Shown piece after piece: positions 1 to 64,000 of a stretch of 64,000 nt of DNA. Both the position numbers and the translations under genes were made by a program. The DNA comes from Candidatus Latescibacterota bacterium (GTDB taxonomy: Bacteria > Latescibacterota > UBA2968): contig OZ220741.1 in assembly GCA_965116885.1 (NCBI GenBank), positions 3,520,001 to 3,584,000 on the forward strand, in the 5' to 3' direction. How positions within the stretch are numbered: the first letter of the stretch is position 1; the number at the start of each line of letters is the position of its first letter. Under the pieces are notes generated by a model. That model made no database searches and was not told the DNA's origin. It saw only the letters and a list, made by a program, of their open reading frames with translations.

Positions 1-1
1 T

Positions 2-34
2 CGAATCTGGGCAGAACGGAACAATCTTGTGTAG
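2..34 (+). CDS. 3' end of an upstream gene (partial), possibly a sulfatase
   Basis: Frame 2 reads RIWAERNNLV then TAG at 32-34. The W-A-E-R tail resembles sulfatase C-termini, but it is very short. Confidence 0.25.
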   Translation, partial: RIWAERNNLV

Positions 35-142
35 CGAGCGGCGACTATCGAGTACGAGCCCGGTCGTCTCTTCGTCATTTACTGGGGACATGAGCCTGGC
101 GAGGTGAGTTGTATCCAGGGGACCTATATTAGTCTAACATAA
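35..142 (+). pseudogene. Orphan 3' gene fragment, sialidase/BNR-like C-terminus
   Basis: The frame RAATIEYEPGRLFVIYWGHEPGEVSCIQGTYISLT* has no start codon, begins right after a stop, and ends at the RBS (AAAAGGAG) of the next gene. Confidence 0.3.
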
Positions 143-153
143 AAGGAGTTGAA

Positions 154-1401
154 ATGAATCGCTCTGTTCTGGACTGGCCAACAGGCGTTACCGTCTATCA
201 CCCCGACCGGTGTTACAACGGGTACACGCTCGTTCACGGACGAGGACCCTGGGATCCCGTGCGTGGTATCTCGGCCGAACAGGTCGATCGATGGCACTTG
301 ATAGACATGGAAGGTCAGGTGGTTCACGAGTTCTACGGCAACCCGGCGACGCAGCGCGGCTCTCAGCTATTTGAACGCGTTGCAAACGGCCACTATATCA
401 GCAATGGAGCCTCCATCATAGAGCAGGACTGGGATGGAAATATTGTCTGGTCTCTGTCCTCGGACTTCCGCAAGGATGCGCGACCAACGGGTTTCCATCA
501 CGACATCCAGAAGACTTCTGAGCACACCTATCTCGCCATGGTCGCGGATCGCGTGGATGCCCCTCAGGTATCGCGCGTCACACTCAAAGACGATCACATT
601 ATGGAAATTACTTCGGAGGGTGAGATCGTCTGGGAATGGTGGGGGCATCACCACCTACAAGAATTCGGATTCAGCGATCGTGCGAAGCAGATCATATTTG
701 AAACGGGCGGAGGGCAACAGCCCAGACAGGAAGGAGACTGGCTCCATTTGAATACGCTTCACACACTTCCCGACAATCCCTTGTATGATCAGGGCGATAC
801 GAGATTCAAGCCGGGAAATATTCTCAGTTGTTCCAGAAATGGAAATCAGATATTCATCATCGAGAAATCGACTGGAAACATCGTCTGGAAGTGGGGCTAT
901 TTGGACCAGATGGAAACCATGTGGCTGAACGGGACCGAAGGGCAGAATCAATATCTGGTAGGGCCACACGATCCCAAAATGCTGCACAATGGAAATATCC
1001 TGATCTACGACAATGGAGGCGGTACGGGCTATCCTCCGATTAACCGATTCTACACCCGGCTTGTAGAAATCAATCCCATAAGTGGAGAAGTCGTATGGGA
1101 ATATGCCGCGGGGCCTCAGGCCAGCAAGTTTCTGAGCATTGTTACCGGCGGTGTGCAGCGCCTCCCGAATGGGAACACGCTGAGCCTGGATACGGACAAG
1201 GGACGGATCTTCGAAGTGACCTGGGAAGGTGAAATCGTGTGGGAATACATCAATCCGAGAGGCGGATTCTACAGAACCCAGCGCATTGCCTATCCCGATT
1301 GCCCACTGGACCCTCCTGACCCGAAGCCCGCAGATCTCCCGGTTCCCGACCATCTCGGCCTGCCGGTATCAGACACTCTGGATTACTGTCCATCTCTTTG
1401 A
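154..1401 (+). CDS. Aryl-sulfate sulfotransferase (ASST) family protein
   Basis: 415 aa with RBS AGGAG. Motifs PTGVTVYHPDRCYNGYTL, FHHD, DWLHLN, GPHDP, YDNG and QRLPNGNTL, plus repeated GEIVWE propeller blades. No signal peptide. Confidence 0.88.
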   Translation: MNRSVLDWPTGVTVYHPDRCYNGYTLVHGRGPWDPVRGISAEQVDRWHLIDMEGQVVHEFYGNPATQRGSQLFERVANGHYISNGASIIEQDWDGNIVWSLSSDFRKDARPTGFHHDIQKTSEHTYLAMVADRVDAPQVSRVTLKDDHIMEITSEGEIVWEWWGHHHLQEFGFSDRAKQIIFETGGGQQPRQEGDWLHLNTLHTLPDNPLYDQGDTRFKPGNILSCSRNGNQIFIIEKSTGNIVWKWGYLDQMETMWLNGTEGQNQYLVGPHDPKMLHNGNILIYDNGGGTGYPPINRFYTRLVEINPISGEVVWEYAAGPQASKFLSIVTGGVQRLPNGNTLSLDTDKGRIFEVTWEGEIVWEYINPRGGFYRTQRIAYPDCPLDPPDPKPADLPVPDHLGLPVSDTLDYCPSL

Positions 1402-1429
1402 TGTCACCTTTCATCCCGACTACAGGATT

Positions 1430-2362
1430 ATGCCCATGTCCGATTACACGTTTAAACTCGCCATGTTCACGACCGAACTGAGACTGCCCTATGACCGGGC
1501 GTTTCCCAAGGCGAAAGAGGTTGGCGCGGATCGCCTCTGGTACGCGCCTTCGGGGGGCGACCTTCCGTTCGAAGCCATGACCGACGCGGATATGGACCGC
1601 ATCGGCGCGTGTGCGGAGCAGCATCAAACGGATATTTTCCTGCTCTGCGGAGGCCGTAAGTTTAAAACCGTGCATCTCAGCGATCTGGATCTGGACGATA
1701 TGGCCGAACACCCCGAATTCCGGGAAGCCCGAGAGGAATTGACCGCCGCCATGAAGATGGCCGCCCGGCTCAAAATTCCGGCAGTGGCCACGTTTACATT
1801 TGCTTGGCCGGGTGAATATACCGCCGGTAAGCCGACCTGGCCCATGCGATGGATGACCCGCGGCGGCGTCATTTCCGATCTGGATATGGACAAACTGGTC
1901 CGGGCGTTTACGCTGCTGGTCGAAGACGCGGACCGCTACGATGTGGATCTGCCGCTGTGCATGATGCCGTGGAATTACACGAATACCACGGAACACATGC
2001 GGCAGGTGATTGAGGCGGTTGGTTCATCTCGCCTGAAAACGGTCTGGGGGCCAGCGGATACCATGAATTGCGGCGAATCGGATACCGCCACCCGCGGATT
2101 TCAGAATGTCCGTCCGTATCTTCATACGCTCCACATAAAAGATCTGAAAGTCATAGACGGTCTGAAATGCGAGTTTGAATACTGTCCCATCGGCGAAGGG
2201 GACGTGGATTTTCCGACGGTACTGCGGAACCTGCGCGATTATCAGATCGATGCGGTGATATCCATTGCCACCCATTTCAAGCCGGAAAGCGGATCGGCGG
2301 AAGAAGCGATGCGTATCAACTTTGCCAATATGAAAGCGTTGATCGGTGGGGTAGGGGACTGA
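1430..2362 (+). CDS. Sugar phosphate isomerase/epimerase (xylose isomerase-like TIM barrel), copy 1
   Basis: Motifs HTLHIKD and PIGEGDVDF. Start re-assigned to ATG 1430 (or 1436) after AGGA, by comparison with copy 2. Confidence 0.85.
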   Translation: MPMSDYTFKLAMFTTELRLPYDRAFPKAKEVGADRLWYAPSGGDLPFEAMTDADMDRIGACAEQHQTDIFLLCGGRKFKTVHLSDLDLDDMAEHPEFREAREELTAAMKMAARLKIPAVATFTFAWPGEYTAGKPTWPMRWMTRGGVISDLDMDKLVRAFTLLVEDADRYDVDLPLCMMPWNYTNTTEHMRQVIEAVGSSRLKTVWGPADTMNCGESDTATRGFQNVRPYLHTLHIKDLKVIDGLKCEFEYCPIGEGDVDFPTVLRNLRDYQIDAVISIATHFKPESGSAEEAMRINFANMKALIGGVGD

Positions 2363-2369
2363 TTCTCGA

Positions 2370-3422
2370 TCATTGTGGTACAGCGCTGCTCATGAACCCT
2401 TCATTTCTCACCAGTACCTGGAGATCCAGGTTTGTCAGGGGGAAATCCACCCGGGCGTTGCCCAACCGCTCCGATTCGTGAAGAGAAAGCACCATTTCCA
2501 GTGCAGCCCGTCCATCTTCTCCAGTGGATATTGTGTCCTGATCGCGGTCGAGGCTTTCTGCAATCTCCTCTACTGACAATGGGATCACACATCGGCCTAC
2601 GTTCGTTGTATTCAGCTTGTGTTCCTCTGGTATTTCGGGAAATTTTTCCTCTTTATTTTTTACGAAGAGCTTGAACTGGCGTGGCCGTGTATTGGCCACC
2701 GTTATCCGTCCCCTGGATCCCAACAATTCAAATAGGTGCTGGGCGCTCGCTCCGGCAGATCCATTTACAATGCATTGTACGCCATTTTGAAACTGAAAGT
2801 ACCCGGCGCCACGGGGATCCAGCGCATCTGGATCCAATAGGTGACCGGTTGCCCACGCGACATCGCCTGCAAAGAAGCGCAGCATGTCAAAATAGTGGGT
2901 TCCGTTGTTGGCAAGTCCGGCGCTGTACTGGAGCGTCATCGCCTGAAGGGAGCCGATTACCTCCTGATCGATTAGTTCCTTAATTTGGCGAAATTGCCAA
3001 TCCCATCGGCGCGTGTGGTTAATGCTCAGCTTTACGTTGTTTTTCCGGCAAGCATCAATCATTTCGTCTGCCTCTCGCAACGTAGTCGCCATCGCCTTCT
3101 CACAGAATATGGCTTTTACGCCTGACTGAGCCGCGGCAACAACGATATCCCGATGCGGTATGGGATAGGTGCAAACACTCACGATATCCAGTTTCTCAGT
3201 ATCCAGCATTTCCCGCCAATCCGTGTACAGACCCGGAACATCCCATTTGCCTCCAAAACTCTGTCGGCGTTCATCGTCCCGATCTGCTGCTGCGACAATA
3301 CGGGTTCGATCACAGTGGTTGTAACAACCCGCATGAGTGTTCGGCGTTCCGCGATGTGTTTCCTGTTCCAGTAGGCTTGAAATCCTGCCACAGCCGATAA
3401 CACCAACGTTATAAACTTGCAT
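2370..3422 (-). CDS. Gfo/Idh/MocA family oxidoreductase, copy 1
   Basis: GVIGCGRI Rossmann motif, CEKAMA, NHTRRW and GTHYFD. Confidence 0.92.
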   Translation of the reverse strand: MQVYNVGVIGCGRISSLLEQETHRGTPNTHAGCYNHCDRTRIVAAADRDDERRQSFGGKWDVPGLYTDWREMLDTEKLDIVSVCTYPIPHRDIVVAAAQSGVKAIFCEKAMATTLREADEMIDACRKNNVKLSINHTRRWDWQFRQIKELIDQEVIGSLQAMTLQYSAGLANNGTHYFDMLRFFAGDVAWATGHLLDPDALDPRGAGYFQFQNGVQCIVNGSAGASAQHLFELLGSRGRITVANTRPRQFKLFVKNKEEKFPEIPEEHKLNTTNVGRCVIPLSVEEIAESLDRDQDTISTGEDGRAALEMVLSLHESERLGNARVDFPLTNLDLQVLVRNEGFMSSAVPQ

Positions 3423-3491
3423 AGAAAGCTCCGGGGAATGTTGTGGGAAGAACTCGTTTTCAAGATCTCAGATCACAATCAAAATATTACA

Positions 3492-5039
3492 CTAATGTAC
3501 TCCTAAGGCAAAGAGTTCTCGACGTGTTTTGGGGTAGTCTTGTTCGATAATTAAATCCAGCAGTCGGTCTCGTAAATGTATCCTGGTCTCCGCAAAGGCA
3601 GGGTCGGCCACGAGATTATGTTGTTCATCCGGATCTTTGAGTAAGTCAAAGAGTTGCTCACCATAACCATCGGGATAGTAGGTATATCGATATTGATCCG
3701 TGCGCACTGTGCGTGCCCATTGACCGAAATGTATTGAGTTAATGTGATTGTAGCTTTCACAATAAGCAGCCGTTCGCCAATCTTCTGGCGCACCGGTAGC
3801 ACACAGCGGCAACAGGGACCGGCCTGGTAGTATCGGAAATTCCCCGGCTTTAATTATGGGGTGATTTGCCTTTTGGGGCATATTCGGCATGTGTTGCCCT
3901 GTGGCATCCAGGATGGTCGGGCAAATATCTTCGTGTTGCACAATGGCATCACATGTTAGCCCAGTCGATAATCCGGGTCCTGAAATGATCAAAGGAACCC
4001 GAATACACGTATCATAGTGTTTTTCTTCCTTGGACTTGAAGCCATGATCAAAGCACATCTCGCCGTGATCTGAGAGGAATATGATGTACGTGTTGTCGAG
4101 ACGGTTGGTGGTTTCGAGGGCTTCCAGAACACGGCCCAATTGTTCATCCAGGTGACACAGATCAGCAAAGTAACAATGCCGAGCATATTCCCAATCGCCC
4201 GTCATAGGCTTACGCCGTGACAGTTCTTTGGGGGCGTGCGGATCGTCCACCCATTCTGCTGGTACTGGTTCTGGTATTTTGTCGGCGTTGACACGAGATA
4301 AATACTCTGCCGGTACATGAAAAGGGCCGTGTGGTTGTACATAGCTGATTTGTGCAAAAAACGGCTGATCAGCATCCATATTGTGGATAAAGTTCAGCGC
4401 GTGCATCGTGATCCAGTTTGTCTGACAGACCTCCTGGGGAAACGGTAAGGTTGAAGCGCCAAACGTATTGCGAGGGTGTTCGTCTGTGGCCCATTGAAAG
4501 TCTTTGCGAATATTCTCAATCCGGGTGCGCAGGGCCCGTCGATCTTGACCGTATGCAGCAAATTCTGGGATCTGAGTTGGCCAGATTGTGGCCAGCACCG
4601 CCTCGTAGTGTTCGGGGTGATTTTCTTCGACCCAGTCCAACCACTCGCCGCCTCTCGAATCCTCTGTGATGTGCGTCTCGTCGAACCCATAAGGCTTGTA
4701 ATCTGGATAGAGGCCGCGATAATGGGGTTGAAAATGGACCTTGCCAAAGGCACCGGTGCGCCAGCCGCCTTTTTGAAGCATCTGCATAAAGGTCGGCAAT
4801 TTGGGATCTAACTGGTACCCATTTTCCAACACACCATGGCCTCGTGTTGTTAAACCTGTCGCAAACGTCGCGCGCGATGCCATACATACAGGGTTGTTGG
4901 CGAAGGCTTGTGTAAAAGTTACACCGCGTGTTTTTAAACCACGGATATTTGGCAGATCACACACGCCTTCCTCAGACTTTTCTATCCATTTGGCCGATAG
5001 TTGGTCAACCATAAAGAGTACAACATTGGGGTTATTCAT
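3492..5039 (-). CDS. Sulfatase (formylglycine-dependent)
   Basis: PNVVLFMVDQ, CMASR (CxAxR), GKVH, SDHGE and LFDLLKDPDE. Confidence 0.93.
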   Translation of the reverse strand: MNNPNVVLFMVDQLSAKWIEKSEEGVCDLPNIRGLKTRGVTFTQAFANNPVCMASRATFATGLTTRGHGVLENGYQLDPKLPTFMQMLQKGGWRTGAFGKVHFQPHYRGLYPDYKPYGFDETHITEDSRGGEWLDWVEENHPEHYEAVLATIWPTQIPEFAAYGQDRRALRTRIENIRKDFQWATDEHPRNTFGASTLPFPQEVCQTNWITMHALNFIHNMDADQPFFAQISYVQPHGPFHVPAEYLSRVNADKIPEPVPAEWVDDPHAPKELSRRKPMTGDWEYARHCYFADLCHLDEQLGRVLEALETTNRLDNTYIIFLSDHGEMCFDHGFKSKEEKHYDTCIRVPLIISGPGLSTGLTCDAIVQHEDICPTILDATGQHMPNMPQKANHPIIKAGEFPILPGRSLLPLCATGAPEDWRTAAYCESYNHINSIHFGQWARTVRTDQYRYTYYPDGYGEQLFDLLKDPDEQHNLVADPAFAETRIHLRDRLLDLIIEQDYPKTRRELFALGVH

Positions 5040-5127
5040 TGATTTTCTCCTGCGAAAATTCCATTCAACGCTGAACCATTACATACCTGACAGGTGTGTC
5101 ATCTATCGGGATTAACGAGGCATTTTT

Positions 5128-6027
5128 TCAATAACTCAGATCACAGTCAAATCGAACGAGATATGGCCGTCCAAGATGATGCGCCATGGATATGCCCCAG
5201 GTCACACCGGGTCCTGCGCCTTCAACAAAGTTATCAGCCCGAAAGGGACCAGGGGCACTCGGGGGAGAGGTATCCGCTATTTTTTGAAAATGGACACCGT
5301 CATTGCTATACTGTAAGGTGTTGCCCTGGGGTCCCACATTAGAGACCAGACATCCGACGCCATTGCCGTGGGGCCAGACGCAGACCTCGTGACCACTGTC
5401 CAACACCGGGTTCTCAGAATGTTTGATATAGGGACCTGTCGGCTCACTGGCAATCGCCAACCCCATCCTGGTTTCATTTGGCTTGCGGTTCATCTGTCGG
5501 CCCTTGTAATACATCCAGTATTTTCCGTCTCGAGCGATCAGGCACGTGTCGTCAACCCGCATGCTGTCAAAAATTTCCGGATTGTCGCTGGGCCGCAACA
5601 CTGGATTGCCTTCAAACCGAACCCACGGTCCCCGAGGTGAATCTGCTACTGCAATACCAATGGCGGTCTTTGTTCCATTCGGACCGCCATTATCATTGTT
5701 GAACGGCTCAGGTACCGCTGTGTAAAACAAATAGTATTGACCGCCTGAGACAAGAATCGTGGGTGTGAATACAGCGTGCTCATCGAATGCACCTTTTGCA
5801 CCTTTGGGAAGCGCTTCTCCTTCCTCAGACCAGGTCACACCGTCGGGGCTTGTAGAATACCAGATTGAAGCGGAGTAGCCATCAAACGATTCTTCGGTGC
5901 GAGAATACCAAACATAGTACGTGCCATCCACCTGAATTACCGGGCTTGGATCTCTCCGCGTAACACCATCCTCGAAAGCCACCGCAGTTGCGTATGTAAA
6001 TCCATCGAAATGAGCAAATTTACTCAT
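5128..6027 (-). CDS. GH117-like five-bladed beta-propeller glycoside hydrolase
   Basis: TRRDPS, HAVFTP, YYKG and SGHEV motifs typical of GH117. No signal peptide. Confidence 0.8.
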   Translation of the reverse strand: MSKFAHFDGFTYATAVAFEDGVTRRDPSPVIQVDGTYYVWYSRTEESFDGYSASIWYSTSPDGVTWSEEGEALPKGAKGAFDEHAVFTPTILVSGGQYYLFYTAVPEPFNNDNGGPNGTKTAIGIAVADSPRGPWVRFEGNPVLRPSDNPEIFDSMRVDDTCLIARDGKYWMYYKGRQMNRKPNETRMGLAIASEPTGPYIKHSENPVLDSGHEVCVWPHGNGVGCLVSNVGPQGNTLQYSNDGVHFQKIADTSPPSAPGPFRADNFVEGAGPGVTWGISMAHHLGRPYLVRFDCDLSY

Positions 6028-6058
6028 ACGTATTCCTTAGCAGCAAGAATTCGGCATC

Positions 6059-6447
6059 TTAATTTCTCACGCCAGTTTATGTCCTATTGTAATCGTAGGG
6101 CCGGTTTCGGAAGAGGTAGTCTATCGGTTCATCTACAAAAATTATGTTCGGGTCCAGGTCGCTTTCTGCAAAGGCGGTTTCACAACCGGTATTGAACCGG
6201 AGAGGGGGAAGGGGGGCGGCTCCTGCTGGACGTTTCCCCAAACGAAGTTATGGGGTGGCGCAGGGGCGTTCATGATCTTCTCTATGTCTTCGGTCATCCG
6301 CTCACAGAGAAGGTCGAGGTGTTCGTGCGCGACCACTGCATTGAGGATGATGTAGCCCTCCGTTCGAATGGCATCGAGGGCCTGTTTCAGGTGCGCGTCG
6401 GTGAGAGATTCGGCTGCGTGCTCTTCCGGTGTGACGGTGATTTCCAC
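6059..6447 (-). pseudogene. PhyH-family dioxygenase pseudogene (internally deleted copy of 9974-10843)
   Basis: Both ends are near-identical to 9974-10843. 481 bp are missing between two GGGGGAAGG copies, causing a frameshift after PPPFP. Confidence 0.95.
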
Positions 6448-6503
6448 GGCTACTCCCTTCCTGCGGTGCTTGCATCGTGCTATTAAAAAGGGAATTATGT
6501 AGC

Positions 6504-6565
6504 AAAGTAGCATAATGCCTTATTTTGTCAAACTATTTGACAGCCTTGAATGCCCTGTCTATCAT
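6504..6565. promoter_or_regulatory. Back-to-back divergent sigma70-type promoters
   Basis: Plus strand: TTGACA (6537-6542), 17 bp, TATCAT (6560-6565). Minus strand: TTGACA (6531-6526), 16 bp, TACTTT with an upstream TG. The two -35 boxes form the palindrome TGTCAAA-CTA-TTTGACA. Confidence 0.7.
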
Positions 6566-6649
6566 GTAAAATAAGCAGGGCATTTTTCATTTTGGAGTTG
6601 CCCCCAAAACGGGTCAAGTCCAGTCACCCTTCATCCCGACTACAGGATT

Positions 6650-7582
6650 ATGCTCATGTCCGATTATACGTTTAAACTTGCCATGTTCACGACCGAACTG
6701 AGACTGCCCTATGACCGGGCATTTCCCAAAGCGAAAGAGATTGGCGCGAACCACCTCTGGTACGCGCCTTCGGGGGGCGATCTTCCGTTCGAAGCCATGA
6801 CCGACGCGGATATGGATCGCATCGGCGCGTGCGCCGAGCAGCATCAAACGAAGATTTTCCTGCTCTGCGGAGGCCGTAAGTTTAAAACCGTGCATCTCAG
6901 CGATCTGGATCTGGACGATATGGCCGAACATCCCGAATTCCAGGAAGCCCGAGAGGAATTGACCGCCGCCATGAAGATGGCCGCCCGGCTCAAAATTCCG
7001 GCAGTGGCCACGTTTACATTTGCTTGGCCGGGTGAATATACCGCCGGTAAGCCGACCTGGCCCATGCGATGGATGACCCGCGGCGGCGTCATTTCCGATC
7101 TGGATATGGACAAACTGGTTCAGGCGTTTACGCTGCTGGCCGAAGACGCGGACCGCTACGATGTGGATCTGCCGCTGTGTATGATGCCGTGGAATTACAC
7201 GAATACCACGGAACACATGCGGCAGGTGATTGAGGCAGTCGGTTCACCTCGCCTGAAAACGGTCTGGGGACCGGCGGATACCATGAACTGCGGTGAATCG
7301 GATACCGCCACCCGCGGATTTCAGAATGTCCGTCCGTATCTTCACACGCTCCACATAAAAGATCTGAAAGTCATTGACGGTCTGAAATGCGAGTTTGAAT
7401 ACTGCCCCATCGGTGAAGGGGATGTGGATTTTCCGACGGTACTGCGGAACCTGCGCGATTATCAGATCGATGCGGTGATATCTATCGCCACCCACTTCAA
7501 GCCGGAAAGCGGATCGGCGGAAGAAGCGATGCGTATCAATTTTGCCAATATGAAGGCGTTGATCGGTGGGGTAGGGGACTGA
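6650..7582 (+). CDS. Sugar phosphate isomerase/epimerase, copy 2
   Basis: About 9 aa differences from copy 1. Intact and downstream of the promoter at 6537-6565. Confidence 0.87.
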   Translation: MLMSDYTFKLAMFTTELRLPYDRAFPKAKEIGANHLWYAPSGGDLPFEAMTDADMDRIGACAEQHQTKIFLLCGGRKFKTVHLSDLDLDDMAEHPEFQEAREELTAAMKMAARLKIPAVATFTFAWPGEYTAGKPTWPMRWMTRGGVISDLDMDKLVQAFTLLAEDADRYDVDLPLCMMPWNYTNTTEHMRQVIEAVGSPRLKTVWGPADTMNCGESDTATRGFQNVRPYLHTLHIKDLKVIDGLKCEFEYCPIGEGDVDFPTVLRNLRDYQIDAVISIATHFKPESGSAEEAMRINFANMKALIGGVGD

Positions 7583-7589
7583 TTTTCGA

Positions 7590-8642
7590 TTATTGTGGTA
7601 CAGCGCTGCTCATGAACCCTTCGTTTCTCACCAGTACCTGGAGATCCAGATTTGTCATAGGGAAATCCACCCGGGCGTTGCCCAACCGCTCCGATTCGTG
7701 AAGAGAAAGCACCATTTCCAGCGCCGCTCGTCCATCTTCTCCAGTGGATATTGTGTCCTGATCGCGGTCGAGGCTTTCTACAATCTCCTCTACTGACAAC
7801 GGGATCACACATCGGCCTACGTTCGTTGTATTCAGCTTGTGTTCCTCTGGTATTTCGGGAAATTTTTCCTCTTTATTTTTGACGAAGAGCTTGAACTGAC
7901 GTGGCCGTGTATTGACCACCGTTATTCGTCCCCTGGATCCCAACAATTCAAAGAGGTGCTGGGCGCTCGCTCCGGTAGATCCATTTACAATGCATTGTAC
8001 GCCATTTTGAAAATGAAAGTACCCGGCGCCACGGGGATCCAGCGCATCCGGATCCAATAGGTGACCGGTTGCCCACGCGACATCGCCTGCAAAGAAGCGC
8101 AACATGTCAAAATAGTGGGTTCCGTTGTTGGCAAGCCCGGCACTGTACTGGAGCGTCATCGCCTGAAGGGAGCCGATGACCTCCTGATCGATTAGCGCCT
8201 TAATTTGGCGAAATTGCCAATCCCATCGGCGCGTGTGGTTAATGCTCAGCTTTACGTTGTTTTTCCGGCAAGCATCAATCATTTCGTCTGCCTCGCGCAA
8301 CGTAGTCGCCATCGCCTTCTCACAGAATATGGCTTTTACGCCTGACTGAGCCGCGGCAACAACGATATCCCGATGCGGAATGGGATAGGTGCAAACACTC
8401 ACGATATCCAGTTTCTCAGTATCCAGCATTTCCCGCCAATCCGTGTACAGACCCGGAACATCCCATTTGCCTCCAAAACTCTGTCGGCGTTCATCGTCCC
8501 GATCTGCTGCTGCGACAATACGGGTTCGGTCACAGTGATTGTAACAACCCGCATGAGTGTTCGGCGTTCCGCGATGTGTTTCCTGCTCCAGTAAACTTGA
8601 AATCCTGCCACAGCCGATAACACCAACGTTGTAAACTTGCAT
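7590..8642 (-). CDS. Gfo/Idh/MocA family oxidoreductase, copy 2
   Basis: About 6 aa differences from copy 1. Start set at MQVYNV (8642) to match copy 1. Confidence 0.92.
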   Translation of the reverse strand: MQVYNVGVIGCGRISSLLEQETHRGTPNTHAGCYNHCDRTRIVAAADRDDERRQSFGGKWDVPGLYTDWREMLDTEKLDIVSVCTYPIPHRDIVVAAAQSGVKAIFCEKAMATTLREADEMIDACRKNNVKLSINHTRRWDWQFRQIKALIDQEVIGSLQAMTLQYSAGLANNGTHYFDMLRFFAGDVAWATGHLLDPDALDPRGAGYFHFQNGVQCIVNGSTGASAQHLFELLGSRGRITVVNTRPRQFKLFVKNKEEKFPEIPEEHKLNTTNVGRCVIPLSVEEIVESLDRDQDTISTGEDGRAALEMVLSLHESERLGNARVDFPMTNLDLQVLVRNEGFMSSAVPQ

Positions 8643-8771
8643 AGAAAAACTCCGGGGAATGTTGTGGGAAGAACTCGTTTTCAAGATCTCAGATCACAAT
8701 CCAAACAAAGATTTCTACCTTCATCATTGTACCTTTTTGAAGTTTTTGTATTTTCAAAAACTTTAGTGCGC

Positions 8772-9908
8772 TCACCCTTGGTGAGTCCCAGCCTCCGCTA
8801 CCTTCCCGCGGTCTTCCTGCCGCTCCAGCGGCAGTTCTTGCATAAATGTCCACTGACGGTCCCCCAGCTTTTGAAGCTGCGATTCGTCGAGTTCCATCCC
8901 CAGACCCGGACCTTTAGGCACGAGAAGGTAGCCATTTTCGTACTGGACCCGGTGTTTGACAACGTCGTCAATGTAGAGTTGCGCGCCAGCCGCATCGCCA
9001 GGGTAATCGAGGTTGGATACCGATGCGCCCAGATGCGCCTGCGCGGAGGTCCCAATAGAAAGTTCCTGAGTTGTGCCAATCAAGGTGGAGATTCCGGTGG
9101 CCTGTGCTATGGCGAAGATCTGGCGCGATCGTTTGATGCCCTGGTGGCAGGTCGCAATATTGAAGATGTCGACAGCCTGTCCTTCCGCGAAAGCAATGGC
9201 CTGGGTCTCGTCGTTGACATGCTCACTGACCGGGAACCGGATGCGCTCACGCACCTTTGCTTTGCCCGGGATGTCGGGTGCGGGACTTTCAACCAGGATC
9301 GGCTCGACCCACTGCAGACGCTCAACGGCGGCTACGCACGACTTCCAATCAAGTCGGCGGCTGAAGTCCAGTGATTTAACTTTGAATCGATCTCCATAAC
9401 GATCGCGACACTCATGTAAGATCTGATTGTCGATTTCGAGGTTTCCACCCACGTAAAATCGGAACAGGTCGAATCCCAGCTCGAGCATTCGACCGACTCG
9501 CTCGACGTTGGGTGCGACGTCCGCCTCTTCGAATTGTCGAAAGATGGGGTAGCAGATTTTGTAGCGATCTCGGTAAGCACCTCCATAGAGGTCGTGAATT
9601 GGAATGCCCAAGCTCTTGGCCCGAAGGTCGTGAATCGCAATGTCCACACCTGCGCCAATCTGTCCCTTATATCCGTCGACGATCGGATCGATGGCGGTTG
9701 GATCGGATGGATCGATTCCGATCAACGATTTCCGAAGTATATACTCGAGATGGTTGATGTCGGGTATGTTTCGGGTACTGAGGTCGGACATTTCGCCCGC
9801 ACCGACTACACCATCGTCTGAGATGATACGGATGATAATGTGAGGGCTAAGCGTACCGTTCTCTCGTCTTGTTCCGACTGCAAATAGATCGAGCTCTTTA
9901 ATGGTCAA
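8772..9908 (-). CDS. Enolase-superfamily acid-sugar dehydratase, galactarate dehydratase II-like
   Basis: GEMSD, CYPIFR, FRFYVG (RxY instead of KxK), SLDFS, ESPAP, SEHV and GTTQELS, as I recall for Oceanobacillus galactarate dehydratase II. TTG start after AAGGAG. Confidence 0.8.
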   Translation of the reverse strand: MTIKELDLFAVGTRRENGTLSPHIIIRIISDDGVVGAGEMSDLSTRNIPDINHLEYILRKSLIGIDPSDPTAIDPIVDGYKGQIGAGVDIAIHDLRAKSLGIPIHDLYGGAYRDRYKICYPIFRQFEEADVAPNVERVGRMLELGFDLFRFYVGGNLEIDNQILHECRDRYGDRFKVKSLDFSRRLDWKSCVAAVERLQWVEPILVESPAPDIPGKAKVRERIRFPVSEHVNDETQAIAFAEGQAVDIFNIATCHQGIKRSRQIFAIAQATGISTLIGTTQELSIGTSAQAHLGASVSNLDYPGDAAGAQLYIDDVVKHRVQYENGYLLVPKGPGLGMELDESQLQKLGDRQWTFMQELPLERQEDRGKVAEAGTHQG

Positions 9909-9973
9909 AGCAGACTCCTTTCATCGATCGTCTCAGGAACACCAATACGAATAGAGCGCCCCTTGTCGGCATC

Positions 9974-10843
9974 TTAATTTTTCACGCCAGTTTCTGTCTC
10001 ATTGTAATCGTAGGGCCGGTTTCGGAAGAGGTAGTCTATCGGTTCATCTACAAAAATTATGTTCGGGTCCAGGTCGCTTTCCGCAAAGGCGGTTTCACAA
10101 CCGGTATTGAATCGGAGAGGGGGAAGGCGACGCATCCAGTGGCATGAGTAGATCGCTGCGATCATGAACCGCGGTTGGTCGGAGGGATTTGGCATTCCCC
10201 GGTGCCAGAGCCGGGAATCGCGGATCAGAATGCTTCCCTTTTTTGTGTTCCCCCGAACTGGCGGTGCTACTTTTCGGCGTGCTTCCTGCAGGTGTTCTTC
10301 TACCTTGATATCATCTCCAACTACCTTTTGCGTTTCCAGATGGGAGCCAGGCCAGAGTTCGATACTTCCGTTGGCTTCGGTCACTTCGTCCAGGGCAATA
10401 TTGACAATGACTTTGGACGGCGGGTGCGCGACATCCAGGTTCGGCCAGAGCTGTCCCGAGTCAACATGTACCGGCTGGAGTTCGCTGCCCGGCAAGTTGG
10501 TGTTGCCGGTGTAGCGATTGTTGAAGATCCCTTCGCCGAGCAGGGCTTTCGAGACCTGGACTACATAGGGGTTCGCCATAACGTCGCGAAAGACGTAAGG
10601 GGGGAAGGGGGGCGGGTCTTGCTGGACGTTTCCCCAGACGAAGTTATGGGGCGGCGCAGGGGCGTTCATGATTTTCTCTATGTCTTCGGTCATCCGCTCA
10701 CAGAGAAGATCGAGGTGTTCGTGCGCGACCACTGCATTGAGGATGATGTAGCCCTCCGTTCGAATGGCATCGAGGGCCTGTTTCAGGTGCGCGTCGGTGA
10801 GAGATTCGGCTGCGTGTTCTTCCGGTGTGACGGTGATTTCCAC
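9974..10843 (-). CDS. Phytanoyl-CoA dioxygenase (PhyH) family protein
   Basis: HxD (VHVD), NGSIELWPGSH, WHRG and PRFM. Confidence 0.9.
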   Translation of the reverse strand: MEITVTPEEHAAESLTDAHLKQALDAIRTEGYIILNAVVAHEHLDLLCERMTEDIEKIMNAPAPPHNFVWGNVQQDPPPFPPYVFRDVMANPYVVQVSKALLGEGIFNNRYTGNTNLPGSELQPVHVDSGQLWPNLDVAHPPSKVIVNIALDEVTEANGSIELWPGSHLETQKVVGDDIKVEEHLQEARRKVAPPVRGNTKKGSILIRDSRLWHRGMPNPSDQPRFMIAAIYSCHWMRRLPPLRFNTGCETAFAESDLDPNIIFVDEPIDYLFRNRPYDYNETETGVKN

Positions 10844-10952
10844 GGCTACTTATCTCCAGATCATTAAACGATTAAGACTGTATTTAGGGGTTTTGTGTGA
10901 TGTTCATTTTTCAAGACATTTGGTTTAGGTAGAAAGTTTTTATATTTTGAAG

Positions 10953-11011
10953 AGGCGTTGCCGCTCTTTCCCGCCTGGTTGGGCGTAGAAAATGTAGAGC
11001 GCATTGTCCAC
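10953..11011 (-). pseudogene. Fragment of the carbon-nitrogen hydrolase gene 20733-21617
   Basis: Matches 20918-20975 with 2 substitutions and a 1-bp insertion. Confidence 0.9.
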
Positions 11012-11065
11012 GGTCAATCTATTAAGGAGACAAACTTTCCACCAGATTCCCAGGAAGATACGCCA

Positions 11066-12016
11066 ATGAAAACGGATTTGTCACGTATTAAGCACTCGCT
11101 CATGTATGAGGTATTTCAATCAACTACCATGCTGTTATTTATGTTGTCAGGCATTTCTACCATGCGCCAAAAACATCAATTAGCTGCAGGAGTTGCTACA
11201 TCCATTCCTCTGCCGGGGCTTCCTGAAATCTGCTTCTCCCCGTGCATTATTAACGCCCCGGATGACTACCTGTATGGTCCAGCCGGAGCCGCGGCCCAGC
11301 TTGCTTACATGGGATGGGTCGCGGAGGTGTACGCGCTCTGGGAATGTCGCTTCCGTAAAGAACTAAAGGAATCATTCGGTTCAGATGCCAGCATAATCCT
11401 GCCGGAGTTCGACACATTCGGGGATCTGCGTCGAATTAGGAATGATTTCCTACACAACAACAGAGTTGCTAGCAGAGAGCACACAGGAAAATGTAAAGTA
11501 CTTAAATGGTTTGAGGCAGGTGACAAGATAGTGTTCAGTCTAAATCAGGTATTCGATTTTCTCCATCAAGCGGGCTTCCTGTTACTAGCACATGACCACG
11601 AAAGGCGCGTGCCAGCGAGTGCATATCCTTCTTTCAACGACCACGGATATTCATATGGGCAAACCGTACATCACGACAGGGACAAACTGCTAAATTGGAA
11701 GCCGGAGCCTAAAATTATTTCAGTTCGCAACCATCAGGACAACCAGGATTCGCCTCGCTTCAAGGGCGTAACAGTTGTCTTCAACAATGGCCTGTTCGCA
11801 CCTATTCCATTTGGCCCACTCGATAGCGCAGAGCATCAGGCACGTCTTGGCAAAGCCAAAATAACAGCAGATGGCAATATACAGTTCAATGATGGGACTG
11901 TGCAACATGCTCGGTCCATCTACCGCGATGTGGTCAAAACTTGGTGCGAACCGATAAGCAAAGACGAAGGACCTAGTAGCCCAGTGACTGGGCCGTGGAT
12001 GAAAATTCGTAAATAA
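11066..12016 (+). CDS. Hypothetical protein
   Basis: Long ORF. The track start (10958) lies inside the nitrilase remnant, so ATG 11066 is preferred. Contains DLRRIRNDFLHN (R-x4-H). Confidence 0.65.
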   Translation: MKTDLSRIKHSLMYEVFQSTTMLLFMLSGISTMRQKHQLAAGVATSIPLPGLPEICFSPCIINAPDDYLYGPAGAAAQLAYMGWVAEVYALWECRFRKELKESFGSDASIILPEFDTFGDLRRIRNDFLHNNRVASREHTGKCKVLKWFEAGDKIVFSLNQVFDFLHQAGFLLLAHDHERRVPASAYPSFNDHGYSYGQTVHHDRDKLLNWKPEPKIISVRNHQDNQDSPRFKGVTVVFNNGLFAPIPFGPLDSAEHQARLGKAKITADGNIQFNDGTVQHARSIYRDVVKTWCEPISKDEGPSSPVTGPWMKIRK

Positions 12017-12046
12017 AGAAAGCACTACATGATCTCTCCCTCTATC

Positions 12047-12080
12047 CTCTCGCCGCGGAGAGCTTGTGGCGAGGGGCTTT
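12047..12080 (+). terminator. GC-rich hairpin after the hypothetical gene
   Basis: ctctcgccgcgg/ttgtggcgaggg stem with G-U pairs, followed by a short T run. Confidence 0.35.
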
Positions 12081-12327
12081 CCATATTCCTCCTCTCTAGT
12101 ATTTCCCCATACCCTAGTATAAAATACGACCTTAAATTTCATAAGTATAGTGAAAGCAATTAGTTGTTGTTCTGTTATAGGATATGCCCTGATTTTCACG
12201 GTTAATGCGCTTAAAATGCCACCTCCAGATATTTGAAGGGCAGGAATATAGTTGCCGTTAGTAACATGGATTATTATTCTGAATCCAAATTCAAGAGAAG
12301 TAGCACCAATTTCAAACAGGAGGGCAC

Positions 12328-13755
12328 GTGACCGACAGTATGCCGGAGCACCAAAACATCCTGCTTCTTCTTTCGGATCAACATCGGTGGAGCGCCTTGG
12401 GTTGCTATGGCAACGAACAGGTGCATAGCCCACACTTCGACGCACTGGCGTCCGAAGGTGCGCTATATCGAACATGTATCTCGAACCATCCAGTCTGCGC
12501 ACCCTACCGGTGTACTTTGCAGACCGGCCTTTACATGCACCAGCACGGTGCCTACAGTAACGGCCACGTCCTGGACCCTTCCTTCCAGTGCATGGCAGAC
12601 CACTTCCGCGCTGCCGACTACGCCACTGGCTATATTGGCAAGGCGCACTGGTATGGCAACGAGACGCCAGGCTTTGTCCCGGAGAGCCACCGTCTGCGGT
12701 GGGAGACCTGGCATGCGTGCAACAATCACAACTGGTTCTATGATCCGCCGCACATCGACCACCGCGGCGAGCTCACTTACCGGTATCGCGGTCGCTACGA
12801 TCCAGAGGTGCAGACCGACCTGGCAATAGAGTTCATCGGTGCCAACCGCCATCGTCCCTGGATCCTGCAGCTCAATTGGATTCCGCCGCATGCGCCGATC
12901 GAGTTTCTCGACGAAGACGCGCTCGCGCGGGCACGGCAGCTGAACCGATCCCTCGAATTCGGCCTTCCCGACGCGTTCTTCCGAGATTCCGACTCATTGA
13001 AACACCGTTTTCCGTTCCACCTGCTACAGCGGGTCGTCCCTTACCGGAACCTCGACCTTTATGACGCCGACCAGATTGAGGTTGAGCCGAATGTCGCGCA
13101 CCACCTCAGGCCGGTCATGCGCCACATGCTCAAGGAGTACTACGCCATGGTGTCGTCCCTCGACGACCAGATCGGCAGGATTGTCGCGACGCTCGATGAC
13201 CTCCATCTACGGGAAAATACGACGATTATCTATACGTCCGATCACGGCGACCTGGTGGGCAGCCATTCGAATTTGACCGAGCACTACCGCCGCAAGAGCC
13301 TGCCATACCAGAATGCGTACCGGGTGCCGTTGATTATTGCAGGTGCTGGCATCCCATCGGGAACCGAAGTCGAGACGCCCGTCGGCAGTGTTGATTTGCT
13401 CCCGACAATTCTCGATCTCGCCGGGCTTCCTCCGGCCGCAGATTTGCCTGGCCGCTCTATGAAAGTGGGAACTGGTGGCCGAACCGGGCCCGAGTCTGAC
13501 GTGGTGTTGATGGGACTGCGCAACTGGCGCGCCGTCCACGACGGTAGATACTGTTATGCCGTGTTCTTCGACGCAGACGAGAGCAAGCTATTGATCGATA
13601 CCGAACGCGATCCTTACGACATGGACAATCTGTTGGAACGGTCTGAGTCGCACCCCGTTGCTCAGCGACTCCATCAGCGGCTTCGCGAGAAACTCCGCGA
13701 AGTCGGCGATCTGGACGGTCTGGAGCGCGTCTCCACTCGGTATGAATTTCAGTGA
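12328..13755 (+). CDS. Sulfatase
   Basis: NILLLLSDQHR, CAPYR, GKAH and TSDHGD. RBS AGGAGG before GTG. Confidence 0.92.
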   Translation: MTDSMPEHQNILLLLSDQHRWSALGCYGNEQVHSPHFDALASEGALYRTCISNHPVCAPYRCTLQTGLYMHQHGAYSNGHVLDPSFQCMADHFRAADYATGYIGKAHWYGNETPGFVPESHRLRWETWHACNNHNWFYDPPHIDHRGELTYRYRGRYDPEVQTDLAIEFIGANRHRPWILQLNWIPPHAPIEFLDEDALARARQLNRSLEFGLPDAFFRDSDSLKHRFPFHLLQRVVPYRNLDLYDADQIEVEPNVAHHLRPVMRHMLKEYYAMVSSLDDQIGRIVATLDDLHLRENTTIIYTSDHGDLVGSHSNLTEHYRRKSLPYQNAYRVPLIIAGAGIPSGTEVETPVGSVDLLPTILDLAGLPPAADLPGRSMKVGTGGRTGPESDVVLMGLRNWRAVHDGRYCYAVFFDADESKLLIDTERDPYDMDNLLERSESHPVAQRLHQRLREKLREVGDLDGLERVSTRYEFQ

Positions 13756-13849
13756 TCCTTTCTTTTAGGGATTATATAGAATAGTGCCAAAGAAAAAAGC
13801 GAGGGATGATATATGGAACTCGCATCGTGCCAGTAAAAAAAGATGAGAT

Positions 13850-14884
13850 CTATTTTGTCGGGTCGTCCGATACCCGAATAATAAGCTTACCAAAATTTTC
13901 ACCTTTGAGCAGACCAATCAAAGCTGCGGGCGCGTTTTCCAAACCATCGACAATATCTTCCTTGTAGCGCAATTTGTCTTCGCGAATCCATCCGCCTAAA
14001 GTGCTAAAAGCTTCTTCCCTTTGGTCCGCAAAGTCCGAGACAATGAAACCCCGAAAGGTGAGTCGTTTGGTGAGGATCTGGCGCAGCATATAATGCATCT
14101 GGTTGGGACCGGGTGGCAATCCCGTATCATTGGCAATGGCGATGGTGCCACATACGGGTATCCGGGCAAAGGGGTTGAACAGCGGCAACACCGTCTCAAA
14201 CACCTTGCCAGCCACATTCTCAAAATAAACATCAATCCCGTCCGGACAAGCACCGGCGATTTGTTCTTCAAAATCGTCGGCTCTATGGTTCACACACGCA
14301 TCGAATCCAAACGCATCGGTAACATACTGGCATTTTTCTTTAGTCCCCGCGATGCCTACGGCCCGCGCGCCTTTGATCTTAGCGATTTGCCCAACTACCG
14401 ACCCCACTGCTCCCGAGGCAGCCGCCACGACGACTGTCTCATCGGGTTGCGGTTTGCCGATATTGAGTAGCCCCGTGTATGCGGTCATGCCGGGCATGCC
14501 CAGTACGCCTATTGAGGTAGAGATGGGCCCCCAGGCCGGATCGATTTTGCGCAGCGCCTTTCCTGGGAGAGCGAAAAGGGATTGCCACCCGCCCCTGCCC
14601 TCCACGATGTCGCCCTCAGCAAATTCCGAATCGTTTGAGGCGATCACCTTTCCCACGCAGCCGCCCTCCATCACCGTGCCAAGTTCGACCGGTTTGGCAT
14701 AGTTTTTCGCCACATTCATCCTGCCGCGCATGTAGGGATCCAGCGAAAGATAAATCGTCTGGCACAAAACTTCACCCTCACCAGGGGTAGGCACATCGGA
14801 TTCCACCAACTGGAAATCACTCGGTTTCGGTTCTCCTTCGGGACGAGCAACCAGCAAGATTTGACGGTTTTTTAGATCGGACAT
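13850..14884 (-). CDS. NADP-dependent oxidoreductase (CurA/YncB/PTGR-like MDR family)
   Basis: YLSLDPYMRGRM, GMPGMTAY, AASGAVG, DVYFENV and NFGK. Start re-assigned to MSDLKNRQ after AAAGGA. Confidence 0.93.
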   Translation of the reverse strand: MSDLKNRQILLVARPEGEPKPSDFQLVESDVPTPGEGEVLCQTIYLSLDPYMRGRMNVAKNYAKPVELGTVMEGGCVGKVIASNDSEFAEGDIVEGRGGWQSLFALPGKALRKIDPAWGPISTSIGVLGMPGMTAYTGLLNIGKPQPDETVVVAAASGAVGSVVGQIAKIKGARAVGIAGTKEKCQYVTDAFGFDACVNHRADDFEEQIAGACPDGIDVYFENVAGKVFETVLPLFNPFARIPVCGTIAIANDTGLPPGPNQMHYMLRQILTKRLTFRGFIVSDFADQREEAFSTLGGWIREDKLRYKEDIVDGLENAPAALIGLLKGENFGKLIIRVSDDPTK

Positions 14885-14903
14885 ATGTATTCCTTTATCA
14901 AGT

Positions 14904-15749
14904 TCAAATTCGTGCGAATTTTTGCAGTCGGTTGGGTTGACGGGGCACTTCGGTGACGTAAATATCACCGCGGCTATCAACGCAGATGCCGTGCGCAGGA
15001 TCGATAAACTGTCCGGGATCTGAGCCTTCCTCGCCCCATCTTGCCAGCAGAGCACCATCCAGGTCAAAAATGCTGACGCGCTGGGGTGCTTCGGCAATAT
15101 AGACAATATGATCTGCATCGATGTGAATGTTATTCGGAGATTGGATATCTGTCCACTCCTCCAGAAAGTTCCCATCAAAATCGAAAAGCTGAATGCGGTG
15201 GTTTTCCCGGTCGCTTACAAGCACGCGGTCGCGTGGGTCAATGCATAAATCGTGCGGCAGGGCAAACTGGCCGGGTCCTGTGCCTTCCTCACCCCAGGAA
15301 AGAATCCGTTCGCCTTTCGCTGAAAAGCGATGCACCCGGTGCTGGCCGTATCCATCCGAAACAAAAATTTCACCTGAGGGCGCGGCCATTGCCTTGGTTG
15401 GCCTGTTGAACGGCTCGCCCGGTGAACCTGTCTGGCCTGGCATCCCCAGGGTCTGAAGCACTTCTCCATCCGTGCTGAAGATACGCACAGTATGATCGTC
15501 AACATCCGCACAATAAATCCGATCCGCCGGATCGATCCAGATATTGTGCGGATTTGAGAGCACATCATCACCCCATGCACCGAGAAAGCGACCTTCCGAA
15601 TCGTAAACCAGAATACCCGCAGGCTCTCGCAGGGTGACATAGACGCGATCCTGCGAGTCAACTGCCACATCGGGCACGACTCCACCCATCTCTTTCCCTT
15701 CGGGACCTCGGCCCCACCCTTCGACAACGCGGTATTGATAAGTTGCCAT
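14904..15749 (-). CDS. NHL-repeat protein (peptidyl-alpha-hydroxyglycine alpha-amidating lyase-like)
   Basis: FNRPT, VSDGYG, GQFALPH, DRENHRIQ and GQFIDPAH repeats. Confidence 0.88.
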   Translation of the reverse strand: MATYQYRVVEGWGRGPEGKEMGGVVPDVAVDSQDRVYVTLREPAGILVYDSEGRFLGAWGDDVLSNPHNIWIDPADRIYCADVDDHTVRIFSTDGEVLQTLGMPGQTGSPGEPFNRPTKAMAAPSGEIFVSDGYGQHRVHRFSAKGERILSWGEEGTGPGQFALPHDLCIDPRDRVLVSDRENHRIQLFDFDGNFLEEWTDIQSPNNIHIDADHIVYIAEAPQRVSIFDLDGALLARWGEEGSDPGQFIDPAHGICVDSRGDIYVTEVPRQPNRLQKFARI

Positions 15750-15775
15750 TGTGTACTCCTTTCAGATATGCCCGA

Positions 15776-16603
15776 CTACCTGTCCAGTCTAACCCAATCG
15801 GGCCAAACCTTGGCAAAAAATGCTCGCTGGATGCCCCGTACGCTCTCCCCGCCGTCAACAACGAGATTGGAGCCTACACTGAAGTTGCCTGCTTGCGAAG
15901 CGAGAAAGATGGCCATGCCTGCGATGTTTTCCTTCTCTCCAACCCGCTTGCCCGGAATGTTTTTCTTCATCTCGTCTGTGTGATCCCGGGCCACCTTATT
16001 CAAATCGCTGGGAAAATCACCAGGGGAGATGGTATTGACTTGAATCCCTTCCCAGGCCAAACTATCACCTAAATGTCGGCCCAAATGGATCACACCTGCT
16101 TTGCTGGCTCCGTAGGCATAATTGTAAGCTGTGTTGAGTTTACCACAGCCGTCGATAGACGCGATATTGATCACATTGCGTGGTGTTTCTGGCGAAGCCC
16201 CCACGCGCAGGAATGGCAGAAACGCCTGGGTCATAAAAAAGATGCTTTTGAGATTGAGATCCATCACCGCGTCCCATGTTTCCTCCGTCACATCCTCGAT
16301 CTCCCTGCGACCATCGCTGATTCCAGCGTTGTTGACCAAAATATCGAGCGACTGTTCTCGTTCACCGTAGGCCTTTGCCAGTTCCTTGATTCCGGAGACT
16401 GAACTTACATCGGCTACGAGATACTCGCAGGAGCCGATTTGTGCAAGTTCCTCCTGCTTCTTTTTTAAAACACCTTCTCTGCGTGCGACAATGTAAACCT
16501 TCGCCCCAAAATTGACAAAGCCTTCGGCTATCATCGCTCCGATGCCGGTCGAACCACCAGTCACCAGTGCGGTTTTTCCCGCCAGTGAAAATAGATCTCT
16601 CAT
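15776..16603 (-). CDS. Short-chain dehydrogenase/reductase
   Basis: TGGSTGIG, LVNNAG and YGASK (YxxxK). Confidence 0.93.
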   Translation of the reverse strand: MRDLFSLAGKTALVTGGSTGIGAMIAEGFVNFGAKVYIVARREGVLKKKQEELAQIGSCEYLVADVSSVSGIKELAKAYGEREQSLDILVNNAGISDGRREIEDVTEETWDAVMDLNLKSIFFMTQAFLPFLRVGASPETPRNVINIASIDGCGKLNTAYNYAYGASKAGVIHLGRHLGDSLAWEGIQVNTISPGDFPSDLNKVARDHTDEMKKNIPGKRVGEKENIAGMAIFLASQAGNFSVGSNLVVDGGESVRGIQRAFFAKVWPDWVRLDR

Positions 16604-16623
16604 TTTCGTTTCTCCGTGAGTTG

Positions 16624-16650
16624 GGCAATCTGTCGATGTTCGGCTGCCTG
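16624..16650 (-). pseudogene. Second fragment of the carbon-nitrogen hydrolase gene 20733-21617
   Basis: 26/27 identical to 21000-21026 (QAAEHRQ[I/L]A). Fills most of the spacer between PhyH and SDR. Confidence 0.85.
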
Positions 16651-16651
16651 C

Positions 16652-17362
16652 TTAAACATCCCATCGCCACGTATTGCGACAGGCAAGCCGTGGATATTCA
16701 TTCGCGTTCTTGCTTCCCGCGTGTACAAAAAAGTTCTGGTAAAACAGAATGTCTCCGCGCTTCGCCACCAATTCCACGCCTTCGCCAATATCCACCTTGT
16801 GCATATCCGAATTCACGTCCCACAGATAGGGATACTTCTCTGGATTGCGCTCTGCAAGACCCCGCATCTTTTTATGTGAAACCGGCCATCCAAATGTGCA
16901 ACCCCCATGCGATTCTGTATCATTCAAATACAAAATTGAATGCACACTGATTGGAATCGGAAACGTCACATTAAACTTCTCCCGGTTGGTTCCGCCATCA
17001 AAGTGAGGTTTGTGGTGGCTCCATTCACCTTCCGTCGGAAACGTGTTCTGCGTCAGGATATCCTTCGGCGCGTGGATCTCCTCGCGTCCCACACCCGTCA
17101 ATTCGGAAAGTGCGGTCAAAATATCATCCGTATAACACGCTAAGATATCCGGTGCGCCCAATCTTCGATTTTCCGGCAATGCGCGCTGCCGTTGACTAAT
17201 CGCATGCGCTGATACGCGGTTCCAGGTCTCGGGATCGTCACGGTCCATTTCCAGAGCCGCCCACATCGCGTCTTCTCCTTTGCGAGCTACATCCTCAGGT
17301 ATCAAACCCGACGCCAGCAAATACCCTTCTTCGCGAAACTGCTTCTTCTGCTCATCTGTCAT
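16652..17362 (-). CDS. PhyH-family dioxygenase
   Basis: QFREEGYL, PHFD, GDILF, VHAG and PRLA. Confidence 0.85.
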   Translation of the reverse strand: MTDEQKKQFREEGYLLASGLIPEDVARKGEDAMWAALEMDRDDPETWNRVSAHAISQRQRALPENRRLGAPDILACYTDDILTALSELTGVGREEIHAPKDILTQNTFPTEGEWSHHKPHFDGGTNREKFNVTFPIPISVHSILYLNDTESHGGCTFGWPVSHKKMRGLAERNPEKYPYLWDVNSDMHKVDIGEGVELVAKRGDILFYQNFFVHAGSKNANEYPRLACRNTWRWDV

Positions 17363-17371
17363 TATTTTCTC

Positions 17372-18718
17372 CTAATTCTGTTGTGCAGGTCTGTTTCTAT
17401 TTCTCCGAGGTCTTCTAATCCTTGGCGCCATCTGGCTTCTCCAGGCCTTGAATTTTTTTTGTAGCCGCTGAACAATTTCCGGTTGCTGGTTTGCCAGATC
17501 ATTTTGCTCACCTATATCTGCGTCCAGATCGTACAATTCCAGCTTCTTAGACCTGCTAAATGTAAGCTTCCATTTCCCTTCTCGAATCGCCCAGGTTCCC
17601 GAATCGCCATCCCAATACAGCGCATCGTGCAATGCCCCTTCTGTTTTACCTTGCAAGACTGGCAACATATTTTTGCCATCGTAGATACGGTCTTCGGGCA
17701 ATGGAATGCCAACAGCTGCACATACAGTCGGCAAAATATCCATACAAATAACCGGTTCATCACACACACCACCTGCTTCCAAATGCCCTGGCCAGGACAC
17801 GAGAAACGGCACGCGTAGCCCCCCCTCATAGACATTCTGCTTGTAGCCGCGCAGGGGCATATTGTTTGCATTTGTGGCCCTTGCACCACCATTATCGGAA
17901 AAATAAAAGATGAGTGTATTTTCCCACACGCCATTGGTCTTGAGCGCTGCCACCACATCGCCAACAGCGATATCCATTCTTTTGAGCATGCCCATCAAAA
18001 TATCGCGTTTGGAATCTCCTGTGTTAAATTGTTTGATGTCCTCTTCGGGCGCTTGCATCGGCGCATGCACGGCATTAAAAGGAAGATAAAGAAAGAATGG
18101 GTCGTTTTTGTTTCGTTCGATGAAGCCAACAGCCTCTCGGGCCAGATTATCGGTCAAGTACCCGGTATCATTGATGATCTCTTTATTTCGATATATTGCA
18201 TTATGGGCTCTGTCCTCTTTATAATTCAAATCAAAATAGTCGTGCCCCCCATGCCCTAAAAAGCCGTAAAATTCATCAAATCCACGGTTGTTCGGATGAT
18301 ATTCAGGCGTCAAACCCAAATGCCATTTTCCAAATACCCCCGTCCTGTACCCCGCTTTTTTGAGCAGGTCTGCAAGTGTAATTTCATCAACTGGCATACC
18401 GGCGCGTGAGTCACTGGCCGTATAAAAACCAAAGCGCTGCTGGTATCGACCGGTCATCAAACCCGCCCTGGTGGGCGCACATACAAAGGCACTGGCATAT
18501 CCATTTGTCATTCGAATGCCCGAGTTGGCCAGTGCGTCGATATGCGGTGTATGGACTTCTGGGGGATGTGCCTGGTAACTCACATCTCCAAAGCCCTGGT
18601 CGTCTGACAAAATCACCACAATGTTTGGACGTTTGGCATCTTCGGCCCATATAAAAGGACTTGCTATCATTCCAGATACTCCTATTCCCAAAGTTTTTAA
18701 AGCTGCGCGTCTATCCAT
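17372..18718 (-). CDS. Sulfatase with twin-arginine signal peptide
   Basis: MDRRAALKTLG Tat-like leader, then PNIVVILSDDQG, CAPTR, GKWHLG and SDNGG. Confidence 0.93.
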   Translation of the reverse strand: MDRRAALKTLGIGVSGMIASPFIWAEDAKRPNIVVILSDDQGFGDVSYQAHPPEVHTPHIDALANSGIRMTNGYASAFVCAPTRAGLMTGRYQQRFGFYTASDSRAGMPVDEITLADLLKKAGYRTGVFGKWHLGLTPEYHPNNRGFDEFYGFLGHGGHDYFDLNYKEDRAHNAIYRNKEIINDTGYLTDNLAREAVGFIERNKNDPFFLYLPFNAVHAPMQAPEEDIKQFNTGDSKRDILMGMLKRMDIAVGDVVAALKTNGVWENTLIFYFSDNGGARATNANNMPLRGYKQNVYEGGLRVPFLVSWPGHLEAGGVCDEPVICMDILPTVCAAVGIPLPEDRIYDGKNMLPVLQGKTEGALHDALYWDGDSGTWAIREGKWKLTFSRSKKLELYDLDADIGEQNDLANQQPEIVQRLQKKFKAWRSQMAPRIRRPRRNRNRPAQQN

Positions 18719-18800
18719 ATTGTAATACTCCTTTACGGGATGTGTGCCTAAGAGGTGCTAACAAAGTTGGGCAACACGGTGCTTTTTCATAAATTCCTTC

Positions 18801-19472
18801 TTAGGCTATCAGCCATGTAATTGCGTTGTCAATAAGCTTCGCAGTCATTGGATGCATAAGAATAGCCTGATCGTGCCCGGGCACCAGCACCATCACACGT
18901 CCGCTTCCATACTCATGACACCAACCTTGCACATGCCGCCCATTGGTCACAGAGTAGCTCTCGAGAAATACAGATGTTTGCGATTCATCCAGGTCCATAA
19001 TGTACTCTTCTTCCTGAACACAATAGGGTTCAACACCATCGGTCAGTTCGGGTAATACGCCCGTCGGACGGATTTCGATATCGATCCGCTTTGGATGGTT
19101 GTGAAAACGAGACTTTGAGACGCGCTGAATACCGCCGCCTTCGGAATAAAACGCAACGGCATCGTGGTGGAGAAATAGTCGGCCGCCATTTTGTGCATAT
19201 GCCTCAATGAGCGTTTCCTCATCTTCAGAAAGCCACTTGTGTTTATGCCCTTGCTGAAGAGTAAACTGCAACTCACGGGCATTCCGTACATCGTCGAATG
19301 CATATCGGCTAATGAGCACCATATCAAAAGATGAGAGATCGTCCCAGGGCACTGCATTGTCAAATACAATTGTCGGATCATACCCTCGCACATGTAGTGG
19401 TCTCACAAGCGCAGTGACCAGATGTGCCGGGCAGTGGTAAGCGTCTCCAAGAACTGCGAGTAATTTTTTCAC
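18801..19472 (-). CDS. ThuA-like (class I GATase-like) domain protein
   Basis: LGDAYH, NGGRLFLHH, HP, EEEY and YGSGRVMVLVPGH. Confidence 0.78.
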   Translation of the reverse strand: MKKLLAVLGDAYHCPAHLVTALVRPLHVRGYDPTIVFDNAVPWDDLSSFDMVLISRYAFDDVRNARELQFTLQQGHKHKWLSEDEETLIEAYAQNGGRLFLHHDAVAFYSEGGGIQRVSKSRFHNHPKRIDIEIRPTGVLPELTDGVEPYCVQEEEYIMDLDESQTSVFLESYSVTNGRHVQGWCHEYGSGRVMVLVPGHDQAILMHPMTAKLIDNAITWLIA

Positions 19473-19519
19473 AATCTGCTCCTTTTGGCGGTCAGGACGG
19501 CAACTGCATAACTAAAGCC

Positions 19520-20680
19520 CTACTCATAGACCATCTCCCCGGTCTTGTGGTTCTCGATCCAGTCCCGGTCGAACTCCACCCCCAGTCCCGGCCCCTCTGG
19601 CACTTCGACGCAGCCGTTCTCATCGACCGAATCCAACTCGTCGAGCCAGCGTCTTTCTGCATAGACCGCCGGCTTGGTAGCGGGCACCAGGGGATGCACC
19701 AGACCCAATTCGTAGTAATTGGCGTTGCGCAGGGTCGCCATGATATGCCGGTGTGCCAGATTGCCGCCGTGCAACTCCACGTCCAGCCCGTGCGCCTCGG
19801 CCATAGCAGCGATCTTCATTACCCCGGTGATGCCGCCGTCGGTCTGGGCGTTGGCGCGTACGAAGTCGGTGGCACCGGCAGTAATGGTATCGGCCTTGGC
19901 CTCCAGCCCGCGCACATGTTCGCCCATCAGCATCGGCGTATTGATCAATTCGCGCAGCTTGGCGTGGGCAAAGCGCGAAAAGCCGCCGCCCCTGAACGGA
20001 TCCTCATACCACATATAGCGCGCCTCGTCGCAGGCGCGACCCACCTTGAGCACGTCCTCGAATGTGGGAAAACATCCGGCTGGATCGAGCAACAGGTCCA
20101 TATCGTCGCCCACCGCTTCGCGAATGGCTAATACCGCCGCTACCTCGCGGTCGATCGGTCCGTTGATCCAACCGTGGATCTTAAACGCTGGATAGCCGTA
20201 TTGCTCCTTGCAGCGCAGCGCGAATTGCGCGAAGTCGTCCGGTGTCGTCAAGCCGCCGTTTTCGTCGCCGTGGTAGGTCGAAGCGTAGGCCGGCAACTTC
20301 TTGCGCCAACCCCCGCCCAAAAGTTCGTAGATCGGCGCGTCGTAGAGTTTGCCGGCGAAATCCCACAGCGCGATATCTACCGCACCCGGCGGCGTGCCGT
20401 CCTGTCCGCGGCGCGAGCGCTTGAGGTCGTGCCAGATGATCTCGCGGTCCAGCGGGTTGCGGCCGAGCAAGTACTGCGCCGGGCGGGAATCGATGCCACC
20501 GGACGCAATGCCGCTGATGCCGACGCTGGTCTCGATGGTCAGCAATCCTCCGCCCAGAGTCAGGCGGCCGCCCTTGCGATAGACCGTGTCGAAGCCCAAT
20601 TGCTCCTCCAACTCCATATCTGCGATCTCATAGGCAAAACTCGTCGAGGTAATGCGGGTGATCTCAATATCTCGCGCCAT
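19520..20680 (-). CDS. Mandelate racemase/muconate lactonizing enzyme family protein
   Basis: DIALWDFAGK, LPAYAST, FKIH, LLD, WYEDP, GEH and ELHG. Confidence 0.9.
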   Translation of the reverse strand: MARDIEITRITSTSFAYEIADMELEEQLGFDTVYRKGGRLTLGGGLLTIETSVGISGIASGGIDSRPAQYLLGRNPLDREIIWHDLKRSRRGQDGTPPGAVDIALWDFAGKLYDAPIYELLGGGWRKKLPAYASTYHGDENGGLTTPDDFAQFALRCKEQYGYPAFKIHGWINGPIDREVAAVLAIREAVGDDMDLLLDPAGCFPTFEDVLKVGRACDEARYMWYEDPFRGGGFSRFAHAKLRELINTPMLMGEHVRGLEAKADTITAGATDFVRANAQTDGGITGVMKIAAMAEAHGLDVELHGGNLAHRHIMATLRNANYYELGLVHPLVPATKPAVYAERRWLDELDSVDENGCVEVPEGPGLGVEFDRDWIENHKTGEMVYE

Positions 20681-20732
20681 GGTGCTCTCTCTTTCGCTGT
20701 GTGTTTGGTTTTAACTTCCGCTCCACGGCTAC

Positions 20733-21617
20733 TCATCTCACGATCTGAGGTGACGCATAAAGATCGGGCCTGGCCTCGTTCGCTGTGAAGCAACCGGATG
20801 ATCGCGCTTTCTCTATTAAATCTCTCGAGACCTCGGTCACGATCATGCCTTCCACTGGCGCGTGTTCGTCGATGAACTGGCCGGTCGGATCGATCGCGAA
20901 GGCGAGTCCCGGAAACCAGGCATTGCCGCTTTTTCCCGCCTGGTTGGCGTAGAAAATGTAGAGCGCATTGTCCACTGCCCTTGCTGGCAAGATCTGGGCG
21001 GCAAGCTGTCGATGTTCGGCTGCCTGTTCGGTCTGATCGCCGTCAGGGGTGACGTTGTCAGCGCGGCCGCTTGCACCTACGGCGAGGAGAAAAAAATCCG
21101 CGCCCTGCTGTGCGGCGGTTCGGAAGATCTCCGGAAACCTCAGGTCGTAGCAGATCCCCACGCCGAAGGTCCAGCCTTGCGATGTCACGATAGGGAGTTG
21201 GCTCCCCGGTTCGAACCAGGCCCGCTCGGTTTCATTCGGGATGTGTAGTTTGGTGAAGGTCGCGAGGTAACCGCTGGGCCCTACGATGTAGGTGCTGTTG
21301 CGATAGCGTTCGCCCGCTGGCTCGATGGTACCGACGACAAGGGTCATGTCGAGCTCGCTACAGAGCGATTCGAGGAACGGAATTGATTCCTGGGCCGCTG
21401 CTTCTGCGATCCGCATGGACTCCTCGGGAGGAATGTCCGATTTGTTCATTGAGCCTGTGATGCACTCTTCGGGAAAGAGCGCAAACGCGGCACCTTGCCT
21501 GTGAGCCTCTCTCGACCACTCGGCAATCCGGTCGAGGTTGGTCGTGGGGTCGCCCATCGCGCTGTGCATGGCGACCGATGCGATACGTGTTTTTGTGTTG
21601 TTCATGGGATATGCCAT
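20733..21617 (-). CDS. Carbon-nitrogen hydrolase (nitrilase superfamily)
   Basis: E-K-C triad in FPEE, TKLH and ICYDLRFPE. The start may be 21605 (MNNTK). Confidence 0.92.
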   Translation of the reverse strand: MAYPMNNTKTRIASVAMHSAMGDPTTNLDRIAEWSREAHRQGAAFALFPEECITGSMNKSDIPPEESMRIAEAAAQESIPFLESLCSELDMTLVVGTIEPAGERYRNSTYIVGPSGYLATFTKLHIPNETERAWFEPGSQLPIVTSQGWTFGVGICYDLRFPEIFRTAAQQGADFFLLAVGASGRADNVTPDGDQTEQAAEHRQLAAQILPARAVDNALYIFYANQAGKSGNAWFPGLAFAIDPTGQFIDEHAPVEGMIVTEVSRDLIEKARSSGCFTANEARPDLYASPQIVR

Positions 21618-21654
21618 TCGACCCTTTCTCCGATGCGTGGTTATTCATGCGTCC

Positions 21655-22620
21655 TCATACGGCCGAACGGACCGAATAGACCGCTTCGAGCGAACCGACG
21701 TTCGGGCGGCGGTTCTCATCGTTCTGCCGGATGTTGCGGGCGAAGAAATCGTCGAATAGTTCCAACTCAAATTCTCTCGCAATGTCTATGGCCGAGCGCT
21801 TATCCGAATTGCTGTGGATCAAGGCGGTCCCGAGATAGCTCGGTACGTCGATCGTGACCTCATCCTGGTATTTCTTCTCGATCAGCGGAAACTTGCCGGA
21901 GTTTCCACTGCGTTTGACCAGCACGCGGTCCAGGTTGATCGTCGCGCACATCGTGCGTGAATAGTTGGTGTTCAGTTTCACGGGCTGGCCGAGGGGATTG
22001 ATCACCCCGCCTCCGTAGAACCGAAGCGCGGTCAGATAGTAGCACTGGCATTCGTACGCCCATTGCTGCTGAAGGAATCCGCCGTGATAGGCGCTGGGAA
22101 ATGTGAGGATGTCCGGTTTCAGGTCCCGGTATTCGAACCGAAGTTGTTCGAATTTCTGGTCGAAACAAACCACCCCTCCAAGGCGACCGATCGCGGTGTC
22201 GAAAACTTTGGGGCCGTCACCCGATCGCAACCCTTGTTTTCGCTCGTTATCCGTCAGGAACGTCTTGTGATAGGCACCGATCACCGAGCCATCAGGGCCG
22301 ATGTACACAATCGAATTGAACACGTCGTCGCCTTCGCGGAGCTTGATGGATCCGGCCACGTGACATGACTCGGCCCTGGCGAAATCCCGGTACATTGACA
22401 AAAACGGACCCGGCTGTTCCACGGTCTCGGCCGTTTCCAGGGTCTGGCCGTATCCTTCGACCAGTTCACAGGTCAACACCAGGTCCAGGTTGTATCCTTT
22501 CAGTGAATTGAGATCGTTTCGGGTCATGCGCAGTACTTTTGCCATGCTATCGGGTTCACCCCGCTGCAAATCGGTAAATGCACTGAACTGAATCGATCCA
22601 ACTCTTACGAATCGTGCCAT
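21655..22620 (-). CDS. Carbon-nitrogen hydrolase family protein
   Basis: Triad motifs TCE, YHKTFLT and VVCFD. Confidence 0.88.
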   Translation of the reverse strand: MARFVRVGSIQFSAFTDLQRGEPDSMAKVLRMTRNDLNSLKGYNLDLVLTCELVEGYGQTLETAETVEQPGPFLSMYRDFARAESCHVAGSIKLREGDDVFNSIVYIGPDGSVIGAYHKTFLTDNERKQGLRSGDGPKVFDTAIGRLGGVVCFDQKFEQLRFEYRDLKPDILTFPSAYHGGFLQQQWAYECQCYYLTALRFYGGGVINPLGQPVKLNTNYSRTMCATINLDRVLVKRSGNSGKFPLIEKKYQDEVTIDVPSYLGTALIHSNSDKRSAIDIAREFELELFDDFFARNIRQNDENRRPNVGSLEAVYSVRSAV

Positions 22621-22650
22621 CTCTCTCTCCTTTCACAATGCTAATGTCCA

Positions 22651-23940
22651 TTAGAGCGCGGCGTCGCCCGCCTCCGTCCGCAAGCTGTGTCGGCCCTCTA
22701 TATGCGCGTGCCAGTCCATGCCGATCTCCGGTCGTGGCCGGGTCGGTCTGGGCAGCGCATTCGCCTGCTCCGCCACGATCGCCGGCACGCCCACGTCGCT
22801 CAGCAACTGCGCCAGATACGCCATCCGCACCAGCGTCTCGCTCTGGTACAGGCTCATGCCATCGACACCCGCCGCGTACTGTTGCGCCGCCAGCGCATAG
22901 GCCGGTTGCGGCGCATAAAAACCCGTATTCTTCTCTACCCGGCTTTCAATCAGCCCTTTGGATCCCACACCGCCAATGCACAGTTTGCCGTGTCGGTGCG
23001 CCACCGCTGCGTGATAGCCGACGTGCAGGTCCAGATCCTCGCGGGTCAGAGGAAAGGGACTCAACATCAATCCGTCGATCAGATCCTCCTCGCACCAGCG
23101 CTCGCTGTCCAGCCCATAGGCCAGCATCAGCCAGCGCGCGTTGTCGGGCACCCGGGCGATGATCGGGCAGCGCCGACCCAATTTGTCCTCCTGGATGCGC
23201 ACCGCTCGCCGCAGTTCGGTCATAAATCCGGTCAGCACGTCGGCCCGGTACTGGAACCACGCCCGGTATTGTTCGAAGTCGTCCGAGTCGATTTCGCGCG
23301 GATCCATCCCCGTCTCCGCTATAAACGGCTCGACCAGCGCCGGATGGTATAGCAGCATCGGCATCTGCCGGCAGAAGTCGAGCACCAGCCCATTGACGCC
23401 AATCCTCTGGCACTCGAGCAAAATATCGATCCGCTCGCGCCGCACTTCCGCCAGCGCGTAGCACAGCCGGCTGGCGTCCTCGTTGCCCGGCTTGGTCACC
23501 TCCCTGAAGGCCGGATTGTCCAGCGCGAATTTGGACGTGACCCCTATCCAGTCTGCCCGGCCATAGTGGCGGTTCATCCCCAGGCGGCCCCATAGTTGCG
23601 CCTCACGATCGCGGCACAGCGCCAGCGCGTGCCGCAGCGGACACACCTCGTCCATCACTTTGCGAACAAAGCTCCAGGATATGCCTCCGACCTGGTCGCC
23701 ATTTTCGCACATTCGCGTGATATGGGGTAACTCGGACCAGTAGTCCACCACCGAACGCCCCAGATTCCAAACCAGATAGTCGCAGCCCGCTTGCAGGTGC
23801 AGGTCGATGCACTCGTCCAGTGCTTTGGGGCCCGGGCACGGCTTGTCGTAGTTGGCGTAGTAGCACATCCACTCCGAGATGCCAAACACCGGTTTTTCGT
23901 TGCCGCTTGCCGCGCGCAATTCGAGTTGCTCTTGCGCCAT
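22651..23940 (-). CDS. Hypothetical protein, probable GHL10/DUF187-like TIM-barrel glycoside hydrolase-like
   Basis: 429 aa with RBS AGGAGG. Segments GRLGMNRH, LCYALAEVR, GLVLDFCR and W..EDLIDG resemble GHL10-type barrels. Confidence 0.55.
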   Translation of the reverse strand: MAQEQLELRAASGNEKPVFGISEWMCYYANYDKPCPGPKALDECIDLHLQAGCDYLVWNLGRSVVDYWSELPHITRMCENGDQVGGISWSFVRKVMDEVCPLRHALALCRDREAQLWGRLGMNRHYGRADWIGVTSKFALDNPAFREVTKPGNEDASRLCYALAEVRRERIDILLECQRIGVNGLVLDFCRQMPMLLYHPALVEPFIAETGMDPREIDSDDFEQYRAWFQYRADVLTGFMTELRRAVRIQEDKLGRRCPIIARVPDNARWLMLAYGLDSERWCEEDLIDGLMLSPFPLTREDLDLHVGYHAAVAHRHGKLCIGGVGSKGLIESRVEKNTGFYAPQPAYALAAQQYAAGVDGMSLYQSETLVRMAYLAQLLSDVGVPAIVAEQANALPRPTRPRPEIGMDWHAHIEGRHSLRTEAGDAAL

Positions 23941-23979
23941 CTAAGGTGACCTCCTGATCGGGTGTATTTATTGAAAGCA

Positions 23980-24915
23980 TTAAGCGGGCCATCGCGCGGT
24001 GCCGATGGCGTAATACTTGTGTACGAAAGGTGGTTTGGTGCGCGAAGCGTACCACAGGCGCAGGGAGCCGTCGGTTAGGCGTAAGAGCGAATGGCTGGTG
24101 GTAAAGTGCGATTCCCAGGGACGCGAAGGATCGGGGCCGAAGATCGGATTGTGAGGGCTTTTGGTCCAGTTGAGACCGTCTTCGCTGATGGCAAATCCGA
24201 TGGAGGTTTTCATGACCTCGGGCGGATAGCTGCTGTAGCTGCCGTACCACATCAGATAATAACCGTCTTCTTTGAGAACGGTTGGATAGACCAGGCGCTG
24301 GAACTCCCATTCCTGGTCCAATTCCAACACCGGCTGGGGATGGAATTGCCAGTCAAAGCCGTCGTCGCTGGTGGCGGCGCGTATGGTCCAGGGATCGGCG
24401 GTCACATCGGTGTACCACAGGCGGTAGCGGTCGTCTTCCCAAAATAGGGTGGGGGCGTAGGCGTTTTCCAATAGGGGAGGGGAGGGCGTCTCCCAGCGAA
24501 GTCCGTCGTCGCTGGTCATGGCGTGCAGGGTGTGGCGTGTGTCACCAGAGGGGAAGTCGGTCGAGGAAAAAAACATCCGCAGCTTGCCCGCCTCGCGCCG
24601 CAGGGAGCCATCCGGGTGGCGCACCAGGGTAGGGGTGAGGATGGAGTGGTCGGTCTCCAGGGTGCAAACCGGGGAGGCGGGGTGTCGTGTAAAATGCAGG
24701 CCGTCGTCGCTGGTGGCCAGCCCCAGAGCAAAAACCCGCAGATCCACTTCGCCGCGCGAGCCGCTGTACCACATGTAATAGCGATTGTTTTCCAAAGCGA
24801 CACAGGGAGCAAAAATGTGGGTGTCGTCAAATTGACCGGCTGCGCCCAGGGATAGACAGGGCGCATCGATGTCTCGCTCCCAGGGTTGTGGATCCAGCCA
24901 TTGGTTTTTGTCCAT
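23980..24915 (-). CDS. Five-bladed beta-propeller glycosidase-like protein (GH32/GH43/GH130-like)
   Basis: Repeated ATSDDGLHF / SDDGLRW / TSDDGFDW / SEDGLNW blades and YYMWY motifs. Confidence 0.75.
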   Translation of the reverse strand: MDKNQWLDPQPWERDIDAPCLSLGAAGQFDDTHIFAPCVALENNRYYMWYSGSRGEVDLRVFALGLATSDDGLHFTRHPASPVCTLETDHSILTPTLVRHPDGSLRREAGKLRMFFSSTDFPSGDTRHTLHAMTSDDGLRWETPSPPLLENAYAPTLFWEDDRYRLWYTDVTADPWTIRAATSDDGFDWQFHPQPVLELDQEWEFQRLVYPTVLKEDGYYLMWYGSYSSYPPEVMKTSIGFAISEDGLNWTKSPHNPIFGPDPSRPWESHFTTSHSLLRLTDGSLRLWYASRTKPPFVHKYYAIGTARWPA

Positions 24916-24932
24916 GATCTATTTTCCTCATT

Positions 24933-26351
24933 TTACCTCGCCGTATAATCCCCCTCCAAAATACAGGGGAGACCATCGCGGGCCATCAGTGCAATCCGCG
25001 CCAATCCATGCTGTAAAAAACTCGGTCCCATCTGCGACTCGTACCAATCGATTCCCGACGCACCTCTCGGCAGGTCGCCGTCCATATAAATGGCCATAAG
25101 CTTCTCGGCAAGGGCCAGGCCCCCGTCCAGCCACCTGGTTTCTCCCGTCAGATCATATAGATCTGCCAATAACTCCAACCCCAATCCGGCATCCATCGCC
25201 GGTACAGCAATGTCATCCGGGAAATCGGTTTCCAAATAGCTCTTTCCAACTGCGACGGTCCACTCAAAAAGCCCTTGATGGGGCCGAATGCGATGGCCAC
25301 ACAGGGCAAATAGTGCGGCGTAACAGGCGGGCCAGTTTCCATATACACTGCCCCAAACCGGCATCGTTCCTTTCGCTTCGTTGGAACCCCGGTGAAAGGA
25401 ATTCACATAGATACCCCGTTCCAGGTCGTGGGGGGCCTTTAAAAATCCGTCGATATAAACGGCCGCCCGTTCTCTCATGCGAGTGGCCAGATCTGGTAAC
25501 GCACCTGCAATCAACTCGGCGGATTCAAGCAGGCTCACCCCCAGGGAGAGCGTCTGTCCAGGCGCATTGATTCGATAAAAATCCACATCGTCCTCGGGCG
25601 ACCGGCTCTCCGTTTGCAGCAGGCCCAGGTCGTCCCGCTTCTCCCACCAGTAGTCCAGCATGGTTTCGATTTGTTGTACAAAATCCGTCCGACCCGTCTT
25701 CAAGTAGGCAAACGCCCAATCGAAAATGTAAAATCCCCCATGCCTCGGGAAATCGCAGGACCGCGCCCCCCGGGCATAGGGGCGTTTCTCATCGATATAA
25801 GCATGCCGGATGTATTCCAGCGGCTCCCCTTCGGTCCAATGTCCGTCAATCCCCTCGGCAAAGCGCTCGACGCATGGCGGATTGAAGGCATACAGTTTTT
25901 CCCATAGCCAGAGCGGTGCCTGTCGCAGGTGATCGTGTGTCGTCTTACTGGGACTTGCTCCTTCCCGCAACTGATAGCTGTCTGCCACCCGATCTTCAAT
26001 CAGGTGCCAGTACGCGTGTTCTCCCCAGGGGAAAATACCCGTTATTGTATTCGTACAGTGGGTCGCAAACCGCTGCAAATACCGGTCTGCCGCCCGTGCA
26101 TAATCCGGACGGTCCAGCGCCTCGGCAAGCGCGTACATGGTCTTTAGCGCCGCCTGATCGTGGATCAGGTTGCTGCCCAGATGTGACCGATCGCCGTCCC
26201 GCTGCCCCGCAATGCCCGGTGGCATTTTCGTCATCATCTGATGGGTCGATCGATCGATAATCGAGGGGAACAACCCCTCATAGGGCGCTCCCAATGCGAT
26301 CAGGATATCCAGCGATCGGCACACCTTCTCAAGCATGGTTTCGGGGTTCAT
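24933..26351 (-). CDS. Hypothetical protein, remote PL2 pectate-lyase-like (alpha/alpha) barrel
   Basis: SN...Q, TGIFPWGEH, HD, RF..G and RH line up with recalled PL2 motifs (SGLLYWGGH, HE, RFIRG, SRH). Confidence 0.5.
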   Translation of the reverse strand: MNPETMLEKVCRSLDILIALGAPYEGLFPSIIDRSTHQMMTKMPPGIAGQRDGDRSHLGSNLIHDQAALKTMYALAEALDRPDYARAADRYLQRFATHCTNTITGIFPWGEHAYWHLIEDRVADSYQLREGASPSKTTHDHLRQAPLWLWEKLYAFNPPCVERFAEGIDGHWTEGEPLEYIRHAYIDEKRPYARGARSCDFPRHGGFYIFDWAFAYLKTGRTDFVQQIETMLDYWWEKRDDLGLLQTESRSPEDDVDFYRINAPGQTLSLGVSLLESAELIAGALPDLATRMRERAAVYIDGFLKAPHDLERGIYVNSFHRGSNEAKGTMPVWGSVYGNWPACYAALFALCGHRIRPHQGLFEWTVAVGKSYLETDFPDDIAVPAMDAGLGLELLADLYDLTGETRWLDGGLALAEKLMAIYMDGDLPRGASGIDWYESQMGPSFLQHGLARIALMARDGLPCILEGDYTAR

Positions 26352-26376
26352 CAGCGTCCTCCGGTCTAAAAAAAGA

Positions 26377-26407
26377 ATTATATAGGGTCTTTTAGGGGGC
26401 AGGTCAA
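26377..26407 (-). promoter_or_regulatory. Sigma70-like promoter upstream of 24933-26351
   Basis: TTGACC followed 17-19 bp later by TATATAAT on the minus strand. Confidence 0.55.
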
Positions 26408-26434
26408 GCGGTGTAAGGTGTGGTTGGAGCGGTC

Positions 26435-27523
26435 TTACTTGGCCAGGCCCCGCTCGACTTTTTGCTCAAAATCGCGCATCTGATCCGCCCCATCTAACAC
26501 GCCGATTTCCATGTTGAACTCGCGCACCTCGCCCGGTTCAATGTACTGCAAGGTCCCGTGCTTGCGGTTCCAGGCGCGACCGAGTACTGAGCAGTTGCCC
26601 GGCTCAATGCCGGTGACGTAGGTGCCTTTGTGGAAGTGCTGCCATTGGTTGACGATGGGGATCTCGCTGCGCTTGAACCGCCAATACAATCCCAGGCCGA
26701 GCTTTTCGTTGAGCAGGCCGATGTGGACGCGTCCCCGGCGGTCGGTGTGGGGCCGATGCACGTACACATCGTCGTGGGCGCGCGGTTGCGGCCCTTTGGC
26801 CACGGTGTAGTCCTCGGGACCGACGGGGCGGTCCTCGGTCCACTCGGTGCTCTCGCGGCTGTGGAGGACGAGGCGCGTTCCTTCGTCGAGGAGGGGGAAG
26901 CCGGGGTTGCAGTGATACACGAACATGAGGGGCGAACGGTCAACGGCGAGGTTTTCGATGCGGTCGCGGATGTGGATGCTCCGCTCGCCGAGCACGGTCG
27001 AAATCTCTCGCGACAGTTCTAAATTTTCCGCAAAGACCTCGGCCTGGCGCATTTGGCCGCGGATGCGCACGACGTAATCCGCGCCCTCCCAGCCCGCCTC
27101 GATGCCGACGTTCTTCGCCGGTATGTAAGAGAGGCGACCGTGCAGTGGCATCTCGGCGTTTTCTTCTTCGGGATCGACTTCTGGGTGGCCGACAAAGTCG
27201 AGGCCACAAGAGGTTACCAGCCCGCCGAACCAGCCGCGCCCCCATTTGAAGCCCTCTGGTTCGTAGAAGGCCGGTCCGACGTCTCCGGGTCCGGAGCGGA
27301 AGCACAGCGACTGGCCCTTGTAGTGGGCCGAGGCAATGTCGAGGGCGCGGCCGGGCAAGACGGAAAACCCCAGACCCGAAGCGTTGAATACGTCAATGAG
27401 GTCGGCGCCGCGCTCGAATCCTTCGCTGCGCTCGGCGCGGCGGGCGTACATGAGTTGGCTGATGTCGCCGACGCGGTTGAGCAGTTGGCGGCGCGTGTAG
27501 TTGCGGCCAAAGAGCCTGGGCAT
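26435..27523 (-). CDS. Aldose 1-epimerase family protein (DUF4432-like)
   Basis: RVGDISQL, GRALDI, GGLVTSCGL, LHGR, YHCNPG and YVTGIEPGN. Confidence 0.85.
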   Translation of the reverse strand: MPRLFGRNYTRRQLLNRVGDISQLMYARRAERSEGFERGADLIDVFNASGLGFSVLPGRALDIASAHYKGQSLCFRSGPGDVGPAFYEPEGFKWGRGWFGGLVTSCGLDFVGHPEVDPEEENAEMPLHGRLSYIPAKNVGIEAGWEGADYVVRIRGQMRQAEVFAENLELSREISTVLGERSIHIRDRIENLAVDRSPLMFVYHCNPGFPLLDEGTRLVLHSRESTEWTEDRPVGPEDYTVAKGPQPRAHDDVYVHRPHTDRRGRVHIGLLNEKLGLGLYWRFKRSEIPIVNQWQHFHKGTYVTGIEPGNCSVLGRAWNRKHGTLQYIEPGEVREFNMEIGVLDGADQMRDFEQKVERGLAK

Positions 27524-27556
27524 GGGGGACCTCCTGTAGCAAATGCTAATCGGTTG

Positions 27557-28381
27557 TTAATGATCAAGGATCTGAAATTCGGCCTGAATCGGTTTATGGT
27601 CGGATGGATAAACACCGTCGATATTGTAGTCCACGACCTCATACGAGCGGACCTCAACGTTCCCTCTGAACAAAATCCAGTCGATTCCGTTGCCGCCTTC
27701 TATACTGTCTTTCAGTACGCCAGGCTCTGCCGAGCCTTTATCCCCGACAAATGTTCTATAGACATCGCTCCCCGGTCTTGCGTTGAAATCTGCCAACAGA
27801 AACACAGGGCGCGGTTTGGTCCATTCACCAAACCGGTCGAGCGAACGGACCCGCTCGACAATTAGTCTTGCACTATTCAGCCTTGCCAGTGCCATTCCCT
27901 CGCCTGGGGCCAGATGCGTGTTGAAGACATAAAACTCCTGAGTATTCTCCCAGTGCCCCCTGTAGTCCATTGGGTAGGGACTCGTTTCTCTATCTGCCGG
28001 TCTGTTGATGATCGCGAGGCGGGCCCATGTGACCATACGAGGATTGTTAGCAGGGCCGCTACCGATGACTTCCGGCGTTTCCGATAGCTGAAAACTATCC
28101 ATTTCTCTGAGTCGGAATCTGTCGCGCTTGAAGAAGATGGCCATATGCTCGTCATCGTCTCCTCCCTTTCGACCTTCTCCGATGACCACGTATTCAGGCA
28201 AATGATCCATCAGATAGTCGATCTGCTCCTTCAAGCCTTCCTGGGTACCAATGATGTCAGGATTGTGTTTGCGAATCAGTGCCACTTGCATATCGCGCCG
28301 CACTTCCCAGGGTGGCTCAAACGTGGGACTGGCATATTTCAGGTTGTAAGTCATAAACTTGATCGTCTTTTCGTCAGCCAT
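27557..28381 (-). CDS. Endonuclease/exonuclease/phosphatase family protein
   Basis: MTYN, DIIGTQE, FNTH, ADFN, IDWI and PSDHKP. Confidence 0.9.
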   Translation of the reverse strand: MADEKTIKFMTYNLKYASPTFEPPWEVRRDMQVALIRKHNPDIIGTQEGLKEQIDYLMDHLPEYVVIGEGRKGGDDDEHMAIFFKRDRFRLREMDSFQLSETPEVIGSGPANNPRMVTWARLAIINRPADRETSPYPMDYRGHWENTQEFYVFNTHLAPGEGMALARLNSARLIVERVRSLDRFGEWTKPRPVFLLADFNARPGSDVYRTFVGDKGSAEPGVLKDSIEGGNGIDWILFRGNVEVRSYEVVDYNIDGVYPSDHKPIQAEFQILDH

Positions 28382-28394
28382 GGGATTTCCTCAT

Positions 28395-30500
28395 TCAGTT
28401 TTCGATCAGCACGGTGTCCATCGCCGGGACATCGATTGATCTGTCCGCCAGTTCTATGGACTCGGACACTGTTGTAAAGTTTGCAATGGCGATCATGTCG
28501 CTGGTGCGGGACCGGAAGCGATATGCCCTGACCTCGTCCTGGGCTGTTTGCAATCTCTCCACGCCATGGCCTATGCGGCGTGTTCCGGCACGCCCCTGGC
28601 GTATGACACATGCGTAGTCTCGGGCGTTTCTACCGCTCCCTCCGGGACGCAGGAATACGCGGTCCTGGAGCAAGTTTTTCCACCGCTCGGGCGTATTTCT
28701 CTCCGAAGCATCTTCATAGAAAAGTTGCTCGCCACACGTCTCGATCCCCAAACATCCCGCGATCTTGATCCAGGTCGATTCCGTTTCGATCACCCGTGCT
28801 CGTCCGCCGACGCCTCGTATGGTGCAACGACCGCCTTCGAAGGAGATCGGGACCCGGTTGCCGTTCAGGAAATCGTTCATGATATAGACGCCAAATCCCT
28901 CGTTCAGCGAGAGCTCGACATCCGCGACTGTCCAGTCTATCATGAGCGAGGTTTCCCCGTCTTCGAGCGCGACGACGGCGATTGATTGTCGAATGCGACC
29001 GTCCGCGTACTCGATCACGCCTGTGGTTGTGAAGCCTTTTTCCGATGTGTGATCGGTGTGGTAGAGCGGCGTGGGATTCAGACGCCCGCCGTTGATCTCG
29101 AAACGTCCGATGAAAGCGTCCTGGTCCGATCCGAGCGTGTTCTCTCCGCCGGCTGGCAAGACCATTCCCATCACGCTGTGTGATAGGGATCGCCATGCGA
29201 ATGAGAACAGGCCCTGCTTGCTGCGGCGAACCTGTAGCCAGACATAGGGATAGGCATCGGTACCGACCTGCTCGCGTCTGAATTCCTCGACGGATATCGG
29301 CGAGACATTGGGTACGCCGGCAATCACGAGGGTGCCCAGCTGTCCCATGATGCCCGTTTCGAACTGGAAGTAACGACCACCAGCCGCGTGTGGCATTCGG
29401 GCGTTGAATCGACCGTCTTCTGCGTCCCGCATCGACTCGTCCAGATATTTGAGGTTCTGCCACAGCATATGACCTGCAAATCGGTCGCCGAATTCCTCGA
29501 ACAGGACGGCGTGCTGGAAGTTGATGTCGGGTTCGTGGTAGGTCCAGTCCTGGCCGGATGGGTAGGCCGTAAATCCGTTGTAGAGAAAGAAACGCCTCAG
29601 CACCTTCCAGGCATCGTGGACATGGTGCAGGTAGTGGGGGGGAGGTGTCTTGCCCGTCAGTGTGAAGGCGAGGCGTCCCATCATCAAGAGGACGCCACAG
29701 GCGAGGTACCCCGGATGGAAGGAGCCGTGGTTTTCCACGGTGAGGTCGGGGTGGGACGTTTGCGTGCAGACCCAGTCTTTCAGCGGCCTACCGTCGAAGA
29801 GTCGCGTATCGACCCGGTCGAGGTCGGTGGTGAAGGTGTTGATGGCGAACAGCTTGCCCCGGTAGAGCCATTCGTCCGCGTGGGGATGGTCGGGAAGGAG
29901 ACAATACGCCCAGGCCAGAAGATAGCTGTCCCACGCATTTTCCTCTTCCTTTGTGTCGTGCCAGCGTCCGTCCGGAGGATCGACCCCGAGAAATCGATCC
30001 GCTTCAAAGGCGAGCACGCGATGGAAGGCTTCGAGCACGTCCTGATCCAGTTCGTCCGCAACGTGGTTAGCCGCCATTGCGATGTCCGCGATCCAGAGGG
30101 ACGATTCCCAGTCGTCGCCCCACTGACCGTTCCATTCGAGCGGATCCGTCCTTCTCGGCCCGCTCAGATGATGCGCGCAGATCCAGCGGAGGCACCGGTT
30201 CAACCGGTCGAGCAGGACGGGCTTTTCGATTCCGGCGACCGACGGATCGAAGAACGCGCTTTGATGGAGTGCCGCGTAGCCTCGAAGTTCATCGCCCAGG
30301 GATCGGATGATCATTTCGTTGATCGGTCCGCCCGGGGGTTGAAACGCGTTCACATCGAGGGTTCCGAAGTAGCCGTGTTCCTCATCCTCATCGACCCAGT
30401 ACTGCTCGATGTAGGGCACGTGACGACACATCATGTGAACGAGGTCGGCCTCGGACGGAAAAGTCGGTGCGCTCGTGTCGAGTGGGGGATAGTCGATCAT
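28395..30500 (-). CDS. Large hypothetical protein, possible (alpha/alpha)-toroid plus beta-sandwich carbohydrate-active enzyme
   Basis: 701 aa with W/D/E/H-rich blocks (WGDDWESSLW, DTKEEENAWD, ENHGSFHPGY, YPSGQDW) and a beta-rich C-terminal half. Confidence 0.6.
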   Translation of the reverse strand: MIDYPPLDTSAPTFPSEADLVHMMCRHVPYIEQYWVDEDEEHGYFGTLDVNAFQPPGGPINEMIIRSLGDELRGYAALHQSAFFDPSVAGIEKPVLLDRLNRCLRWICAHHLSGPRRTDPLEWNGQWGDDWESSLWIADIAMAANHVADELDQDVLEAFHRVLAFEADRFLGVDPPDGRWHDTKEEENAWDSYLLAWAYCLLPDHPHADEWLYRGKLFAINTFTTDLDRVDTRLFDGRPLKDWVCTQTSHPDLTVENHGSFHPGYLACGVLLMMGRLAFTLTGKTPPPHYLHHVHDAWKVLRRFFLYNGFTAYPSGQDWTYHEPDINFQHAVLFEEFGDRFAGHMLWQNLKYLDESMRDAEDGRFNARMPHAAGGRYFQFETGIMGQLGTLVIAGVPNVSPISVEEFRREQVGTDAYPYVWLQVRRSKQGLFSFAWRSLSHSVMGMVLPAGGENTLGSDQDAFIGRFEINGGRLNPTPLYHTDHTSEKGFTTTGVIEYADGRIRQSIAVVALEDGETSLMIDWTVADVELSLNEGFGVYIMNDFLNGNRVPISFEGGRCTIRGVGGRARVIETESTWIKIAGCLGIETCGEQLFYEDASERNTPERWKNLLQDRVFLRPGGSGRNARDYACVIRQGRAGTRRIGHGVERLQTAQDEVRAYRFRSRTSDMIAIANFTTVSESIELADRSIDVPAMDTVLIEN

Positions 30501-30736
30501 GTGGACGCTCCCAACTCTACGGTTTCGTGTGGTTCGTCGCAGCGGAAAACGACGAGTTTGCCGCCGTCAATGCGGTTTTTCACATCCCGCACGAATTCAC
30601 GGGCGAGGTTGGTATCGTAGAGTACCAGAGCGCCCGGTGACTGTGTGTGGGTTTGGAGTCGCTCCGATTTTTCACGCCAGGTCGATTGAAGCGCGTCGGA
30701 TGCATCCCCTTCTGCGATAAGTATGACGTATGCCAC
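30497..30736 (-). CDS. Small hypothetical protein
   Basis: 79 aa, RBS GGGAGAG before GTG. Its stop overlaps the next start (ATGA), which implies translational coupling. Confidence 0.55.
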   Translation of the reverse strand: MAYVILIAEGDASDALQSTWREKSERLQTHTQSPGALVLYDTNLAREFVRDVKNRIDGGKLVVFRCDEPHETVELGAST

Positions 30737-30760
30737 GTGGTCTCTCCCTGTTGTAGAGAA

Positions 30761-30789
30761 TCCCCACTGGACAACCTATCCAGTGGGGA
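30761..30789. terminator. Perfect 11-bp inverted repeat downstream of the RND operon
   Basis: TCCCCACTGGA-caaccta-TCCAGTGGGGA with only a weak U-tract. Confidence 0.45.
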
Positions 30790-30870
30790 CCTGTATTTTG
30801 TATCAGTACAAGATAATTCCGTTTGGCAATCAGACAAATGAATTTTCTGATCGGAAAGGTCTTCTGTTTT

Positions 30871-33800
30871 TTAAAATCCGTCCGTCGAACGGCTCAAACT
30901 GTACCGGGCATTTGTGACCAGAGAGACAACATCCTCCAGAATCATATACAGACAGGGCACCAACAAAAGAATTATAGACGTTGCGAAAACAATACCAAAT
31001 CCGAGAGAAATTGCCATAGGAATGAGATAATAAGCCTGGCGGGATGTCTCCAAAATAATCGGTGTCAAACCACCGAACGTTGTCAACGTCGTCAGAATAA
31101 TAGGCTTGAAGCGCCGAAGTCCAGCAGTGTGAATCGCCTCAAAAGCCGAACTATGGGCACGCCTTTTATTTGCATAATCGATCATAATCAGTGAGTCATT
31201 TACCACTACACCCGACAGGGCGATCACCCCCATCAAACTGATAAGCGACAAATCATAACCCAGCAAAATATGACCGATCACAGCGCCCACAATCCCAAAC
31301 GGAATCGCCACCATCACAATCAGGGGTTGGACATAGCTGCCAAATGCAATGGCGAGTAACATATACACAATGGCCATCGCCATGGCAAACCCGCCCCACA
31401 GTGCCTGCGTTGACTCGCGCATCTCAGCCTGCGTCCCCTGAAACGTCCAGGTTAATCCCGGATACTCAGCGCGAATTTGTGGCAACACATCGGTTTTAAT
31501 CGCTTCCATAACGCGCGTCATCGCGCGCTTGGGCTCCACATCCATACTCACCGTCACCACGCGCCGACCATCTCGCCGATTAATACTTGTAAACGCTTCG
31601 CCACGCTCAATGGCTACCACATCCATCAAAGGCACTTCTGTGCCATCGGGTGTACGCACAACAAAATCTTCGAGATGGCGAATATCCTTTCGCTCTGCCA
31701 TCGGTAATTTCACGCGCATTTCAATTTCATTTGTACCGCGCAACTGACGCATCGCCAGTGCGCCGTAAAACGCATCGCGCAACTGACGTCCTACCTCAAT
31801 CGGCGTCAATCCCAAATTTCGGCCTTCCGGACGCAACACAAAATCAAACTGCGCTTTACCTTTATTGTAATTGTCACTCACATCGTGCGTCTCTTCAAAC
31901 CCTTCGGCACGCTCTAAAAATGCCCGACTGGCTTTGGCCAACACGTCAATATCCGAATGGCTCAAATCGACACTGATATCCTGTTGCCAACCGCCCGGCC
32001 CACTCTCGGCCTCAAACGTAATCTGACTGACACCATCAATATCCCCGATGTTATCGCGCCATAGAGAGATGATCTCTCCTGTCGTCATATCGTGTTCATC
32101 GGGCGGTTTCATCACAATTTCTACATCGATAAAACTCCCCCCGCGCACATTGGTTTTAATCCCTTCGGCCACGCGGTAAAGGTTGTGCGCTTCAAACATG
32201 CGATGGGTCGATTCGGTCACATCATGTGCAACCCGCGCAGCCTGGTCCCGCGTGGTCCCCACAGGCAATCGGATACCCGCCTCAATCTCGTCGGCAGAAA
32301 CTTCGGGCATCATAATCATACCCATATGATCGCTGTATCCATAACCGCCCACCACCATCAGCAAAGCGACAGCAGATGCAATTGTAACGTACCGATGCCG
32401 AATGCAGACATCCAGAAACCTGCGATAGTGTTGGTCGATAAACCGATTGAAATGGCTGGCAATAGATCGTTGCCAGCGATGCGCAGTGCCATTTACCGGC
32501 GAAACAGCGCGTTTTGAAAGGTGCCCGAGGTGTGCAGGCAAAATAAACAGCGCCTCCAAAAGAGACACGGCCAGCACAGTGATCACAACCGCAGGCAATG
32601 GCCACCAGAATTTTCCCGTGGTGCCGGGCATAAACAAAAGCGGCAGAAAGGCCACAATCGTAGTCAAAATGCTGAACGTAACCGGCCTGGCAATATCATG
32701 TGTACCCGCAATGGCCGCCTGCATCGGGCTCATACCTCGTTCCCGATATTCATGTACATTTTCTCCCACAACAATCGCGTCATCCACGACAATGCCGAGC
32801 ACCACCAAAAATGCAAACATAGAAACCATATTGATGCTCACATCAATAGCAGGCAGAAACACCAGACCGCCAATGAAAGAAATGGCCATCCCCATCATCA
32901 CCCAAAATGCAAGCCGAAACTCGAGGAACATCGCCAGAATAAGCAAAACAATCACGATAGCCAGCATCCCGTTTTCGATCAGCAAAAACAACCGATCTTT
33001 GTAATCCTCTGCACTGTTGCTGTCGATCCGATACTTCACACCAGGCGGCAGGGTGGTCTCAAAATCTGCTATGATATTTTTAACGGCCTCGGCAATCTCA
33101 AGTGGCGATTGATTCCCAATCCGATAGATATCCACACCAACTGTAAGCTGCCGATTAAACCGTTCGTGAAATCCGCCTTCTTCAAAGCCATCCGTGATCT
33201 TTGCCAGGTCCGCCAGTGTAACCCCACCACCGCCTTCTGAAGGGATAATCACAATACGACCATATTCATCTGCCCACTGCTTGCGCTCTTTCATGCGCAA
33301 CAAAATTTCACCCGTACCCGTCTCCACAGAACCCGCGGGAATGTCTTCACTCGACGAAACAATCACGCGTGCCACATCGCGTAGTGTAAGACCGTATTCA
33401 CGCAACCTGTGCTGAGGAATTTCAATATGCGTCCTGTATTCTGGCACATTGCCAAGCTCGACCTGTGTAATGGTCGGATCGCTCAGCAATCGATCCCTTA
33501 GCTGTTCGGCCAGACTTCTCAGCGTGCCGATATCCACATCGCCATACAGCCCAATATCCATCACATTGCGCTGTTGTGCCCTCAGGCTGACTTCGGGTTG
33601 TTCTATATCATCGGGAAATGTCCGAATTCGATTGACTGCCTGATCGATATCCTGAAAGGCTTTCCCCCGGTTGGTGCCTGCCACCAGTTCAATGGTTACA
33701 CTCCCACGCCCCTCGCGGGCCTGCGACGTCATCTCCTCAATCCCCTGCACACCGCGCACAGCTTCTTCTATCGGCTGTAAAATCCCCTGTTCCACCTCCG

Positions 33801-34005
33801 CAGGTGCCGCACCCGGATAGCCCACACTGACCGAGACGATATCCAGTTCATACTGTGGATAGACCTCCTTCTGGATATGAAAAGCTGTCCAGATCCCGCC
33901 CACAATGAGGATGATCATAAACAGATTGGCCGCAATAGCATTGCGCGCCATCCAGGCAATCGGACCGCGTGCTTCTTCAAATGTATCCTGTGTCTCATTC
34001 ATCAC
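30871..34005 (-). CDS. RND efflux transporter permease subunit (AcrB/MdtB-like)
   Basis: 1044 aa with [30 protein letters not shown] and RFKPIILTT, and a 12-TM pattern. Confidence 0.96.
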
Positions 34006-35201
34006 CGGGTATCTCCCAGGGTTTTAGGATCTTCCGCCCCAACGCTTTTCATACGCAATTCTGCACCATCAGCGACTCGAGACAAATTGGTCGTAACCAC
34101 CCGATCCTTATCTTGCAACCCATCCGATATATAAGCATAGTCGGCATCTTGAAAAACGATCTCAACAGGCTGAATTCGCAACAGACCGTCTTTCATCACC
34201 CAGACCGTATTGCCAGCCCGGATATAATCGCGTGCCAGGCGTACCACATTGGGAATTTCGTTGGCCTCAATATGCGTCTCGACAAATGCGCCAATCATCA
34301 ACGGAGATAGATGATCAGATCCATCTTGATGAGCAAGCGGGTCAGAAACGGAAATCAGTACCTGCGCCATACGCGTCTTTTCTGCCAAAGCACCAATGAG
34401 TCTGTGAAGAGAGCCTGTGCGATAAGTTCCTTTTTTTTGGGTCACGCGATTGCGAATCTGCACCAGCGATCCCTTTTCTGCCTCGCTGTTGGGAAAAGAA
34501 AGCCACGGAATTTTGGAAAGCGGAACGGTCGTCACCACCCAGTATGTATCCAGACCAACCAGACGCCCGAGATTATCGCGTGGAGAAATTAGAGAACCCA
34601 CATTGGCATTGCGACTTAAAATGTGCGCGTCAAAAGGTGCTTTAATGGTTGTTCTCTGCAATTCCAGTTCAGCCTGATTCACTGCCGCCTGTGCCGCTTC
34701 TACCCGTGCCCGAACTGCATTGAGCTGAGGTTGGCGCAGCACAAGCGCCTCAAGCTCACCCGACAGCGTCTCATTCAGAATCTGATAATCTTTCTGCGCC
34801 ACATTCTGCCGTCCCATCTCAATATTTAAATCAGCAGTGGCACGACGCAGATCGCTCTTTTTTTGCAAAAGTGCATTCTGATAATCTGCCGGATCAATCT
34901 GCAACAGTACCTGACCCTTTTTGACAAACCCACCCGGCGTAAAAGTTGATGACAGCGAAAGTACCCGTCCACCGACTTGTGGACTCAAGATGATATCCTG
35001 TTCTGCTTCAACCGTCCCCGTCGCTACAATCACAGGGCGATACGTACCGCGTTGCACCTCAAACACATCGACGAGCATCGCGGTTTTCTTAGTCGCCGCA
35101 ACGCGAGTCGCCGTAGGCTCCGTCATAAAAATCAACGCAGTAATACCTGCACCCACAACCAGAATACAAAAACAAATAATCAGTCCTTTTTTGCTATCCA
35201 C
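34002..35201 (-). CDS. RND efflux periplasmic adaptor (membrane fusion protein)
   Basis: N-terminal [16 protein letters not shown] lipoyl motif, coiled coil and TTIKAPFD. Confidence 0.94.
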
Positions 35202-35324
35202 GTTATGCCATCCGTTTATAATGATTTATCAAATAGCCCATAAAACCCACAGCCTTTAGGCGTGGGATATGAGGGCTTGCGGTTTTGGTCTCTGCGAGTG
35301 CTTTAGCATGAGTGCTCTTTCTGC

Positions 35325-35353
35325 TTGACAAAAATGATACATAAGTGTATATT
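35325..35353 (+). promoter_or_regulatory. tnpB promoter (probably leaderless)
   Basis: TTGACA, 17 bp, TATATT, with ATG 35360 only 6 nt downstream and no RBS. Confidence 0.7.
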
Positions 35354-35359
35354 TTACTT

Positions 35360-36484
35360 ATGTTTAAGTCATTCAAATACAGATTGCGCCCAACCAAAAA
35401 ACAAGAGAATATCTTGCTGGCGCATATTGACCAATGCCGCATTCTCTACAACCAACTTGTCTGTGCGAGAATACAAGCATGGAAAAATGAGAATAAGTCC
35501 CTCTCTCAATATGACCAGACCAAAACAATACCATTGTTAAAACAACAACACGCCGCTTTCAAGCAAGTATATAGCCAGGTATTGCAACAAGTGTCAGCAA
35601 GAGTAGATTTGGCATTCAAAGGATTCTTTCGCCGTCTCAAAGAGAAGTCAAAGACAGGCGAGAAAGCAGGCTTTCCCAGATACAAGAATGAGAATCGCTA
35701 TGATTCTATCACCTATCCTCAGTTTGCCAATGGTTGCCGATTGGACGACAAGGGCTTGCGATTGGGCAGTATAGGCTGTATTCGTGTTGTCCAGCACAGA
35801 CCGCTTGAGGGTATCCCTAAGTCTTGCACAATCACACGCACAGCAACAGGCAAGTGGTTCGCGTCTATCTCTTGCGATATTGGCGACAATGACAGGAAAA
35901 ATGACAATGGTTCTGCTGTTGGCATTGATGTGGGTCTTACGTCCTTTGCTGTGACCAGTGACGGACAGAAAATAGAGAATCAGAGATTCTTTCGCAAAGA
36001 GGAAAAGGCTCTTGCCAAAGCACAGCGCAAATGGGACGCGGTGAAAAAAAGACCCAAGATCGACGCGGTAAGAGAAAAGCGTCGTAAAGTCATTGGTAGA
36101 GTGCATGAGCGCATCCGTAACAAACGACATAACTTTGCCCATCAAGCATCAAGAAAAATAGTCAATCGCCATAGCTTCATAGCCGTAGAGAAACTGGACA
36201 TAAAAGAGATGCAGAAGAATAGGCGATTGTCTAAATCAATAGCAGACGTAGCGTGGTCCCTGTTTCGGCACTGTCTCAAATACAAAGCGGAAGAGGCTGG
36301 TATTGGATTCAAGGCCGTTGATCCTAAGCACACGTCACAAGATTGCTCTGCATGCGGACATAGAGAAAAAAAACCACTTTCTCAGCGTGTGCATCATTGC
36401 AAAGTATGTGGCTATACGACGGACAGAGACCACAACGCTGCGATAAACATATTGACGTTGGGACTACAACGTCAGGCGGATTGA
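35360..36484 (+). CDS. tnpB: RNA-guided endonuclease TnpB
   Basis: FKYRLRPTKKQ N-terminus, GFPRYK, RuvC D-E-D intact (GIDVG, IAVEKL, DRDHNAA) and zinc finger CSAC...CKVC. Confidence 0.96.
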   Translation: MFKSFKYRLRPTKKQENILLAHIDQCRILYNQLVCARIQAWKNENKSLSQYDQTKTIPLLKQQHAAFKQVYSQVLQQVSARVDLAFKGFFRRLKEKSKTGEKAGFPRYKNENRYDSITYPQFANGCRLDDKGLRLGSIGCIRVVQHRPLEGIPKSCTITRTATGKWFASISCDIGDNDRKNDNGSAVGIDVGLTSFAVTSDGQKIENQRFFRKEEKALAKAQRKWDAVKKRPKIDAVREKRRKVIGRVHERIRNKRHNFAHQASRKIVNRHSFIAVEKLDIKEMQKNRRLSKSIADVAWSLFRHCLKYKAEEAGIGFKAVDPKHTSQDCSACGHREKKPLSQRVHHCKVCGYTTDRDHNAAINILTLGLQRQAD

Positions 36485-36550
36485 CCGCCAAGAAGCCCAC
36501 TCGCAGAGAGCTTTAGCGTTGGGAGTAGTCACTACGAGCAATTTCAAAAC
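36400..36550 (+). ncRNA. Putative omegaRNA (reRNA) of TnpB, with guide from 36533
   Basis: Inferred from known TnpB biology: the scaffold overlaps the tnpB 3' end and right end, and the guide is the flank after TCAC. The 5' boundary is a guess. Confidence 0.5.
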
Positions 36551-37877
36551 CACCTGCGAGCGCCCGATAAAGCGCAATGCGGAATTCCAGCAAATCGAGT
36601 TTTGCAGAGATCAACGCTCGCCGGAGCCTCTGTTCGTTTGTCAGCGCGGTAAGCACGTCGAGATAATCGCTGATGCCATTTAAATACTCCAGCCTTAACT
36701 GGTCATACGTCTGCCTCACCAGAGCGACCTGCGCTTCGAGACTCGCGATACGTTCAACCTGTTTTTGTTCTTGAACCAATGCATTTTCCACTTCGGCAAA
36801 TGCCGTCAAAACCGTCTGCCCATAAGCCGAGAGTTGCGCGCTTTGGTTGGCTTGATTGCGCTTGATTTCTGCCCCCCGTTCACCGCCATCGATAACGGGT
36901 AGCAAAAGATTGCCTATCAGATTTCCCACCCAATCTTTAAACAGACCACCGCGATCATCACCCGATGCCAATGCTGTCAGGCTCAAACGCGGATACCGAT
37001 TGCTGATAGCAACCGCCACATCGCGATCCGCCGCCAGCAGCAGGTTATAAGCCCTTTTGACATCTGGACGTCGCTGAATCAACTCAACGGGCAAACCCGT
37101 ATCCGGCAGAGGTGGCAGATCTGGCAAAGCGCGATGTGTATAGGCAATTCCATCCTGAGGGGCATAGCCCGACAGAACAGCGAGCTGGTGTTCTAACACC
37201 TCGATTCTGGATTCTGTCGCGATTTTTTGTTCGCGTGTGGATTCGATCAATTGCCTTTGTCGCAAAATATCCACACTGCGAATCTGCCCACTGCCAAAAC
37301 GCGTGCGAATCAGACTCAGCACTTGCCGATTGGTCTCAATCTGATGCTCAAAGAGTTCGTGCTGATTTTGTGCTTCTATCAACTGAAAATAAGTACGCGC
37401 GACCTCTGCAGAAAGCGACAATGCCGCAGTCTGATAATCCGCCTCAGTCGCCCGCATTCGATAGCGCGCGGCATCCACACCCGAACGAATCTGCCCCCAC
37501 AGATCTATTTCGTATTCGGACGTGATGCCCAAACGGATCTGTGCATTATTTTCAGAATCGGGACGTTGAACCTCACCGCGTCCGGATACTTCCAGCGTTG
37601 GAAACCGACCAGCCCCTTCGCGATCCACAACAGCCTGTGCACTTCGCAACCGATGCCACGCTGTTTCCAAATTGAAATTGGACTGCAATGCGCGATCGAC
37701 CAGGCTGTCCATACGCGCATCTCCAAAAGCGGTCCACCACCGTTCAGAAAGCGCCTGTGAGGCATGACTGGAAAAAGCTGTGGGAGGTTCAAAAGGAAGG
37801 GTGAGATTTGCAGACCTGGGCGAACACCCAAAAACAAACGCGAGCCAGATCAAAAGAAACAAGCGAATATATAGCAT
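36513..37877 (-). CDS. RND efflux outer membrane factor (NodT/TolC-like lipoprotein)
   Basis: Lipobox VFGC, WWTAFGD, YEIDLWG, LIQRRPDV and LYRALAGG. The last residues are supplied by the IS right end. Confidence 0.93.
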   Translation of the reverse strand: MLYIRLFLLIWLAFVFGCSPRSANLTLPFEPPTAFSSHASQALSERWWTAFGDARMDSLVDRALQSNFNLETAWHRLRSAQAVVDREGAGRFPTLEVSGRGEVQRPDSENNAQIRLGITSEYEIDLWGQIRSGVDAARYRMRATEADYQTAALSLSAEVARTYFQLIEAQNQHELFEHQIETNRQVLSLIRTRFGSGQIRSVDILRQRQLIESTREQKIATESRIEVLEHQLAVLSGYAPQDGIAYTHRALPDLPPLPDTGLPVELIQRRPDVKRAYNLLLAADRDVAVAISNRYPRLSLTALASGDDRGGLFKDWVGNLIGNLLLPVIDGGERGAEIKRNQANQSAQLSAYGQTVLTAFAEVENALVQEQKQVERIASLEAQVALVRQTYDQLRLEYLNGISDYLDVLTALTNEQRLRRALISAKLDLLEFRIALYRALAGGFEIARSDYSQR

Positions 37878-37954
37878 GTGTAAGATAATTTCCAAATGGC
37901 CACAAACATCCGTTTCAATACAAAATGACAGCTTGTAATGTAAACTGCCACAAT

Positions 37955-37983
37955 ATAATAACCAAATAGAATTATGGGATCAA
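37955..37983 (-). promoter_or_regulatory. Candidate promoter of the RND operon
   Basis: TTGATC, 17 bp, TATTAT on the minus strand. Confidence 0.45.
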
Positions 37984-38021
37984 GTAACCACTTACTTATC
38001 TGCTCTGCTGATAGAGAAGCG

Positions 38022-38864
38022 TCAGGTGAGGTAGTGCGAGGGTGTTCTAAATTCGTGGGATTTCTCGTATTCGCTCGAGGGCTTCGCATTCCGAACTGTC
38101 TCGGGTACGTCACCGTCCCACCAACTGGGGGGATTGGGAAAGGAAAAGACGTCGTGCCAGGCAAGGAGTAGCGTTCGGCGTTTAGCTGTCTGGTTGGGCC
38201 ACGCGCCGTGGAGGATGCGCGCGTCTGCGATGATCAGGTCTCCTGCGTTTAAGGGGATATCTACCGCATCGGGGTAGTCTGCGAACGCGGGATGCGACAG
38301 GTCGTCGATCGCCTGAATCTCGGATCCGTGAGCCTTAGGCAGGATATCGTGCAGTTCGTGGCGTTTCCGATGGCTGCCGGGGATTATGCGGAGGCATCCA
38401 TTCTCGCGCGTGGTGTCCGTCAGGTAGTAGGACAAGAAGATGCGTATCGGCCAGGGCGTCGCGGCCTCGGGGCTCTGCCATTTCATGAAGTCCTGATGCC
38501 AGTAGAGGGGCGGGCCGTATCCGGGCTTAGATAGGATGATCACGGTGTCGTCCGATACGAGATTCTCGAGTCCAATTTGTCGGCAGGCTTCGAGTTGCGC
38601 AGGCTGATCGATGATCTCCTCGGCGATCGGATCGGGAAACCGATTCTCGGCTGTAGGCCTTCCCTCACGCCATCGGCGTTCCGTGCTAACGAAGATATCG
38701 CTGCCCTGGTACCGGATCTTGTGGGGAACTGTCACGCGTTCGAAGATGCGGTCGGACCATGTCCTGAGCCTGTCCAGCAGGTCCGTATCCATCACACCAG
38801 GTACAATGGTGTAACCCAACTCGACCAACTCCCGCCGCTTTACCAGCGCCTGCTCACTCGTCAT
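38022..38864 (-). CDS. PhyH-family dioxygenase
   Basis: WHQD, ENGCLRIIPGSH, LHGA and RRT. Confidence 0.92.
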   Translation of the reverse strand: MTSEQALVKRRELVELGYTIVPGVMDTDLLDRLRTWSDRIFERVTVPHKIRYQGSDIFVSTERRWREGRPTAENRFPDPIAEEIIDQPAQLEACRQIGLENLVSDDTVIILSKPGYGPPLYWHQDFMKWQSPEAATPWPIRIFLSYYLTDTTRENGCLRIIPGSHRKRHELHDILPKAHGSEIQAIDDLSHPAFADYPDAVDIPLNAGDLIIADARILHGAWPNQTAKRRTLLLAWHDVFSFPNPPSWWDGDVPETVRNAKPSSEYEKSHEFRTPSHYLT

Positions 38865-38883
38865 GTCTCAATCCTTTCGGTTA

Positions 38884-39774
38884 TCAGGGGTATGGTGAAC
38901 GGGGAGAAGCCTTTGCTCTTCGACTCTGCACAGCAAAACCGGCTTCTTCGAGAAGGTGTATGATTCGGTTGGCAGCTTTCATGTAGTTCTCTCGGCCGGA
39001 GACGTGGAATTTCTGAGAATGAAGCAAGTGTGGCTCTACGGTGATACAGCCTGAGTAGTTCATTTGGGAAAGGCGTTTGAAGATTTCGGGATATCCGCAT
39101 TTTCCGTCGCCAGCAATACAATAGGTGCTGGTGTCGCCAGGTTCTCGAATGTCTTTCACGTGGACATTGGTGATGTAATCTTTCACGTTTTCAAAAATGT
39201 CGATTCCAACTTCGCCATGAGCACCAAAGTTGCCGGGGTCAAAGTTGAGTCGGAAATTCGGAGAATTAACAGCTTGAAGTGCTCTTAAACATTCGGAGGC
39301 GGTGCAGACGGCGGACGTTTTATTGGGTGGATTTTCGAGTATAAGGGTTTTATTTCCCGCGGCAGCTATTTCGGTCATTGCGGTGTACATTTCAATGGCG
39401 ATTGCAAACCAGTCGGTTCCTGCGTCGCCTTTTTTATATCCCATCGTGCGCAGTAGGGTTGTGCCAACGTAGTCGGCACGTTGAACGGCGCGGGTGATGT
39501 GCGATATGTCCTGTGCGCGATTGGCTTCGTCGGGTACTGTGCGACCCACCTGACCGAGATAAGTGGTGACGGTAAAACCCCGTTCTTTGACGCGGTCTGC
39601 TACACGGATGAACGTGTCGTCATTCATCTGATCGACCATTTCACCATAGGCCGCACGCAGTTCAATAAATTTGATGCCAAGTTCATCGAGCACATCCAAA
39701 CCTTCATCCAGATCCCACGATGGACTGGGTTCGTCATTAACACCGGCAATGCAGACGGTTGGAGTTGTGTTCAT
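38884..39774 (-). CDS. Sugar phosphate isomerase/epimerase (AP endonuclease 2-type TIM barrel)
   Basis: IELR, ILEN, FDPGNF, HVKD and TVEPH. Confidence 0.88.
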   Translation of the reverse strand: MNTTPTVCIAGVNDEPSPSWDLDEGLDVLDELGIKFIELRAAYGEMVDQMNDDTFIRVADRVKERGFTVTTYLGQVGRTVPDEANRAQDISHITRAVQRADYVGTTLLRTMGYKKGDAGTDWFAIAIEMYTAMTEIAAAGNKTLILENPPNKTSAVCTASECLRALQAVNSPNFRLNFDPGNFGAHGEVGIDIFENVKDYITNVHVKDIREPGDTSTYCIAGDGKCGYPEIFKRLSQMNYSGCITVEPHLLHSQKFHVSGRENYMKAANRIIHLLEEAGFAVQSRRAKASPRSPYP

Positions 39775-39824
39775 AAAAACCTTCTTGATTAATTTTTGAG
39801 GTCATTAGCGTCTTCAGCGATCCC

Positions 39825-41396
39825 CTAATGCGCCCCGATCACCACCAGGTCACGCGGTGGTAACGGGAATTCCTGGAGCATGACGCGGTGCATCATTTCC
39901 TTCATTAGTTGCTGACGCGTCTGCTGGTACGCCGGATCATGCACGACGTTGACCAGTTCGTCTGGGTCCCTGGTGAGATCATAGAGTTCTTCCCCGTCAT
40001 CGCGCCCCGGCGTGACCGAGTAGCGGAACTCGCGGTTTCGCAGTGTCTCTTTCCACGGGAACTTCATGATCCCTTCATGGAAGGGCGACTCGCACAGGCC
40101 GCCGAATGACTCGGAGAATGCCGACTGCCGCCAGTCTGAAACCCGATCTCCCTTGCACAGGGGCATCAGCGAACGGCCGGTACATAGCGGATGGCCATCG
40201 CCGACTCCACGCCGCGACAGAGGCCTCGGGTGCTGTTCTATAAGTGTTTCGTGCATATCCAACACGGTAGGGCAGATGTCCTCGTGCTGCACGAAGAGGT
40301 CGCAAGTGCTGTCCCGCTTCAGGCCCGGTCCGGCTACAATCAGCGGGATGCGGATGACGGCGTCGTAGTGTCTGGCGGATTTTCCGCCCAGATTGTGGTC
40401 CATGAGCATCTCGCCGTGGTCCGACACAAAGATGAAGTAGCTGTTCTCCATTCTGCCAACCTGTTCCAGACGCTCCATGATGCGGCCGATCTGTTCGTCG
40501 AGGTGGATGAAGTCGGCGAAGTAGAGCTTGCGGTAGTAGCGCCAGTTGGGGATCTTGTCAGGCCCATTCCAGTGGTCCGTGTCGTAACCGACAGGGTCGG
40601 GGATGAGATCCTCGTTCACTCTATCTAAGAATCGCGCAGGTGGATGAAACGGGGGATGGGGCTGCACATAGCTGATGTGGGTGTATAGAGGTTGATCCGC
40701 GGGCGTTTCATCGATGAAATTCAGGGCATGTTCCGTGATCCAATTGGTTTGCGAGATCTCTTCTGGGAAGGGTAGGGGATAGTAGCCTTCGGTGCGGGTT
40801 TTGTTTCCTCCGTCATCGCCTTTAGACCACGCCATTTTTTTCTTTGCCCGGCGCATCCTTTCGGTCAGGTTGACTTTCCGCTCGCCATACGCATCGTAAT
40901 ATGGCAACTGAGAATTCCAGTTTGCCGGGGTTGCCATGATCGCATCATAGTGTTCGGGATGCTCCTTCTCGATCCAGTCGTGCCACTCGCCAGTTCGGTT
41001 GTCTTCGGTGTTGTGGACAACGTCCCAGCCATATTCCCGGTAGTCCGGGTATGGGTAGTATTCCGAGTCAAAGGGATAGAAGTGGATCTTGCCAAACGCG
41101 CCGGTTCGCCATCCGGCCATCTGCAATGTCTTCATGAAGGTGGGGATGTCGGGATTGAGTCGGTAGCCATTGGAGAGCAGGCCGTGGCCTCGGCTGGTCA
41201 GACCCGTGGCAATGCCCGCCCGGGCCGGACAGCAGACCGGGTTGTTGGAAAACGCATTGGTGAAGGTCACGCCCATGCTCTGGAGGCGTTTCAGGTTGGG
41301 CAGGCCGCAGATGCCATTCATGGCCGCTTCCAACCACTTCGCCCCCATCTGATCGACCATGAGGAAGATGACGTTGGGTTTGTTGTTTGAGCTCAT
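39825..41396 (-). CDS. Sulfatase
   Basis: PNVIFLMVDQ, CCPAR, GKIH and SDHGE. Start set at MSSNNKPN to avoid overlap with the upstream gene. Confidence 0.93.
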   Translation of the reverse strand: MSSNNKPNVIFLMVDQMGAKWLEAAMNGICGLPNLKRLQSMGVTFTNAFSNNPVCCPARAGIATGLTSRGHGLLSNGYRLNPDIPTFMKTLQMAGWRTGAFGKIHFYPFDSEYYPYPDYREYGWDVVHNTEDNRTGEWHDWIEKEHPEHYDAIMATPANWNSQLPYYDAYGERKVNLTERMRRAKKKMAWSKGDDGGNKTRTEGYYPLPFPEEISQTNWITEHALNFIDETPADQPLYTHISYVQPHPPFHPPARFLDRVNEDLIPDPVGYDTDHWNGPDKIPNWRYYRKLYFADFIHLDEQIGRIMERLEQVGRMENSYFIFVSDHGEMLMDHNLGGKSARHYDAVIRIPLIVAGPGLKRDSTCDLFVQHEDICPTVLDMHETLIEQHPRPLSRRGVGDGHPLCTGRSLMPLCKGDRVSDWRQSAFSESFGGLCESPFHEGIMKFPWKETLRNREFRYSVTPGRDDGEELYDLTRDPDELVNVVHDPAYQQTRQQLMKEMMHRVMLQEFPLPPRDLVVIGAH

Positions 41397-41424
41397 CGAC
41401 AAGCCTCTTATCAGGTTACATTTT

Positions 41425-43059
41425 TTAGTGAATACCAAACCAGAACAGATCACGCGGAGACACAGGATAATCCTGGCGGATAATCTGTTCCATCAGGCGA
41501 TCTTTCATCTCCCGGCGTAAAGCGGCATGCTCCGGATCATTGACAAGATTCTTCTGCTCGTCCGGATCCGCCTCGAGATCGAAAAGCTGCTCGCCGTGTC
41601 CATCGGGGTAAAATGTATATCGGTATCTGGATGTGCGTACGGTGCGTGCCCAGGCTCCCAGACTCCCTGGACCGAAGCATGGAAAAGATTCAACGTACGC
41701 CTCTTCCCGCCAATCGTCCGGCACCTCTCCACGGCAAAGCTCAACCAATGACCTTCCTGAAATCGCTGGCGCACTGTCGTCCAGGCGGCCACCAAAATGG
41801 CGAAAACGCAGGTGAGGCAGGGGCACGTCGGTCATTTCGAGAATGGTGGGGCAAAGGTCTTCCAGTTGTACAATTTCCTGGTGTACGGCATTCTTCTGCA
41901 GGCCGGGACCAGCAATGATTAGTGGCACCCGAATGCCGCCGTCGTAGTGGCGCTCCTGTTTTTGCCAGAAGCCGTGATCACCGAGAAATTCACCGTGATC
42001 AGACACAAAAATGATGTACGTGCTGTCAAGACGCCTGGCGTCTTGCAAAGCCTTCCTGACCCGACCCAGTTGTTCGTCCAGGTGGGTAATGTCGGCGAAG
42101 TAGCAATGACGCTCGTGGCTGAGATCCGGTATCAGGGGGGGCTGTTCATCCGTACCGGGTGTAACAGCTACATCTTTCATCCAGGATGGTCGATCGTCGC
42201 TCTCGCCGTGCAACACCCGCGCCATTTTCTGAAAATATTCGGGTGCGTCAGTATCGTTGAGCCAATCCGCGGGGATCGGAGCGGGAATTTTCTCCGGGTT
42301 GACGCGGTCCATGAATTCGTCTGGAGGACAAAACGGGCCGTGGGGTGCCACGTAGCTGATATGGGCAAAGAAAGACTGCTCTGAATGGGTGTCGCGGATG
42401 AAATCCAGCGCCCTTGCAGTTATCCACGATGACTGCGATACCTCCTCGGGAAACGGCAGTGTATAGGCCTTGGGAGAGTTCTGGGGCCACGCCTCTGTGG
42501 GGTGTGGATAACGCTCTTTAGCGGCGCGTATGGCCGGTCTGAGATCGACGCCGTCGGGACCGTATTCGGCGTAACCCGGAACAGCGGGCCAGGCCGTTGA
42601 AAGGGCCGCTTCATAATGTTCAGGATGCGCCTCTTTGACCCAGTCGAGCCACTCGCCGGCGCGGTCATCCTCAGTGCCGTGTACGACATCGAAACCATAG
42701 GGGTGGTAGTCGTGTACGAGGCTTTCGTGATGCGGCCTGAGGTGTAGCTTTCCGAAAGCGCCAGTCCGCCACCCTTCCTTTTGCAGTGCTTGCATGAAGG
42801 TCGGAATCTCAGGGTTGAGCGCGTATCCGTTCATGATCAAACCATGCGCTCTCGAACAAAGCCCGGTGGCAATCGTTGCCCGGGTAGGTGAGCATACCGG
42901 ATTGCTGGAGAATGTCCGGGTAAAGGACGTGCCGTTTTCACGCAGCCAGTCCAGGTTCGGCAGGGCACAAATTCCTTTGTCCCGAGCCACTTCGAGCCAC
43001 CTGGCCGACAACTGATCGACCATAAAAAGGATAACGTTGGGTTTATTTTGTGACTGCAT
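41425..43059 (-). CDS. Sulfatase
   Basis: PNVILFMVDQ, CSPTR, GKLH and SDHGE. Confidence 0.93.
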   Translation of the reverse strand: MQSQNKPNVILFMVDQLSARWLEVARDKGICALPNLDWLRENGTSFTRTFSSNPVCSPTRATIATGLCSRAHGLIMNGYALNPEIPTFMQALQKEGWRTGAFGKLHLRPHHESLVHDYHPYGFDVVHGTEDDRAGEWLDWVKEAHPEHYEAALSTAWPAVPGYAEYGPDGVDLRPAIRAAKERYPHPTEAWPQNSPKAYTLPFPEEVSQSSWITARALDFIRDTHSEQSFFAHISYVAPHGPFCPPDEFMDRVNPEKIPAPIPADWLNDTDAPEYFQKMARVLHGESDDRPSWMKDVAVTPGTDEQPPLIPDLSHERHCYFADITHLDEQLGRVRKALQDARRLDSTYIIFVSDHGEFLGDHGFWQKQERHYDGGIRVPLIIAGPGLQKNAVHQEIVQLEDLCPTILEMTDVPLPHLRFRHFGGRLDDSAPAISGRSLVELCRGEVPDDWREEAYVESFPCFGPGSLGAWARTVRTSRYRYTFYPDGHGEQLFDLEADPDEQKNLVNDPEHAALRREMKDRLMEQIIRQDYPVSPRDLFWFGIH

Positions 43060-43087
43060 AATGCCCCTGATGCGCTGTTTGAGCGTT

Positions 43088-44242
43088 TTAGTCGATAATC
43101 TTTGTTTCTACAGTCATTTTATTTATTGCATCCCAATTCCACTCTACGCCCATCCCGGGTCCATCTGGTACATCTACATTACCATCTGCATCCACCGCTT
43201 CAAGACCATCCTCATATCCTTCGAGAAAAATGTCAGAAGTCAGTTGCAAACATTCTGTATCGGGATGGACCCAAACCATTTCATAATAATTCGAATTGCC
43301 TATGGCAGACATCACATGTCTTTGCGCTGGACCAACGCCGTGAATTTCAATATCTGCGCCTACCGTTTCAGCCGCTGACGCCAGTTTCTTCGTTCCCGTG
43401 ATTCCATCTCCATTTACATTGCCCCTGATAAAATCTGTCGATCCGGACAACAGCATATTCATCTTTCCAGAGATTCCCGTAACTTTTTCCCCTTGAAGAA
43501 GTGGTGTATCGAGAAACTCTTTTAGTCTCTGGTGTCCGTGCTCAGTCGTGCCGTCCCCAATAAAATAAGGATCCTCTATCCAATAAAAACCGGCTTCATC
43601 GCAGGCTCTTCCAACTTTTAAAGCATCCGCAAATGTTGAATAATAGTTAAATGCATCCAGCATTAAATCCATCTTTCCTCCGACTCTATCGGCCACAGCG
43701 TGTATCAAGTTTATATGGTCTTGAATATCAGGTCTGGGGAATGGATGGATCTTAAATCCTTTATAACCTATTTTTAGGCATTGTTCAGCAAAATCAGCGT
43801 ACGATTCTGGCGTGGATAAGCCCCCTTTTAATCCTTCTTCTCCTCCGTTCATCGTACTGGCATAAGCGGGCAACTTTTTTCTATATCCTCCCAATAACTC
43901 AGATACGGAGAGGTCCGTCATTTTTCCAAGGATATCCCATAATATGATGTCAACAGATGCGTGCAACCCACTTAGATGAAACTTATTGAAATCTTGCCAG
44001 ATTTCTTCCCTTGCAAGTGGATTCCGTCCCAATAAGTCGTGAGCAATGCGAGAAATATCATGGCTAATCGGATAGGTTCCGACGACTCCACAATCAGTAT
44101 AAATACTGGTCAGGTGTTTACTCATTGAAAGATTCACGCCCGGGTTATAGGTCATCCACGAAGAATATGTACCAGGTCCACAATCTTTGATTTGCCACTG
44201 AATCCTTTTTATTTCAATCTTCTTTATTTTGGGCGATTTCAT
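43088..44242 (-). CDS. Mandelate racemase/muconate lactonizing enzyme family protein
   Basis: DIILWDILGK, LPAYAST, FKIH, WIEDP and EIHG. Same subfamily as 19520-20680 but much more AT-rich. Start at MKSPK after AGGAG. Confidence 0.9.
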   Translation of the reverse strand: MKSPKIKKIEIKRIQWQIKDCGPGTYSSWMTYNPGVNLSMSKHLTSIYTDCGVVGTYPISHDISRIAHDLLGRNPLAREEIWQDFNKFHLSGLHASVDIILWDILGKMTDLSVSELLGGYRKKLPAYASTMNGGEEGLKGGLSTPESYADFAEQCLKIGYKGFKIHPFPRPDIQDHINLIHAVADRVGGKMDLMLDAFNYYSTFADALKVGRACDEAGFYWIEDPYFIGDGTTEHGHQRLKEFLDTPLLQGEKVTGISGKMNMLLSGSTDFIRGNVNGDGITGTKKLASAAETVGADIEIHGVGPAQRHVMSAIGNSNYYEMVWVHPDTECLQLTSDIFLEGYEDGLEAVDADGNVDVPDGPGMGVEWNWDAINKMTVETKIID

Positions 44243-44341
44243 CTCTATCTCCTGGTCTGAGACCATCGCAGAGAAGACGGTTAGCTTTAGCAGGTTTTTC
44301 AACAACCTGCATAGGGAACGGTTAAACGTTGACAAATAACC

Positions 44342-45280
44342 TTATGCTGATTTTCCGGGCGGGCAGATCGTGTCTATCTTGTCCAGGATGGCTTTATTGA
44401 GTTCCCCGTCGGCAGCGGCAGCGTTCTGTTTTGCCTGCTCGGGTGTTTTCATTCCGGGAATAGGGCAGGTGACGGCAGGATTGGCGAGGGTGAACTTGAG
44501 CGCGAGATCAACCATGTTCCTGCCTTCGGGCACTAACTCACGAATCGCCGCAACCTTGTCGAGTTTGGCGAGGAAATCATCGCGTTGACTTCCCCCTGTA
44601 TTCCAGTGATCTCGAACCGTGTCTTCAAACCTTGTATCTGCCGTGAATTTATCCGCCAAAAGACCCTGAGCTATTGGTCCGCGCAGTAACACCCCGATAT
44701 TGTTGTCCAGACAGTGGGGGAGGATGTCATTCTCAGGTCGCCGGTTAAAGAGCGAGTAGTTGATCTGGCACGATGCACATGCGCCCTCTGAGTTGAGCGC
44801 TTTGAGCGAATTTAGGTCGTTGGTAGATATCGCGTAGTGACGGATCTTTCCCTCTTTCTTGAGCAACTCAAAGGCTTCGACAAAGATCTCGGGATGTTCC
44901 GGGGTTCCGATGTGACACTGATACAGGTCAATATAATCTGTATCGAGCCGGTAAAGGCTTGCGTGACAGCAATTGATGATGCTGTATATCGTCTTGTACC
45001 CGAGGGGATCTCCCTGACGGCGTCCCCAGTTGCCAACCTTTGTCGCGATATAGACCTCAGATCGCTTGCTTTTCAGCGCTTTGCCTGTGTAGATTTCACT
45101 CTGACCACAACCGTAGCCATCCGCGGTGTCAAACAAATTAACGCCTGCATCGAGAGCCGCGTTGATGGTGTCGAGGGCCTGCTGTTCTTCAACCGGACCC
45201 CACTGTCCGCCGATGCCCCAGCATCCCATGGAGACAGTGCTCACATTCCACCCCGTTTTCCCAAGCGTTCTATACTGCAT
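44342..45280 (-). CDS. Aldo/keto reductase
   Basis: YRTLGKTG, FDTADGYG, IATK, DYIDLYQCH and PIPG. Confidence 0.94.
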   Translation of the reverse strand: MQYRTLGKTGWNVSTVSMGCWGIGGQWGPVEEQQALDTINAALDAGVNLFDTADGYGCGQSEIYTGKALKSKRSEVYIATKVGNWGRRQGDPLGYKTIYSIINCCHASLYRLDTDYIDLYQCHIGTPEHPEIFVEAFELLKKEGKIRHYAISTNDLNSLKALNSEGACASCQINYSLFNRRPENDILPHCLDNNIGVLLRGPIAQGLLADKFTADTRFEDTVRDHWNTGGSQRDDFLAKLDKVAAIRELVPEGRNMVDLALKFTLANPAVTCPIPGMKTPEQAKQNAAAADGELNKAILDKIDTICPPGKSA

Positions 45281-45293
45281 GGTATTCCTCCGT

Positions 45294-46142
45294 TTATGCT
45301 TTTTCCCGACGAGGCGTCACTCGCCAGTCGGTTCGCAGTTTGGCAACGCGGTCGGCTGGCGGCTGCAGGAAGCACTTGACTCTTTCACTGGCTTTCGCTT
45401 GCAGCTCAGGCCCGACGAGTTCCCAGGCGTTGTAGAACAGCCGGTCGCTGTTTGGTACGATGCGGATGTTCAGGGTGCGTCGGGGCTTGTGAGTCTGATT
45501 TACGCCCGCGCAATGCAGGCCCCCCGCGTTTACAATCAGTAAATCACCCGGATCGCCGGTCGCCTGGATCTTGTTGCTGTCTGAATCCGGCTCGGGATCC
45601 ATCATTTCGGGTTCGTCGGCTTTGAAACAATGTGTGCGCGGAATCAACCGGGTACCGCCATTTTCCGCTGAATAGCCGTCGAGCATAAAGAAGAACCACA
45701 GACCGTTGTGCTTGCCTTCGTCCGTGAGGCCGGGCCTGAAGTCGCGATGGAAGCGCCCCTGCCGCGCTTCCGGGTGATAGCGTACAGTGTTGGCAACGAG
45801 ATCTAAGAAATGGTAGGTGCCCAGAGCGCGTTCGCAGATCCCGTGAACGGTGTCGTGGTCGAGCAGATCCATGGCCGCTTTACCCCACATGAAACAGGCG
45901 CGGGCGTTCGGATTGATTGTGAAGTTGCGTTTTCCCTTTCCGTCGAGAATACGCACTTCGGGCAACTTCATCCCTCCTCGCCACTCGGCGATGTAATCAT
46001 CCGCAGCACGCTGGGCGATATCCCGAAGAGGATCGAGATACTCGGGCGCGATTTGCTCCCGCAGGATGACATAACCGTTTTCTTGCAGATCGGCTACATG
46101 TGCGTCCAATTCCTCGTCGCTCATTGGATGGACTGGTTGCAT
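45294..46142 (-). CDS. PhyH-family dioxygenase
   Basis: FHRD, ENGGTRLIPRTH, LHCAG and PRR. Confidence 0.9.
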   Translation of the reverse strand: MQPVHPMSDEELDAHVADLQENGYVILREQIAPEYLDPLRDIAQRAADDYIAEWRGGMKLPEVRILDGKGKRNFTINPNARACFMWGKAAMDLLDHDTVHGICERALGTYHFLDLVANTVRYHPEARQGRFHRDFRPGLTDEGKHNGLWFFFMLDGYSAENGGTRLIPRTHCFKADEPEMMDPEPDSDSNKIQATGDPGDLLIVNAGGLHCAGVNQTHKPRRTLNIRIVPNSDRLFYNAWELVGPELQAKASERVKCFLQPPADRVAKLRTDWRVTPRREKA

Positions 46143-46181
46143 AGGTTGATCTCCTTATTGTTCGTCCACAATGTTTGTCCT

Positions 46182-48689
46182 TCAGTCTTTTTTTAACTCG
46201 GGAATATTGTTCGGCATAAAAGATATCTCTCGCATACCTTCGTCGCCCAAAAACTGAATTGTAACACCACCTATGGATAGCATGTGCTGCAAATCCTCAA
46301 TATTTCTCACCTTCTCATTGTCCACAGACAAAATCACAGTATCGCCCAATAACCCTACCTGAGCGGCTTCTGACTCTACTGGAACATCAATTACCAAAAC
46401 ACCATCATTGTGCTCTAATTCCACCGCCCCAATCACCGCAGATTCCCGACCATAATTTACCAGACTACGCAAGGTTGCTCCCATCCAGTCATACAGATCA
46501 GCATTGACATAGGTGCCCCAAAACTCAGCGTTTTTATCAAACGCTTGCCCCAGGCCAGACCAGATTCGCACATCAGATTTGAACCTCGAATCTTGCACGC
46601 CAAATTGATCCATAGGGAAATTTTTAAATCCGACCTCAGATCCAAATTTCGCCCGATAATCTCCAGATGATGGATTGTAAAAACCTGGATCACATGTTTT
46701 CGAATGCACGTCCAGACCCAACGCCCTGTGATCTTCCGGAGGCTCATAAACCGCAAACAGATTTTCATCCACCAAATTATCTTCTCCCTGGCAACCCGCC
46801 ATTCCCATTCCGCGCGGTGAATAAGCTTCTCGACGAACAAGAATATTTCGCCGAACCACATCGCCGCTATTGGGATACCAAACGTGTGGGCTGAATAAGG
46901 TAGAAATATTGTTCTCTACAGTTCGAAAAAAGCCTTCACGCAACTTGATACCACCTTGCAAGCACAAATTGCCATAAACGTGATAATGCCCAGACCCATC
47001 GTCTAAATCAATATCGTATCCATGCGCACATTGAATCCGATTGTGGCGCAAAACAATTGGATCGACACAATCCAACTTCGCCATCGTGCGCATGCGGGCG
47101 AATTCTTCAGGTGTTGCCTCGCCCTTTAGCTTCATCCAGTACCGATCCCTTCCCCACGAATTATAAGCTCCGTGTTCTCGCGTGGCCATTGACGTATCAA
47201 AAATATCGTTCCATTCAATCACATGTCCACCCCAACATCCATCGTTCACATTGATCGCAGCACGCGGCACATCGTAAATACTATTATGACTGACTGTAAT
47301 CTCTTTGGCCTTAGAAATGAACACACCTGCAATCTGTTTCTCTACACTGCCCAACTGCGTCATCAAATTGTCGTGAATCACACACCGGACCGGATAATTA
47401 TTGTTCTGAGGCCCTGCTTCTAAATCGACCAACTCATGTCCTTCATCCAGCATTTCAGACGGCAACTTTGCCATACTCTCATTCTCAAATGGCCTGCCAT
47501 TTACCATCGGTGTTTCACCCCGCATACCTTCAGGCCACCCCCACCAATGTGCCCATCGCGACCTCACGGCAGAATTATTTCCCTCAAGTAAAACAGCACT
47601 CGCACCCGTCTTTACAAACCGACACCCGCTCACAGTGACGTTCCGACTATAATTTTGAATAAAAACCCCATTCCCACCTATGCGCTCAAACGAGCAATTT
47701 TGAACGGTGCACAATTCAGCGCCTTCAAAAACAATAGCGCCTCCCCGATACACCTTCCAATCGCCACCACTTGGTATGACATCCGTTTCCATAAACGTGT
47801 AAGACGTATGGGTCAGTGTCAGCCCATCCAGAGTGATATAACAAACGGGGTTGTCCTCCGACCCTCGAAACTCAAACAAATGCCTCAGCACCACAACTTC
47901 CACTGTGGCATCGTCAAGAGTCTGTCCTTCTTCAGGCTTGAAATACAGTGTATGAGTTTCTCGATCTAAAAACCATTCTTTAGGCGCGTCCAATTCTTCA
48001 AACACGTTTTCAATAAACATCCGCCCTTCAGCCAACACATCATACGGATTGGTTCTTCGCCCACTGTTTTGCCACCCACCTTCTACTTTCCGATCCTTCT
48101 CGTGCTCAAAGGTGTAAACCCCATCTGGATCTTTTTCCAAAATACGAAAGTGCAATGTACCCCACCCCAGCGACATCATCCCGTGTACAAAAGCACCCAC
48201 CGGATTGGCATATCCTTTTAAGCGCGCCGAATCAATGGCATCTTGAGAGGTCTCTGGCGAAACCCATCGAATGCTGCCATCAAAAAACCCATCTCGCGGA
48301 TCAGCATTTGGATAGCGACAGCGAACCATCTTTTCACCATTGATAAAAAGCTGATCAAAATCCAAGCCCTCAGGCACTTTAGCCTTCACCAGCCCATCTC
48401 CGGCGTCTTCCCAAATCAAGTCCACAGACTCTGCCCCACTAACAACAACCTCTTCGTCCTCATAAGCCCGATAAACAATGGGCGCATCTTTCGTCCCAGA
48501 ATCTTCTGCACCAAAAATGAGTGTCTCGTTCAAATAGTAAGTTCCCTGTCTCAAACACACTGTTATCGGCCCGTTTTGTTTGCATGCACGAACAACCTCT
48601 TGCGCCCGTTTTAGCGTAGCAAGAGGTTGTTCTTCGGTGCCAGAATTTCTATCATCGCCTTTAGATGAAACAAAAAGCGTCTGCCCCAT
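46182..48689 (-). CDS. Right-handed parallel beta-helix protein with C-terminal PDZ-like domain (GH141-like)
   Basis: GDDRNSGTEEQPLATL, ENVFEELDAPKEWF, HNSIYDVPRAAI, NSWGRDR and DIDLDDGS. Start at MGQTLFV after AAGGAG. Confidence 0.8.
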   Translation of the reverse strand: MGQTLFVSSKGDDRNSGTEEQPLATLKRAQEVVRACKQNGPITVCLRQGTYYLNETLIFGAEDSGTKDAPIVYRAYEDEEVVVSGAESVDLIWEDAGDGLVKAKVPEGLDFDQLFINGEKMVRCRYPNADPRDGFFDGSIRWVSPETSQDAIDSARLKGYANPVGAFVHGMMSLGWGTLHFRILEKDPDGVYTFEHEKDRKVEGGWQNSGRRTNPYDVLAEGRMFIENVFEELDAPKEWFLDRETHTLYFKPEEGQTLDDATVEVVVLRHLFEFRGSEDNPVCYITLDGLTLTHTSYTFMETDVIPSGGDWKVYRGGAIVFEGAELCTVQNCSFERIGGNGVFIQNYSRNVTVSGCRFVKTGASAVLLEGNNSAVRSRWAHWWGWPEGMRGETPMVNGRPFENESMAKLPSEMLDEGHELVDLEAGPQNNNYPVRCVIHDNLMTQLGSVEKQIAGVFISKAKEITVSHNSIYDVPRAAINVNDGCWGGHVIEWNDIFDTSMATREHGAYNSWGRDRYWMKLKGEATPEEFARMRTMAKLDCVDPIVLRHNRIQCAHGYDIDLDDGSGHYHVYGNLCLQGGIKLREGFFRTVENNISTLFSPHVWYPNSGDVVRRNILVRREAYSPRGMGMAGCQGEDNLVDENLFAVYEPPEDHRALGLDVHSKTCDPGFYNPSSGDYRAKFGSEVGFKNFPMDQFGVQDSRFKSDVRIWSGLGQAFDKNAEFWGTYVNADLYDWMGATLRSLVNYGRESAVIGAVELEHNDGVLVIDVPVESEAAQVGLLGDTVILSVDNEKVRNIEDLQHMLSIGGVTIQFLGDEGMREISFMPNNIPELKKD

Positions 48690-48693
48690 AAAA

Positions 48694-48857
48694 TCACTCC
48701 TTATCATAACCTGTTTTTCGATCTCCATCGACTTCCTTAGACCAAGTCGCGTACAGTTCCCAGGCATTAATGCTTTTCATCTCTTATCCTGTCTCTGTGG
48801 ATGTGTAAAAGGGCTGATCACGATATTCGGGTAGGAACCGCTGTTGTTATCACCCAT
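48694..48857 (-). pseudogene. Composite spacer of three sulfatase remnants
   Basis: 48727-48760 matches the C-terminus of 52925-54310 (27/34 nt). 48770-48786 matches the 52911-52927 stop/start junction (16/17). 48816-48857 encodes a sulfatase-like start, MGDNNSGSYPNIVI. Confidence 0.75.
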
Positions 48858-48859
48858 CA

Positions 48860-50167
48860 TCACGATCCTTTCGCCCGTTGAAACCAGTCAATGAGTTGGC
48901 TTTTAAGATCGTTATAAATCTCAGGATATTGACTGGCCAAATCATTGGCTTCGCCAATATCCTGATCGAGCTTGTACAATTCAAATTGCAATTCTTCAAT
49001 AGCCGGAATAGCCTCGGCAAATTGCCCGCGATGATTAGGGCCTGTACCAACCAGTTTCCAATCGTCTTTTACCGCTCCCATTTTCCCAAACAAATCCCAA
49101 AACACATACCGCCCTGGCAAATCTTCTTGCCCCTGTGATCTCAAATGCGCAAGCAAACTCACTCCATGAACTGGATGCTGTCCATTCATTTTGGGAATCT
49201 CAATGCCAGCCGCATCCAGCACAGTGGCAAACAAATCAAAATGCACAGCACCTGCATCAGATACCATCCCTTTGGGAATAACACCCGGCCACTGCATCAC
49301 CGCAGGCACGCGGATTCCACCTTCATATGTCATTCCTTTTTGCCCGCGTAAAGGGCCATTATTGCCCGGAAATTTATCAATCATTGCACCATTATCGCTC
49401 AAGTAGATGACAAGTGTGTTATCTACGATAGCCAACTCATGCAATGTCGCCATGATTTTACCCACACCATCATCCATATGATCCAGCACCGCACAATAGT
49501 CGCGCTTGGGGAACTCAATACCGCGATCTTCATACTTTTTTAACCACTCGGCTTTGCCCGATGTTTTGGGTGCCTGTTCTCGCCACAAGGGACCATGCAC
49601 AGCATTGTAAGGCACATAACAAAAAAACGGCTTATCACGATGTTTCCGAATAAAGTCAATCGCATAACCAGTAAACACATCCGTCAAATGATCTTCATGC
49701 ACCATGGGCTGGTCATTGTGCAAAAGGCGACTACCATCAAAAGGCCAATAGGGGTGTGCACCACCCAAAAATCCGACAAATTCTTCAAAACCGCGTTCAT
49801 TGGGCACATTGGGTGCATCATATCCCAAATGCCACTTGCCAAACATGCCAGTTTTATATCCTGCTTCCTTCAAAAACTCGGGCAAAAGTTTTACATCATC
49901 ATGAATGCGCCTTGGCAACGTATCTGTTTTCTGCCCCGGCAGTGATGGGCCACGCCACATGCCGCATTCCAAAGAATACTGCCCAGAAAAAAGAGATGCA
50001 CGCGTTGGCGCACAAAGTGGATTGACCCTCAACTGTGTAAAACGCACCCCATTTTTTGCAATCGCATCCATCGTTGGTGTATCGACCTCTGTATCCCAAT
50101 AACAACCCGCATCTCCATACCCCTGATCGTCTGTAACAATGATGAGAAAATTTGGTTTTGTGGCCAT
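48860..50167 (-). CDS. Sulfatase (chimeric 5' end)
   Basis: TDDQGYGD, CAPTR, GKWHLG and SDNG. The first 19 codons are nearly identical in DNA to those of 52925-54310. Confidence 0.93.
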   Translation of the reverse strand: MATKPNFLIIVTDDQGYGDAGCYWDTEVDTPTMDAIAKNGVRFTQLRVNPLCAPTRASLFSGQYSLECGMWRGPSLPGQKTDTLPRRIHDDVKLLPEFLKEAGYKTGMFGKWHLGYDAPNVPNERGFEEFVGFLGGAHPYWPFDGSRLLHNDQPMVHEDHLTDVFTGYAIDFIRKHRDKPFFCYVPYNAVHGPLWREQAPKTSGKAEWLKKYEDRGIEFPKRDYCAVLDHMDDGVGKIMATLHELAIVDNTLVIYLSDNGAMIDKFPGNNGPLRGQKGMTYEGGIRVPAVMQWPGVIPKGMVSDAGAVHFDLFATVLDAAGIEIPKMNGQHPVHGVSLLAHLRSQGQEDLPGRYVFWDLFGKMGAVKDDWKLVGTGPNHRGQFAEAIPAIEELQFELYKLDQDIGEANDLASQYPEIYNDLKSQLIDWFQRAKGS

Positions 50168-50172
50168 AATGA

Positions 50173-51015
50173 TCATTCCTTGAGTGCGGCAGCATCCTCA
50201 GCGATCCACTCTTTCCATCTCTCTTCGTCGGGTTGCATAAATCCACTGTTGGCTCGCCGAAATACATTTGCATCTTCGCCCAGGAGGCGCAGTAGGCGAC
50301 GATTGCCAGTCTCTCGTGCTCGCGCTTTGACTGCTTGAGAAATTGGGCCTGAATAATTGGCTCTGTGTTTAAGCCAGGAGTGATTCATCGTTAAAAAGAA
50401 AAGGTATCGGTATTCCTTTGAGTAATTGGCCGTTCCCGAGTGTACTATCGCATTGTGAAATACGGCGATATCTCCAGATTTGGGATAAAGGATGACTTCG
50501 TCAGGATGGGGTTGTTTTCTTTCTTCTTGTGTTAAAGATATTGCCTTCATGTGAGAACCTGGAATAATTCGCAGGGGGCCAATTTCATCATCGAGATCCT
50601 GTAAATAGCTCAGGGCATTGAAGAGTAAGGGCCTTTGGTAGATGCCTTCTTGAGGAAACTCGGCGAACATGTCCCGATGAAAACCCAGTACTGGATTTGT
50701 GTTTGGGTCCTGTGGCGCCGTGCGCCGATATGTGATGGATTCAAGCTGGACATGAGGGCCGACGATCATTTCAGCAAAGTCCAGGAGGCGCTTATTTGAC
50801 AAGGCAGAGAGAATGAGATCGGGTTTGTGTTCTAACACATCGACAAAGACCTGGGGTCGGCTGCCATCGGGATTGGGGAGGCGATCACCGATTTCTTCAA
50901 ATGAATCTCGCATGGCTTTGACCCAGACATCGTCCAGCATCTTTGGGAAAAGTGTAAATCCAACTGTTTTGAATTCTTTTAGGTGTTCTTCGAGGGATTT
51001 GGGCTCTTTTTGCAT
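50173..51015 (-). CDS. PhyH-family dioxygenase
   Basis: FHRD, GPLRIIPGSH and VHSG. RBS AGGAGG. Confidence 0.9.
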   Translation of the reverse strand: MQKEPKSLEEHLKEFKTVGFTLFPKMLDDVWVKAMRDSFEEIGDRLPNPDGSRPQVFVDVLEHKPDLILSALSNKRLLDFAEMIVGPHVQLESITYRRTAPQDPNTNPVLGFHRDMFAEFPQEGIYQRPLLFNALSYLQDLDDEIGPLRIIPGSHMKAISLTQEERKQPHPDEVILYPKSGDIAVFHNAIVHSGTANYSKEYRYLFFLTMNHSWLKHRANYSGPISQAVKARARETGNRRLLRLLGEDANVFRRANSGFMQPDEERWKEWIAEDAAALKE

Positions 51016-51058
51016 TTCAGCCTCCTGGTGTTTCAGTTTTCTTCATTTTGGGCAGAAT

Positions 51059-51360
51059 TCAGGATTGGAAAATCGTCCCGGGCCACGGGTAAGCGTTGGA
51101 TCCAGCCTCATCATCGATGGGGCCTTCCGGCAGTGTGGCTTGCCAATCCAGGACCTGCTCTGACATCTGCTTGACCAGGGTCTCTTCAAATTTGGCGTGA
51201 TTGACGAGTTCCATCGGGTCTGCAGGAATGTTGTATAGTTCGACACGGCTTCTGTCCGGTTCGAACGTGGATATCCTCAGGGCCGTTGTCAGCTGAGAAG
51301 ATGACAATCGTATTGTCGGAAAGGCCCAGTTGATCCAGCCGATCCCTGAGCCGTCCAATA
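51059..51360 (-). pseudogene. Sulfatase pseudogene (two fragments joined out of frame)
   Basis: IGRLRDRLDQLGLSDNTIVIFSADNGPED is joined near 51264 to the C-terminal VELYNIPADPME...YPWPG in another frame. The N-terminal half is absent. Confidence 0.88.
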
Positions 51361-51375
51361 AGGATAAAACACAAA

Positions 51376-51402
51376 GTAGGCGGTAAGCCTTTACGCCCCT
51401 AC
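51376..51402. repeat. Degenerate GTAG-type REP-like palindrome
   Basis: GTAGGcggtaagcctttacgccCCTAC, single copy in the window. Confidence 0.35.
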
Positions 51403-51445
51403 GGTGCCAGGGCTGTCAGGTAGGAGTGTCCCCATCAATGGCGTA

Positions 51446-52921
51446 TCAATAACGAGGGTCGCCAGCTTCAATTGTTCGTTCCAGCAGCCTGCTGCGCATG
51501 GCTTCTTCCCGATCTCGATAATCCGGGTTTCCCGCCAGATTCACCAGTTCGCCCGGGTCGTTCTGCAAGTCGTAAAGTTCAGAACGATCATTCACATAAT
51601 GTGCGTATTTCCACTTCTCGTTTCGAACCATGCGACCCCGAGAAAGGAAGAACGTTCCCGACTCAACCAGCGGCAATTCAGGTACGGGCTCCGTCCGACT
51701 TATGCCGGCTTTCAGCGCGTCCAGTTCTGCTTCTGGTCCTCCCTCTGGCAATGGCTGACGGCTGCCAACTTCCGCATAGGTGCAGTCTCTTTCTGGAGCC
51801 ATACCCGACATCATATCTGTCACACTTCTACCCTGAACACCCGGCGGGATCGAGATTCCGTTACTCTGGAGTAATGTAGGCATCAAGTCGATTTGCTCAA
51901 TTTGCAGTGCGTTTGTTGCACCATCCCGTGCATGTTCCAAACCCCTTACGATCAATGGGACCTGGACAATGCAGTCGTAGAATGCAGCTGTTTTCCGAAT
52001 GAGTCCGTGTTCGCCCAGGTACTCACCGTGGTCTCCTGTGGCAACAATGATGGTGTCGTCCCAACGACCAAGCGCTTTTAGTCCATCAAAGAATTTGCCC
52101 AGGCATTCATCCAGGTGCCTGAGCATGCCGTAGTAGTACGTCATTGTCTGCCGCAGCTGCTCGTCATCCATGAGATGCAGCCATCCGCCGTGATAATAGA
52201 CTTGCTGAACGAATGGTTTTGAGTCCAATTCATCCTGAGGTCTATGTGGGAGAGGCATGTCCTCTGGTTTGTACATCGTGGCAAAAGGTTCGGGAGCCCG
52301 ATAGGGCGGATGAACATCGGAAAAGCTCAACCACACAAACGAAGGCTCGCCCCCCTTCCTTTCGAGATAATCGAGGGCCTGATTCACGTTGGCTCTTGCT
52401 GGCGTTTCAGCAGGATCGAAAGGGTAGGTTCCGCCATACCAGATTGGGTTTGGGTGATCTCCCCAACGGAAACGTCTTGTCTGTGATTCGAACACAGATG
52501 GGTCGATGGGTATTGCAGGCCCAGGAAATGGCTTCCCATAGGCTTCTCGCTGCTTTTGCCGAAGTGGTGACTCTTCAATACACGCTTCAAATCCTGCTGT
52601 TTTGGCATCTGGAAAACAGTGGTTTTTCCCAAATAGGCCACAGCCGACACCAGCATCTTTCAAGAGCCCTGGCAGATGAACCCTTTCCTTTTCTTGCATC
52701 AACAGCGTGTTGTCTCTGGAACCTGTAACGCTGGGATAACGACCCGTGAAAAATGCGACCCGTGATGCGACGCAGAGCGGAGAAGGTACGGTGCAGTTTT
52801 CAAACCTGATGGCTTCGCTGGCAAAGCGATCCAGATGAGGTGTCGCTCCGACGGGATTGCCATAGCATCCTAATGCGCGAGCGGCAAGATGCTCAATGGT
52901 GATTACGACGATGTTTTTCAT
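51446..52921 (-). CDS. Sulfatase with atypical N-terminal metal motif
   Basis: CVASR, GKNH and TGDHGE. ITIEHL replaces the usual DD/DQ. Confidence 0.9.
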   Translation of the reverse strand: MKNIVVITIEHLAARALGCYGNPVGATPHLDRFASEAIRFENCTVPSPLCVASRVAFFTGRYPSVTGSRDNTLLMQEKERVHLPGLLKDAGVGCGLFGKNHCFPDAKTAGFEACIEESPLRQKQREAYGKPFPGPAIPIDPSVFESQTRRFRWGDHPNPIWYGGTYPFDPAETPARANVNQALDYLERKGGEPSFVWLSFSDVHPPYRAPEPFATMYKPEDMPLPHRPQDELDSKPFVQQVYYHGGWLHLMDDEQLRQTMTYYYGMLRHLDECLGKFFDGLKALGRWDDTIIVATGDHGEYLGEHGLIRKTAAFYDCIVQVPLIVRGLEHARDGATNALQIEQIDLMPTLLQSNGISIPPGVQGRSVTDMMSGMAPERDCTYAEVGSRQPLPEGGPEAELDALKAGISRTEPVPELPLVESGTFFLSRGRMVRNEKWKYAHYVNDRSELYDLQNDPGELVNLAGNPDYRDREEAMRSRLLERTIEAGDPRY

Positions 52922-52924
52922 CTC

Positions 52925-54310
52925 TTAGCTCCTATCGACTTCCTCAGACCAGGCTCTGTACAATTCCTGCAGGTGCTCAACGACCCTGGGATGCTGGTCA
53001 ATCAGATCTTGACTCTCGGAGGGATCTTCCTTCAGGTTAAACAGGCAGGTCTTCTGGAGAAGCTCTGTGCGTTCAACGATCCCATCGCAGGGCTCTCGAC
53101 CTCTCCTGCCACCTTTATGCAACAGTTTCCAATCACCAGAGCGCACGGCATAACTGTCGCCCCAGCGCCAGAAGAGGTCTCGCTGGTCTGCGATTTTTGT
53201 GACATCTTTTGGGATGGCTTGACCATCCAAACCTTCTGGCAGATTGATGCCTGCCGCCTGCAGACAGGTCGGAAGAATATCGAGCGTTGAGATTGTCCTG
53301 TCACAGATCGTTCCAGATGCCGACTCATTTGGACAGGCGAGAATGAACGGCACGCGAATCCCGCCTTCCCAGAGCGTAAACTTGCTCCCGGCAAGCGGCA
53401 GGTTGCAGGCACCGGTGTTCGGTGCGCCTCCGTTGTCTGAAAACATGATCACGATGGTGTTGTCGGCAAGCGATAGCTGATCCAACGTGTCCAGGAGGCG
53501 ACCGATATTGTCGTCGAGGCAGTTGAGGTTCGCCAGGTAGTATCTGCGAAACTCATCTGCATTGATCTCGCCGAGGGTGACATACCTTTTGAACCAGTCT
53601 TCATAACTGCCCATGGTCTCCGGATCGTAGTTTGGAATCTCCCTTACGCCGTGCTTGTCGAGGTATCGCCTGGGCACCTGATGAATCAGGTGATGCACGG
53701 AGTTGTAGGAGAGCGTTACAAAGAAAGGTTCTTCCTGATGGCTCTCGAGAAAATCGATTGTCGCATCGGTGAAGATCTCCGTCAGATAACCTTCTCCAAA
53801 TTCTTTGTAACCCCGATTGTGCATGAGTGGGCCGACAACCGCGCTGTGCCCTTTTGGATCGGGCGTGCGATCTTCGATATCTCTGGCGAGGAGGAAATAG
53901 TCGTGGCCGTGTGCCGAGAAGCCGAGAAACTCGTCGTAGCCGTGGTTCAGCGGGTATTCGTGAGCTTCGTGATCGTGAAAGCCCAGGCCGTAATCGTTCT
54001 TGCCGAAACGCGCTGTGGTATAGCCGTTAGCCTTCATGATTTCGGCGATGTTCTTTTCTGTTTCAGGATGTCCGCATAAAAAGGAGGATTTCGGATCCCA
54101 GCGCACCTGGTGCCTCCCCGTATTCCATCCAGCACGCGAAGGGCTGCACACCGGGGCTGTGACGTAGGCCTGTGAAAAGAGAACGCCGCGCTCAGCGAGC
54201 CGATCCATATTCGGCGTCTGCACATCTGGCGCATGATGACTGAATGCAGTCAGATCTCCGTAGCCCTGATCGTCTGTAACAATGATGAGAAAATTTGGTT
54301 TTGTGCCCAT
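52925..54310 (-). CDS. Sulfatase
   Basis: TDDQGYGD, CSPSR and SDNGG. GKND replaces GKWH. Confidence 0.92.
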   Translation of the reverse strand: MGTKPNFLIIVTDDQGYGDLTAFSHHAPDVQTPNMDRLAERGVLFSQAYVTAPVCSPSRAGWNTGRHQVRWDPKSSFLCGHPETEKNIAEIMKANGYTTARFGKNDYGLGFHDHEAHEYPLNHGYDEFLGFSAHGHDYFLLARDIEDRTPDPKGHSAVVGPLMHNRGYKEFGEGYLTEIFTDATIDFLESHQEEPFFVTLSYNSVHHLIHQVPRRYLDKHGVREIPNYDPETMGSYEDWFKRYVTLGEINADEFRRYYLANLNCLDDNIGRLLDTLDQLSLADNTIVIMFSDNGGAPNTGACNLPLAGSKFTLWEGGIRVPFILACPNESASGTICDRTISTLDILPTCLQAAGINLPEGLDGQAIPKDVTKIADQRDLFWRWGDSYAVRSGDWKLLHKGGRRGREPCDGIVERTELLQKTCLFNLKEDPSESQDLIDQHPRVVEHLQELYRAWSEEVDRS

Positions 54311-54441
54311 AATGATCTCCCCGGTCTTCCAGGTGTATTCTTCATTCCAATTCCTTGTCTTGTCGTCCTGTCAATACCCAGTTTATCGTGGCCATGGTGA
54401 TGAGTTGCACCTGACCTTTGCCATCCACAATGTGGAAGAGC

Positions 54442-55920
54442 TCACGCAAACCCGCCGAGAAGCTGCTCTCTGGTCATTATCTTGACTGGCGGCAGGTTAT
54501 CGACCATTCCCGCGTCCGTGCGTCGAAGCTCATCAATGGTCCCTTGCCGCAATTGGGCGAGCAACTCGTGGTAATCGGATTCCAAAGCGAGGTTTTCCAG
54601 TTCCTCGGGGTCATTCTCGAGATCGTACATCTCTTCGATCTCCTCGGGGACGAGCCAGCGGATATATTTGTACTTTCCCGTGCACAGAGATACCCACCAG
54701 GGGATAGGAGGATTGCCTATTGGCTCACCACAGCCGACATCGGTGTCTTCTCCAAAACAATGACCCGTACACTCCATCAGCAGCGGGCGATCCCATTCGG
54801 CGTTGGGGTCGGAGAGCAATGGTGTCAGGTCCTCCCCGTGCATCTTCCAGGGTTGTTCCATGCCGATCAACGAGAGAAAGGTCGGCGGGATATCCTGGCC
54901 GCCGATTGGCACATCGCATACTGTGCCTGCGGGAATTTGTCCCGGCAGCCGCATGATCATCGGCGCTTTGATATTGGCATCATAGGGCGCCACCTTGAGT
55001 CGAAAGCCGTGCTGTCCCCAGGCGAATCCCTGGTCCGACGTAAAGACGACCAGGGTATCATCCAATTGCCCCATCTCCTCTATGGCGCCGATCACCCTAC
55101 CGACCCCTTCATCCAGGGCGCGAACGCCCCGGTTGTATTGTTGTTCCCAATCGGTGAGGGTCCGTCCATCCCGGATGCCTACCGGTTGGCCCTGATCTCC
55201 CTCACGCCAAACACCATAGTCCCGCATATGTGTCGCCTTGGTCGGGCGCGGCGGGTAGATGTCTTCTGGCGTGGGGACCTGGGAAACATCTGGATAATCG
55301 TGGAGATGGCGGTCAGCCACTTCCCAGGGTCCGTGTACTGCGTCATAGCACAGCCAGAGGTGCCAGGGCTTATCCGGTTCTTCTGCCCGTCCACGGAGAA
55401 ATTCAAGTGCATACTCCGTGTAGTTATCGGTAGAATAGCCGCCAACCGGTTCCGGCGGCCCCCCGTTGATACTCATGCTCTGATTGACATAATAGGGCCC
55501 GTATTTCTCGGGTTGGCTGTGGTCCCAGATGGCAGAAAAATCCCAGTACCGACCGTGACCATGATCGGGACCTGTGTGCCATTTGCCGACGATGCCTGTG
55601 TACCAACCGTTCTCACGGAGATTCTCGAGCCAGTACGGACACTGGTCTGGATCGCGGACATAGTTTGGGTAGCTCGTGGGCAGGTGCATGCTCATCACGC
55701 CATGCGGCAATTTTCCGGTCAGGTACGTGGCGCGCGAAGGCGCACACCAGGCACTGGTATAGCAGTTGGAAAAACGCATCCCCTCATGGGCGAGGCGGTC
55801 GATGTTTGGCGTACTGATCCACGAATGCGCCTCGGGATAGCAACTCACAGACCGAAAGCTCTGATCGTCGGTGAAGATGTATAAAATGTTGCGCGGATGG
55901 TTCGATTGATCATCGTTCAT
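54442..55920 (-). CDS. Sulfatase
   Basis: IFTDDQ, CAPSR, GKWH and TSDQG. Confidence 0.93.
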   Translation of the reverse strand: MNDDQSNHPRNILYIFTDDQSFRSVSCYPEAHSWISTPNIDRLAHEGMRFSNCYTSAWCAPSRATYLTGKLPHGVMSMHLPTSYPNYVRDPDQCPYWLENLRENGWYTGIVGKWHTGPDHGHGRYWDFSAIWDHSQPEKYGPYYVNQSMSINGGPPEPVGGYSTDNYTEYALEFLRGRAEEPDKPWHLWLCYDAVHGPWEVADRHLHDYPDVSQVPTPEDIYPPRPTKATHMRDYGVWREGDQGQPVGIRDGRTLTDWEQQYNRGVRALDEGVGRVIGAIEEMGQLDDTLVVFTSDQGFAWGQHGFRLKVAPYDANIKAPMIMRLPGQIPAGTVCDVPIGGQDIPPTFLSLIGMEQPWKMHGEDLTPLLSDPNAEWDRPLLMECTGHCFGEDTDVGCGEPIGNPPIPWWVSLCTGKYKYIRWLVPEEIEEMYDLENDPEELENLALESDYHELLAQLRQGTIDELRRTDAGMVDNLPPVKIMTREQLLGGFA

Positions 55921-56012
55921 TTTGGTTCTCCGTAATGTATGTGGTCAGGTAAACCAGACCATGGTTCGCTTCTATTTCCCTGTTCTGCATCTATCCGAAT
56001 CAGCGCCCTTGA

Positions 56013-57086
56013 TCAGACCTCAGAGCCTGCAAGAGTGCGAACAGTCTCGCTCCAATCATCCCAAAGCCCCGGATCTTCCGGGCGAGGCTCTGGCGGGGGA
56101 ACTTCTGGCCCAAGTTCAAGTTCGTGGATTTTTCTCACGTTGGGCGGTGGCGATGGTCGTGGGCCTTTGACATAACGGCCGTTGTATGTTCTGTTATATA
56201 CAGATTTTTTGTAAGCATCATAAAGAATCATCTGTCGAATCTGCGGAGGATTGCTGTAGTTCCGCGTTGCCGAGTGGAACATTCGCCCGTGCCACAAAAC
56301 CACATCGCCCTCGTCACCAAAAAATTCAAAGGGTTCAATGTCGGCGAGTGCGTCCTTGAGTCCTGCAGGCTGCGGCAAAACAAATGCCGCAGCGCCGCTT
56401 TCCGGGTGGGGCGCATGTAGAATTGAATAGCGGGCAAGATCTACAGAGTCCGGCTCTGCTTCGTAGAGCAAACGGTGACTGCCGGGAAAAAGGGCGATGC
56501 CACCTCCACCTTTGGGAACCTGGTCAACGTATGCGCTTGCCACCAGATGCATCGGCTCGGGATCAATGTGTGCACCGGCACGGACGGCATCCGCCAGAGC
56601 AGGTGAGTCGCTCTTGCGCTCTCTCGGCAGCACGCAGTACATACCGCGCAACTCCTTGCCACCCCAGACCGGCCAGCCACGCAACCGACTTCCACGCGGA
56701 TCTGGATCGGCCGCGGAGGAAGTTACCTCTGGTGTCACAACTTCACCTTCGCCGAGAAGTTGCTCAAACCACGGGAATACACGGCGTGGAAGCAAGTTGA
56801 TTAAGTCCTCGTCGCCAGAGAGTTCACGCAATCGCCAGCCGTGGGCACCGGTGCGATCATTCATGCCATCAGGGGTGCTTTGACGTTCTTCCTCAGGGAC
56901 ACCGTTTAACCAGGTATTAGGATCATCCCGGCGCAAATGACTTGAGGTATTCCCTGCCCACAACCTATCTCGTGCAGCAGCACAAAGTTTGGGGTCGAGG
57001 ATCTTTCGTTTTACGAGGAATCCATTCGTGATAAACTGTTGGATCTCCTCTGTGCTAAGGGGTGTCAATGCTGTATCCATAGACAT
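56013..57086 (-). CDS. PhyH-family dioxygenase
   Basis: FITNGFLV, AHID, GGGIALFPGSH, GDVVLWH and FHSA. Confidence 0.85.
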   Translation of the reverse strand: MSMDTALTPLSTEEIQQFITNGFLVKRKILDPKLCAAARDRLWAGNTSSHLRRDDPNTWLNGVPEEERQSTPDGMNDRTGAHGWRLRELSGDEDLINLLPRRVFPWFEQLLGEGEVVTPEVTSSAADPDPRGSRLRGWPVWGGKELRGMYCVLPRERKSDSPALADAVRAGAHIDPEPMHLVASAYVDQVPKGGGGIALFPGSHRLLYEAEPDSVDLARYSILHAPHPESGAAAFVLPQPAGLKDALADIEPFEFFGDEGDVVLWHGRMFHSATRNYSNPPQIRQMILYDAYKKSVYNRTYNGRYVKGPRPSPPPNVRKIHELELGPEVPPPEPRPEDPGLWDDWSETVRTLAGSEV

Positions 57087-57137
57087 AAGCCTTCTTTCTG
57101 CGATTCGTTTTCGCTGACAGTACTTTTTAATTTTCGT

Positions 57138-58487
57138 TTACACTTGCTTCCTGCGAAATGCGTGGGGATTGACGATTTCATATCCCCATCGATCCAACAA
57201 TTCATGCCCGTTCTCAAACGCGTCGTTCTGTTCCCTCAATAGGTCTGAAAGCAAACCTTCCAGATGCGTTTGAACAGATTCTGCCTCAGGCCGACCACAA
57301 AGGTTCTCCAACTGATAAGGATCTGCCTCATTGTCATACAACAACCAGGGCCCCTCCAGGTCGCGCACATAAGTATAACGGCTCGTGCGAACGCCTCGAT
57401 ATTCTCTGCCACCATGTTCATAAGAATAATTGGCAAACGGAACGTAGCATCCAAAAAGTGAAGCCTCCAAAGGCGCATCGGCTTCACCAAGCATGTGTTT
57501 GGCAAAACTCACCCCTTCGACGCCTTCCGGTACAGGCGCGCCTACCAGATCCAGCAAGGTTGGCATCATATCCGGGATACCAAAAGGGGTGTCGATTTGG
57601 CGACCAATCCCATCTGGCAAACGCAACAGAAAAGGCACAAGAATGGATTCATCCCAGGGCCGTATTTTTCGATCGTGACCTTGTGACCCATTCATTTCAC
57701 CGTGGTCAGACGTAAACACAAGAATCGTATCCTCTGTCATCCCGAGGCGTTCAAGTGCTTCTTCAACACGCCCAACACAGTGATCAAGTGCCGTAATATG
57801 CGCATAATAACCCCACATATCATTCCGGGCAGTCGCCTCACACTCAGCAGGCACATTGTCTCTCAATACGATTTCATCTTCATTGTAGAGCGCTCTGTAT
57901 TCTTCCGGCACTTTGTGGAAAGGGTTATGAGGCGGGCCGTAGGATACAAAAAGGGAAAACGGATCTTCCTTCTCCTCTCTGCCTTCCAGATATTCAATCG
58001 CACAATCTGTCTGTGCAAACGCATCGTATCCTTCCCACTTTTTCATAATGCCCGAGTCATCATAATAGGGCGAATCGTAATAATTGTGCGAGCATTCGTG
58101 CGCGCGCCAAAAGTCAAAGCCCAACCGTCGCTCAGGTGGGATGAAATTCTGCTCGTGGGTATCCCCGTCCAAATGCCACTTGCCAATATATGCGGTGTCA
58201 TAACCGTGTGACTTTAGAACCTCAGCGAATGTGGTCGTATCGGGCTCAAGCCGAATCTGGTTTAAAAAAATCCCATGCGTCAGTGGATATTGCCCGGTCA
58301 AAAGACAGGCACGAGCCGGACAACAAACCGGGCACGTTGACACAGTCGTATCCAACCGAATACTCTTTTGAGCCAGGGCATCGAGATTGGGTGTCTTAAC
58401 ATTTGGATCTCCCGCATACCCGGTCGCCTGTGCGCGCCACTGATCGGTCAAAATGAATACAATATTGGGCTTTTCTTTCTTGGCCAC
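57138..58487 (-). CDS. Sulfatase
   Basis: ILTDQWR, CCPAR, GKWHL and TSDHGE. RBS GAGGAGG before GTG. Confidence 0.93.
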   Translation of the reverse strand: MAKKEKPNIVFILTDQWRAQATGYAGDPNVKTPNLDALAQKSIRLDTTVSTCPVCCPARACLLTGQYPLTHGIFLNQIRLEPDTTTFAEVLKSHGYDTAYIGKWHLDGDTHEQNFIPPERRLGFDFWRAHECSHNYYDSPYYDDSGIMKKWEGYDAFAQTDCAIEYLEGREEKEDPFSLFVSYGPPHNPFHKVPEEYRALYNEDEIVLRDNVPAECEATARNDMWGYYAHITALDHCVGRVEEALERLGMTEDTILVFTSDHGEMNGSQGHDRKIRPWDESILVPFLLRLPDGIGRQIDTPFGIPDMMPTLLDLVGAPVPEGVEGVSFAKHMLGEADAPLEASLFGCYVPFANYSYEHGGREYRGVRTSRYTYVRDLEGPWLLYDNEADPYQLENLCGRPEAESVQTHLEGLLSDLLREQNDAFENGHELLDRWGYEIVNPHAFRRKQV

Positions 58488-58711
58488 AATAACCTCCTCA
58501 GATTACTTCATGCTAATAATGGATCATTCCTTTCAGCTTCCTCGTATTTCAGCAACATCCAATCACAAAGCAATCAGATCACAATCACAGGAAAATTGAC
58601 TACCCGGATTCCATGATAATTAATCAACTATTGATAATCAATGAAAACGCGAAGGAACGTCAGGAGCAGGGATTCAAAATGGTTGCGTGCGGTTTAAATT
58701 CGGCGTTACAC

Positions 58712-58746
58712 AAAAAAGAGGCTATCTGCTTTGGATAGCCTCTTTT
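58712..58746. terminator. Bidirectional rho-independent terminator
   Basis: 13-bp inverted repeat AAAAGAGGCTATC / GATAGCCTCTTTT with A and T tracts. Confidence 0.85.
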
Positions 58747-58779
58747 GCTGTATGGTTAAATTAAATAATGCCATCGACT

Positions 58780-59238
58780 CTACGACGAGTCTCTATTTCC
58801 TCCTAACTCGTCCACATCGGCAAGATCTTTGGGGCGAGCGGAGACGCGTTTGTTTTTGATAAGATCTGACAGAGAGATGTAGAAAACGGGCGTTTCTCCA
58901 TAAATTCCAGAGATGCGATTCTGCCAGACCTCTTCAAACGTAAGGCCACTGATGCTGTTCATCATTTCGATTCTTACAGGCGCAATCCCCATTCTAACAA
59001 TGTTGCCAGAATCGGCAAACTCTGTGGCTTGCGCTTCAGTTGTAGCCAAACCGAATTGGTCAAGCGCATGGCGAATATGATCGATATTTTCTCGGGTATT
59101 TCGAAAAAAGAGATCCAGATCATCGGTTGCTCGGGCATAGCCATGGAATGCAACAGCATATCCACCGACAATCACAAATTCAACTGTCTCCGCGTTTAAC
59201 AATTGTAAGAACTCTTCGAAGTCGTTGTGGATATTCAC
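58780..59238 (-). CDS. Nucleotidyltransferase-fold protein (DUF6036/AbiEii-like)
   Basis: IVGGYAVAFHGYARATDDLDL and C-terminal K...RPKDLAD. Confidence 0.82.
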   Translation of the reverse strand: MNIHNDFEEFLQLLNAETVEFVIVGGYAVAFHGYARATDDLDLFFRNTRENIDHIRHALDQFGLATTEAQATEFADSGNIVRMGIAPVRIEMMNSISGLTFEEVWQNRISGIYGETPVFYISLSDLIKNKRVSARPKDLADVDELGGNRDSS

Positions 59239-59371
59239 GGTGGGTTACCTTACACATCTCCTGGCGTAAATCCTCAAGGAGCGAAACGCGTTCGTCCCCT
59301 GTAAGATGTCGGGTATGGTCGCAGGCTTTTTCATTGGGATCAAATTTTGAAATTGTCAGAACACGTTTCAT
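59180..59371 (-). CDS. Small partner protein of the nucleotidyltransferase
   Basis: 63 aa (LTGDERVSLLEDLR...RLRRVLTIVKR), RBS GAGG, overlaps the next gene. Confidence 0.65.
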   Translation of the reverse strand: MKRVLTISKFDPNEKACDHTRHLTGDERVSLLEDLRQEMCKVTHREYPQRLRRVLTIVKRGDS

Positions 59372-59410
59372 AGGACAAACCTCAAAGGAATAACTTCACC
59401 AACACAAATG

Positions 59411-59439
59411 AATATAGCCCATCAGCATAAGCGCGTCAA
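59411..59439 (-). promoter_or_regulatory. Promoter of the two-gene nucleotidyltransferase module
   Basis: TTGACG, 17 bp, TATATT. Confidence 0.6.
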
Positions 59440-59561
59440 CGAATCACAGAAATATCAAAAAGATTTGATTCCTTCTTAAACAACCGGTCTGATCTCTGGC
59501 GCACCGTTCTCTTCGCATACATCTCCGGAAAATCAGTATTGATAAAAATACAGAGGGGATT

Positions 59562-60989
59562 CTAAACACTCGGCAAAGGCACAGTATCTCCTGTTTCATG
59601 TTGCCACAATCGAATCTTCGCCGCCATATCGCGAATGCGATCGCGATGTTCAGGAACATCAAACAGATTGTTTTCTTCATAGGGATCTGTATTAAGGTCG
59701 AACAACTCACACTGATCACCAGCACACAAATTCAACTTCCAGCGATCACCTGTCACCACCGATCGCCAGGGCAATGTCGCCATCAAGTTAATGCTTGGGT
59801 TCCCTAAATTGCGATCGCCAATCCCATTCCACTCCATAAATGCAACGTGATTCTTCAAATCGCGTTCACCGGTGAGTGCATCAGCCAAACTCTCCCCTTC
59901 ACACTGATCTGAAATTTCAATGCCCGCCAGATTCAAAAGCGTCGGCACCAAATCCGCATGCCCAAACACACCATCGATTCGTTTTTGTTCCTTATTTAAC
60001 CACGGCACACTGAGCAAAAACGGCACTCGCGCAGACTCTTCGTAAAACGTCCGCTTTTCCATCATGGCATGATCGCCCACCATTTCCCCATGATCACTCG
60101 TGTAAGCAATAATCGTATTCTCCAGTTGCCCTGTCTCTTCCAATGCCTGAATGATCCGCCCCACAGCATCATCCACAATCTTCATATTTCCGAAGTATTG
60201 CGATCTCACTTTCCGCCATCCGAATTCCGTACTTAAATCTTCACCTGCCTCCTTCTTCGTTGCATAATGCTCTGCTCGCACCCGATTAAATCGCGAATGC
60301 CCTTCAGGCTGTTTCAAAAACGTCGGGCCAACCGGCAATTCCTCAGGATCGTACAAACCGTCATACGGCCCTGTATATGGAGGGTGCGGTTCAAACGTAC
60401 TGCACACCAGCAACCAGGGCTGATCGACATTTTCTCGAATAAACCGATCCGCTTCCTGCGCGACAAACGCCCCGACCTGTTGTTCCGCTGGCAAACGCGC
60501 GCGATCTCCTGCAGAAAATTGTTTCAAGTCCGGTGCCAAATGCGAGGGTGGTTCAACGCCCTGCGCCACCAACCACTCATAGTGGGAACTCATCGGCGCA
60601 TCTTGAATCGTATTCAAATGCCGCAAATTATCCTGAATACTGATCCACTCATCAAACCCATGTTGGCGAACGGTATCGTTGCCCAAATGCCATTTGCCCA
60701 TATATGCCTTGCGATATGTATCTGGCATCATTTCCGCAATCGACTTTGTATCTTCCCGTAGATGAATCCCATTCGCCACACATCCGTGCGAATGAGGGTA
60801 CAGCCCAGACATCAACGTACCCCGCGATGGCGTACACACAGCCTGACCAACATACGTATTCTCAAAAACAAAAGACCGCTCCGAAAGCGCATTCAAATGC
60901 GGCGATTGAATCCAATCATTGCCGTAACACGACATGGTATCTGTGCGTTGCTGATCTGTGAACACAAAAAGAATATTCGGTTGATTCAT
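59562..60989 (-). CDS. Sulfatase
   Basis: VFTDQQR, CTPSR, GKWHLG and TSDHGE. Confidence 0.93.
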   Translation of the reverse strand: MNQPNILFVFTDQQRTDTMSCYGNDWIQSPHLNALSERSFVFENTYVGQAVCTPSRGTLMSGLYPHSHGCVANGIHLREDTKSIAEMMPDTYRKAYMGKWHLGNDTVRQHGFDEWISIQDNLRHLNTIQDAPMSSHYEWLVAQGVEPPSHLAPDLKQFSAGDRARLPAEQQVGAFVAQEADRFIRENVDQPWLLVCSTFEPHPPYTGPYDGLYDPEELPVGPTFLKQPEGHSRFNRVRAEHYATKKEAGEDLSTEFGWRKVRSQYFGNMKIVDDAVGRIIQALEETGQLENTIIAYTSDHGEMVGDHAMMEKRTFYEESARVPFLLSVPWLNKEQKRIDGVFGHADLVPTLLNLAGIEISDQCEGESLADALTGERDLKNHVAFMEWNGIGDRNLGNPSINLMATLPWRSVVTGDRWKLNLCAGDQCELFDLNTDPYEENNLFDVPEHRDRIRDMAAKIRLWQHETGDTVPLPSV

Positions 60990-61029
60990 ATTTACCCCTC
61001 AAATTTGTCGTTCGCGGTATTCCCTATTC

Positions 61030-63018
61030 CTACGCAGAGGACAGTTCAATTCTCTTCATCACCCGCTCCAATACCCACTCCCTGACGATGCCATCTCGCT
61101 GCCCACCGAGACCGCTTGTGTAATTGTTCTTTTCGAGCTGCGCGTTGTGTTCCGGCCCGAACATCTCCTGTTTGTTTATGGCTTGCTTTAGGGCGGGAAT
61201 AAGCGGTGCCATAGGCTGCAGTTCTTCGCGGCTGCGGTATGACAGATAGGCACCTGCCCGTAGCCGCGCCCAGAGGATATCGCTCGATAGCGCGCGCTCA
61301 AAAGCGGGCAGGGCAAGGACGCCTTCACCTGCCCGCACCAGATAGTCCCCAGCGGCCAGGCTGACGCTGATTGAGGGATCGTCCAGTAGGGGGGATAGGT
61401 GCTCGATCATCGCGCGTTCTACACCGAGTGAGCAAAGGCCGGTAACGGCCCAGAAACGCACGGCGCTGTCGGGATCGCCAAGTCGTTTTGCGAGTTCTTC
61501 CTTTGCTTCTTCGCCCATGCGCGCCAGGTCTGCTGTTTTTAGGATCCGCTCGTAATTATCACAGTGCGCCCCGACTGCATGACTCACACCATTGTACTGC
61601 TCGGCTCGCGCGGCAATCTCCGGTTCATCGATCAGCCCCAGGTCGCGGGTCTCGATCATCCAGTCGAACAATTTTTGCCGCAACTCATCCACGACGTCGC
61701 TGTAAGCGGGATCATCTGCCAGGTTATTTATCTCTTCAGGATCTTTTTCGATATCGTATAACTCTTCGGCGGGTTTGTGATCCTGCCAGATCTGAAACTG
61801 CCGGTAATGCTCAGGTAGCCCGTCCTGTCTAATCATGACCGGCGGGCCGAGCATCAGAAATACGCCGTCGGGGTCGTGGACCTTCTGTTTGCCGGGTAGG
61901 CAAGAGGTCTCCCAGAAGGCGCGTTCCGGCGTTCCTTCCTCCGGGACCTTCGCGAAGAACCCGCCGTCTGGATAGAACGAAGCGTATGGCTGGTGGGGGA
62001 GGAAGTTGCGGATATAACGGTATTTGTGGGTGCGGATTGTGCGGATCACTTCCGGGTTGTTGTCCAGCCGATCCCTGGCACTGCAGACGAAATCTCTCGG
62101 TTCATCTCTGTTGGGGCCGCACAGGTTGCGACTCTGGATGTGTTCGGCGATCGGGATGCCTGATAGCTGCAGGGTCGTCGCGCAGAGGTCCAGGTGCAGG
62201 ACGAGTTCATCAACCGCACTGCCGGGTTCTGCCGGGGATAGGTGCTGATATTTTTTCGGGAATCGCATGATCAGCGGAATACTCAATCCGTCGTCGTAGG
62301 CGTGGATCTTGCCCCGGGGATACCCTGCGCCGTGGTCTCCCCAATAGACCACAATGGTGTCTTCACTGTGCCCCTGCGCTTCAAGCTCGTCCAGGATCTC
62401 TCCTACCTGCTTATCGACGTTGGTAAGGGCGTCGTAGAAGAGCGCCATCCGTTCCCTGAATAGGGGCGTGTCGGGAACGAAGCTCGGAACCGGCACATCA
62501 TTCGGGTCGTGCAACTCGTCGTCGCTCAAGAGTGAGGAACGCGCTTTCCGCGCATCCTCGGGCGTCAGTTTGAATACACTGGCGTGGGAACTGCCCAGTC
62601 TGTAATACATGAAGAACGGCTTGTCTTCAGGGCGATTCTCCCAGAAATCTTCAGCGTTGTAATACTGTTCACGCTCCTCTTTGGAGACGTAAAGGTTGAT
62701 GTCATTGTCCGGCTGCGTGCAGGCATAACCGGCGTCCGTCAGCATTGTGTTTAACAACTCAACGCCTGCGGGGCGGATGATCGCGCTGCGGTGATGATGC
62801 GTGCCCAGTGTCGTGGGATGCATGCCGGTATAGATGCCGGTGCGCGATGGTGAGCAGATTGGGCCGGCGGTGAACGCGTTGGTGTAGCGCACCCCTTCTG
62901 CCGCCAATCGGTCAATATTGGGCGTATCCGCATATTGATCTCCGTAGCAACCGTAGTTCCAGGCACTGGAGTCGTGGTTACTGATCCAGAGAAAATTGGG
63001 TCTGTCTTGTTTGGTCAT
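61030..63018 (-). CDS. Sulfatase with C-terminal HEAT-like repeats
   Basis: CSPSR and WGDHG. Tail repeats LGDPDSAVRFWAV and LDDPSISVSLAA. Confidence 0.92.
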   Translation of the reverse strand: MTKQDRPNFLWISNHDSSAWNYGCYGDQYADTPNIDRLAAEGVRYTNAFTAGPICSPSRTGIYTGMHPTTLGTHHHRSAIIRPAGVELLNTMLTDAGYACTQPDNDINLYVSKEEREQYYNAEDFWENRPEDKPFFMYYRLGSSHASVFKLTPEDARKARSSLLSDDELHDPNDVPVPSFVPDTPLFRERMALFYDALTNVDKQVGEILDELEAQGHSEDTIVVYWGDHGAGYPRGKIHAYDDGLSIPLIMRFPKKYQHLSPAEPGSAVDELVLHLDLCATTLQLSGIPIAEHIQSRNLCGPNRDEPRDFVCSARDRLDNNPEVIRTIRTHKYRYIRNFLPHQPYASFYPDGGFFAKVPEEGTPERAFWETSCLPGKQKVHDPDGVFLMLGPPVMIRQDGLPEHYRQFQIWQDHKPAEELYDIEKDPEEINNLADDPAYSDVVDELRQKLFDWMIETRDLGLIDEPEIAARAEQYNGVSHAVGAHCDNYERILKTADLARMGEEAKEELAKRLGDPDSAVRFWAVTGLCSLGVERAMIEHLSPLLDDPSISVSLAAGDYLVRAGEGVLALPAFERALSSDILWARLRAGAYLSYRSREELQPMAPLIPALKQAINKQEMFGPEHNAQLEKNNYTSGLGGQRDGIVREWVLERVMKRIELSSA

Positions 63019-63090
63019 ATATCTGGTTCTCCAAATGTATCAGACGGTAAAAATGCGAACTGTCAATCGCGTTGTAACCTCTCACCATTT

Positions 63091-63999
63091 CTAATCTATA
63101 ATCAGAAATCCTTTCGCTTTACACAGTTCACTGTCTTTCCACCCGTAAAAGAGGAGCATGCCATCTCTTACATTTCCTTTTGGATCTTTAACCGGTTGAA
63201 TATTGTTGAATTTCCAACCGGCATACTCCGGGGCACATGGCGTCAAATCTCTCACTCTTTGCCAGGTGAATCCACTATCTGTGGAGATCCACTCTTCAAT
63301 ATCTCCTCCACCTCTGGAGTCCATGTTGCCGCATTTTCCTTTTATAAATTTGTGATCACCTACTATCAGATAAGCATGCAGCGTGCCACTTTCATCCAGC
63401 CTGAGATAGCAACTGTTCCAATCATCAGTGGCAGGGGTGATACCCGTCTGTATCCATTCGTGATTGATATACCTCACATAATAGTAATTGCACCTGTCGG
63501 GCACATCTTCCGATAGCACATGCAAAAAGGCCGGATTGTCATTTTCATCTATGACAATATCAGGTGGAACGCCTGCGCCTCGCCAATCGGTATCCCAAAT
63601 TTTGCATTTGTCATTTGCAGTGCCAATATCAATGGGCGTTCTGACTGTCTCGCCATCAAAATTCGCAACCTCATGCGTTTGAAGGTTGATTTTTACATAA
63701 TAGAGGTTGTATTTGAGCCCGAGATTCTTTTTGGTTCCATAACGAGGATTGTAAAACTTTTCTGGGATATCCTTTTTATTGTCATCATAAGAACAAAATA
63801 CGGCGTGCAAAAACTTTCCATCTTTACTCGGAAAGCAAGTGTGATAAGAAGACCACTCATTCAAGTCCATCGGATCATCTACTGTTGCTGTTTCTTCTCC
63901 CATGTTTAAATCTGTGACATCATTTTCAGGCCCTGACCAGGTCTTACCTTCATCGTCTGAAATTAAATATGACCACGAACTTCTGTGCTCTCCTGTTCG
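63091..63999 (-). CDS. BNR/Asp-box repeat protein (5' partial)
   Basis: The frame stays open to the window edge. Asp-boxes SDDEGKTW and STDSGFTW. Confidence 0.8.
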   Translation of the reverse strand, partial: RTGEHRSSWSYLISDDEGKTWSGPENDVTDLNMGEETATVDDPMDLNEWSSYHTCFPSKDGKFLHAVFCSYDDNKKDIPEKFYNPRYGTKKNLGLKYNLYYVKINLQTHEVANFDGETVRTPIDIGTANDKCKIWDTDWRGAGVPPDIVIDENDNPAFLHVLSEDVPDRCNYYYVRYINHEWIQTGITPATDDWNSCYLRLDESGTLHAYLIVGDHKFIKGKCGNMDSRGGGDIEEWISTDSGFTWQRVRDLTPCAPEYAGWKFNNIQPVKDPKGNVRDGMLLFYGWKDSELCKAKGFLIID

Positions 64000-64000
64000 G

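Follow-up and report, generated by a model that had tools for sequence, protein, structure and literature searches.

The window analysed here is a 64,000-nt stretch of DNA (genome positions 3520001-3584000), and its catabolic genes raise the question of how an array of single enzyme genes of this kind comes to be assembled. The genes are co-directional and tightly packed, and the cargo comprises cytoplasm-type sulfatases, PhyH dioxygenases, enolase-superfamily enzymes, sugar oxidoreductases and glycoside hydrolases. The genome, 98% complete at a size of 5.56 Mb, has expanding families, and its congeners carry the label Candidatus Latescibacterota. A preliminary description had proposed a distinct, previously undescribed system in which redundant blocks are overwritten by incoming genes. 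We suggest instead that a sponge-associated bacterium probably carries here a catabolic island of fluid content, remodelled by known processes and requiring no new genetic system, and that the spacer stubs are likely the ordinary scars of local duplication, insertion-sequence (IS) activity and deletion.

Two tandem units, A - Sulf1 - GH43 - psiPhyH and A' - MR_MLE1 - PhyH1, are made up of the following features.

1403-3484 (unstranded): block A, with AP_endonuc_2, a xylose-isomerase-like TIM barrel gene, at 1430-2362 (+), a GFO/IDH/MocA oxidoreductase (GFO) at 2370-3422 (-), and short upstream regions (self-BLASTN, Pfam)
3457-3484 (-): GH43-like tail relic, the last codons and stop of a GH43-like gene
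3485-5127 (-): Sulf1 segment, with the sulfatase gene at 3492-5039, between the GH43-like gene and GFO_a (Pfam)
5128-6027 (-): GH43-like glycoside hydrolase gene (Pfam PF04616, E 6.6e-18), previously called GH117-like
6051-6454 (-): PhyH pseudogene (psiPhyH), in which the 3' end of PhyH1 is fused to its 5' end
6455-6592 (unstranded): divergent promoter region, natively upstream of PhyH1 in G007
6593-6623 (unstranded): collapsed IS3-family insertion sequence, exactly at the left edge of block A'
6623-8705 (unstranded): block A', with copies of the block A genes at 6650-7582 (+) and 7590-8642 (-), both copies intact
8678-8705 (-): GH43-like tail relic of the MR_MLE1-type unit
8772-9908 (-): MR_MLE1, an enolase-superfamily gene, cargo of the second unit (Pfam)
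9974-10843 (-): PhyH1, an intact Fe(II)/2-oxoglutarate dioxygenase-family gene, parent of psiPhyH (Pfam, self-BLASTN)

Self-BLASTN of the window gave 12 non-self matches, and the duplication is directly visible among them: 6623-8705 and 1403-3484 are 96.4% identical over 2,083 nt, with 75 evenly spread differences (41 versus 33 derived changes). A single copy of A was found in each of 19 congeners, among the matches listed. The identity of A to A' is about that of A to the nearest species (96.1%), and the 3.6% divergence implies a duplication that is either old or imported. The decay of one PhyH copy is observed as well, since 6051-6212 matches 9966-10127 (96.3%) and 6204-6454 matches 10600-10850 (97.2%). 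At the protein level psiPhyH corresponds to aa 1-81 (98.8%) and aa 240-289 (94%) of PhyH1, ~472 nt having been lost by a deletion at a 9-nt microhomology. The proposal that blocks are duplicated and that redundant copies decay into scars is supported.

At the junction between the units, the PhyH upstream region of a G007-like allele is followed by both ends of an IS3-family element. Positions 6455-6592 are 97% identical to G007 over 138 nt (97.9% over 389 nt when joined with the PhyH 5' end) and hold a candidate promoter motif, TTGACA-17-TATCAT, which was read by eye and faces AP_endo2_b. Positions 6593-6623 consist of 12 nt of one outer IS end and 19 nt of the other (11/12 and 19/19 matching), with the interior gone. 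The IS itself is ~1.26 kb with OrfA/OrfB-type ORFs; full copies were aligned at 1142067-1143323 and 4168237-4169499, a further copy ends at 1870458, and the 19-mer of the IS end has 7 copies elsewhere in the genome. No target duplication was found around 6593-6623 (flanks CATTT and GTCACC). An IS remnant at a novel junction lacking target-site duplication is a mark of IS-mediated rearrangement, and it was demonstrated at this single junction; no other multi-copy relics were found in the window spacers besides this footprint. Loose contig ends at 6604 in three runs were considered as an alternative junction and rejected, as the contigs come from another IS-end copy near genome position 4651758.

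The GH43-like tails lead to a slot that varies among relatives. The relics at 3457-3483 and 8678-8701 match the true GH43-like 3' end at 5125-5151 (24/27). Taken alone these previously claimed tails are at chance level (the score of spacer 3423-3491 was equalled in 8/100 shuffles), but they are supported by L017, L019 and L021, where the same string forms the gene's last codons and the GH43-like gene abuts GFO. Relic 3457-3484 and positions 5125-5151 form a 17-nt direct repeat on both sides of the Sulf1 insert, and Sulf1 is found at this place in L011 only among 12 loci. The 17-mer was rejected as a general recombination site: with at most 2 mismatches it has 4 genome occurrences, all in the window. 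Of the 12 loci, 3 have an empty PhyH1-GFO slot, 3 have GH43 there, 1 has Sulf1 together with the start stub of GH43, 3 (L012, L013 and L022) have MR_MLE1, and 2 have a GFO start stub with BNR. In these last two (L016 and L018) the GFO upstream region and approximately the first 60 nt of GFO are followed by foreign cargo, a BNR-type protein with or without a sulfatase, and then by an intact GFO. The 'empty' alleles still bear deletion scars.

The island, carried by 16 genomes, lies at one chromosomal place in relatives, with block A and AKR 22-38 kb apart in 10 closed relatives. The ASST, GFO and PhyH1 anchors recur in all 12 loci, and the gene string differs in nearly every one, as in a flexible genomic island; the suggestion that scars mark variable slots is thus borne out. 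MR_MLE1-type, GH43-type and empty alleles are common to lineages that do not group by block-A identity, and Sulf3-PhyH2 is swapped to PhyH2-Sulf3 between species, the spacers at this swap containing start stubs. The two control regions show much greater collinearity, aligning in longer and mostly collinear blocks of up to ~6.7 kb for the first (compared in G017, G006 and G020) and 9-15 kb for the second. Genome-wide, 111 of the 215 low-copy repeat pairs are local ones, and several of these form patchy sets in collinear order; the window's bin has 5 local pairs against a maximum of 6 in any bin. Partial duplications of the same style therefore occur throughout the genome, which speaks against a distinct system.

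Three further features concern a nitrilase gene and its pieces.

10851-11012 (-): patchwork of 12 nt resembling a nitrilase tail (10851-10862), a foreign intergenic piece (10887-10943) and a nitrilase piece (10944-11012)
16624-16650 (-): second nitrilase piece, in the PhyH2-SDR spacer
20722-21617 (-): Nit1 region, with the intact nitrilase-family gene Nit1 at 20733-21617, the source-like copy of the nitrilase pieces

The pieces reported earlier at 10953-11011 and 16624-16650 are confirmed: the former matches 20918-20975 over 59 nt (94.9%, E 8e-14; self-BLASTN) and the latter 21000-21026 at 26/27 positions, a match reached by 0/100 shuffles. The pieces 10944-11012 and 16624-16650 are collinear, yet 5.6 kb of other genes lie between them, and the spacer carrying the second aligns without a break between L011 and L012. 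The foreign intergenic piece is 86% identical to G011:C30. The 12-mers 10851-10862 and 20722-20733, claimed as a nitrilase piece and a PhyH start, are weaker, as they lie within a 21/24 match of a kind expected ~0.8 times by chance on our estimate; in their favour they occupy equivalent places (stop codon, 6 nt, GTG), the Nit1 stop being followed by a 6-nt spacer and then 5 nt matching the PhyH1 start. The 14-mer 16621-16634, with 17 copies elsewhere, was rejected as a repeat element, all copies being leucine-rich-repeat coding units.

Matches of 37 spacers of at least 20 nt to window CDSs were compared with 100 dinucleotide shuffles per spacer. Just two spacers score clearly above every one of their shuffles (6028-6649, 428 bits; 16604-16651, 46 bits), spacer 23941-23979 is marginal (a 14-mer, 28.2 bits where the best shuffle reaches 26.3), and the remaining 34 match window CDSs at chance level. 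Nitrilase piece 10953-11011 was outside the shuffle set, as it falls in the nominal ORF 10958-12016. That spacers repeatedly contain gene pieces consequently cannot rest on within-window statistics, and short stubs were checked instead against 12-20 congeneric genomes. The pieces are largely real by self-BLASTN and, for the short stubs, by the relatives, although shuffling alone sets only the two spacers clearly above chance. Stub lengths in the window and relatives are ragged (12, 17, 18, 19, 27, 68, ~80, ~95, 135-141, 167, ~360 and 404 nt), indicating no fixed recombination site.

The clearest rearrangement involves the sulfatase genes.

48727-48786 (-): stub region, with a Sulf8-stop/Sulf7-start stub (48769-48786) and a Sulf8 3'-end-like piece (48727-48746)
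50111-50174 (-): Sulf6 5' end, apparently recombined with the Sulf8 5' end
51048-51407 (-): decayed sulfatase (psiSulfX), three collinear fragments
52910-52927 (-): resident Sulf8-stop/Sulf7-start joint, parent of the 18-nt stub

Sulfatase ends had been claimed in spacers at 48727-48760, 48770-48786 and 50111-50174, and the first two are backed by our data. Positions 48769-48786 match the joint at 52910-52927 (13/13 in one comparison, 16/18 in another) and equal an 18-nt repeat flanking a moved block in G017, while 48727-48746 matches 52934-52953 (18/20), not collinear with the other piece; the homology of the beta-helix gene to G017 stops at 48718 (blastx, residues 18-861). The third is real but lies within the 5' end of the Sulf6 CDS. 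It is 95% identical to the Sulf8 5' end (54254-54317) over 64 nt, compared with ~68% for the rest of Sulf6 and Sulf8, and on this pattern of identity it appears to be a joint from recombination between paralogues. In G020, G004 and G014 Sulf6 is joined to the Sulf8 upstream region with an overlap of ~64 nt. An additional scar missed before is the sulfatase relic at 51282-51359, and the fragments in 51048-51407 belong to a region spanning ~2.6 kb in G017, with a near-full-length sulfatase-like match.

Gene order in G017 is Sulf8 - 167-nt SulfX 3' duplicate - PhyH5 - Sulf6 - 18-mer and first 135 nt of Sulf7 - SulfX, whereas in the window it is Sulf8 - Sulf7 - psiSulfX - PhyH5 - Sulf6 - 18-mer stub. 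These two sister genomes have retained blocks reciprocally, and one ancestral tandem duplication with reciprocal loss explains both arrangements. Duplication with reciprocal deletion accounts for the two best-resolved cases, and the idea that redundant copies are 'overwritten by incoming single genes' is not supported. Joins that are illegitimate or made at short homology are nevertheless supported by the 9-nt microhomology and the 17-18-nt flanking repeats.

The processes assumed here are unspecialised and probably act at a high rate in the island. Multi-gene units would be duplicated locally, in tandem or as segments, and the redundant copies deleted differentially, with selection sparing the starts, stops and ribosome-binding sites of neighbours, so that breakpoints lie in spacers or a little way into the gene being lost. 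Unequal recombination between paralogues and IS activity would contribute, and whole alleles may be exchanged homologously among lineages ~93-97% identical. The duplications, stubs, variable slots, microhomology deletion, collapsed IS and reciprocally retained blocks are seen directly, whereas the order of events and the share of gain versus loss are what we infer. Several observations count against this explanation: A and A' are about as far apart as A and the nearest species; ORF 10958-12016 was matched in none of 20 congeners; composition is very uneven, which indicates that gene gain from outside also happens; no read or contig was found to span a whole duplicated unit, public contigs being short; and a two-block order swap is also present in one control region. 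The 17-18-nt direct repeats at inserted blocks would fit insertion at short homology too.

The model of the preliminary description, in which duplicate blocks are landing pads overwritten by incoming genes via homology-facilitated illegitimate recombination to build an integron-like library, seems unlikely to us. It would account for the pattern in L016 and L018 (one homologous anchor and one illegitimate join), the collinear nitrilase pieces 5.6 kb apart and the ORF unique to this genome. The differing base composition that it invoked is real, with gene GC3 ranging over 0.41-0.80 (sd 0.107 in the window versus 0.072 genome-wide; the window's 64-kb bin is 4th of 87 in GC3 unevenness), and the genome has a ComEC homologue. 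However, tandem duplication with deletion yields every such pattern equally, the clearest case, window against G017, is one of reciprocal loss, an IS footprint marks the main duplication junction, and the phenomenon is genome-wide. No Ku (PF02735) match was found in the genome, though end joining may still exist, and neither uptake nor a donor was detected directly. Still less probable is an assembly artefact, in which a metagenome-assembled genome (MAG) would have strung together alleles of a single locus from two strains, making the tandem duplication and its scars spurious. The congeners are MAGs, suggesting that this genome is one too, the units are a strain-like 3.6% apart with no contig across the whole, and run X1 has a variant joint, 6341/7596. 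Against this, the junction holds unique sequence of a kind that no assembler would make up, namely a microhomology-deleted pseudogene, a fragment of promoter and an IS footprint; contigs of run X19 are identical to the window over 3451-6080 and 8672-9993, and similar stubs recur in independently assembled relatives. The depths of the units resemble each other and the flanks (16.1/14.1, 83/90 and 7.3/5.4 in three runs from three studies), a weak argument as depth is not copy number.

There is very little probability left for a site-specific cassette system whose recombinase and recombination site have gone unrecognised, a reading already largely refuted. Co-directional packing, single genes varying by species with Sulf3/PhyH2 order swaps, and direct repeats of 17-18 nt at two inserted blocks agree with it, but the two repeats are unrelated, the 17-mer occurring 4 times in the genome and in the window only, and the breakpoints are ragged, at varying depths inside genes. 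Moreover, 25/47 spacers are shorter than 55 nt and too short for attC, the 9 inverted-repeat pairs in the window join distant coding regions rather than spacers, and window scans for Rfam families, tRNA and repeat arrays gave nothing relevant. All 4 genome matches to the tyrosine recombinase PF00589 lie outside the window (nearest at 4394558, >800 kb away), Pfam detected no integrase-type domain among window ORFs, and 24 cargo ORFs of relatives (10/12 loci) include no recombinase except one IS4-type transposase. The earlier statement that integrase, attC and recurring site are lacking is thus correct, while that of 'no recombinase' needs qualifying, as it overlooks the IS3-family footprint, the IS copies that relatives carry at this locus, and the following element.

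35220-36546 (+): TnpB-only IS200/IS605-type element, inserted into an RND efflux operon, where it separates the MFP gene from the OEP gene (Pfam)

Its TnpB gene spans 35345-36484; 6 further matches in the genome cover most of the element, which is absent from this place in L014 and L015.

Remodelling through duplication, IS activity, reciprocal loss and recombination between paralogues gives a base-pair view of how sulfatase and PhyH repertoires change between near-species of an uncultured sponge symbiont, with intermediates still visible. This is of use for the pangenome dynamics of symbionts and for annotation, where stubs give rise to spurious ORF starts and to N- and C-termini that are chimeric. 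More tentatively, tandem duplication with reciprocal loss might be the main engine by which catabolic islands in these symbionts shuffle, gain and lose individual enzyme genes, and with allele exchange among ~95% identical lineages it could give a cassette-like library without cassette machinery.

Integrons are co-directional strings of single, functionally unrelated genes varying in content between relatives, and each cassette is followed by attC, an imperfect palindrome of ~55-140 nt. The island is likewise a co-directional single-gene string that varies between relatives, but has no adjacent IntI, no attC after each gene and no fixed cassette boundary, its stubs of 12-~400 nt coming from inside genes. 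Flexible genomic islands exchanged by homologous recombination (Lopez-Perez et al. 2014, PMC4033161), as far as the available part of that paper describes them, share the fixed chromosomal position, a similar functional theme with different genes, and alleles that cross lineages; here the grain is the single gene inside an operon-like array, the cargo is catabolic enzymes rather than surface structures, and duplication and stubs stand out. According to extracts of PMC3909097 and PMC7081726, these lineages are known for expansions of PhyH and sulfatases.

Tandem duplication-random loss, in the extract of PMC5122201 a gene-order model for animal mitochondrial genomes, has in common with our island a multi-gene unit duplicated in tandem, differing losses, a new order and non-coding remnants, and both the window/G017 comparison and A/A' fit it. 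Tandem copies or remnants are seen in A/A' with psiPhyH, in the 167-nt and 18-nt duplicates of G017 and in the GFO start stub of L016 and L018, and complementary loss giving a new order in the PhyH5-Sulf6 and Sulf7/SulfX blocks of window and G017. The island differs in its bacterial chromosome, 5-7 kb units, IS activity and inter-lineage recombination. Buchnera spacers, in the portion of PMC3164680 on decaying pseudogenes, are also partly former-gene remnants removed by deletion, but arise by genome reduction without duplication or gain, whereas the copies lost here are mostly redundant duplicates. Nor is the architecture undescribed, since orphan-stub arrays are known for Rhs and T6SS loci: for orphan-module arrays of Rhs, CDI and T6SS effector-immunity genes, the available text of Kirchberger et al. 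2017 (PMC5361080) proposes growth by displacement via homology-facilitated illegitimate recombination. Those arrays resemble the island in having no integrase, displaced gene ends as remnants, and a conserved anchor with an illegitimate join; they differ in their constant 5' gene, 3' toxin/immunity modules and conflict-driven selection, whereas the island has no constant anchor gene and carries stubs of both 5' and 3' ends.

The window lies in a genome assembled as one 5.56-Mb contig (G+C 51%), and Pfam scans of 50 window ORFs were the basis of the following inventory.

Protein families and elements of the window (Pfam)
Sulfatases: 12
PhyH-family dioxygenases: 8
Enolase-superfamily (MR_MLE) proteins: 3
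Xylose-isomerase-like TIM barrels: 3
GFO/IDH/MocA oxidoreductases: 2
Nitrilase-family proteins: 2
GH43/GH32-like hydrolases, aldo-keto reductase (AKR), SDR and zinc-type dehydrogenase: present
RND efflux operon: present, split by a TnpB gene
35220-36546: TnpB-only IS200/IS605-type element, between the MFP (34002-35201) and OEP (36513-37895) genes of the operon

In most of the sulfatases the Pfam domain begins at residues 1-10 of the longest ORF (e.g. 3492-5039, 12328-13755, 48860-50176 and 57138-58487), which leaves a signal peptide no space and suggests that these enzymes are cytoplasmic. Public records label the congeners as Candidatus Latescibacterota MAGs and the next relatives as Candidatus Poribacteria, and most runs containing window sequence are metagenomes of sponge, coral-reef or marine origin. 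Published studies already describe that PhyH counts are high in Poribacteria and that sulfatases are enriched in Poribacteria and PAUC34f (PMC3909097, PMC7081726). Two window regions have copies elsewhere in the genome: PhyH2 (16657-17364) at 3318207-3318917, ~200 kb upstream of the window (82% identity), and the nucleotidyltransferase gene region 58789-59383 at 4215377-4215705 (77-81%).

The left half consists of two tandem units, [A - Sulf1 - GH43 - psiPhyH] and [A' - MR_MLE1 - PhyH1], whose first members form a 2,083-nt duplication detected by self-BLASTN (96.4% identity).

1403-3484: A, AP_endonuc_2 and GFO/IDH/MocA gene pair
3492-5039: Sulf1, sulfatase
5128-6027: GH43-like gene
6051-6454: psiPhyH, PhyH pseudogene
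6623-8705: A', second copy of the gene pair
8772-9908: MR_MLE1, enolase-superfamily gene
9974-10843: PhyH1, intact dioxygenase gene

By self-BLASTN psiPhyH comprises both ends of PhyH1 (9966-10127 and 10600-10850), with ~472 nt deleted at a 9-nt microhomology, and the 138 nt upstream of it (6455-6592) are 97% identical to the native divergent PhyH1 promoter region of the congener G007. Between this promoter piece and A', the 31 nt at 6593-6623 are made up of 12 nt and 19 nt from opposite outer ends of a ~1.26-kb IS3-family element, full copies of which occur elsewhere in the genome and whose frames are of OrfA/OrfB type, judged from the translation by eye rather than by Pfam. Inspection of the flanks found the footprint to lack a target duplication, which agrees with a join mediated by the IS. 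The full copies number three (1142067-1143323, 4168237-4169499 and one ending at 1870458), and several ends occur solo, for example near 4651758, 2555898 and 4667785.

The 75 differences between A and A' are spread evenly, with derived changes in both copies, and their identity is scarcely above that between A and the closest relative's locus L011 (96.1%); hence the duplication is either old or was imported from a near relative. Window-identical public contigs span 3451-6080 and 8672-9993. In three runs, each from a different study, depth is alike for both units and their flanks; with contigs this short, and depth being no measure of copy number, this is only suggestive of real tandem units. 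The unique content of the junction (pseudogene, promoter piece and IS footprint) argues against an assembly chimera, which seems unlikely. In one sponge metagenome a contig joins 6341, in the PhyH interior, to 7596, at the GFO 3' end, with 1,254 nt left out between them, which represents one more structural variant, present in another population.

Among 20 congeneric genomes, many of them single-contig, 19 matched a query of the block A'-MR_MLE1-PhyH1 and 16 possess the right-hand part of the island, while block A is single-copy in each congener among the matches listed. The island as a whole measures ~60-80 kb. When twelve 21-kb loci (L011-L022) were mapped onto the window, ASST, GFO and PhyH1 proved to be constant anchors and the gene string differed in almost every species, as the slot between PhyH1 and GFO illustrates.

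Content of the PhyH1-GFO slot in the twelve loci
Empty: L014, L015, L020 (3/12)
GH43-like gene: L017, L019, L021 (3/12)
Sulf1 and first ~95 nt of the GH43-like gene: L011 (1/12)
MR_MLE1: L012, L013, L022 (3/12)
GFO start stub, then BNR-type gene, with or without a sulfatase: L016, L018 (2/12)

Neighbours also exchange order, with Sulf3-PhyH2 in the window, L011-L013 and L020, and PhyH2-Sulf3 in L016, L019 and L022. One control region breaks at spacers too, yet is collinear in the three genomes checked; a second has 9-15-kb alignment blocks and one local swap. In the control region L031 (genome 2500001-2520000) the adjacent segments at 14590-16017 and 16032-16805 of this region are in swapped order in G017, and local order swaps are therefore not island-specific. 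What sets the window apart is order change together with presence and absence, not gene-sized alignment blocks. At the left island edge, L011 carries at 38-3322 a PD-(D/E)XK nuclease-family gene and a gene for an ATPase with two AAA domains, both absent from the window, which may be a defence-type pair.

According to the preliminary description, the spacers repeatedly contain pieces of neighbouring genes. Within-window statistics alone do not bear this out: against 100 dinucleotide shuffles per spacer, only two of 37 spacers gave matches clearly above chance and one more was marginal, the other 34 being no better than chance. Because such statistics alone are insufficient, the short pieces needed outside evidence, and comparison with relatives indicates that short stubs are real. 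For instance, the GH43-like tail string (3457-3483, 8678-8701) equals the last codons and stop of this gene where it abuts GFO in L017, L019 and L021. It recurs in the window at the gene's true end (5125-5151; 24/27 positions); a second copy follows Sulf1, so that the Sulf1 segment lies between 17-nt direct repeats, and a third is a relic within the MR_MLE1-type unit. A fourth copy of the 17-mer (two mismatches at most), on the same strand at 58573-58589 in the 292-nt spacer upstream of Sulf10, may be a further relic of a GH43-like gene. The "empty" slot alleles arose by deletion: the PhyH1 frame of L014 continues into ~35 nt from the 3' end of the GH43-like gene, and L015 and L020 show a larger and different deletion. 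Relatives' spacers also hold start stubs of a sulfatase-like gene (27 nt) and of an MR_MLE-like gene, the latter having an intact copy in L019.

Of the nitrilase pieces, 10953-11011 matches 20918-20975 at 94.9%, in an alignment that widens it to 10944-11012, and 16624-16650 matches at 26 of 27 positions (repeat finder). Both are collinear, with 5.6 kb between them, and the PhyH2-SDR spacer holding the latter aligns unbroken in L011 and L012. A 14-mer match at 16621-16634 was discarded as misleading, its source being genes built of leucine-rich-repeat units (72-nt period) elsewhere in the genome, in a segmental duplication (4400302-4403819 and 4413399-4416474). The region adjoining PhyH1 is a patchwork that includes a piece of an intergenic region located elsewhere in G011. 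The sulfatase stretches 50111-50174 and 54254-54317, 64 nt long and 95% identical, are the 5' ends of two genes whose identity is otherwise ~68%. In three congeners (G020, G004 and G014) Sulf6 is fused to the Sulf8 upstream region with an overlap of ~64 nt corresponding to this stretch; the 5' end shared in the window is therefore the trace of recombination between paralogues, close to the conserved N-terminal motif of sulfatases.

The right half appears to record reciprocal loss. The window order is Sulf8 - Sulf7 - psiSulfX - PhyH5 - Sulf6 - [18-mer stub] - beta-helix gene, psiSulfX being a decayed sulfatase of three collinear fragments (51048-51407), with a sulfatase relic at 51282-51359 detected by tblastn. 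G017 has Sulf8 - [167-nt duplicate of the SulfX 3' region] - PhyH5 - Sulf6 - [18-mer and first 135 nt of Sulf7] - SulfX - beta-helix gene, its SulfX region giving a near full-length sulfatase-like match. The window segment 48769-48786 matches the joint of Sulf8 stop and Sulf7 start, and the same 18-mer stands on either side of [PhyH5-Sulf6] in G017. Both gene orders and all stubs would follow from one tandem duplication in the ancestor, of a unit starting at the 18-mer, if the two lineages then underwent complementary deletions.

The absence of a recombinase, as previously claimed, holds for tyrosine recombinases, none of which was found in the window (the nearest of four genome matches is >800 kb off), but not for mobile elements at large, given the IS3 footprint and the TnpB element. 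The latter is matched over most of its length at six other places in the genome (76-95% identity) and is missing at the locus in L014 and L015; the genome's one Y1 transposase gene is distant, at 5284124. Among the relatives, a TnpB copy adjoins ASST in L018 and an IS4-type transposase occurs in L021. Scans of the window found no Rfam family, tRNA or repeat array, and 25 of 47 spacers are shorter than 55 nt. The flanking 17-mer and 18-mer are mutually unrelated, the former being restricted to the window. Moreover, the stubs are ragged (12 to ~400 nt) and come from 5' as well as 3' gene ends, a pattern that excludes any fixed site of recombination.

Some genes were likely gained from outside. 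GC3 ranges from 0.41 to 0.80, placing the window's bin 4th of 87 for spread, and ORF 10958-12016 has no DNA match in the 20 congeners. MR_MLE3 (43088-44335), with the lowest G+C of the enzyme genes (0.43; GC3 0.41), is cleanly missing from G017, where Sulf5 and AKR lie 7 nt apart. The DUF4432 gene (26435-27523) likewise belongs to the cargo that is unusual in composition or lacks a counterpart in the congeners. ComEC is present in the genome, and Ku was not found there. As for the route, the succession of stub, cargo and intact GFO in L016 and L018 fits homology-facilitated illegitimate recombination (HFIR), which would leave such a pattern, but duplication plus deletion accounts for it equally well.

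The sequence observations of the preliminary description were thus real and of good accuracy, and half of its inference holds. Duplication followed by decay is supported by the A/A' units, psiPhyH and psiSulfX, variable slots by the differing PhyH1-GFO contents, and illegitimate joining by the 9-nt microhomology joint. A new accretion system, with duplicated blocks as landing pads, is not supported: there is no tyrosine recombinase in the window and no fixed site, and local repeat pairs occur genome-wide (111 of 215 low-copy pairs lie <30 kb apart; the window's 64-kb bin has five, the highest bin six), as do patchy collinear pieces of the same kind at several other loci. The island shows known processes at good resolution, in a symbiont that has been little studied. 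It behaves like a flexible genomic island (PMC4033161), and its gene-order changes fit tandem duplication-random loss, a model described for mitochondria (PMC5122201). Gene remnants in spacers are already known from symbionts (PMC3164680), and work on Rhs/T6SS loci (PMC5361080) describes integrase-free arrays with orphan gene ends for which HFIR was proposed, the same mechanism as had been suggested for this locus.

Follow-up and report, generated by a model that had tools for sequence, protein, structure and literature searches.

Short relics of a CN-hydrolase gene in a hypervariable gene cluster of Candidatus Latescibacterota

Introduction

How three short pieces resembling one gene came to lie, in that gene's own order, in the spacers between other genes is the question raised by a locus in a metagenome-assembled genome (MAG; 5,557,749 bp) of Candidatus Latescibacterota, a sponge-type bacterium. 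The window is the whole stretch of DNA analyzed, 64,000 nucleotides long, and positions refer to it unless the genome is named. According to the original prediction, a nitrilase–PhyH pair was duplicated, each copy kept one gene, and the dead partners were overwritten by incoming genes. The intact gene, the pieces, and the sites that they match are as follows.

20733–21617, minus strand: Nit1, intact CN-hydrolase (nitrilase-superfamily) gene, 294 aa, identified by Pfam CN_hydrolase; parent sequence of B and C
20722–21633, minus strand: Nit1 unit, 912 bp, from just upstream of the RBS to GTGGA, 5 nt into PhyH1
21000–21026, minus strand: C', site in Nit1 matched by C, codons about 197–206
20917–20977, minus strand: B', site in Nit1 matched by B, codons about 214–234
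20722–20739, minus strand: A', 18 nt, GAGATGAGTAGCCGTGGA, made up of the last 7 nt of Nit1 with its stop, 6 nt of spacer, and GTGGA, the 5 nt that open the PhyH1 ORF
16624–16650, minus strand: relic C, 27 nt of Nit1 that take up most of the spacer (48 nt) separating the PhyH2 stop (16652) from the SDR start (16603)
10953–11013, minus strand: relic B, some 60 nt derived from Nit1 and frameshifted by an insertion of 1 nt, in the intergenic region from which PhyH1 and an orphan gene diverge
10881–10952, no strand assigned: AT-rich patch of 72 nt between A and B, which reproduces a conserved, promoter-like intergenic stretch upstream of another gene
10839–10862, minus strand: A, PhyH1 leader and first 5 nt, with 18 nt in common with the Nit1 end
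9974–10843, minus strand: PhyH1, intact phytanoyl-CoA dioxygenase family gene (Pfam PhyH, E 1.4e-18)

The Intact Gene and the Matches

The Pfam CN_hydrolase model (PF00795) covers Nit1 at full length (1–255 of 256, E 1.7e-35), and the E, K, and C motifs were spotted by eye in the translation as FPEE, TKLH, and ICYD; no NCBIfam equivalog cut-off is reached (aguB, 83 bits against 410; the nitrilase model NF040852, 77 against 500), and the earlier label of nitrilase, to judge from these profile scores, applies in the superfamily sense only. The three matches first reported are all present, co-oriented and colinear with Nit1; at both places they run C, B, A along the minus strand. C agrees with 21000–21026 at 26 of 27 positions (genome-wide E 1e-6), and B (10953–11011 against 20918–20975) at 56 of 59 with the 1-nt insertion (genome-wide E 4e-18); A agrees with 20722–20745 at 21 of 24, as was originally counted, and is given by BLAST as 17/18 (10839–10856 against 20722–20739, E 0.19). 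Match A is not significant on its own, and the extra GATC beyond its 18 nt is probably due to chance. The separation of near neighbors was also described correctly: in Nit1, C' is separated from B' by 22–24 nt, among the relics C is separated from B by 5,612 nt with five genes, and the relics spread over 5.8 kb. The coding capacity of B has been lost (1-nt insertion, no start), and C is out of frame with PhyH2.

The possibility, raised with the original prediction, that B and C belong to a dispersed repeat such as a REP, a MITE, or an IS end is rejected, as each occurs at two places only in the 5.56-Mb genome. Short self-matches in this genome (30–100 nt, at least 93% identity) number 793, only 16 of them, including B, being two-copy and unchained. 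The other point raised at that time, the read support for the relic junctions, is partly settled. A contig of run X19, possibly the source sample, bridges C (15445–16683, 0 mismatches), and contigs of X19 and of X20, from another study, start at 10984 inside B, cover the last 28 nt of the relic, which is less than the 31-letter rule demands, and continue across the orphan gene and the sulfatase with 0 mismatches. Among the public-run contigs listed, no piece spans A, the AT-rich patch, and the left edge of B, and the raw-read run X24 has 0 reads on the region. That the matches arose by chance or from misassembly, for example through a chimeric join in the MAG, is hardly credible: the E value of A alone, the origin of the genome as a MAG, and the break of the public-run contigs inside B could be read in that sense, but the E values of B and C, the occurrence of C at the same place in the assemblies of four other species, and the mismatch-free contigs from two studies with the C junction or the right junction of B all argue against it.

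The Shared Nit1/PhyH1 Junction

Orthologs of Nit1 with 96–97% aa identity are found in 6 of 20 genus genomes, and the close out-of-genus orthologs (n = 13, 87–95% aa) have many different upstream contexts; Nit1 is a promiscuous single gene. Its 912-bp unit occupies the Nit2–MLE2 spacer and is exactly absent from two relatives (G019, G006), with ATT in its place; run X1 has the same Nit1-less joint. Since Nit2 is also internally deleted in those two genomes, the absence may represent a deletion and not an empty site. The Nit1 stop is followed by GTAGCCGTGGA, with only 5 nt of PhyH1, as the original prediction recognized, and then by MLE2's own flank.

20681–20721, minus strand: MLE2 upstream flank, 41 nt, outside the Nit1 unit; kept beside the Nit2 spacer in Nit1-less G019, G006, and G012

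The 18-nt string of A' is the PhyH1 leader conserved across the genus, also in genomes with no Nit1, and it is identical (18/18) in the PhyH1 leaders of G017, G003, G004, G006, G014, and G019. Most out-of-genus Nit1 orthologs end differently (11 of the 13, ...GTG.G.GGAACC...TAG), and those of L060 and L061 end in ...GGATGA, resembling the genus ending. Because one 18-nt string spans the Nit1 end, the spacer, and the start of the PhyH1 ORF, Nit1 and PhyH1 must, judging from this string, formerly have been contiguous, with the true breakpoint somewhere within these 18 nt.

Former contiguity is the part of the pair duplication that stands; there is no sign that the whole pair was duplicated with reciprocal loss. 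The junction string at both places, the colinear nitrilase relics upstream of PhyH1, and the capacity of PhyH1 to duplicate in this genome, as seen in the deleted copy at 6051–6454, agree with such a duplication, but intact Nit1 is trailed by just those 5 nt, and a deletion that removed a PhyH copy would need an endpoint precisely at the edge of the 912-bp unit. Moreover, the next 41 nt and MLE2 stand directly after the Nit2 spacer in the three Nit1-less genomes, so that MLE2 and the following genes were not received by a dead PhyH copy, and MLE2, ThuA, sulfatase 17372, and PhyH2 are syntenic genus-wide whether Nit1 is present or not. The model is already disfavored and must be regarded as improbable.

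Gene Turnover in the Cluster

The genes that lie between or beside the relics are the following.

11066–13755, plus strand: genome-specific insertion between B and ADH, consisting of the orphan gene (11066–12016) and a sulfatase (12328–13755)
13850 to about 14900, 14904–15749, and 15776–16603, minus strand: ADH, NHL, and SDR, respectively, a conserved block between C and B (Pfam and synteny in relatives)
16652–17362, minus strand: PhyH2, second PhyH-family gene, with no detectable similarity to PhyH1; relic C directly adjoins its stop codon

The locus is a hypervariable gene cluster in Candidatus Latescibacterota MAGs, with many stubs of other genes (GH43, 31 aa; GFO, 26 aa; NHL, 23 aa; sulfatase, 42 aa) and spacers of 3–129 nt. 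Synteny of the genus loci reveals gene-by-gene turnover across 14 species, including the loss of SDR exactly from RBS to RBS in G008, and in a tree of the rpoB region the locus variants are scattered against the species tree. Of 20 other genus genomes, 14 have PhyH1; the cluster occurs in 14 genus genomes, almost all of which contain SDR and NHL, and the order PhyH2, SDR–NHL, PhyH1 is found in every genus genome seen. The genes between the fragments had been regarded as newcomers; SDR, NHL, and ADH, those nearest C, are not recent, and of the five genes between C and B only the orphan gene and the sulfatase at 12328–13755 are specific to this genome. A full-length homolog of the orphan gene is absent from 167 other genomes of the phylum, a single weak and partial match being found in G138 (E 1.9e-7, residues 84–148, 48% identity). 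With minimum values of 16 nt in length and 84% identity, the interval 6000–24000 contains no direct repeats other than the PhyH and Nit1 matches, and no inverted-repeat pair recurs between spacers; none of the 26 ORFs scanned in 154–24915 has an integrase-like domain. An integron-type cassette array was considered and rejected, as no attC-like inverted repeats recur between the spacers.

Distribution and Origin of the Relics

The fragments do not look equally old, C being present in five genomes and B only in this one. C is common to four other species at the same place (G015, G017, G008, G003), one of which, G003, has no Nit1. The bearers differ by 1–2 nt in C, and all five combine the genus-type GCAGCC with a private A (CAGATTGCC), on account of which C is identical by descent and old. 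The 3' 11 nt of C are still joined to the SDR leader in G009, G014, G004, and G019, and a metagenome scan for C gave one match, which is unrelated. B has the ancestral-like state at all 3 sites that vary among the genus alleles; no second copy was found in 40 relatives or in the fetched relative loci, and the metagenome scan for B gave 0 matches. The AT-rich patch has 81–87% identity to G002, G003, G011, G014, and G020 and 78% to a copy in its own genome (genome positions 1608939–1609018), and the stretch that it copies sits upstream of another gene both in the relatives and here. As two unrelated patches separate B and A, B is not simply contiguous with the Nit1/PhyH1 junction.

The best explanation, to which we give a probability of roughly 0.55, is that a single progenitor copy of Nit1, located upstream of PhyH1, was split and eroded and left the fragments as non-functional relics. 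This copy would have stood directly upstream of PhyH1, in a hypervariable cluster of co-oriented sulfatase, dehydrogenase, and dioxygenase genes, and would have been interrupted by other genes somewhere from about codon 206 to about codon 214, SDR–NHL–ADH lying between the pieces today; its 5' 590 bp would have been lost up to the PhyH2 stop codon, and its 3' end eroded by further small replacements. C may then have been kept in several species, the last nucleotides of the gene genus-wide as PhyH1 leader, and B only here, the orphan gene and the sulfatase having presumably been inserted beside it later, and the intact unit in the Nit2–MLE2 spacer would still carry the old junction. The single copy as the source of C and B and the order of events are what we infer from this arrangement, and the mechanism would be illegitimate joining at the level of microhomology with no dedicated recombinase. 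If B and C come from one copy, B has been lost everywhere else, and the genus-wide position of SDR–NHL between PhyH2 and PhyH1 would imply that the split predates the sampled radiation or that alleles spread by recombination. The following also counts against a single copy: an intact or longer Nit1 copy occurs at the relic position in none of 14 genus loci, and Nit1 adjoins PhyH1 in 0 of 62 Nit1 loci, 0 of 15 out-of-genus PhyH1 loci, and 0 of 14 genus genomes; neither the intact adjacency nor the intermediate states expected earlier were found among relatives.

Alternatively, B, C, the AT-rich patch, and a 79-nt Nit1 piece present at an unrelated locus in G015 and G007 may be independent short ectopic patches, at places where no second gene copy ever existed, produced by short-patch double illegitimate recombination, abbreviated SPDIR (single-stranded fragments of an often-transferred gene, microhomologies, and replication) or by template switching. 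The 79-nt piece indicates that short Nit1 pieces can occur away from any known gene copy. All pieces measure 27–79 nt, inside the range of 3 to about 100 bp reported for microindels of this type (bioRxiv 10.1101/2023.11.22.568220); the short shared strings CAGG and ACAG.TTGCC are found at the edges of C (those at the edges of B are at most 2 nt), B adjoins another foreign patch of 72 nt, and the species distributions of B and C differ. Near-identical Nit1 alleles of other genera, with loose ends at 20739 in X19 and X20, also co-occur in the same samples. Such patches are nevertheless rare in the genome, as the count of two-copy unchained matches indicates, and their spontaneous frequency in Acinetobacter baylyi, as reported in the same preprint (bioRxiv 10.1101/2023.11.22.568220), is very low (some 1e-12 to 1e-13). 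Two pieces drawn at random from an 885-nt gene would lie at most 24 nt apart in the right order with a chance of 0.028, and with orientation and colinearity the value is 0.007–0.014, which makes two neighboring, colinear, and co-oriented segments improbable if independent; counting the Nit1/PhyH1 junction, three pieces are in gene order. Independent patches are therefore possible but doubtful.

Comparison with Known Systems

Like the gene remnants that deletional decay leaves in bacterial intergenic DNA once a gene has been duplicated or transferred, the relics are short, non-coding, high-identity pieces in spacers, with neutral-like evolution and the gene intact elsewhere; unlike them, three pieces of one gene are strung out across 5.8 kb with functional genes in between, one piece has come to serve as a neighboring gene's leader, and an intact copy at the site is retained by none of the relatives. 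As in genes split by a genomic island or prophage, the pieces flank inserted genes and only about 22 nt are lost at the split, whereas here there is neither an integrase-like domain (among the 26 ORFs scanned) nor an attachment-site repeat (none is shared among spacers), the inserted block is made up of metabolic genes that are conserved, and the split gene has largely disappeared. Reciprocal gene loss after duplication is similar in that two places each keep a different member of a once-adjacent pair, and differs in that only one gene has evidence of duplication there, the other amounting to 5 nt.

With SPDIR patches, as described in the preprint, the relics share their sizes (27–79 nt here) and perhaps heterologous junctions marked by very short strings in common, and the donors of such patches may be intra- or extragenomic (bioRxiv 10.1101/2023.11.22.568220); unlike them, the pieces here are colinear segments of the same gene, compatible with a single former copy. 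The link, drawn by analogy, is a resemblance and not membership, and the process is not known from this phylum. It is rather unlikely that a replication-linked process of copying and patching (SPDIR or template switching) left the relics as its natural footprints, the 27–79-nt pieces of one promiscuous gene, the 72-nt promoter-like patch, and the 912-bp unit each being set precisely at spacers; such a process would, with no integrases or repeats, drive the remodelling, one gene at a time, of co-oriented catabolic clusters in Latescibacterota that are sponge symbionts. If true, this would provide evidence in the wild for a class of mutation so far characterized mainly in the laboratory, and would bear on the natural frequency of short ectopic insertions.

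The relics reveal no new functional element and are ordinary genome decay in an unusually readable form. As a single case of genome archaeology, they record at nucleotide resolution a catabolic cluster of an uncultured symbiont lineage rebuilt gene by gene, in which stubs of lost genes can make up spacers and even ribosome-binding leaders, and a horizontally mobile hydrolase gene has been repeatedly inserted, moved, and erased; this bears on the reconstruction of gene flow among sponge symbionts and also on annotation, because short high-identity spacer matches of this kind are not regulatory repeats. The sulfatase at 12328–13755 has 90% nucleotide identity to copies located elsewhere in G014 and G007, and run X20 contains a variant joint, from 10844 to 13836, that lacks the orphan-gene/sulfatase segment.

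Organization and variability of the gene cluster

The stretch G000:C1:3520001-3584000 derives from a 5.56-Mb single-contig genome (G000), and the public sequencing runs that contain it carry the label sponge metagenomes. In the Pfam scan, its region 150-24,900 corresponds to a densely packed gene cluster located mostly on the minus strand.

Genes of the cluster, in window coordinates (Pfam scan)
154-1401, plus, ASST-like
about 1430-2362, plus, TIM-barrel
2370-3422, minus, GFO/IDH/MocA
3492-5039, minus, sulfatase
5128-6027, minus, GH43-like
6051-6454, minus, deleted PhyH copy
6650-7582, plus, second TIM
7590-8684, minus, second GFO
8772-9908, minus, MLE1
9974-10843, minus, PhyH1 (phytanoyl-CoA dioxygenase family)
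11066-12016, plus, orphan gene
12328-13755, plus, sulfatase
13850 to about 14900, minus, ADH
14904-15749, minus, NHL
15776-16603, minus, SDR
16652-17362, minus, PhyH2
17372-18718, minus, sulfatase
18801-19472, minus, ThuA
19520-20680, minus, MLE2
20733-21617, minus, CN-hydrolase Nit1
21655-22620, minus, second CN-hydrolase Nit2
22651-23940, minus, unknown gene

The cluster is syntenic yet highly variable gene by gene in 14 genomes of the genus (loci L013-L019 and L036-L044): the Nit island (unknown gene, Nit2 and Nit1) is present in some and absent from others, as is each of ThuA, SDR and ADH, the sulfatase at 17372 and PhyH2 stand in the reverse order in six genomes, and the interval between PhyH1 and GFO is occupied alternatively by MLE1, GH43 or the sulfatase at 3492. 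The cargo upstream of PhyH1 also differs, being the orphan gene and a sulfatase in G000 and ABC-type permease-like, RND efflux-like or P-loop-like ORFs (recognized by eye) in relatives. PhyH1 was found in 14 of the 20 other genus genomes and Nit1 orthologs of 96-97% amino acid identity in 6 of them, with one of 89% in another genus, the relatives being represented by one genome per species and many of them being draft MAGs. On a species tree built from one 4.5-kb rpoB region, sister species bear unlike locus variants (G015 versus G020, and G002 versus G017), indicating that the alleles of the locus are exchanged between species by recombination, or else that they change very frequently. Junction stubs were detected for GH43 (31 aa, in G017), GFO and NHL (26 and 23 aa, both in G013) and, with 42 aa in both G004 and G014, the sulfatase at 12328. 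What looks by eye like the start of a sulfatase (MKRPNVIII) precedes SDR in five genomes, and SDR is deleted from RBS to RBS in G008.

Adjoining genes between 5000 and 24000 show sharp contrasts in G+C (about 0.46-0.49 in ThuA and the sulfatase at 17372, and 0.59-0.65 in MLE2 and the unknown gene), which are consistent with a mosaic origin of the cluster. The flanking genes are not recent paralogues, MLE1 and MLE2 being 24% identical and the similarity between PhyH1 and PhyH2 being undetectable by BLAST. A direct duplication of 2,083 bp (96.4%; 1403-3484 versus 6623-8705) contains the TIM-barrel and GFO/IDH/MocA genes; in a tree including nine other species its copies are mutual nearest relatives (SH-aLRT 92), so that an origin as alleles from different source species is not supported. 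The genes between GFO and PhyH are unlike in the two copies (sulfatase and GH43 versus MLE1). In the dead second copy of PhyH1 (6051-6454), the 3' 162 nt are fused to the 5' 251 nt and about 470 nt of the middle are deleted, both parts being 96-97% identical to the intact gene (9966-10127 and 10600-10850); its 138-nt upstream stretch (6455-6592) is 97% identical to the PhyH1 upstream region of a relative, G007, and not to that of the intact copy here.

Relics of Nit1

Three short matches to Nit1, designated A (10839-10862), B (10953-11011) and C (16624-16650), proved to be real at the coordinates of the original prediction, and they are a genuine set of gene relics within a hypervariable cluster. 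At the scale of the whole genome, B (56/59) and C (26/27) are significant matches, and each is found at two places only, the relic and Nit1, which rules out a dispersed repeat. For A, the claimed identity of 21/24 was reproduced, but BLAST keeps just 17/18 at an E of 0.19. Neither a blastn-short search of the genome nor a tblastn search of the window (word size 2) detected Nit1 stubs besides B and C. Short-read contigs of the public runs do not bridge the left side of B; chance similarity or mis-assembly is a very unlikely source of the matches. Intermediate states did not appear in exact-pattern scans of metagenome contigs, where B gave no match and C a single one, unrelated to G000.

In intact Nit1 the counterparts of C and B are separated by 22-24 nt, and the chance that two independent pieces would show such a gap in the correct order is 0.028, or 0.007-0.014 when orientation and colinearity are included. 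This close adjacency bears on the main rival explanation, a less likely one, which treats each piece as a short ectopic patch of SPDIR or template-switch type that arose independently; the sizes of the pieces fall within the range of 3 to about 100 bp described for SPDIR patches in the introduction of bioRxiv 10.1101/2023.11.22.568220, but both the proximity of the two counterparts and the rarity of such patches in G000 argue against independence. Self-comparison of the genome yielded 793 matches of 30-100 nt with at least 93% identity, of which only 20 are strictly two-copy and 16 of these, B included, are unchained; 11 of the 16 are local, all in direct orientation. Another of the 16 is a 64-nt leader plus first about 20 codons, 95% identical, common to two otherwise diverged sulfatase-like genes (50111-50174 and 54254-54317), and a further one lies just outside the window (genome positions 3618717 and 3626352). 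An inverted 19-nt match (13838-13856 and 16588-16606) does not surpass 22 further pairs of its kind.

The most economical account, to which we assign a probability of about 0.55, is that of a single progenitor copy of Nit1 directly upstream of PhyH1, which would have been interrupted by the block now lying between C and B, with break points some 22 nt apart, truncated from the 5' side as far as the stop codon of PhyH2 and eroded on its 3' side; the intact Nit1 would be a 912-bp unit, relocated or retained, with the old PhyH1 junction still on it. The spacers have no recurrent repeat resembling an attachment site, and NHEJ was discarded as the joining mechanism because a search of the genome with PF02735 detected no Ku domain. 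The joins are best described, on sequence grounds, as illegitimate, microhomology-level events, with the responsible enzyme or process being putative.

The relics in related genomes and the Nit1-PhyH1 junction

C occurs at the same position in G015 (27/27 against that of G000), G017, G008 and G003, the last of which bears C without Nit1. All bearers have a private A nucleotide within C, which carries the genus-type GCAGCC (GCCGCC in other genera) and differs among species by 1-2 nt, like neutral DNA. In G009, G014, G004 and G019, the last 11 nt of C are still joined to the SDR leader, with other DNA now upstream. No second copy of B was found in 40 relatives or in the compared loci; at the three sites variable among genus alleles it has the state of the out-of-genus alleles and, its 1-nt insertion aside, it looks like an early allele and not a copy of the present Nit1 of G000.

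The string GAGATGAGTAGCCGTGGA (18 nt) comprises the last 7 nt of Nit1 including the stop, a 6-nt spacer and GTGGA, and is matched 18/18 by the PhyH1 leader and first 5 nt in G017, G003, G004, G006, G014 and G019, five of these six genomes being devoid of Nit1; the remaining genus genomes have close variants of it. Among close Nit1 orthologs from outside the genus (87-95% aa), 11 of 13 end in ...GTG.G.GGAACC...TAG (SGTP-stop), and those of loci L060 and L061 in ...GGATGA; the 3' end of Nit1 in the genus thus differs, running on into the start of PhyH1. We infer from these ends that Nit1 and PhyH1 were once contiguous, whichever of the 18 nt is native to which gene. The extra GATC in the 24-nt A is probably fortuitous, given that G020 and G011 have an allele that aligns at this place and lacks it. 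An extant nitrilase-phyH adjacency, which the original prediction sought in relatives, was found in none of 14 genus loci, 62 Nit1-related loci and 15 out-of-genus PhyH1 loci.

The 912-bp unit and the mobility of Nit1

The 41 nt between the Nit1 unit and MLE2 (20681-20721) are MLE2's own: in G019, G006 and G012 this flank directly follows the Nit2-side spacer, with ATT where 20722-21633 would be, and a Nit1-less joint in run X1 is identical to this type. Since the flank is retained without Nit1, the element that is present or absent is the 912-bp unit, from just upstream of the Nit1 RBS through GTGGA. In G019 and G006, Nit2 is internally deleted, with aa 1-39 and 297-321 left (the first 39 and last 25 codons; L141, 5384-5574, and L142, 4002-4192, respectively), so that their Nit1-less site may be either an empty site or a deletion. 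In both species, which lack Nit1, the homolog of 22651-23940 next to the reduced Nit2 is intact. In G002, G013, G014 and G004 the entire island is absent, and MLE2 adjoins the homolog of the gene 23980-24915. A duplicated nitrilase-phyH pair with reciprocal loss had been suggested earlier; this version, in which a dead PhyH copy would later have received MLE2 and the following genes, is disfavoured and appears improbable, as it does not fit with a 41-nt flank owned by MLE2 or with the Nit1-less and island-less genomes.

A 79-nt piece of Nit1 (equivalent to 21103-21181, 95%) lies at an unrelated intergenic site in G015 (L137, 8127-8205) and G007 (L138, 147-225), syntenic to 163.5-164.1 kb of G000, where a truncated ORF (163636-164085) resembles by eye the N-terminus of an IS605-type TnpB. 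Close orthologs of Nit1 occupy many different contexts, including MAGs labelled as other phyla, and the gene has evidently moved often. Orthologs of 87-96% aa in MAGs labelled Gemmatimonadota and Bryobacterales (L054, L056, L059, L061 and L099) may reflect transfer between phyla of sponge symbionts or, alternatively, contigs that were mis-binned; the DNA downstream in L099 is 89% identical to G000 sequence that lies upstream of the window by about 23 kb.

The region between PhyH1 and ADH

Two unrelated segments separate B from the PhyH1 leader, one of about 37 nt also present upstream of PhyH1 in G020, G011, G004 and G014, and an AT-rich one of 72 nt that is a copy of a conserved intergenic stretch (81-87% in relatives, 78% elsewhere in G000). 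Nothing in Rfam matched the A-B region at an E of 1 or below, and one promoter-like site was observed versus 1.0 expected. The orphan gene (316 aa, with a lower G+C of 0.45-0.49) matches no Pfam or NCBIfam family, and in 167 other genomes of the phylum it has no full-length homolog and a single weak partial match (G138, E 1.9e-7, 65 residues); by eye only, the RNDFLH in it is an Rx4H string like those of HEPN domains. In an independent run, X20, a contig joins the 3' flank of ADH to the start of PhyH1; in it, 36 different letters stand where G000 has the 2,991 nt between 10844 and 13836, a segment with the upstream part of A as well as B and the orphan and sulfatase genes, which points to a co-occurring relative or strain without the insertion.

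Follow-up and report, generated by a model that had tools for sequence, protein, structure and literature searches.

Gene content of the locus

The window, the whole stretch of 64,000 nucleotides analysed here, belongs to the 5.56-Mb genome (G000) of an uncultured sponge-associated bacterium and was compared with 20 congeneric genomes, for which gene maps were based on DNA conservation. Its sulfatase island comprises two sulfatase genes, A and B, a third sulfatase gene, C, and several relics, along with a PhyH and a beta-helix gene (Table 1). Type I (S1) sulfatases are recognised by the C/S-x-P-x-R signature for formylglycine and by an N-terminal DD metal site. Both A and B match the PF00884 domain (195 and 184 bits, respectively; cut-off 25), and encode the formylglycine motifs CAPTR (A) and CSPSR (B) and, in both cases, DDQGYGD. 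Sixteen PF03781 (FGE-sulfatase) matches over the cut-off in the genome are candidate maturation enzymes.

Table 1. Features of the sulfatase island (coordinates are positions in the window)
Feature	Position	Strand	Description
Right-handed beta-helix gene	46182..48689	-	
B-type 3' end relic	48694..48768	-	core 48727-48756, LYATWSKEVD
Gene C junction relic	48769..48786	-	TAAGAG followed by the opening 12 nt of C (ATGAAAAGCATT)
3' untranslated stretch of A	48787..48859	-	final ~34 nt are the gene C leader in relatives
Gene A	48860..50167	-	Cys-type sulfatase of 435 aa, no signal peptide; B-family head on an A-family body
Block copy at gene A	50111..50174	-	7-nt leader and codons 1-19, MATKPNFLIIVTDDQGYGD
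PhyH-family dioxygenase gene	50173..51015	-	immediately upstream of A
Relic of a further sulfatase gene	51048..51445	-	448 aa in relatives
Gene C	51446..52921	-	sulfatase; here comes after B
Gene B	52925..54310	-	461-aa Cys-type sulfatase without signal peptide; old resident
Block copy at gene B	54254..54317	-	7-nt leader and codons 1-19, MGTKPNFLIIVTDDQGYGD
Leader of B	54311..54389	-	79 nt

An in-frame ATG at 50176 (gene A) overlaps the stop of the upstream gene. The true start of the beta-helix gene is likely the ATG at 48689, which is preceded by AAGGAG. Gene C is found directly after A in G004, G012, G014, G017 (where C is truncated) and G020, and the 18-nt relic of its junction downstream of A is identical to the A-C junction of G012. 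The further sulfatase relic has lost 368 nt at 51259/51260. Stump-leaving deletions of this kind are common in the island, affecting also A in G011 and G020 and C in G017, and the joints seen consist of gene starts, gene ends and deletion stumps, with no common repeat. Site-specific cassette systems such as integrons and shufflons have a recombinase gene and, at the borders of their cassettes, its recognition repeats.

A shared block at the start of two divergent genes

Across 487 aligned positions the A and B proteins share 32% identity, and 18 of their first 19 residues are identical. At the DNA level this region forms a block in which 61 of 64 nucleotides agree, made up of a 7-nt leader segment (GATCATT) followed by the start codon ATG and codons 1-19 (M(A/G)TKPNFLIIVTDDQGYGD). 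It includes an exact core of 42 nt (50121-50162 in the A copy, 54264-54305 in the B copy), as originally noted, and identity drops off sharply on either side of it. Blastn of the entire genome recovered only these two copies, the next best match being 16 nt long.

The pair was also compared with the remaining sulfatases of the genome. When 178 sulfatase-like genes and their 150-nt flanks were compared all-against-all by blastn, the A/B block scored highest of the short coding-sequence matches and was surpassed overall by one match, an intergenic repeat; among the roughly 178 genes it is by far the strongest outlier and the sole common 5' block. Other short blocks of identity occur in internal motifs of the sulfatases. 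In the same 64-nt register, the 1225 pairs among those 50 of the 178 genes in which the search pattern caught the DD motif share a mean of 31.7 positions (sd 5.4), and the next best pair reaches 48/64 with a longest run of 19, compared with 61/64 and a run of 42 for A and B. Given sulfatase codon usage, the probability that at least 15 of 17 identical-residue codons use the same codon is 4.5e-5, or 2.8e-9 when the 7 identical leader bases are multiplied in, there being 15,753 gene pairs. The identity of the block is far above what chance or protein conservation yields. Local identity of the tract, silent sites included, greatly exceeds both that of the remaining sequence of A and B and the background across the genome, as in a mosaic gene made by ectopic recombination or conversion.

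Two elements of the original prediction are qualified or left unsupported by these comparisons. The family motif had been taken as the anchor, yet the shared stretch also spans non-coding leader and silent sites. Resident families had also been proposed to attract more of their own kind and so to explain the sulfatase enrichment, yet a single one of the gene pairs shares a 5' block. Of 53 genomes from the order, 9 contain the block, solely at A or B and with no third bearer, and a scan of one metagenome for a 27-nt block core gave 0 matches, a count not informative on absence in nature.

Family origin of the head and body of gene A

Homologs of the two genes differ in the six residues that precede DD. 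The FLIIVT of gene A is present in 0 of 118 A-family homologs, none of which starts with F in this segment, and in 16 of 106 B-family homologs (at most 88% identity), 44 of which start with F. It also occurs in 9 of 11 genus-level B proteins. This comparison of N-termini supports the predicted nature of A as a new body placed on the start of a paralog. The native head of the A family, IVLVVS, is retained in G011, G012 and G013 as KPN-IVLVVS-DDQGYGDAGCYW, in genes that follow the PhyH gene and leader also present in G000 and that already share leader and codons 1-6 with B (30/32). The nearest homologs of A from outside the genus have 71% protein identity.

Comparison of A from G000 and G012 revealed 7 differing sites within nt 4-36, where 0.37 would be expected from the remaining gene (P = 1.3e-7). 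At 6 of the 7, between nt 19 and 34, the G000 gene is identical to B (triplet count). This difference pattern locates the switch from head to body in the codons for DDQG(YGD), at the motif where it had been predicted. The leader and first 16 codons of A are of the B kind, and the gene from GGG-TAT of DDQGYGD on belongs to a different sulfatase lineage, A. Gene A of the window is a true chimera, with a B-family start and an A-family body.

Across congeneric genomes gene A occurs with three different starts. In G004, G014 and G020 the whole 79-nt leader of B (about 90% identical) and the B head to codon 11 are joined to the A body, at B's own slot and followed by C. The arrangement of both A and B found in the window is seen in five separate assemblies (G000, G003, G007, G015 and G017). 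Unrecombined forms exist as well, namely A with the IVLVVS head (G011-G013) and B with another head (in G006 and in G013, whose B is an intact gene of 459 aa). A TGA flagged in gene B of G013 is its natural stop. The A/B head is a recurrent crossover zone in the genus.

Age and spread of gene A

Third-position identity of gene A amounts to 98.2% (10 genomes), as compared with 85.3% for rpoB of the same genomes and 84-93% for neighbouring genes; that of gene B is 87.8% (7 genomes). Gene A is young by this measure and has therefore spread between species, in agreement with its description as incoming. The beta-helix gene is as young as A, with a third-position identity of 97.9% (5 genomes). The PhyH gene shows high divergence from relatives that falls at the block: relative to G007, G003 and G017, G000 has 18, 13 and 3 mismatches over the 300 nt on the upstream side of the block and 1, 0 and 0 over the 300 nt on its downstream side. 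In an rpoB tree, obtained from one gene and a quick search, the head types are scattered.

A B-type tail relic downstream of gene A

Aligned with the 30 nt that immediately precede the stop region of B, the core of the relic (48727-48756) agrees at 23 of 30 positions in this genome and at 27 of 30 with the B tails of G009 and G013, a divergence resembling that of the heads. For the 28-residue frame containing the relic, the C-terminus of B is the best match among 4127 ORFs, with an E value of 0.16 that is weak alone. The original prediction of a 3' remnant of the old gene is upheld insofar as a B-type relic lies downstream of A; it does not adjoin A. The two are separated by the 3' untranslated stretch of A, the C leader, the 18 nt of C junction and about 9 nt of filler, and because the C junction and this filler part relic from A, the relic may stem from a separate deletion. 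It is present in 3 of 31 family genomes (G000, G015 and G007), always as a relic. The sequence following the relic's stop gave two weak, competing hand alignments with the two types of B 3' flank, and both were set aside.

No intact B-type copy was found at the PhyH slot among the 31 family genomes by means of the relic sequence, nor was a displaced B-type gene at the slot recovered with the B protein in the 20 other genus genomes. Of the proposal that a sulfatase recombined into a duplicate and inherited its start, the chimera stands. The duplicate of B is dispensable: A required none to gain a start at this slot, because A of G011-G013 has the same leader with its own codons 7-12. The nearest outside homolog of the beta-helix gene (61%, other phylum) has no sulfatase upstream, and in other phyla 14 of 79 loci of beta-helix homologs have some sulfatase within 3 kb upstream, a frequency uninformative on the arrival of the relic.

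Possible routes to the chimera

The route that we consider to have about an even chance of being correct is that the block acted as a recombination joint and that, in line with the original prediction, the interior of a B-type copy gave way to the A body. The recipient would have been a B-type copy, since lost, starting with the block, ending in LYATWSKEVDGD and lying with the PhyH gene on one side and the beta-helix gene on the other. The donor would have been DNA of a relative in which gene C comes after A, and the incoming piece would have reached from the A body through its 3' untranslated region and the C leader into the opening 12 nt of C. Pairing on the left side would have taken place in the head of about 64 nt, in part common to A and B-type genes, the crossover being resolved within the identical GACGATCAGGG. 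On the right side, an illegitimate join would have linked the piece to the terminal ~45 nt of that copy, so that B-type head and tail would remain as brackets round the A module. The end of the A module in 18 nt of A-C junction, like that of G012, fits such a replacement, and an identical stretch of only 11 nt at the right-hand crossover counts against it. The order of events, the lost copy and the type of recombination at each end are inferred, while the mosaic itself, the families of head and body, the youth of A, the tail relic and the other head/body combinations are directly observed.

A credible but somewhat less probable route is a short patch of ectopic gene conversion (16-41 nt; codons 7-12, at most nt 6-47) onto a native-head A, with the B-type head 4 kb away or DNA of a relative as donor. 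A later, separate deletion would then have removed gene C after 12 nt, on to the end of a B-type copy, leaving the tail relic. Simple patch conversion is possible because the native-head A shares leader and codons 1-6 with B, which together with GACGATCAGGG on the right provide flanks that are equal in donor and recipient. Also, the parental form is found at the same junction in three genomes (G011-G013), codon 2 of A in G011 is GCC as in G000, B-type heads on A occur without the relic (G017, G003 and a deleted second copy in G020), and stump-leaving deletions are frequent in the island. This sequence of steps requires two events as well as a lost B-type copy beside the beta-helix gene, however, and gives no reason for the bracketing of the A module by B head and B tail. 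Copying in the opposite direction, of a block native to the A lineage behind the PhyH gene onto the start of B, is unlikely for the block as a whole, given that FLIIVT is foreign to the A family and common in the B family and that the native A head is IVLVVS. It may nevertheless apply to the leader and codons 1-6 alone, and the B block could be an import too, because B has another head in G013 and G006. In the intact B of G013 the start has other silent sites (42/57 to the A head there), as it has in G006, and the silent differences between the block and the G013 B head are all G/C to A/T, in the style of A. Furthermore, three unrelated leaders adjoin the block in B of different species. Across six B genes the block has 0 variable sites, where 58-nt windows average 6.8; as proof of youth this invariance was rejected and is suggestive only, 65 of 1328 windows having at most 1.

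That no recombination took place at all, and that the block reflects selection on the nucleotides of the translation start or convergence on a conserved motif, is very improbable. The start region of A, rich in A/T, has less structure than its shuffled controls (z = +2.05), as a good start region would. Selection or convergence of this kind is opposed by the agreement of 15 of 17 silent choices even when the leader is left aside, by the lack of any other sulfatase pair above 48/64, by the other heads on the same genes in relatives, and by an Rfam scan of 48000-55000 that found nothing at E values up to 1. In a metagenome-assembled genome from a community with several close relatives, a short repeat could conceivably have been joined wrongly, and variant junctions do co-occur in the same runs. 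Such an artefact can nonetheless be practically dismissed: the block is present at A and at B in each of the five assemblies mentioned above, which also answers the misassembly envisaged in the original prediction, and in Logan contigs from 4 public runs of 4 studies the core is reached from unique flanks at both copies. These contigs do not bridge the 42-nt core and thus bear on the flanks, not on the linkage of the copies; they break inside it, as expected for a real repeat longer than the assembler's word.

Relation to known systems and implications

Ectopic gene conversion between bacterial paralogs resembles the present case in its short near-identical tract, silent sites included, in diverged neighbours, in the proximity and direct orientation of the paralogs, and in the unconverted forms found in relatives. 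Classic cases, such as duplicated elongation-factor genes, involve nearly identical paralogs. Here, by contrast, the partners are 32% identical, usable homology is limited to about 64 nt at the gene start, and the tract is partly non-coding leader.

Replacement of a gene body in a B-type copy would have its closest parallels elsewhere. According to PMC5361080, C-terminal displacement at Rhs, CDI and type VI effector loci has been proposed to occur via homology-facilitated illegitimate recombination, and involves a constant 5' anchor, an incoming module and an old 3' end orphaned downstream, as may also be the case here. In those systems a long constant part carries a variable toxin tip and an immunity gene (PMC5361080), whereas in the island 19 codons stay constant, the exchange takes in the complete catalytic body of a metabolic enzyme, and there is a single orphan tail that does not adjoin the new gene. 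Homology-facilitated illegitimate recombination itself, described for transformable bacteria and E. coli conjugation in PMC3240628, likewise combines homologous pairing on one side with illegitimate joining on the opposite side. At the right-hand join of the island, ATT/AATGCCTGG, no homology is evident. Unless the upstream PhyH gene also participated, the anchor in this uncultured lineage would be very short. Paralogs of the same superfamily, the glucosinolate sulfatases of plutellid moths, are reported to have been diversified by ectopic gene conversion as well (bioRxiv 10.64898/2026.10.12.758433); those are animal genes in a different biological setting.

The A/B case is one of clear but ordinary gene mosaicism in a fast-shuffling cluster. 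No new principle is involved, mosaic genes and gene-body displacement being already known. Nearly base by base, the case reveals how a metabolic cluster is being remodelled in an uncultured sponge-associated bacterium. A sulfatase gene passes from one species to another and is spliced to the start of a distant paralog at a family-wide motif, while sister genomes preserve several intermediate and alternative products. Since recombination can act on about 64 nt common to genes that are 32% identical, family motifs and a common leader can serve as joints. Close homologs of A elsewhere all carry N-terminal extensions and A here carries none, hence the start of a gene of this kind can decide the cellular location of its product.

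A further, rather improbable suggestion is that the leader and first ~16 codons represent a portable start module of the symbiont genus. If so, a short unstructured translation start without signal peptide would be set before incoming sulfatase bodies, bodies with secreted relatives elsewhere would become cytoplasmic enzymes, and co-resident species would gain a common handle with which to swap enzyme bodies at fixed island slots.

A start region shared by two sulfatase genes

Two stretches of the minus strand, 50174-50111 and 54317-54254, are identical at 61 of 64 positions with an exact core of 42 nt. This block consists of GATCATT, the end of the leader, and the first 19 codons from the ATG, reading M-A/G-TKPNFLIIVTDDQGYGD, of two sulfatase genes designated A and B. 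Similarity ends abruptly at both edges and the proteins share 32% identity across 487 aligned positions, which bears out the original observation of near-identity followed by strong divergence. Both A and B have closer paralogs than each other elsewhere in the genome (34-36%). By blastn, the block occurs exactly twice in this genome (G000; 5,557,749-base single contig, 51% G+C).

Sulfatase island, ordered 5' to 3' along the minus strand
Order	Feature	Position	Strand	Remarks
1	sulfatase	59562-60989	minus	
2	sulfatase	57138-58487	minus	
3	PhyH dioxygenase	56013-57086	minus	
4	sulfatase	54442-55920	minus	
5	gene B	52925-54310	minus	461 aa; Pfam sulfatase match
6	sulfatase C	51446-52921	minus	
7	sulfatase relic	51048-51445	minus	400 nt
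8	PhyH dioxygenase	50173-51015	minus	
9	gene A	48860-50167	minus	435 aa; Pfam sulfatase match
10	spacer		minus	170 nt, between A and beta-helix gene
11	beta-helix gene	46182-48689	minus	
last two	further PhyH gene, then aldo-keto reductase		minus	

PhyH-family genes (those at orders 3 and 8, 38022-38864 and 45294-46142) interleave with sulfatase genes on one strand (window 38022-57086), and the stop of the PhyH gene before A overlaps an in-frame ATG of A (ATGA, 50176-50173). The sulfatase relic corresponds to an intact gene of 448 aa in relatives, 368 nt being gone at 51259/51260; the undeleted form also occurs in contigs from two public runs.

A profile built from nine window sulfatases recovered 179 sulfatase-like open frames in G000, 178 of them at E < 1e-10. 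When these 178 genes with 150-nt flanks were compared all against all by blastn, the A/B block was the second best short match; the top match and several more were intergenic repeats, and others lay in pairs alike throughout. Over 1225 pairs, drawn from the 50/178 genes whose DD motif the pattern caught, the block register holds 31.7 +/- 5.4 identical bases of 64. The runner-up pair reaches 48/64, its longest run being 19, compared with 61/64 and a run of 42 for A/B, and pairs with 14-15/19 identical residues attain only 37-48 identical bases. Given the codon usage of G000 sulfatase genes, at least 15/17 identical silent choices have P = 4.5e-5, and P = 2.8e-9 once the seven leader bases are added, to be compared with 15,753 gene pairs. 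This outlier identity and improbable silent-site agreement argue that the block is shared by descent rather than through protein constraint. As only 1 of the 15,753 pairs has a common 5' block, the proposal that anchoring at the family motif explains sulfatase enrichment is not supported.

Occurrence of A and B in the genus

Across the 21 species genomes of the genus (G000 included), full-length A occurs in 10 at 97-100% protein identity, being split into two pieces in G003; G011 holds only its first 182 nt and G020, besides full A, a second copy with an internal deletion. After A itself, the best matches in the genus are about 40% identical. B occurs in 7 genomes (intact in G013, 459 aa), with a partial copy in G006. 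Island gene order differs in nearly every genome. In most genomes the gene before A is the PhyH gene. G004 and G014 have a different PhyH gene there, B's leader intervening, and the full A of G020, also with B's leader, is preceded by a remnant (88/357 residues) of that gene. Sulfatase C follows A directly in G004, G012, G014 and G017 (C shortened to 141 nt) and follows the deleted second A of G020, and the third PhyH gene comes after A in G013 and G003. In G009, which lacks A, 76 unrelated bases separate the PhyH gene from the beta-helix gene. Relatives also keep deletion stumps of these cassettes: in G020 the second A is reduced to its head plus its last ~50 nt, in G011 A is cut after 182 nt, and in G017 C is cut after 141 nt.

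The block core (at most 3 mismatches) was found at 14 places in 9/21 genus genomes, in every case where A or B begins; a search of 53 genomes in the order gave no further site. The heads of A (leader plus first codons) are of three kinds.

Head types of gene A
Head	Genomes	Structure
(a)	G011, G012, G013	PhyH stop, leader CCAGGTAGATCA(T/C)T, ATG; MxTKPNIVLVVSDDQG; codons ATG (G/A)CC ACA AAA CCA AAT ATT GTA CTC GTT GTT TCA GAC GAT CAG GG...
(b)	G000, G003, G007, G015, G017, deleted G020 copy	same slot as (a); codons 7-12 TTT CTC ATC ATT GTT ACA (FLIIVT), as B; in the five full copies leader also 10 nt shorter, between two GATC
(c)	G004, G014, G020	79-nt leader, ~90% match to window B leader; ATG GGC, B form through codon 11, followed by the TCA native to A

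B carries the block in six genomes, after three unrelated leaders; in G013 (ATG ACG TCG AAA CCG AAC ATT CTC ATC ATC GTC ACG) and G006 it has another head. The block is common to A and B in 5/6 genomes having both; in G013, where neither gene has it, the heads agree at 42/57 positions.

Family origin of the head of A

Outside the genus, identity to the nearest A homologs is 57-71%. The DD motif was located in 118 of 119 of them, and every one of these 118 carries 7 or more residues (median 28) ahead of the xPN stretch, many of these extensions being plainly signal peptides. The hexapeptide ahead of DD is of the I/V-V/L-L-I/V-V-S/T/A/N type; FLIIVT, or an initial F, occurs in 0/118 A homologs outside the genus. 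Among B homologs at <=88% identity, FLIIVT occurs in 16/106 and ILIIVT in 18/106, F being first in 44. The absence of FLIIVT from the A family and its presence in the B family show that the head of window A is of B kind and that head (a) is native to A, so that this comparison of N-termini supports a chimera.

Between the A genes of G000 and G012, 7 differing sites fall in nt 4-36 vs 14 in the other 1252 nt (P = 1.3e-7), and at nt 19-34 the G000 gene equals B. As G011 shows, GCC at codon 2 is proper to the gene in the PhyH slot. Together, the G011 codon and the G000/G012 differences therefore place the imported tract, of at least 16 nt, between nt 6 and nt 47. Its right end lies inside GACGATCAGGG, the DDQG codons, in support of the claimed joint at the DDQGYGD motif.

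Recent spread of A, and a relic downstream

At third codon positions the ten A genes are 98.2% identical (minimum 96.1%), vs 85.3% for rpoB in genomes bearing A. B, the three PhyH genes and the reductase stand at 84-88%, C and the sulfatase that precedes B at 93%, and the beta-helix gene, equally young, at 97.9% (five genomes). With rpoB at 85-86% in the species concerned, this pattern points to a recent spread of A and the beta-helix gene across species borders, for A in line with the incoming gene originally proposed. The A bodies (~1250 nt beyond the first 60) form three tight groups matching the three heads: differences number 1-5 within (b), 9-13 between (b) and (c), and 12-16 between (b) and (a); head types are scattered over the rpoB tree (one gene, quick search). 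Over 300 nt on the upstream side of the block, G000 differs from G007, G003 and G017 by 18, 13 and 3 mismatches, and over 300 nt on the downstream side by 1, 0 and 0; the closest upstream mismatch lies 11-40 nt away. The tract lately exchanged between species thus has the head as its left edge.

Directly 3' of the A stop are 74 nt ending in the leader of C, then TAAGAG ATGAAAAGCATT (48786-48769), letter for letter the A-C junction of G012. This 18-nt junction indicates that the A piece derives from a member of the genus where A already preceded C. After ~9 nt of filler follows a B-type relic, GAA CTG TAC GCG ACT TGG TCT AAG GAA GTC GAT, whose core (48756-48727) matches the B end at 27/30 positions in G009 and G013, 26/30 in G015 and 23/30 in G000, G003, G007 and G017. 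Among 31 family genomes searched, it occurs only in G000, G015 and G007. The 3' remnant noted originally is thus present as a B-type tail, though parted from A by the C junction and filler; with the head, the A module is therefore bracketed by B-type sequences similarly diverged from B. For the beta-helix gene, the longest open frame begins at 48767, the start conserved in relatives being ATG 48689 after AAGGAG; the additional 26 codons overlap the relic in a different frame.

Origin of the probable mosaic

The block is very probably a recombination joint and window A a B-headed mosaic. Constraint without recombination is highly improbable, since the next sulfatase pair reaches only 48/64 and the silent choices agree beyond expectation (P = 4.5e-5); misassembly is more improbable still, A and B each bearing the block in five separate assemblies. 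The proposed chimera is supported; its exact route, recombination of an incoming sulfatase into a duplicate, is only favoured.

On that favoured route, to which we give about even credence, an incoming A piece would have replaced the interior of a B-type copy, a single event sufficing and accounting for both brackets. Arrangement (c) indicates that a B head before an A body does arise in the genus, via replacement or deletion between two direct copies. Nearly as good, if more tentative, is a short conversion patch onto a resident A followed by deletion, the parental form occurring at exactly this junction. A transfer in the opposite direction, with B copied from A, is unlikely; it may apply to the leader and codons 1-6, where native A matches B at 30/32 positions, an older identity. 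Among the closest known processes is ectopic gene conversion between paralogs, which a preprint reports for moth glucosinolate sulfatases (bioRxiv 10.64898/2026.10.12.758433). The open-access literature searched yielded no description of mosaics of this sort in sulfatases of bacteria, which does not prove absence elsewhere. The A/B case is well documented and of a kind already known. It is of value because a series of intermediates is preserved in the sister genomes of an uncultured symbiont, rather than for any new mechanism.

Other features of the sulfatase complement

Most public runs containing the stretch come from sponge metagenomes. The PAUC34f group, a sponge-associated sister of Latescibacteria and here a comparison group only, is described in PMC7081726 as relatively rich in sulfatases. 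No sulfatase of the island has room for a signal peptide, and in 113/178 sulfatase-like frames of G000 fewer than 15 residues of open frame precede the sulfatase-profile start, making one impossible. Most G000 sulfatases would then be predicted cytoplasmic, in contrast to their nearest homologs elsewhere. In-window examples from this survey are at 48860, 51446, 54442, 57138, 59562 and 61030.

Short near-identical blocks also occur at conserved motifs inside the genes of other sulfatase pairs whose proteins are only 25-45% identical: one pair at 36% has 39 nt exact, and one at 28% has 48 nt at 92%. Examples are genes at G000:C1 3382504-3383985 and 786634-788106, outside the window; these blocks may be further micro-conversions. 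An intergenic repeat of ~74 nt (97% identical), also outside the window at about G000:C1 1129074-1129147 and 3988138-3988211, adjoins several sulfatase genes, and two others have shorter copies nearby.
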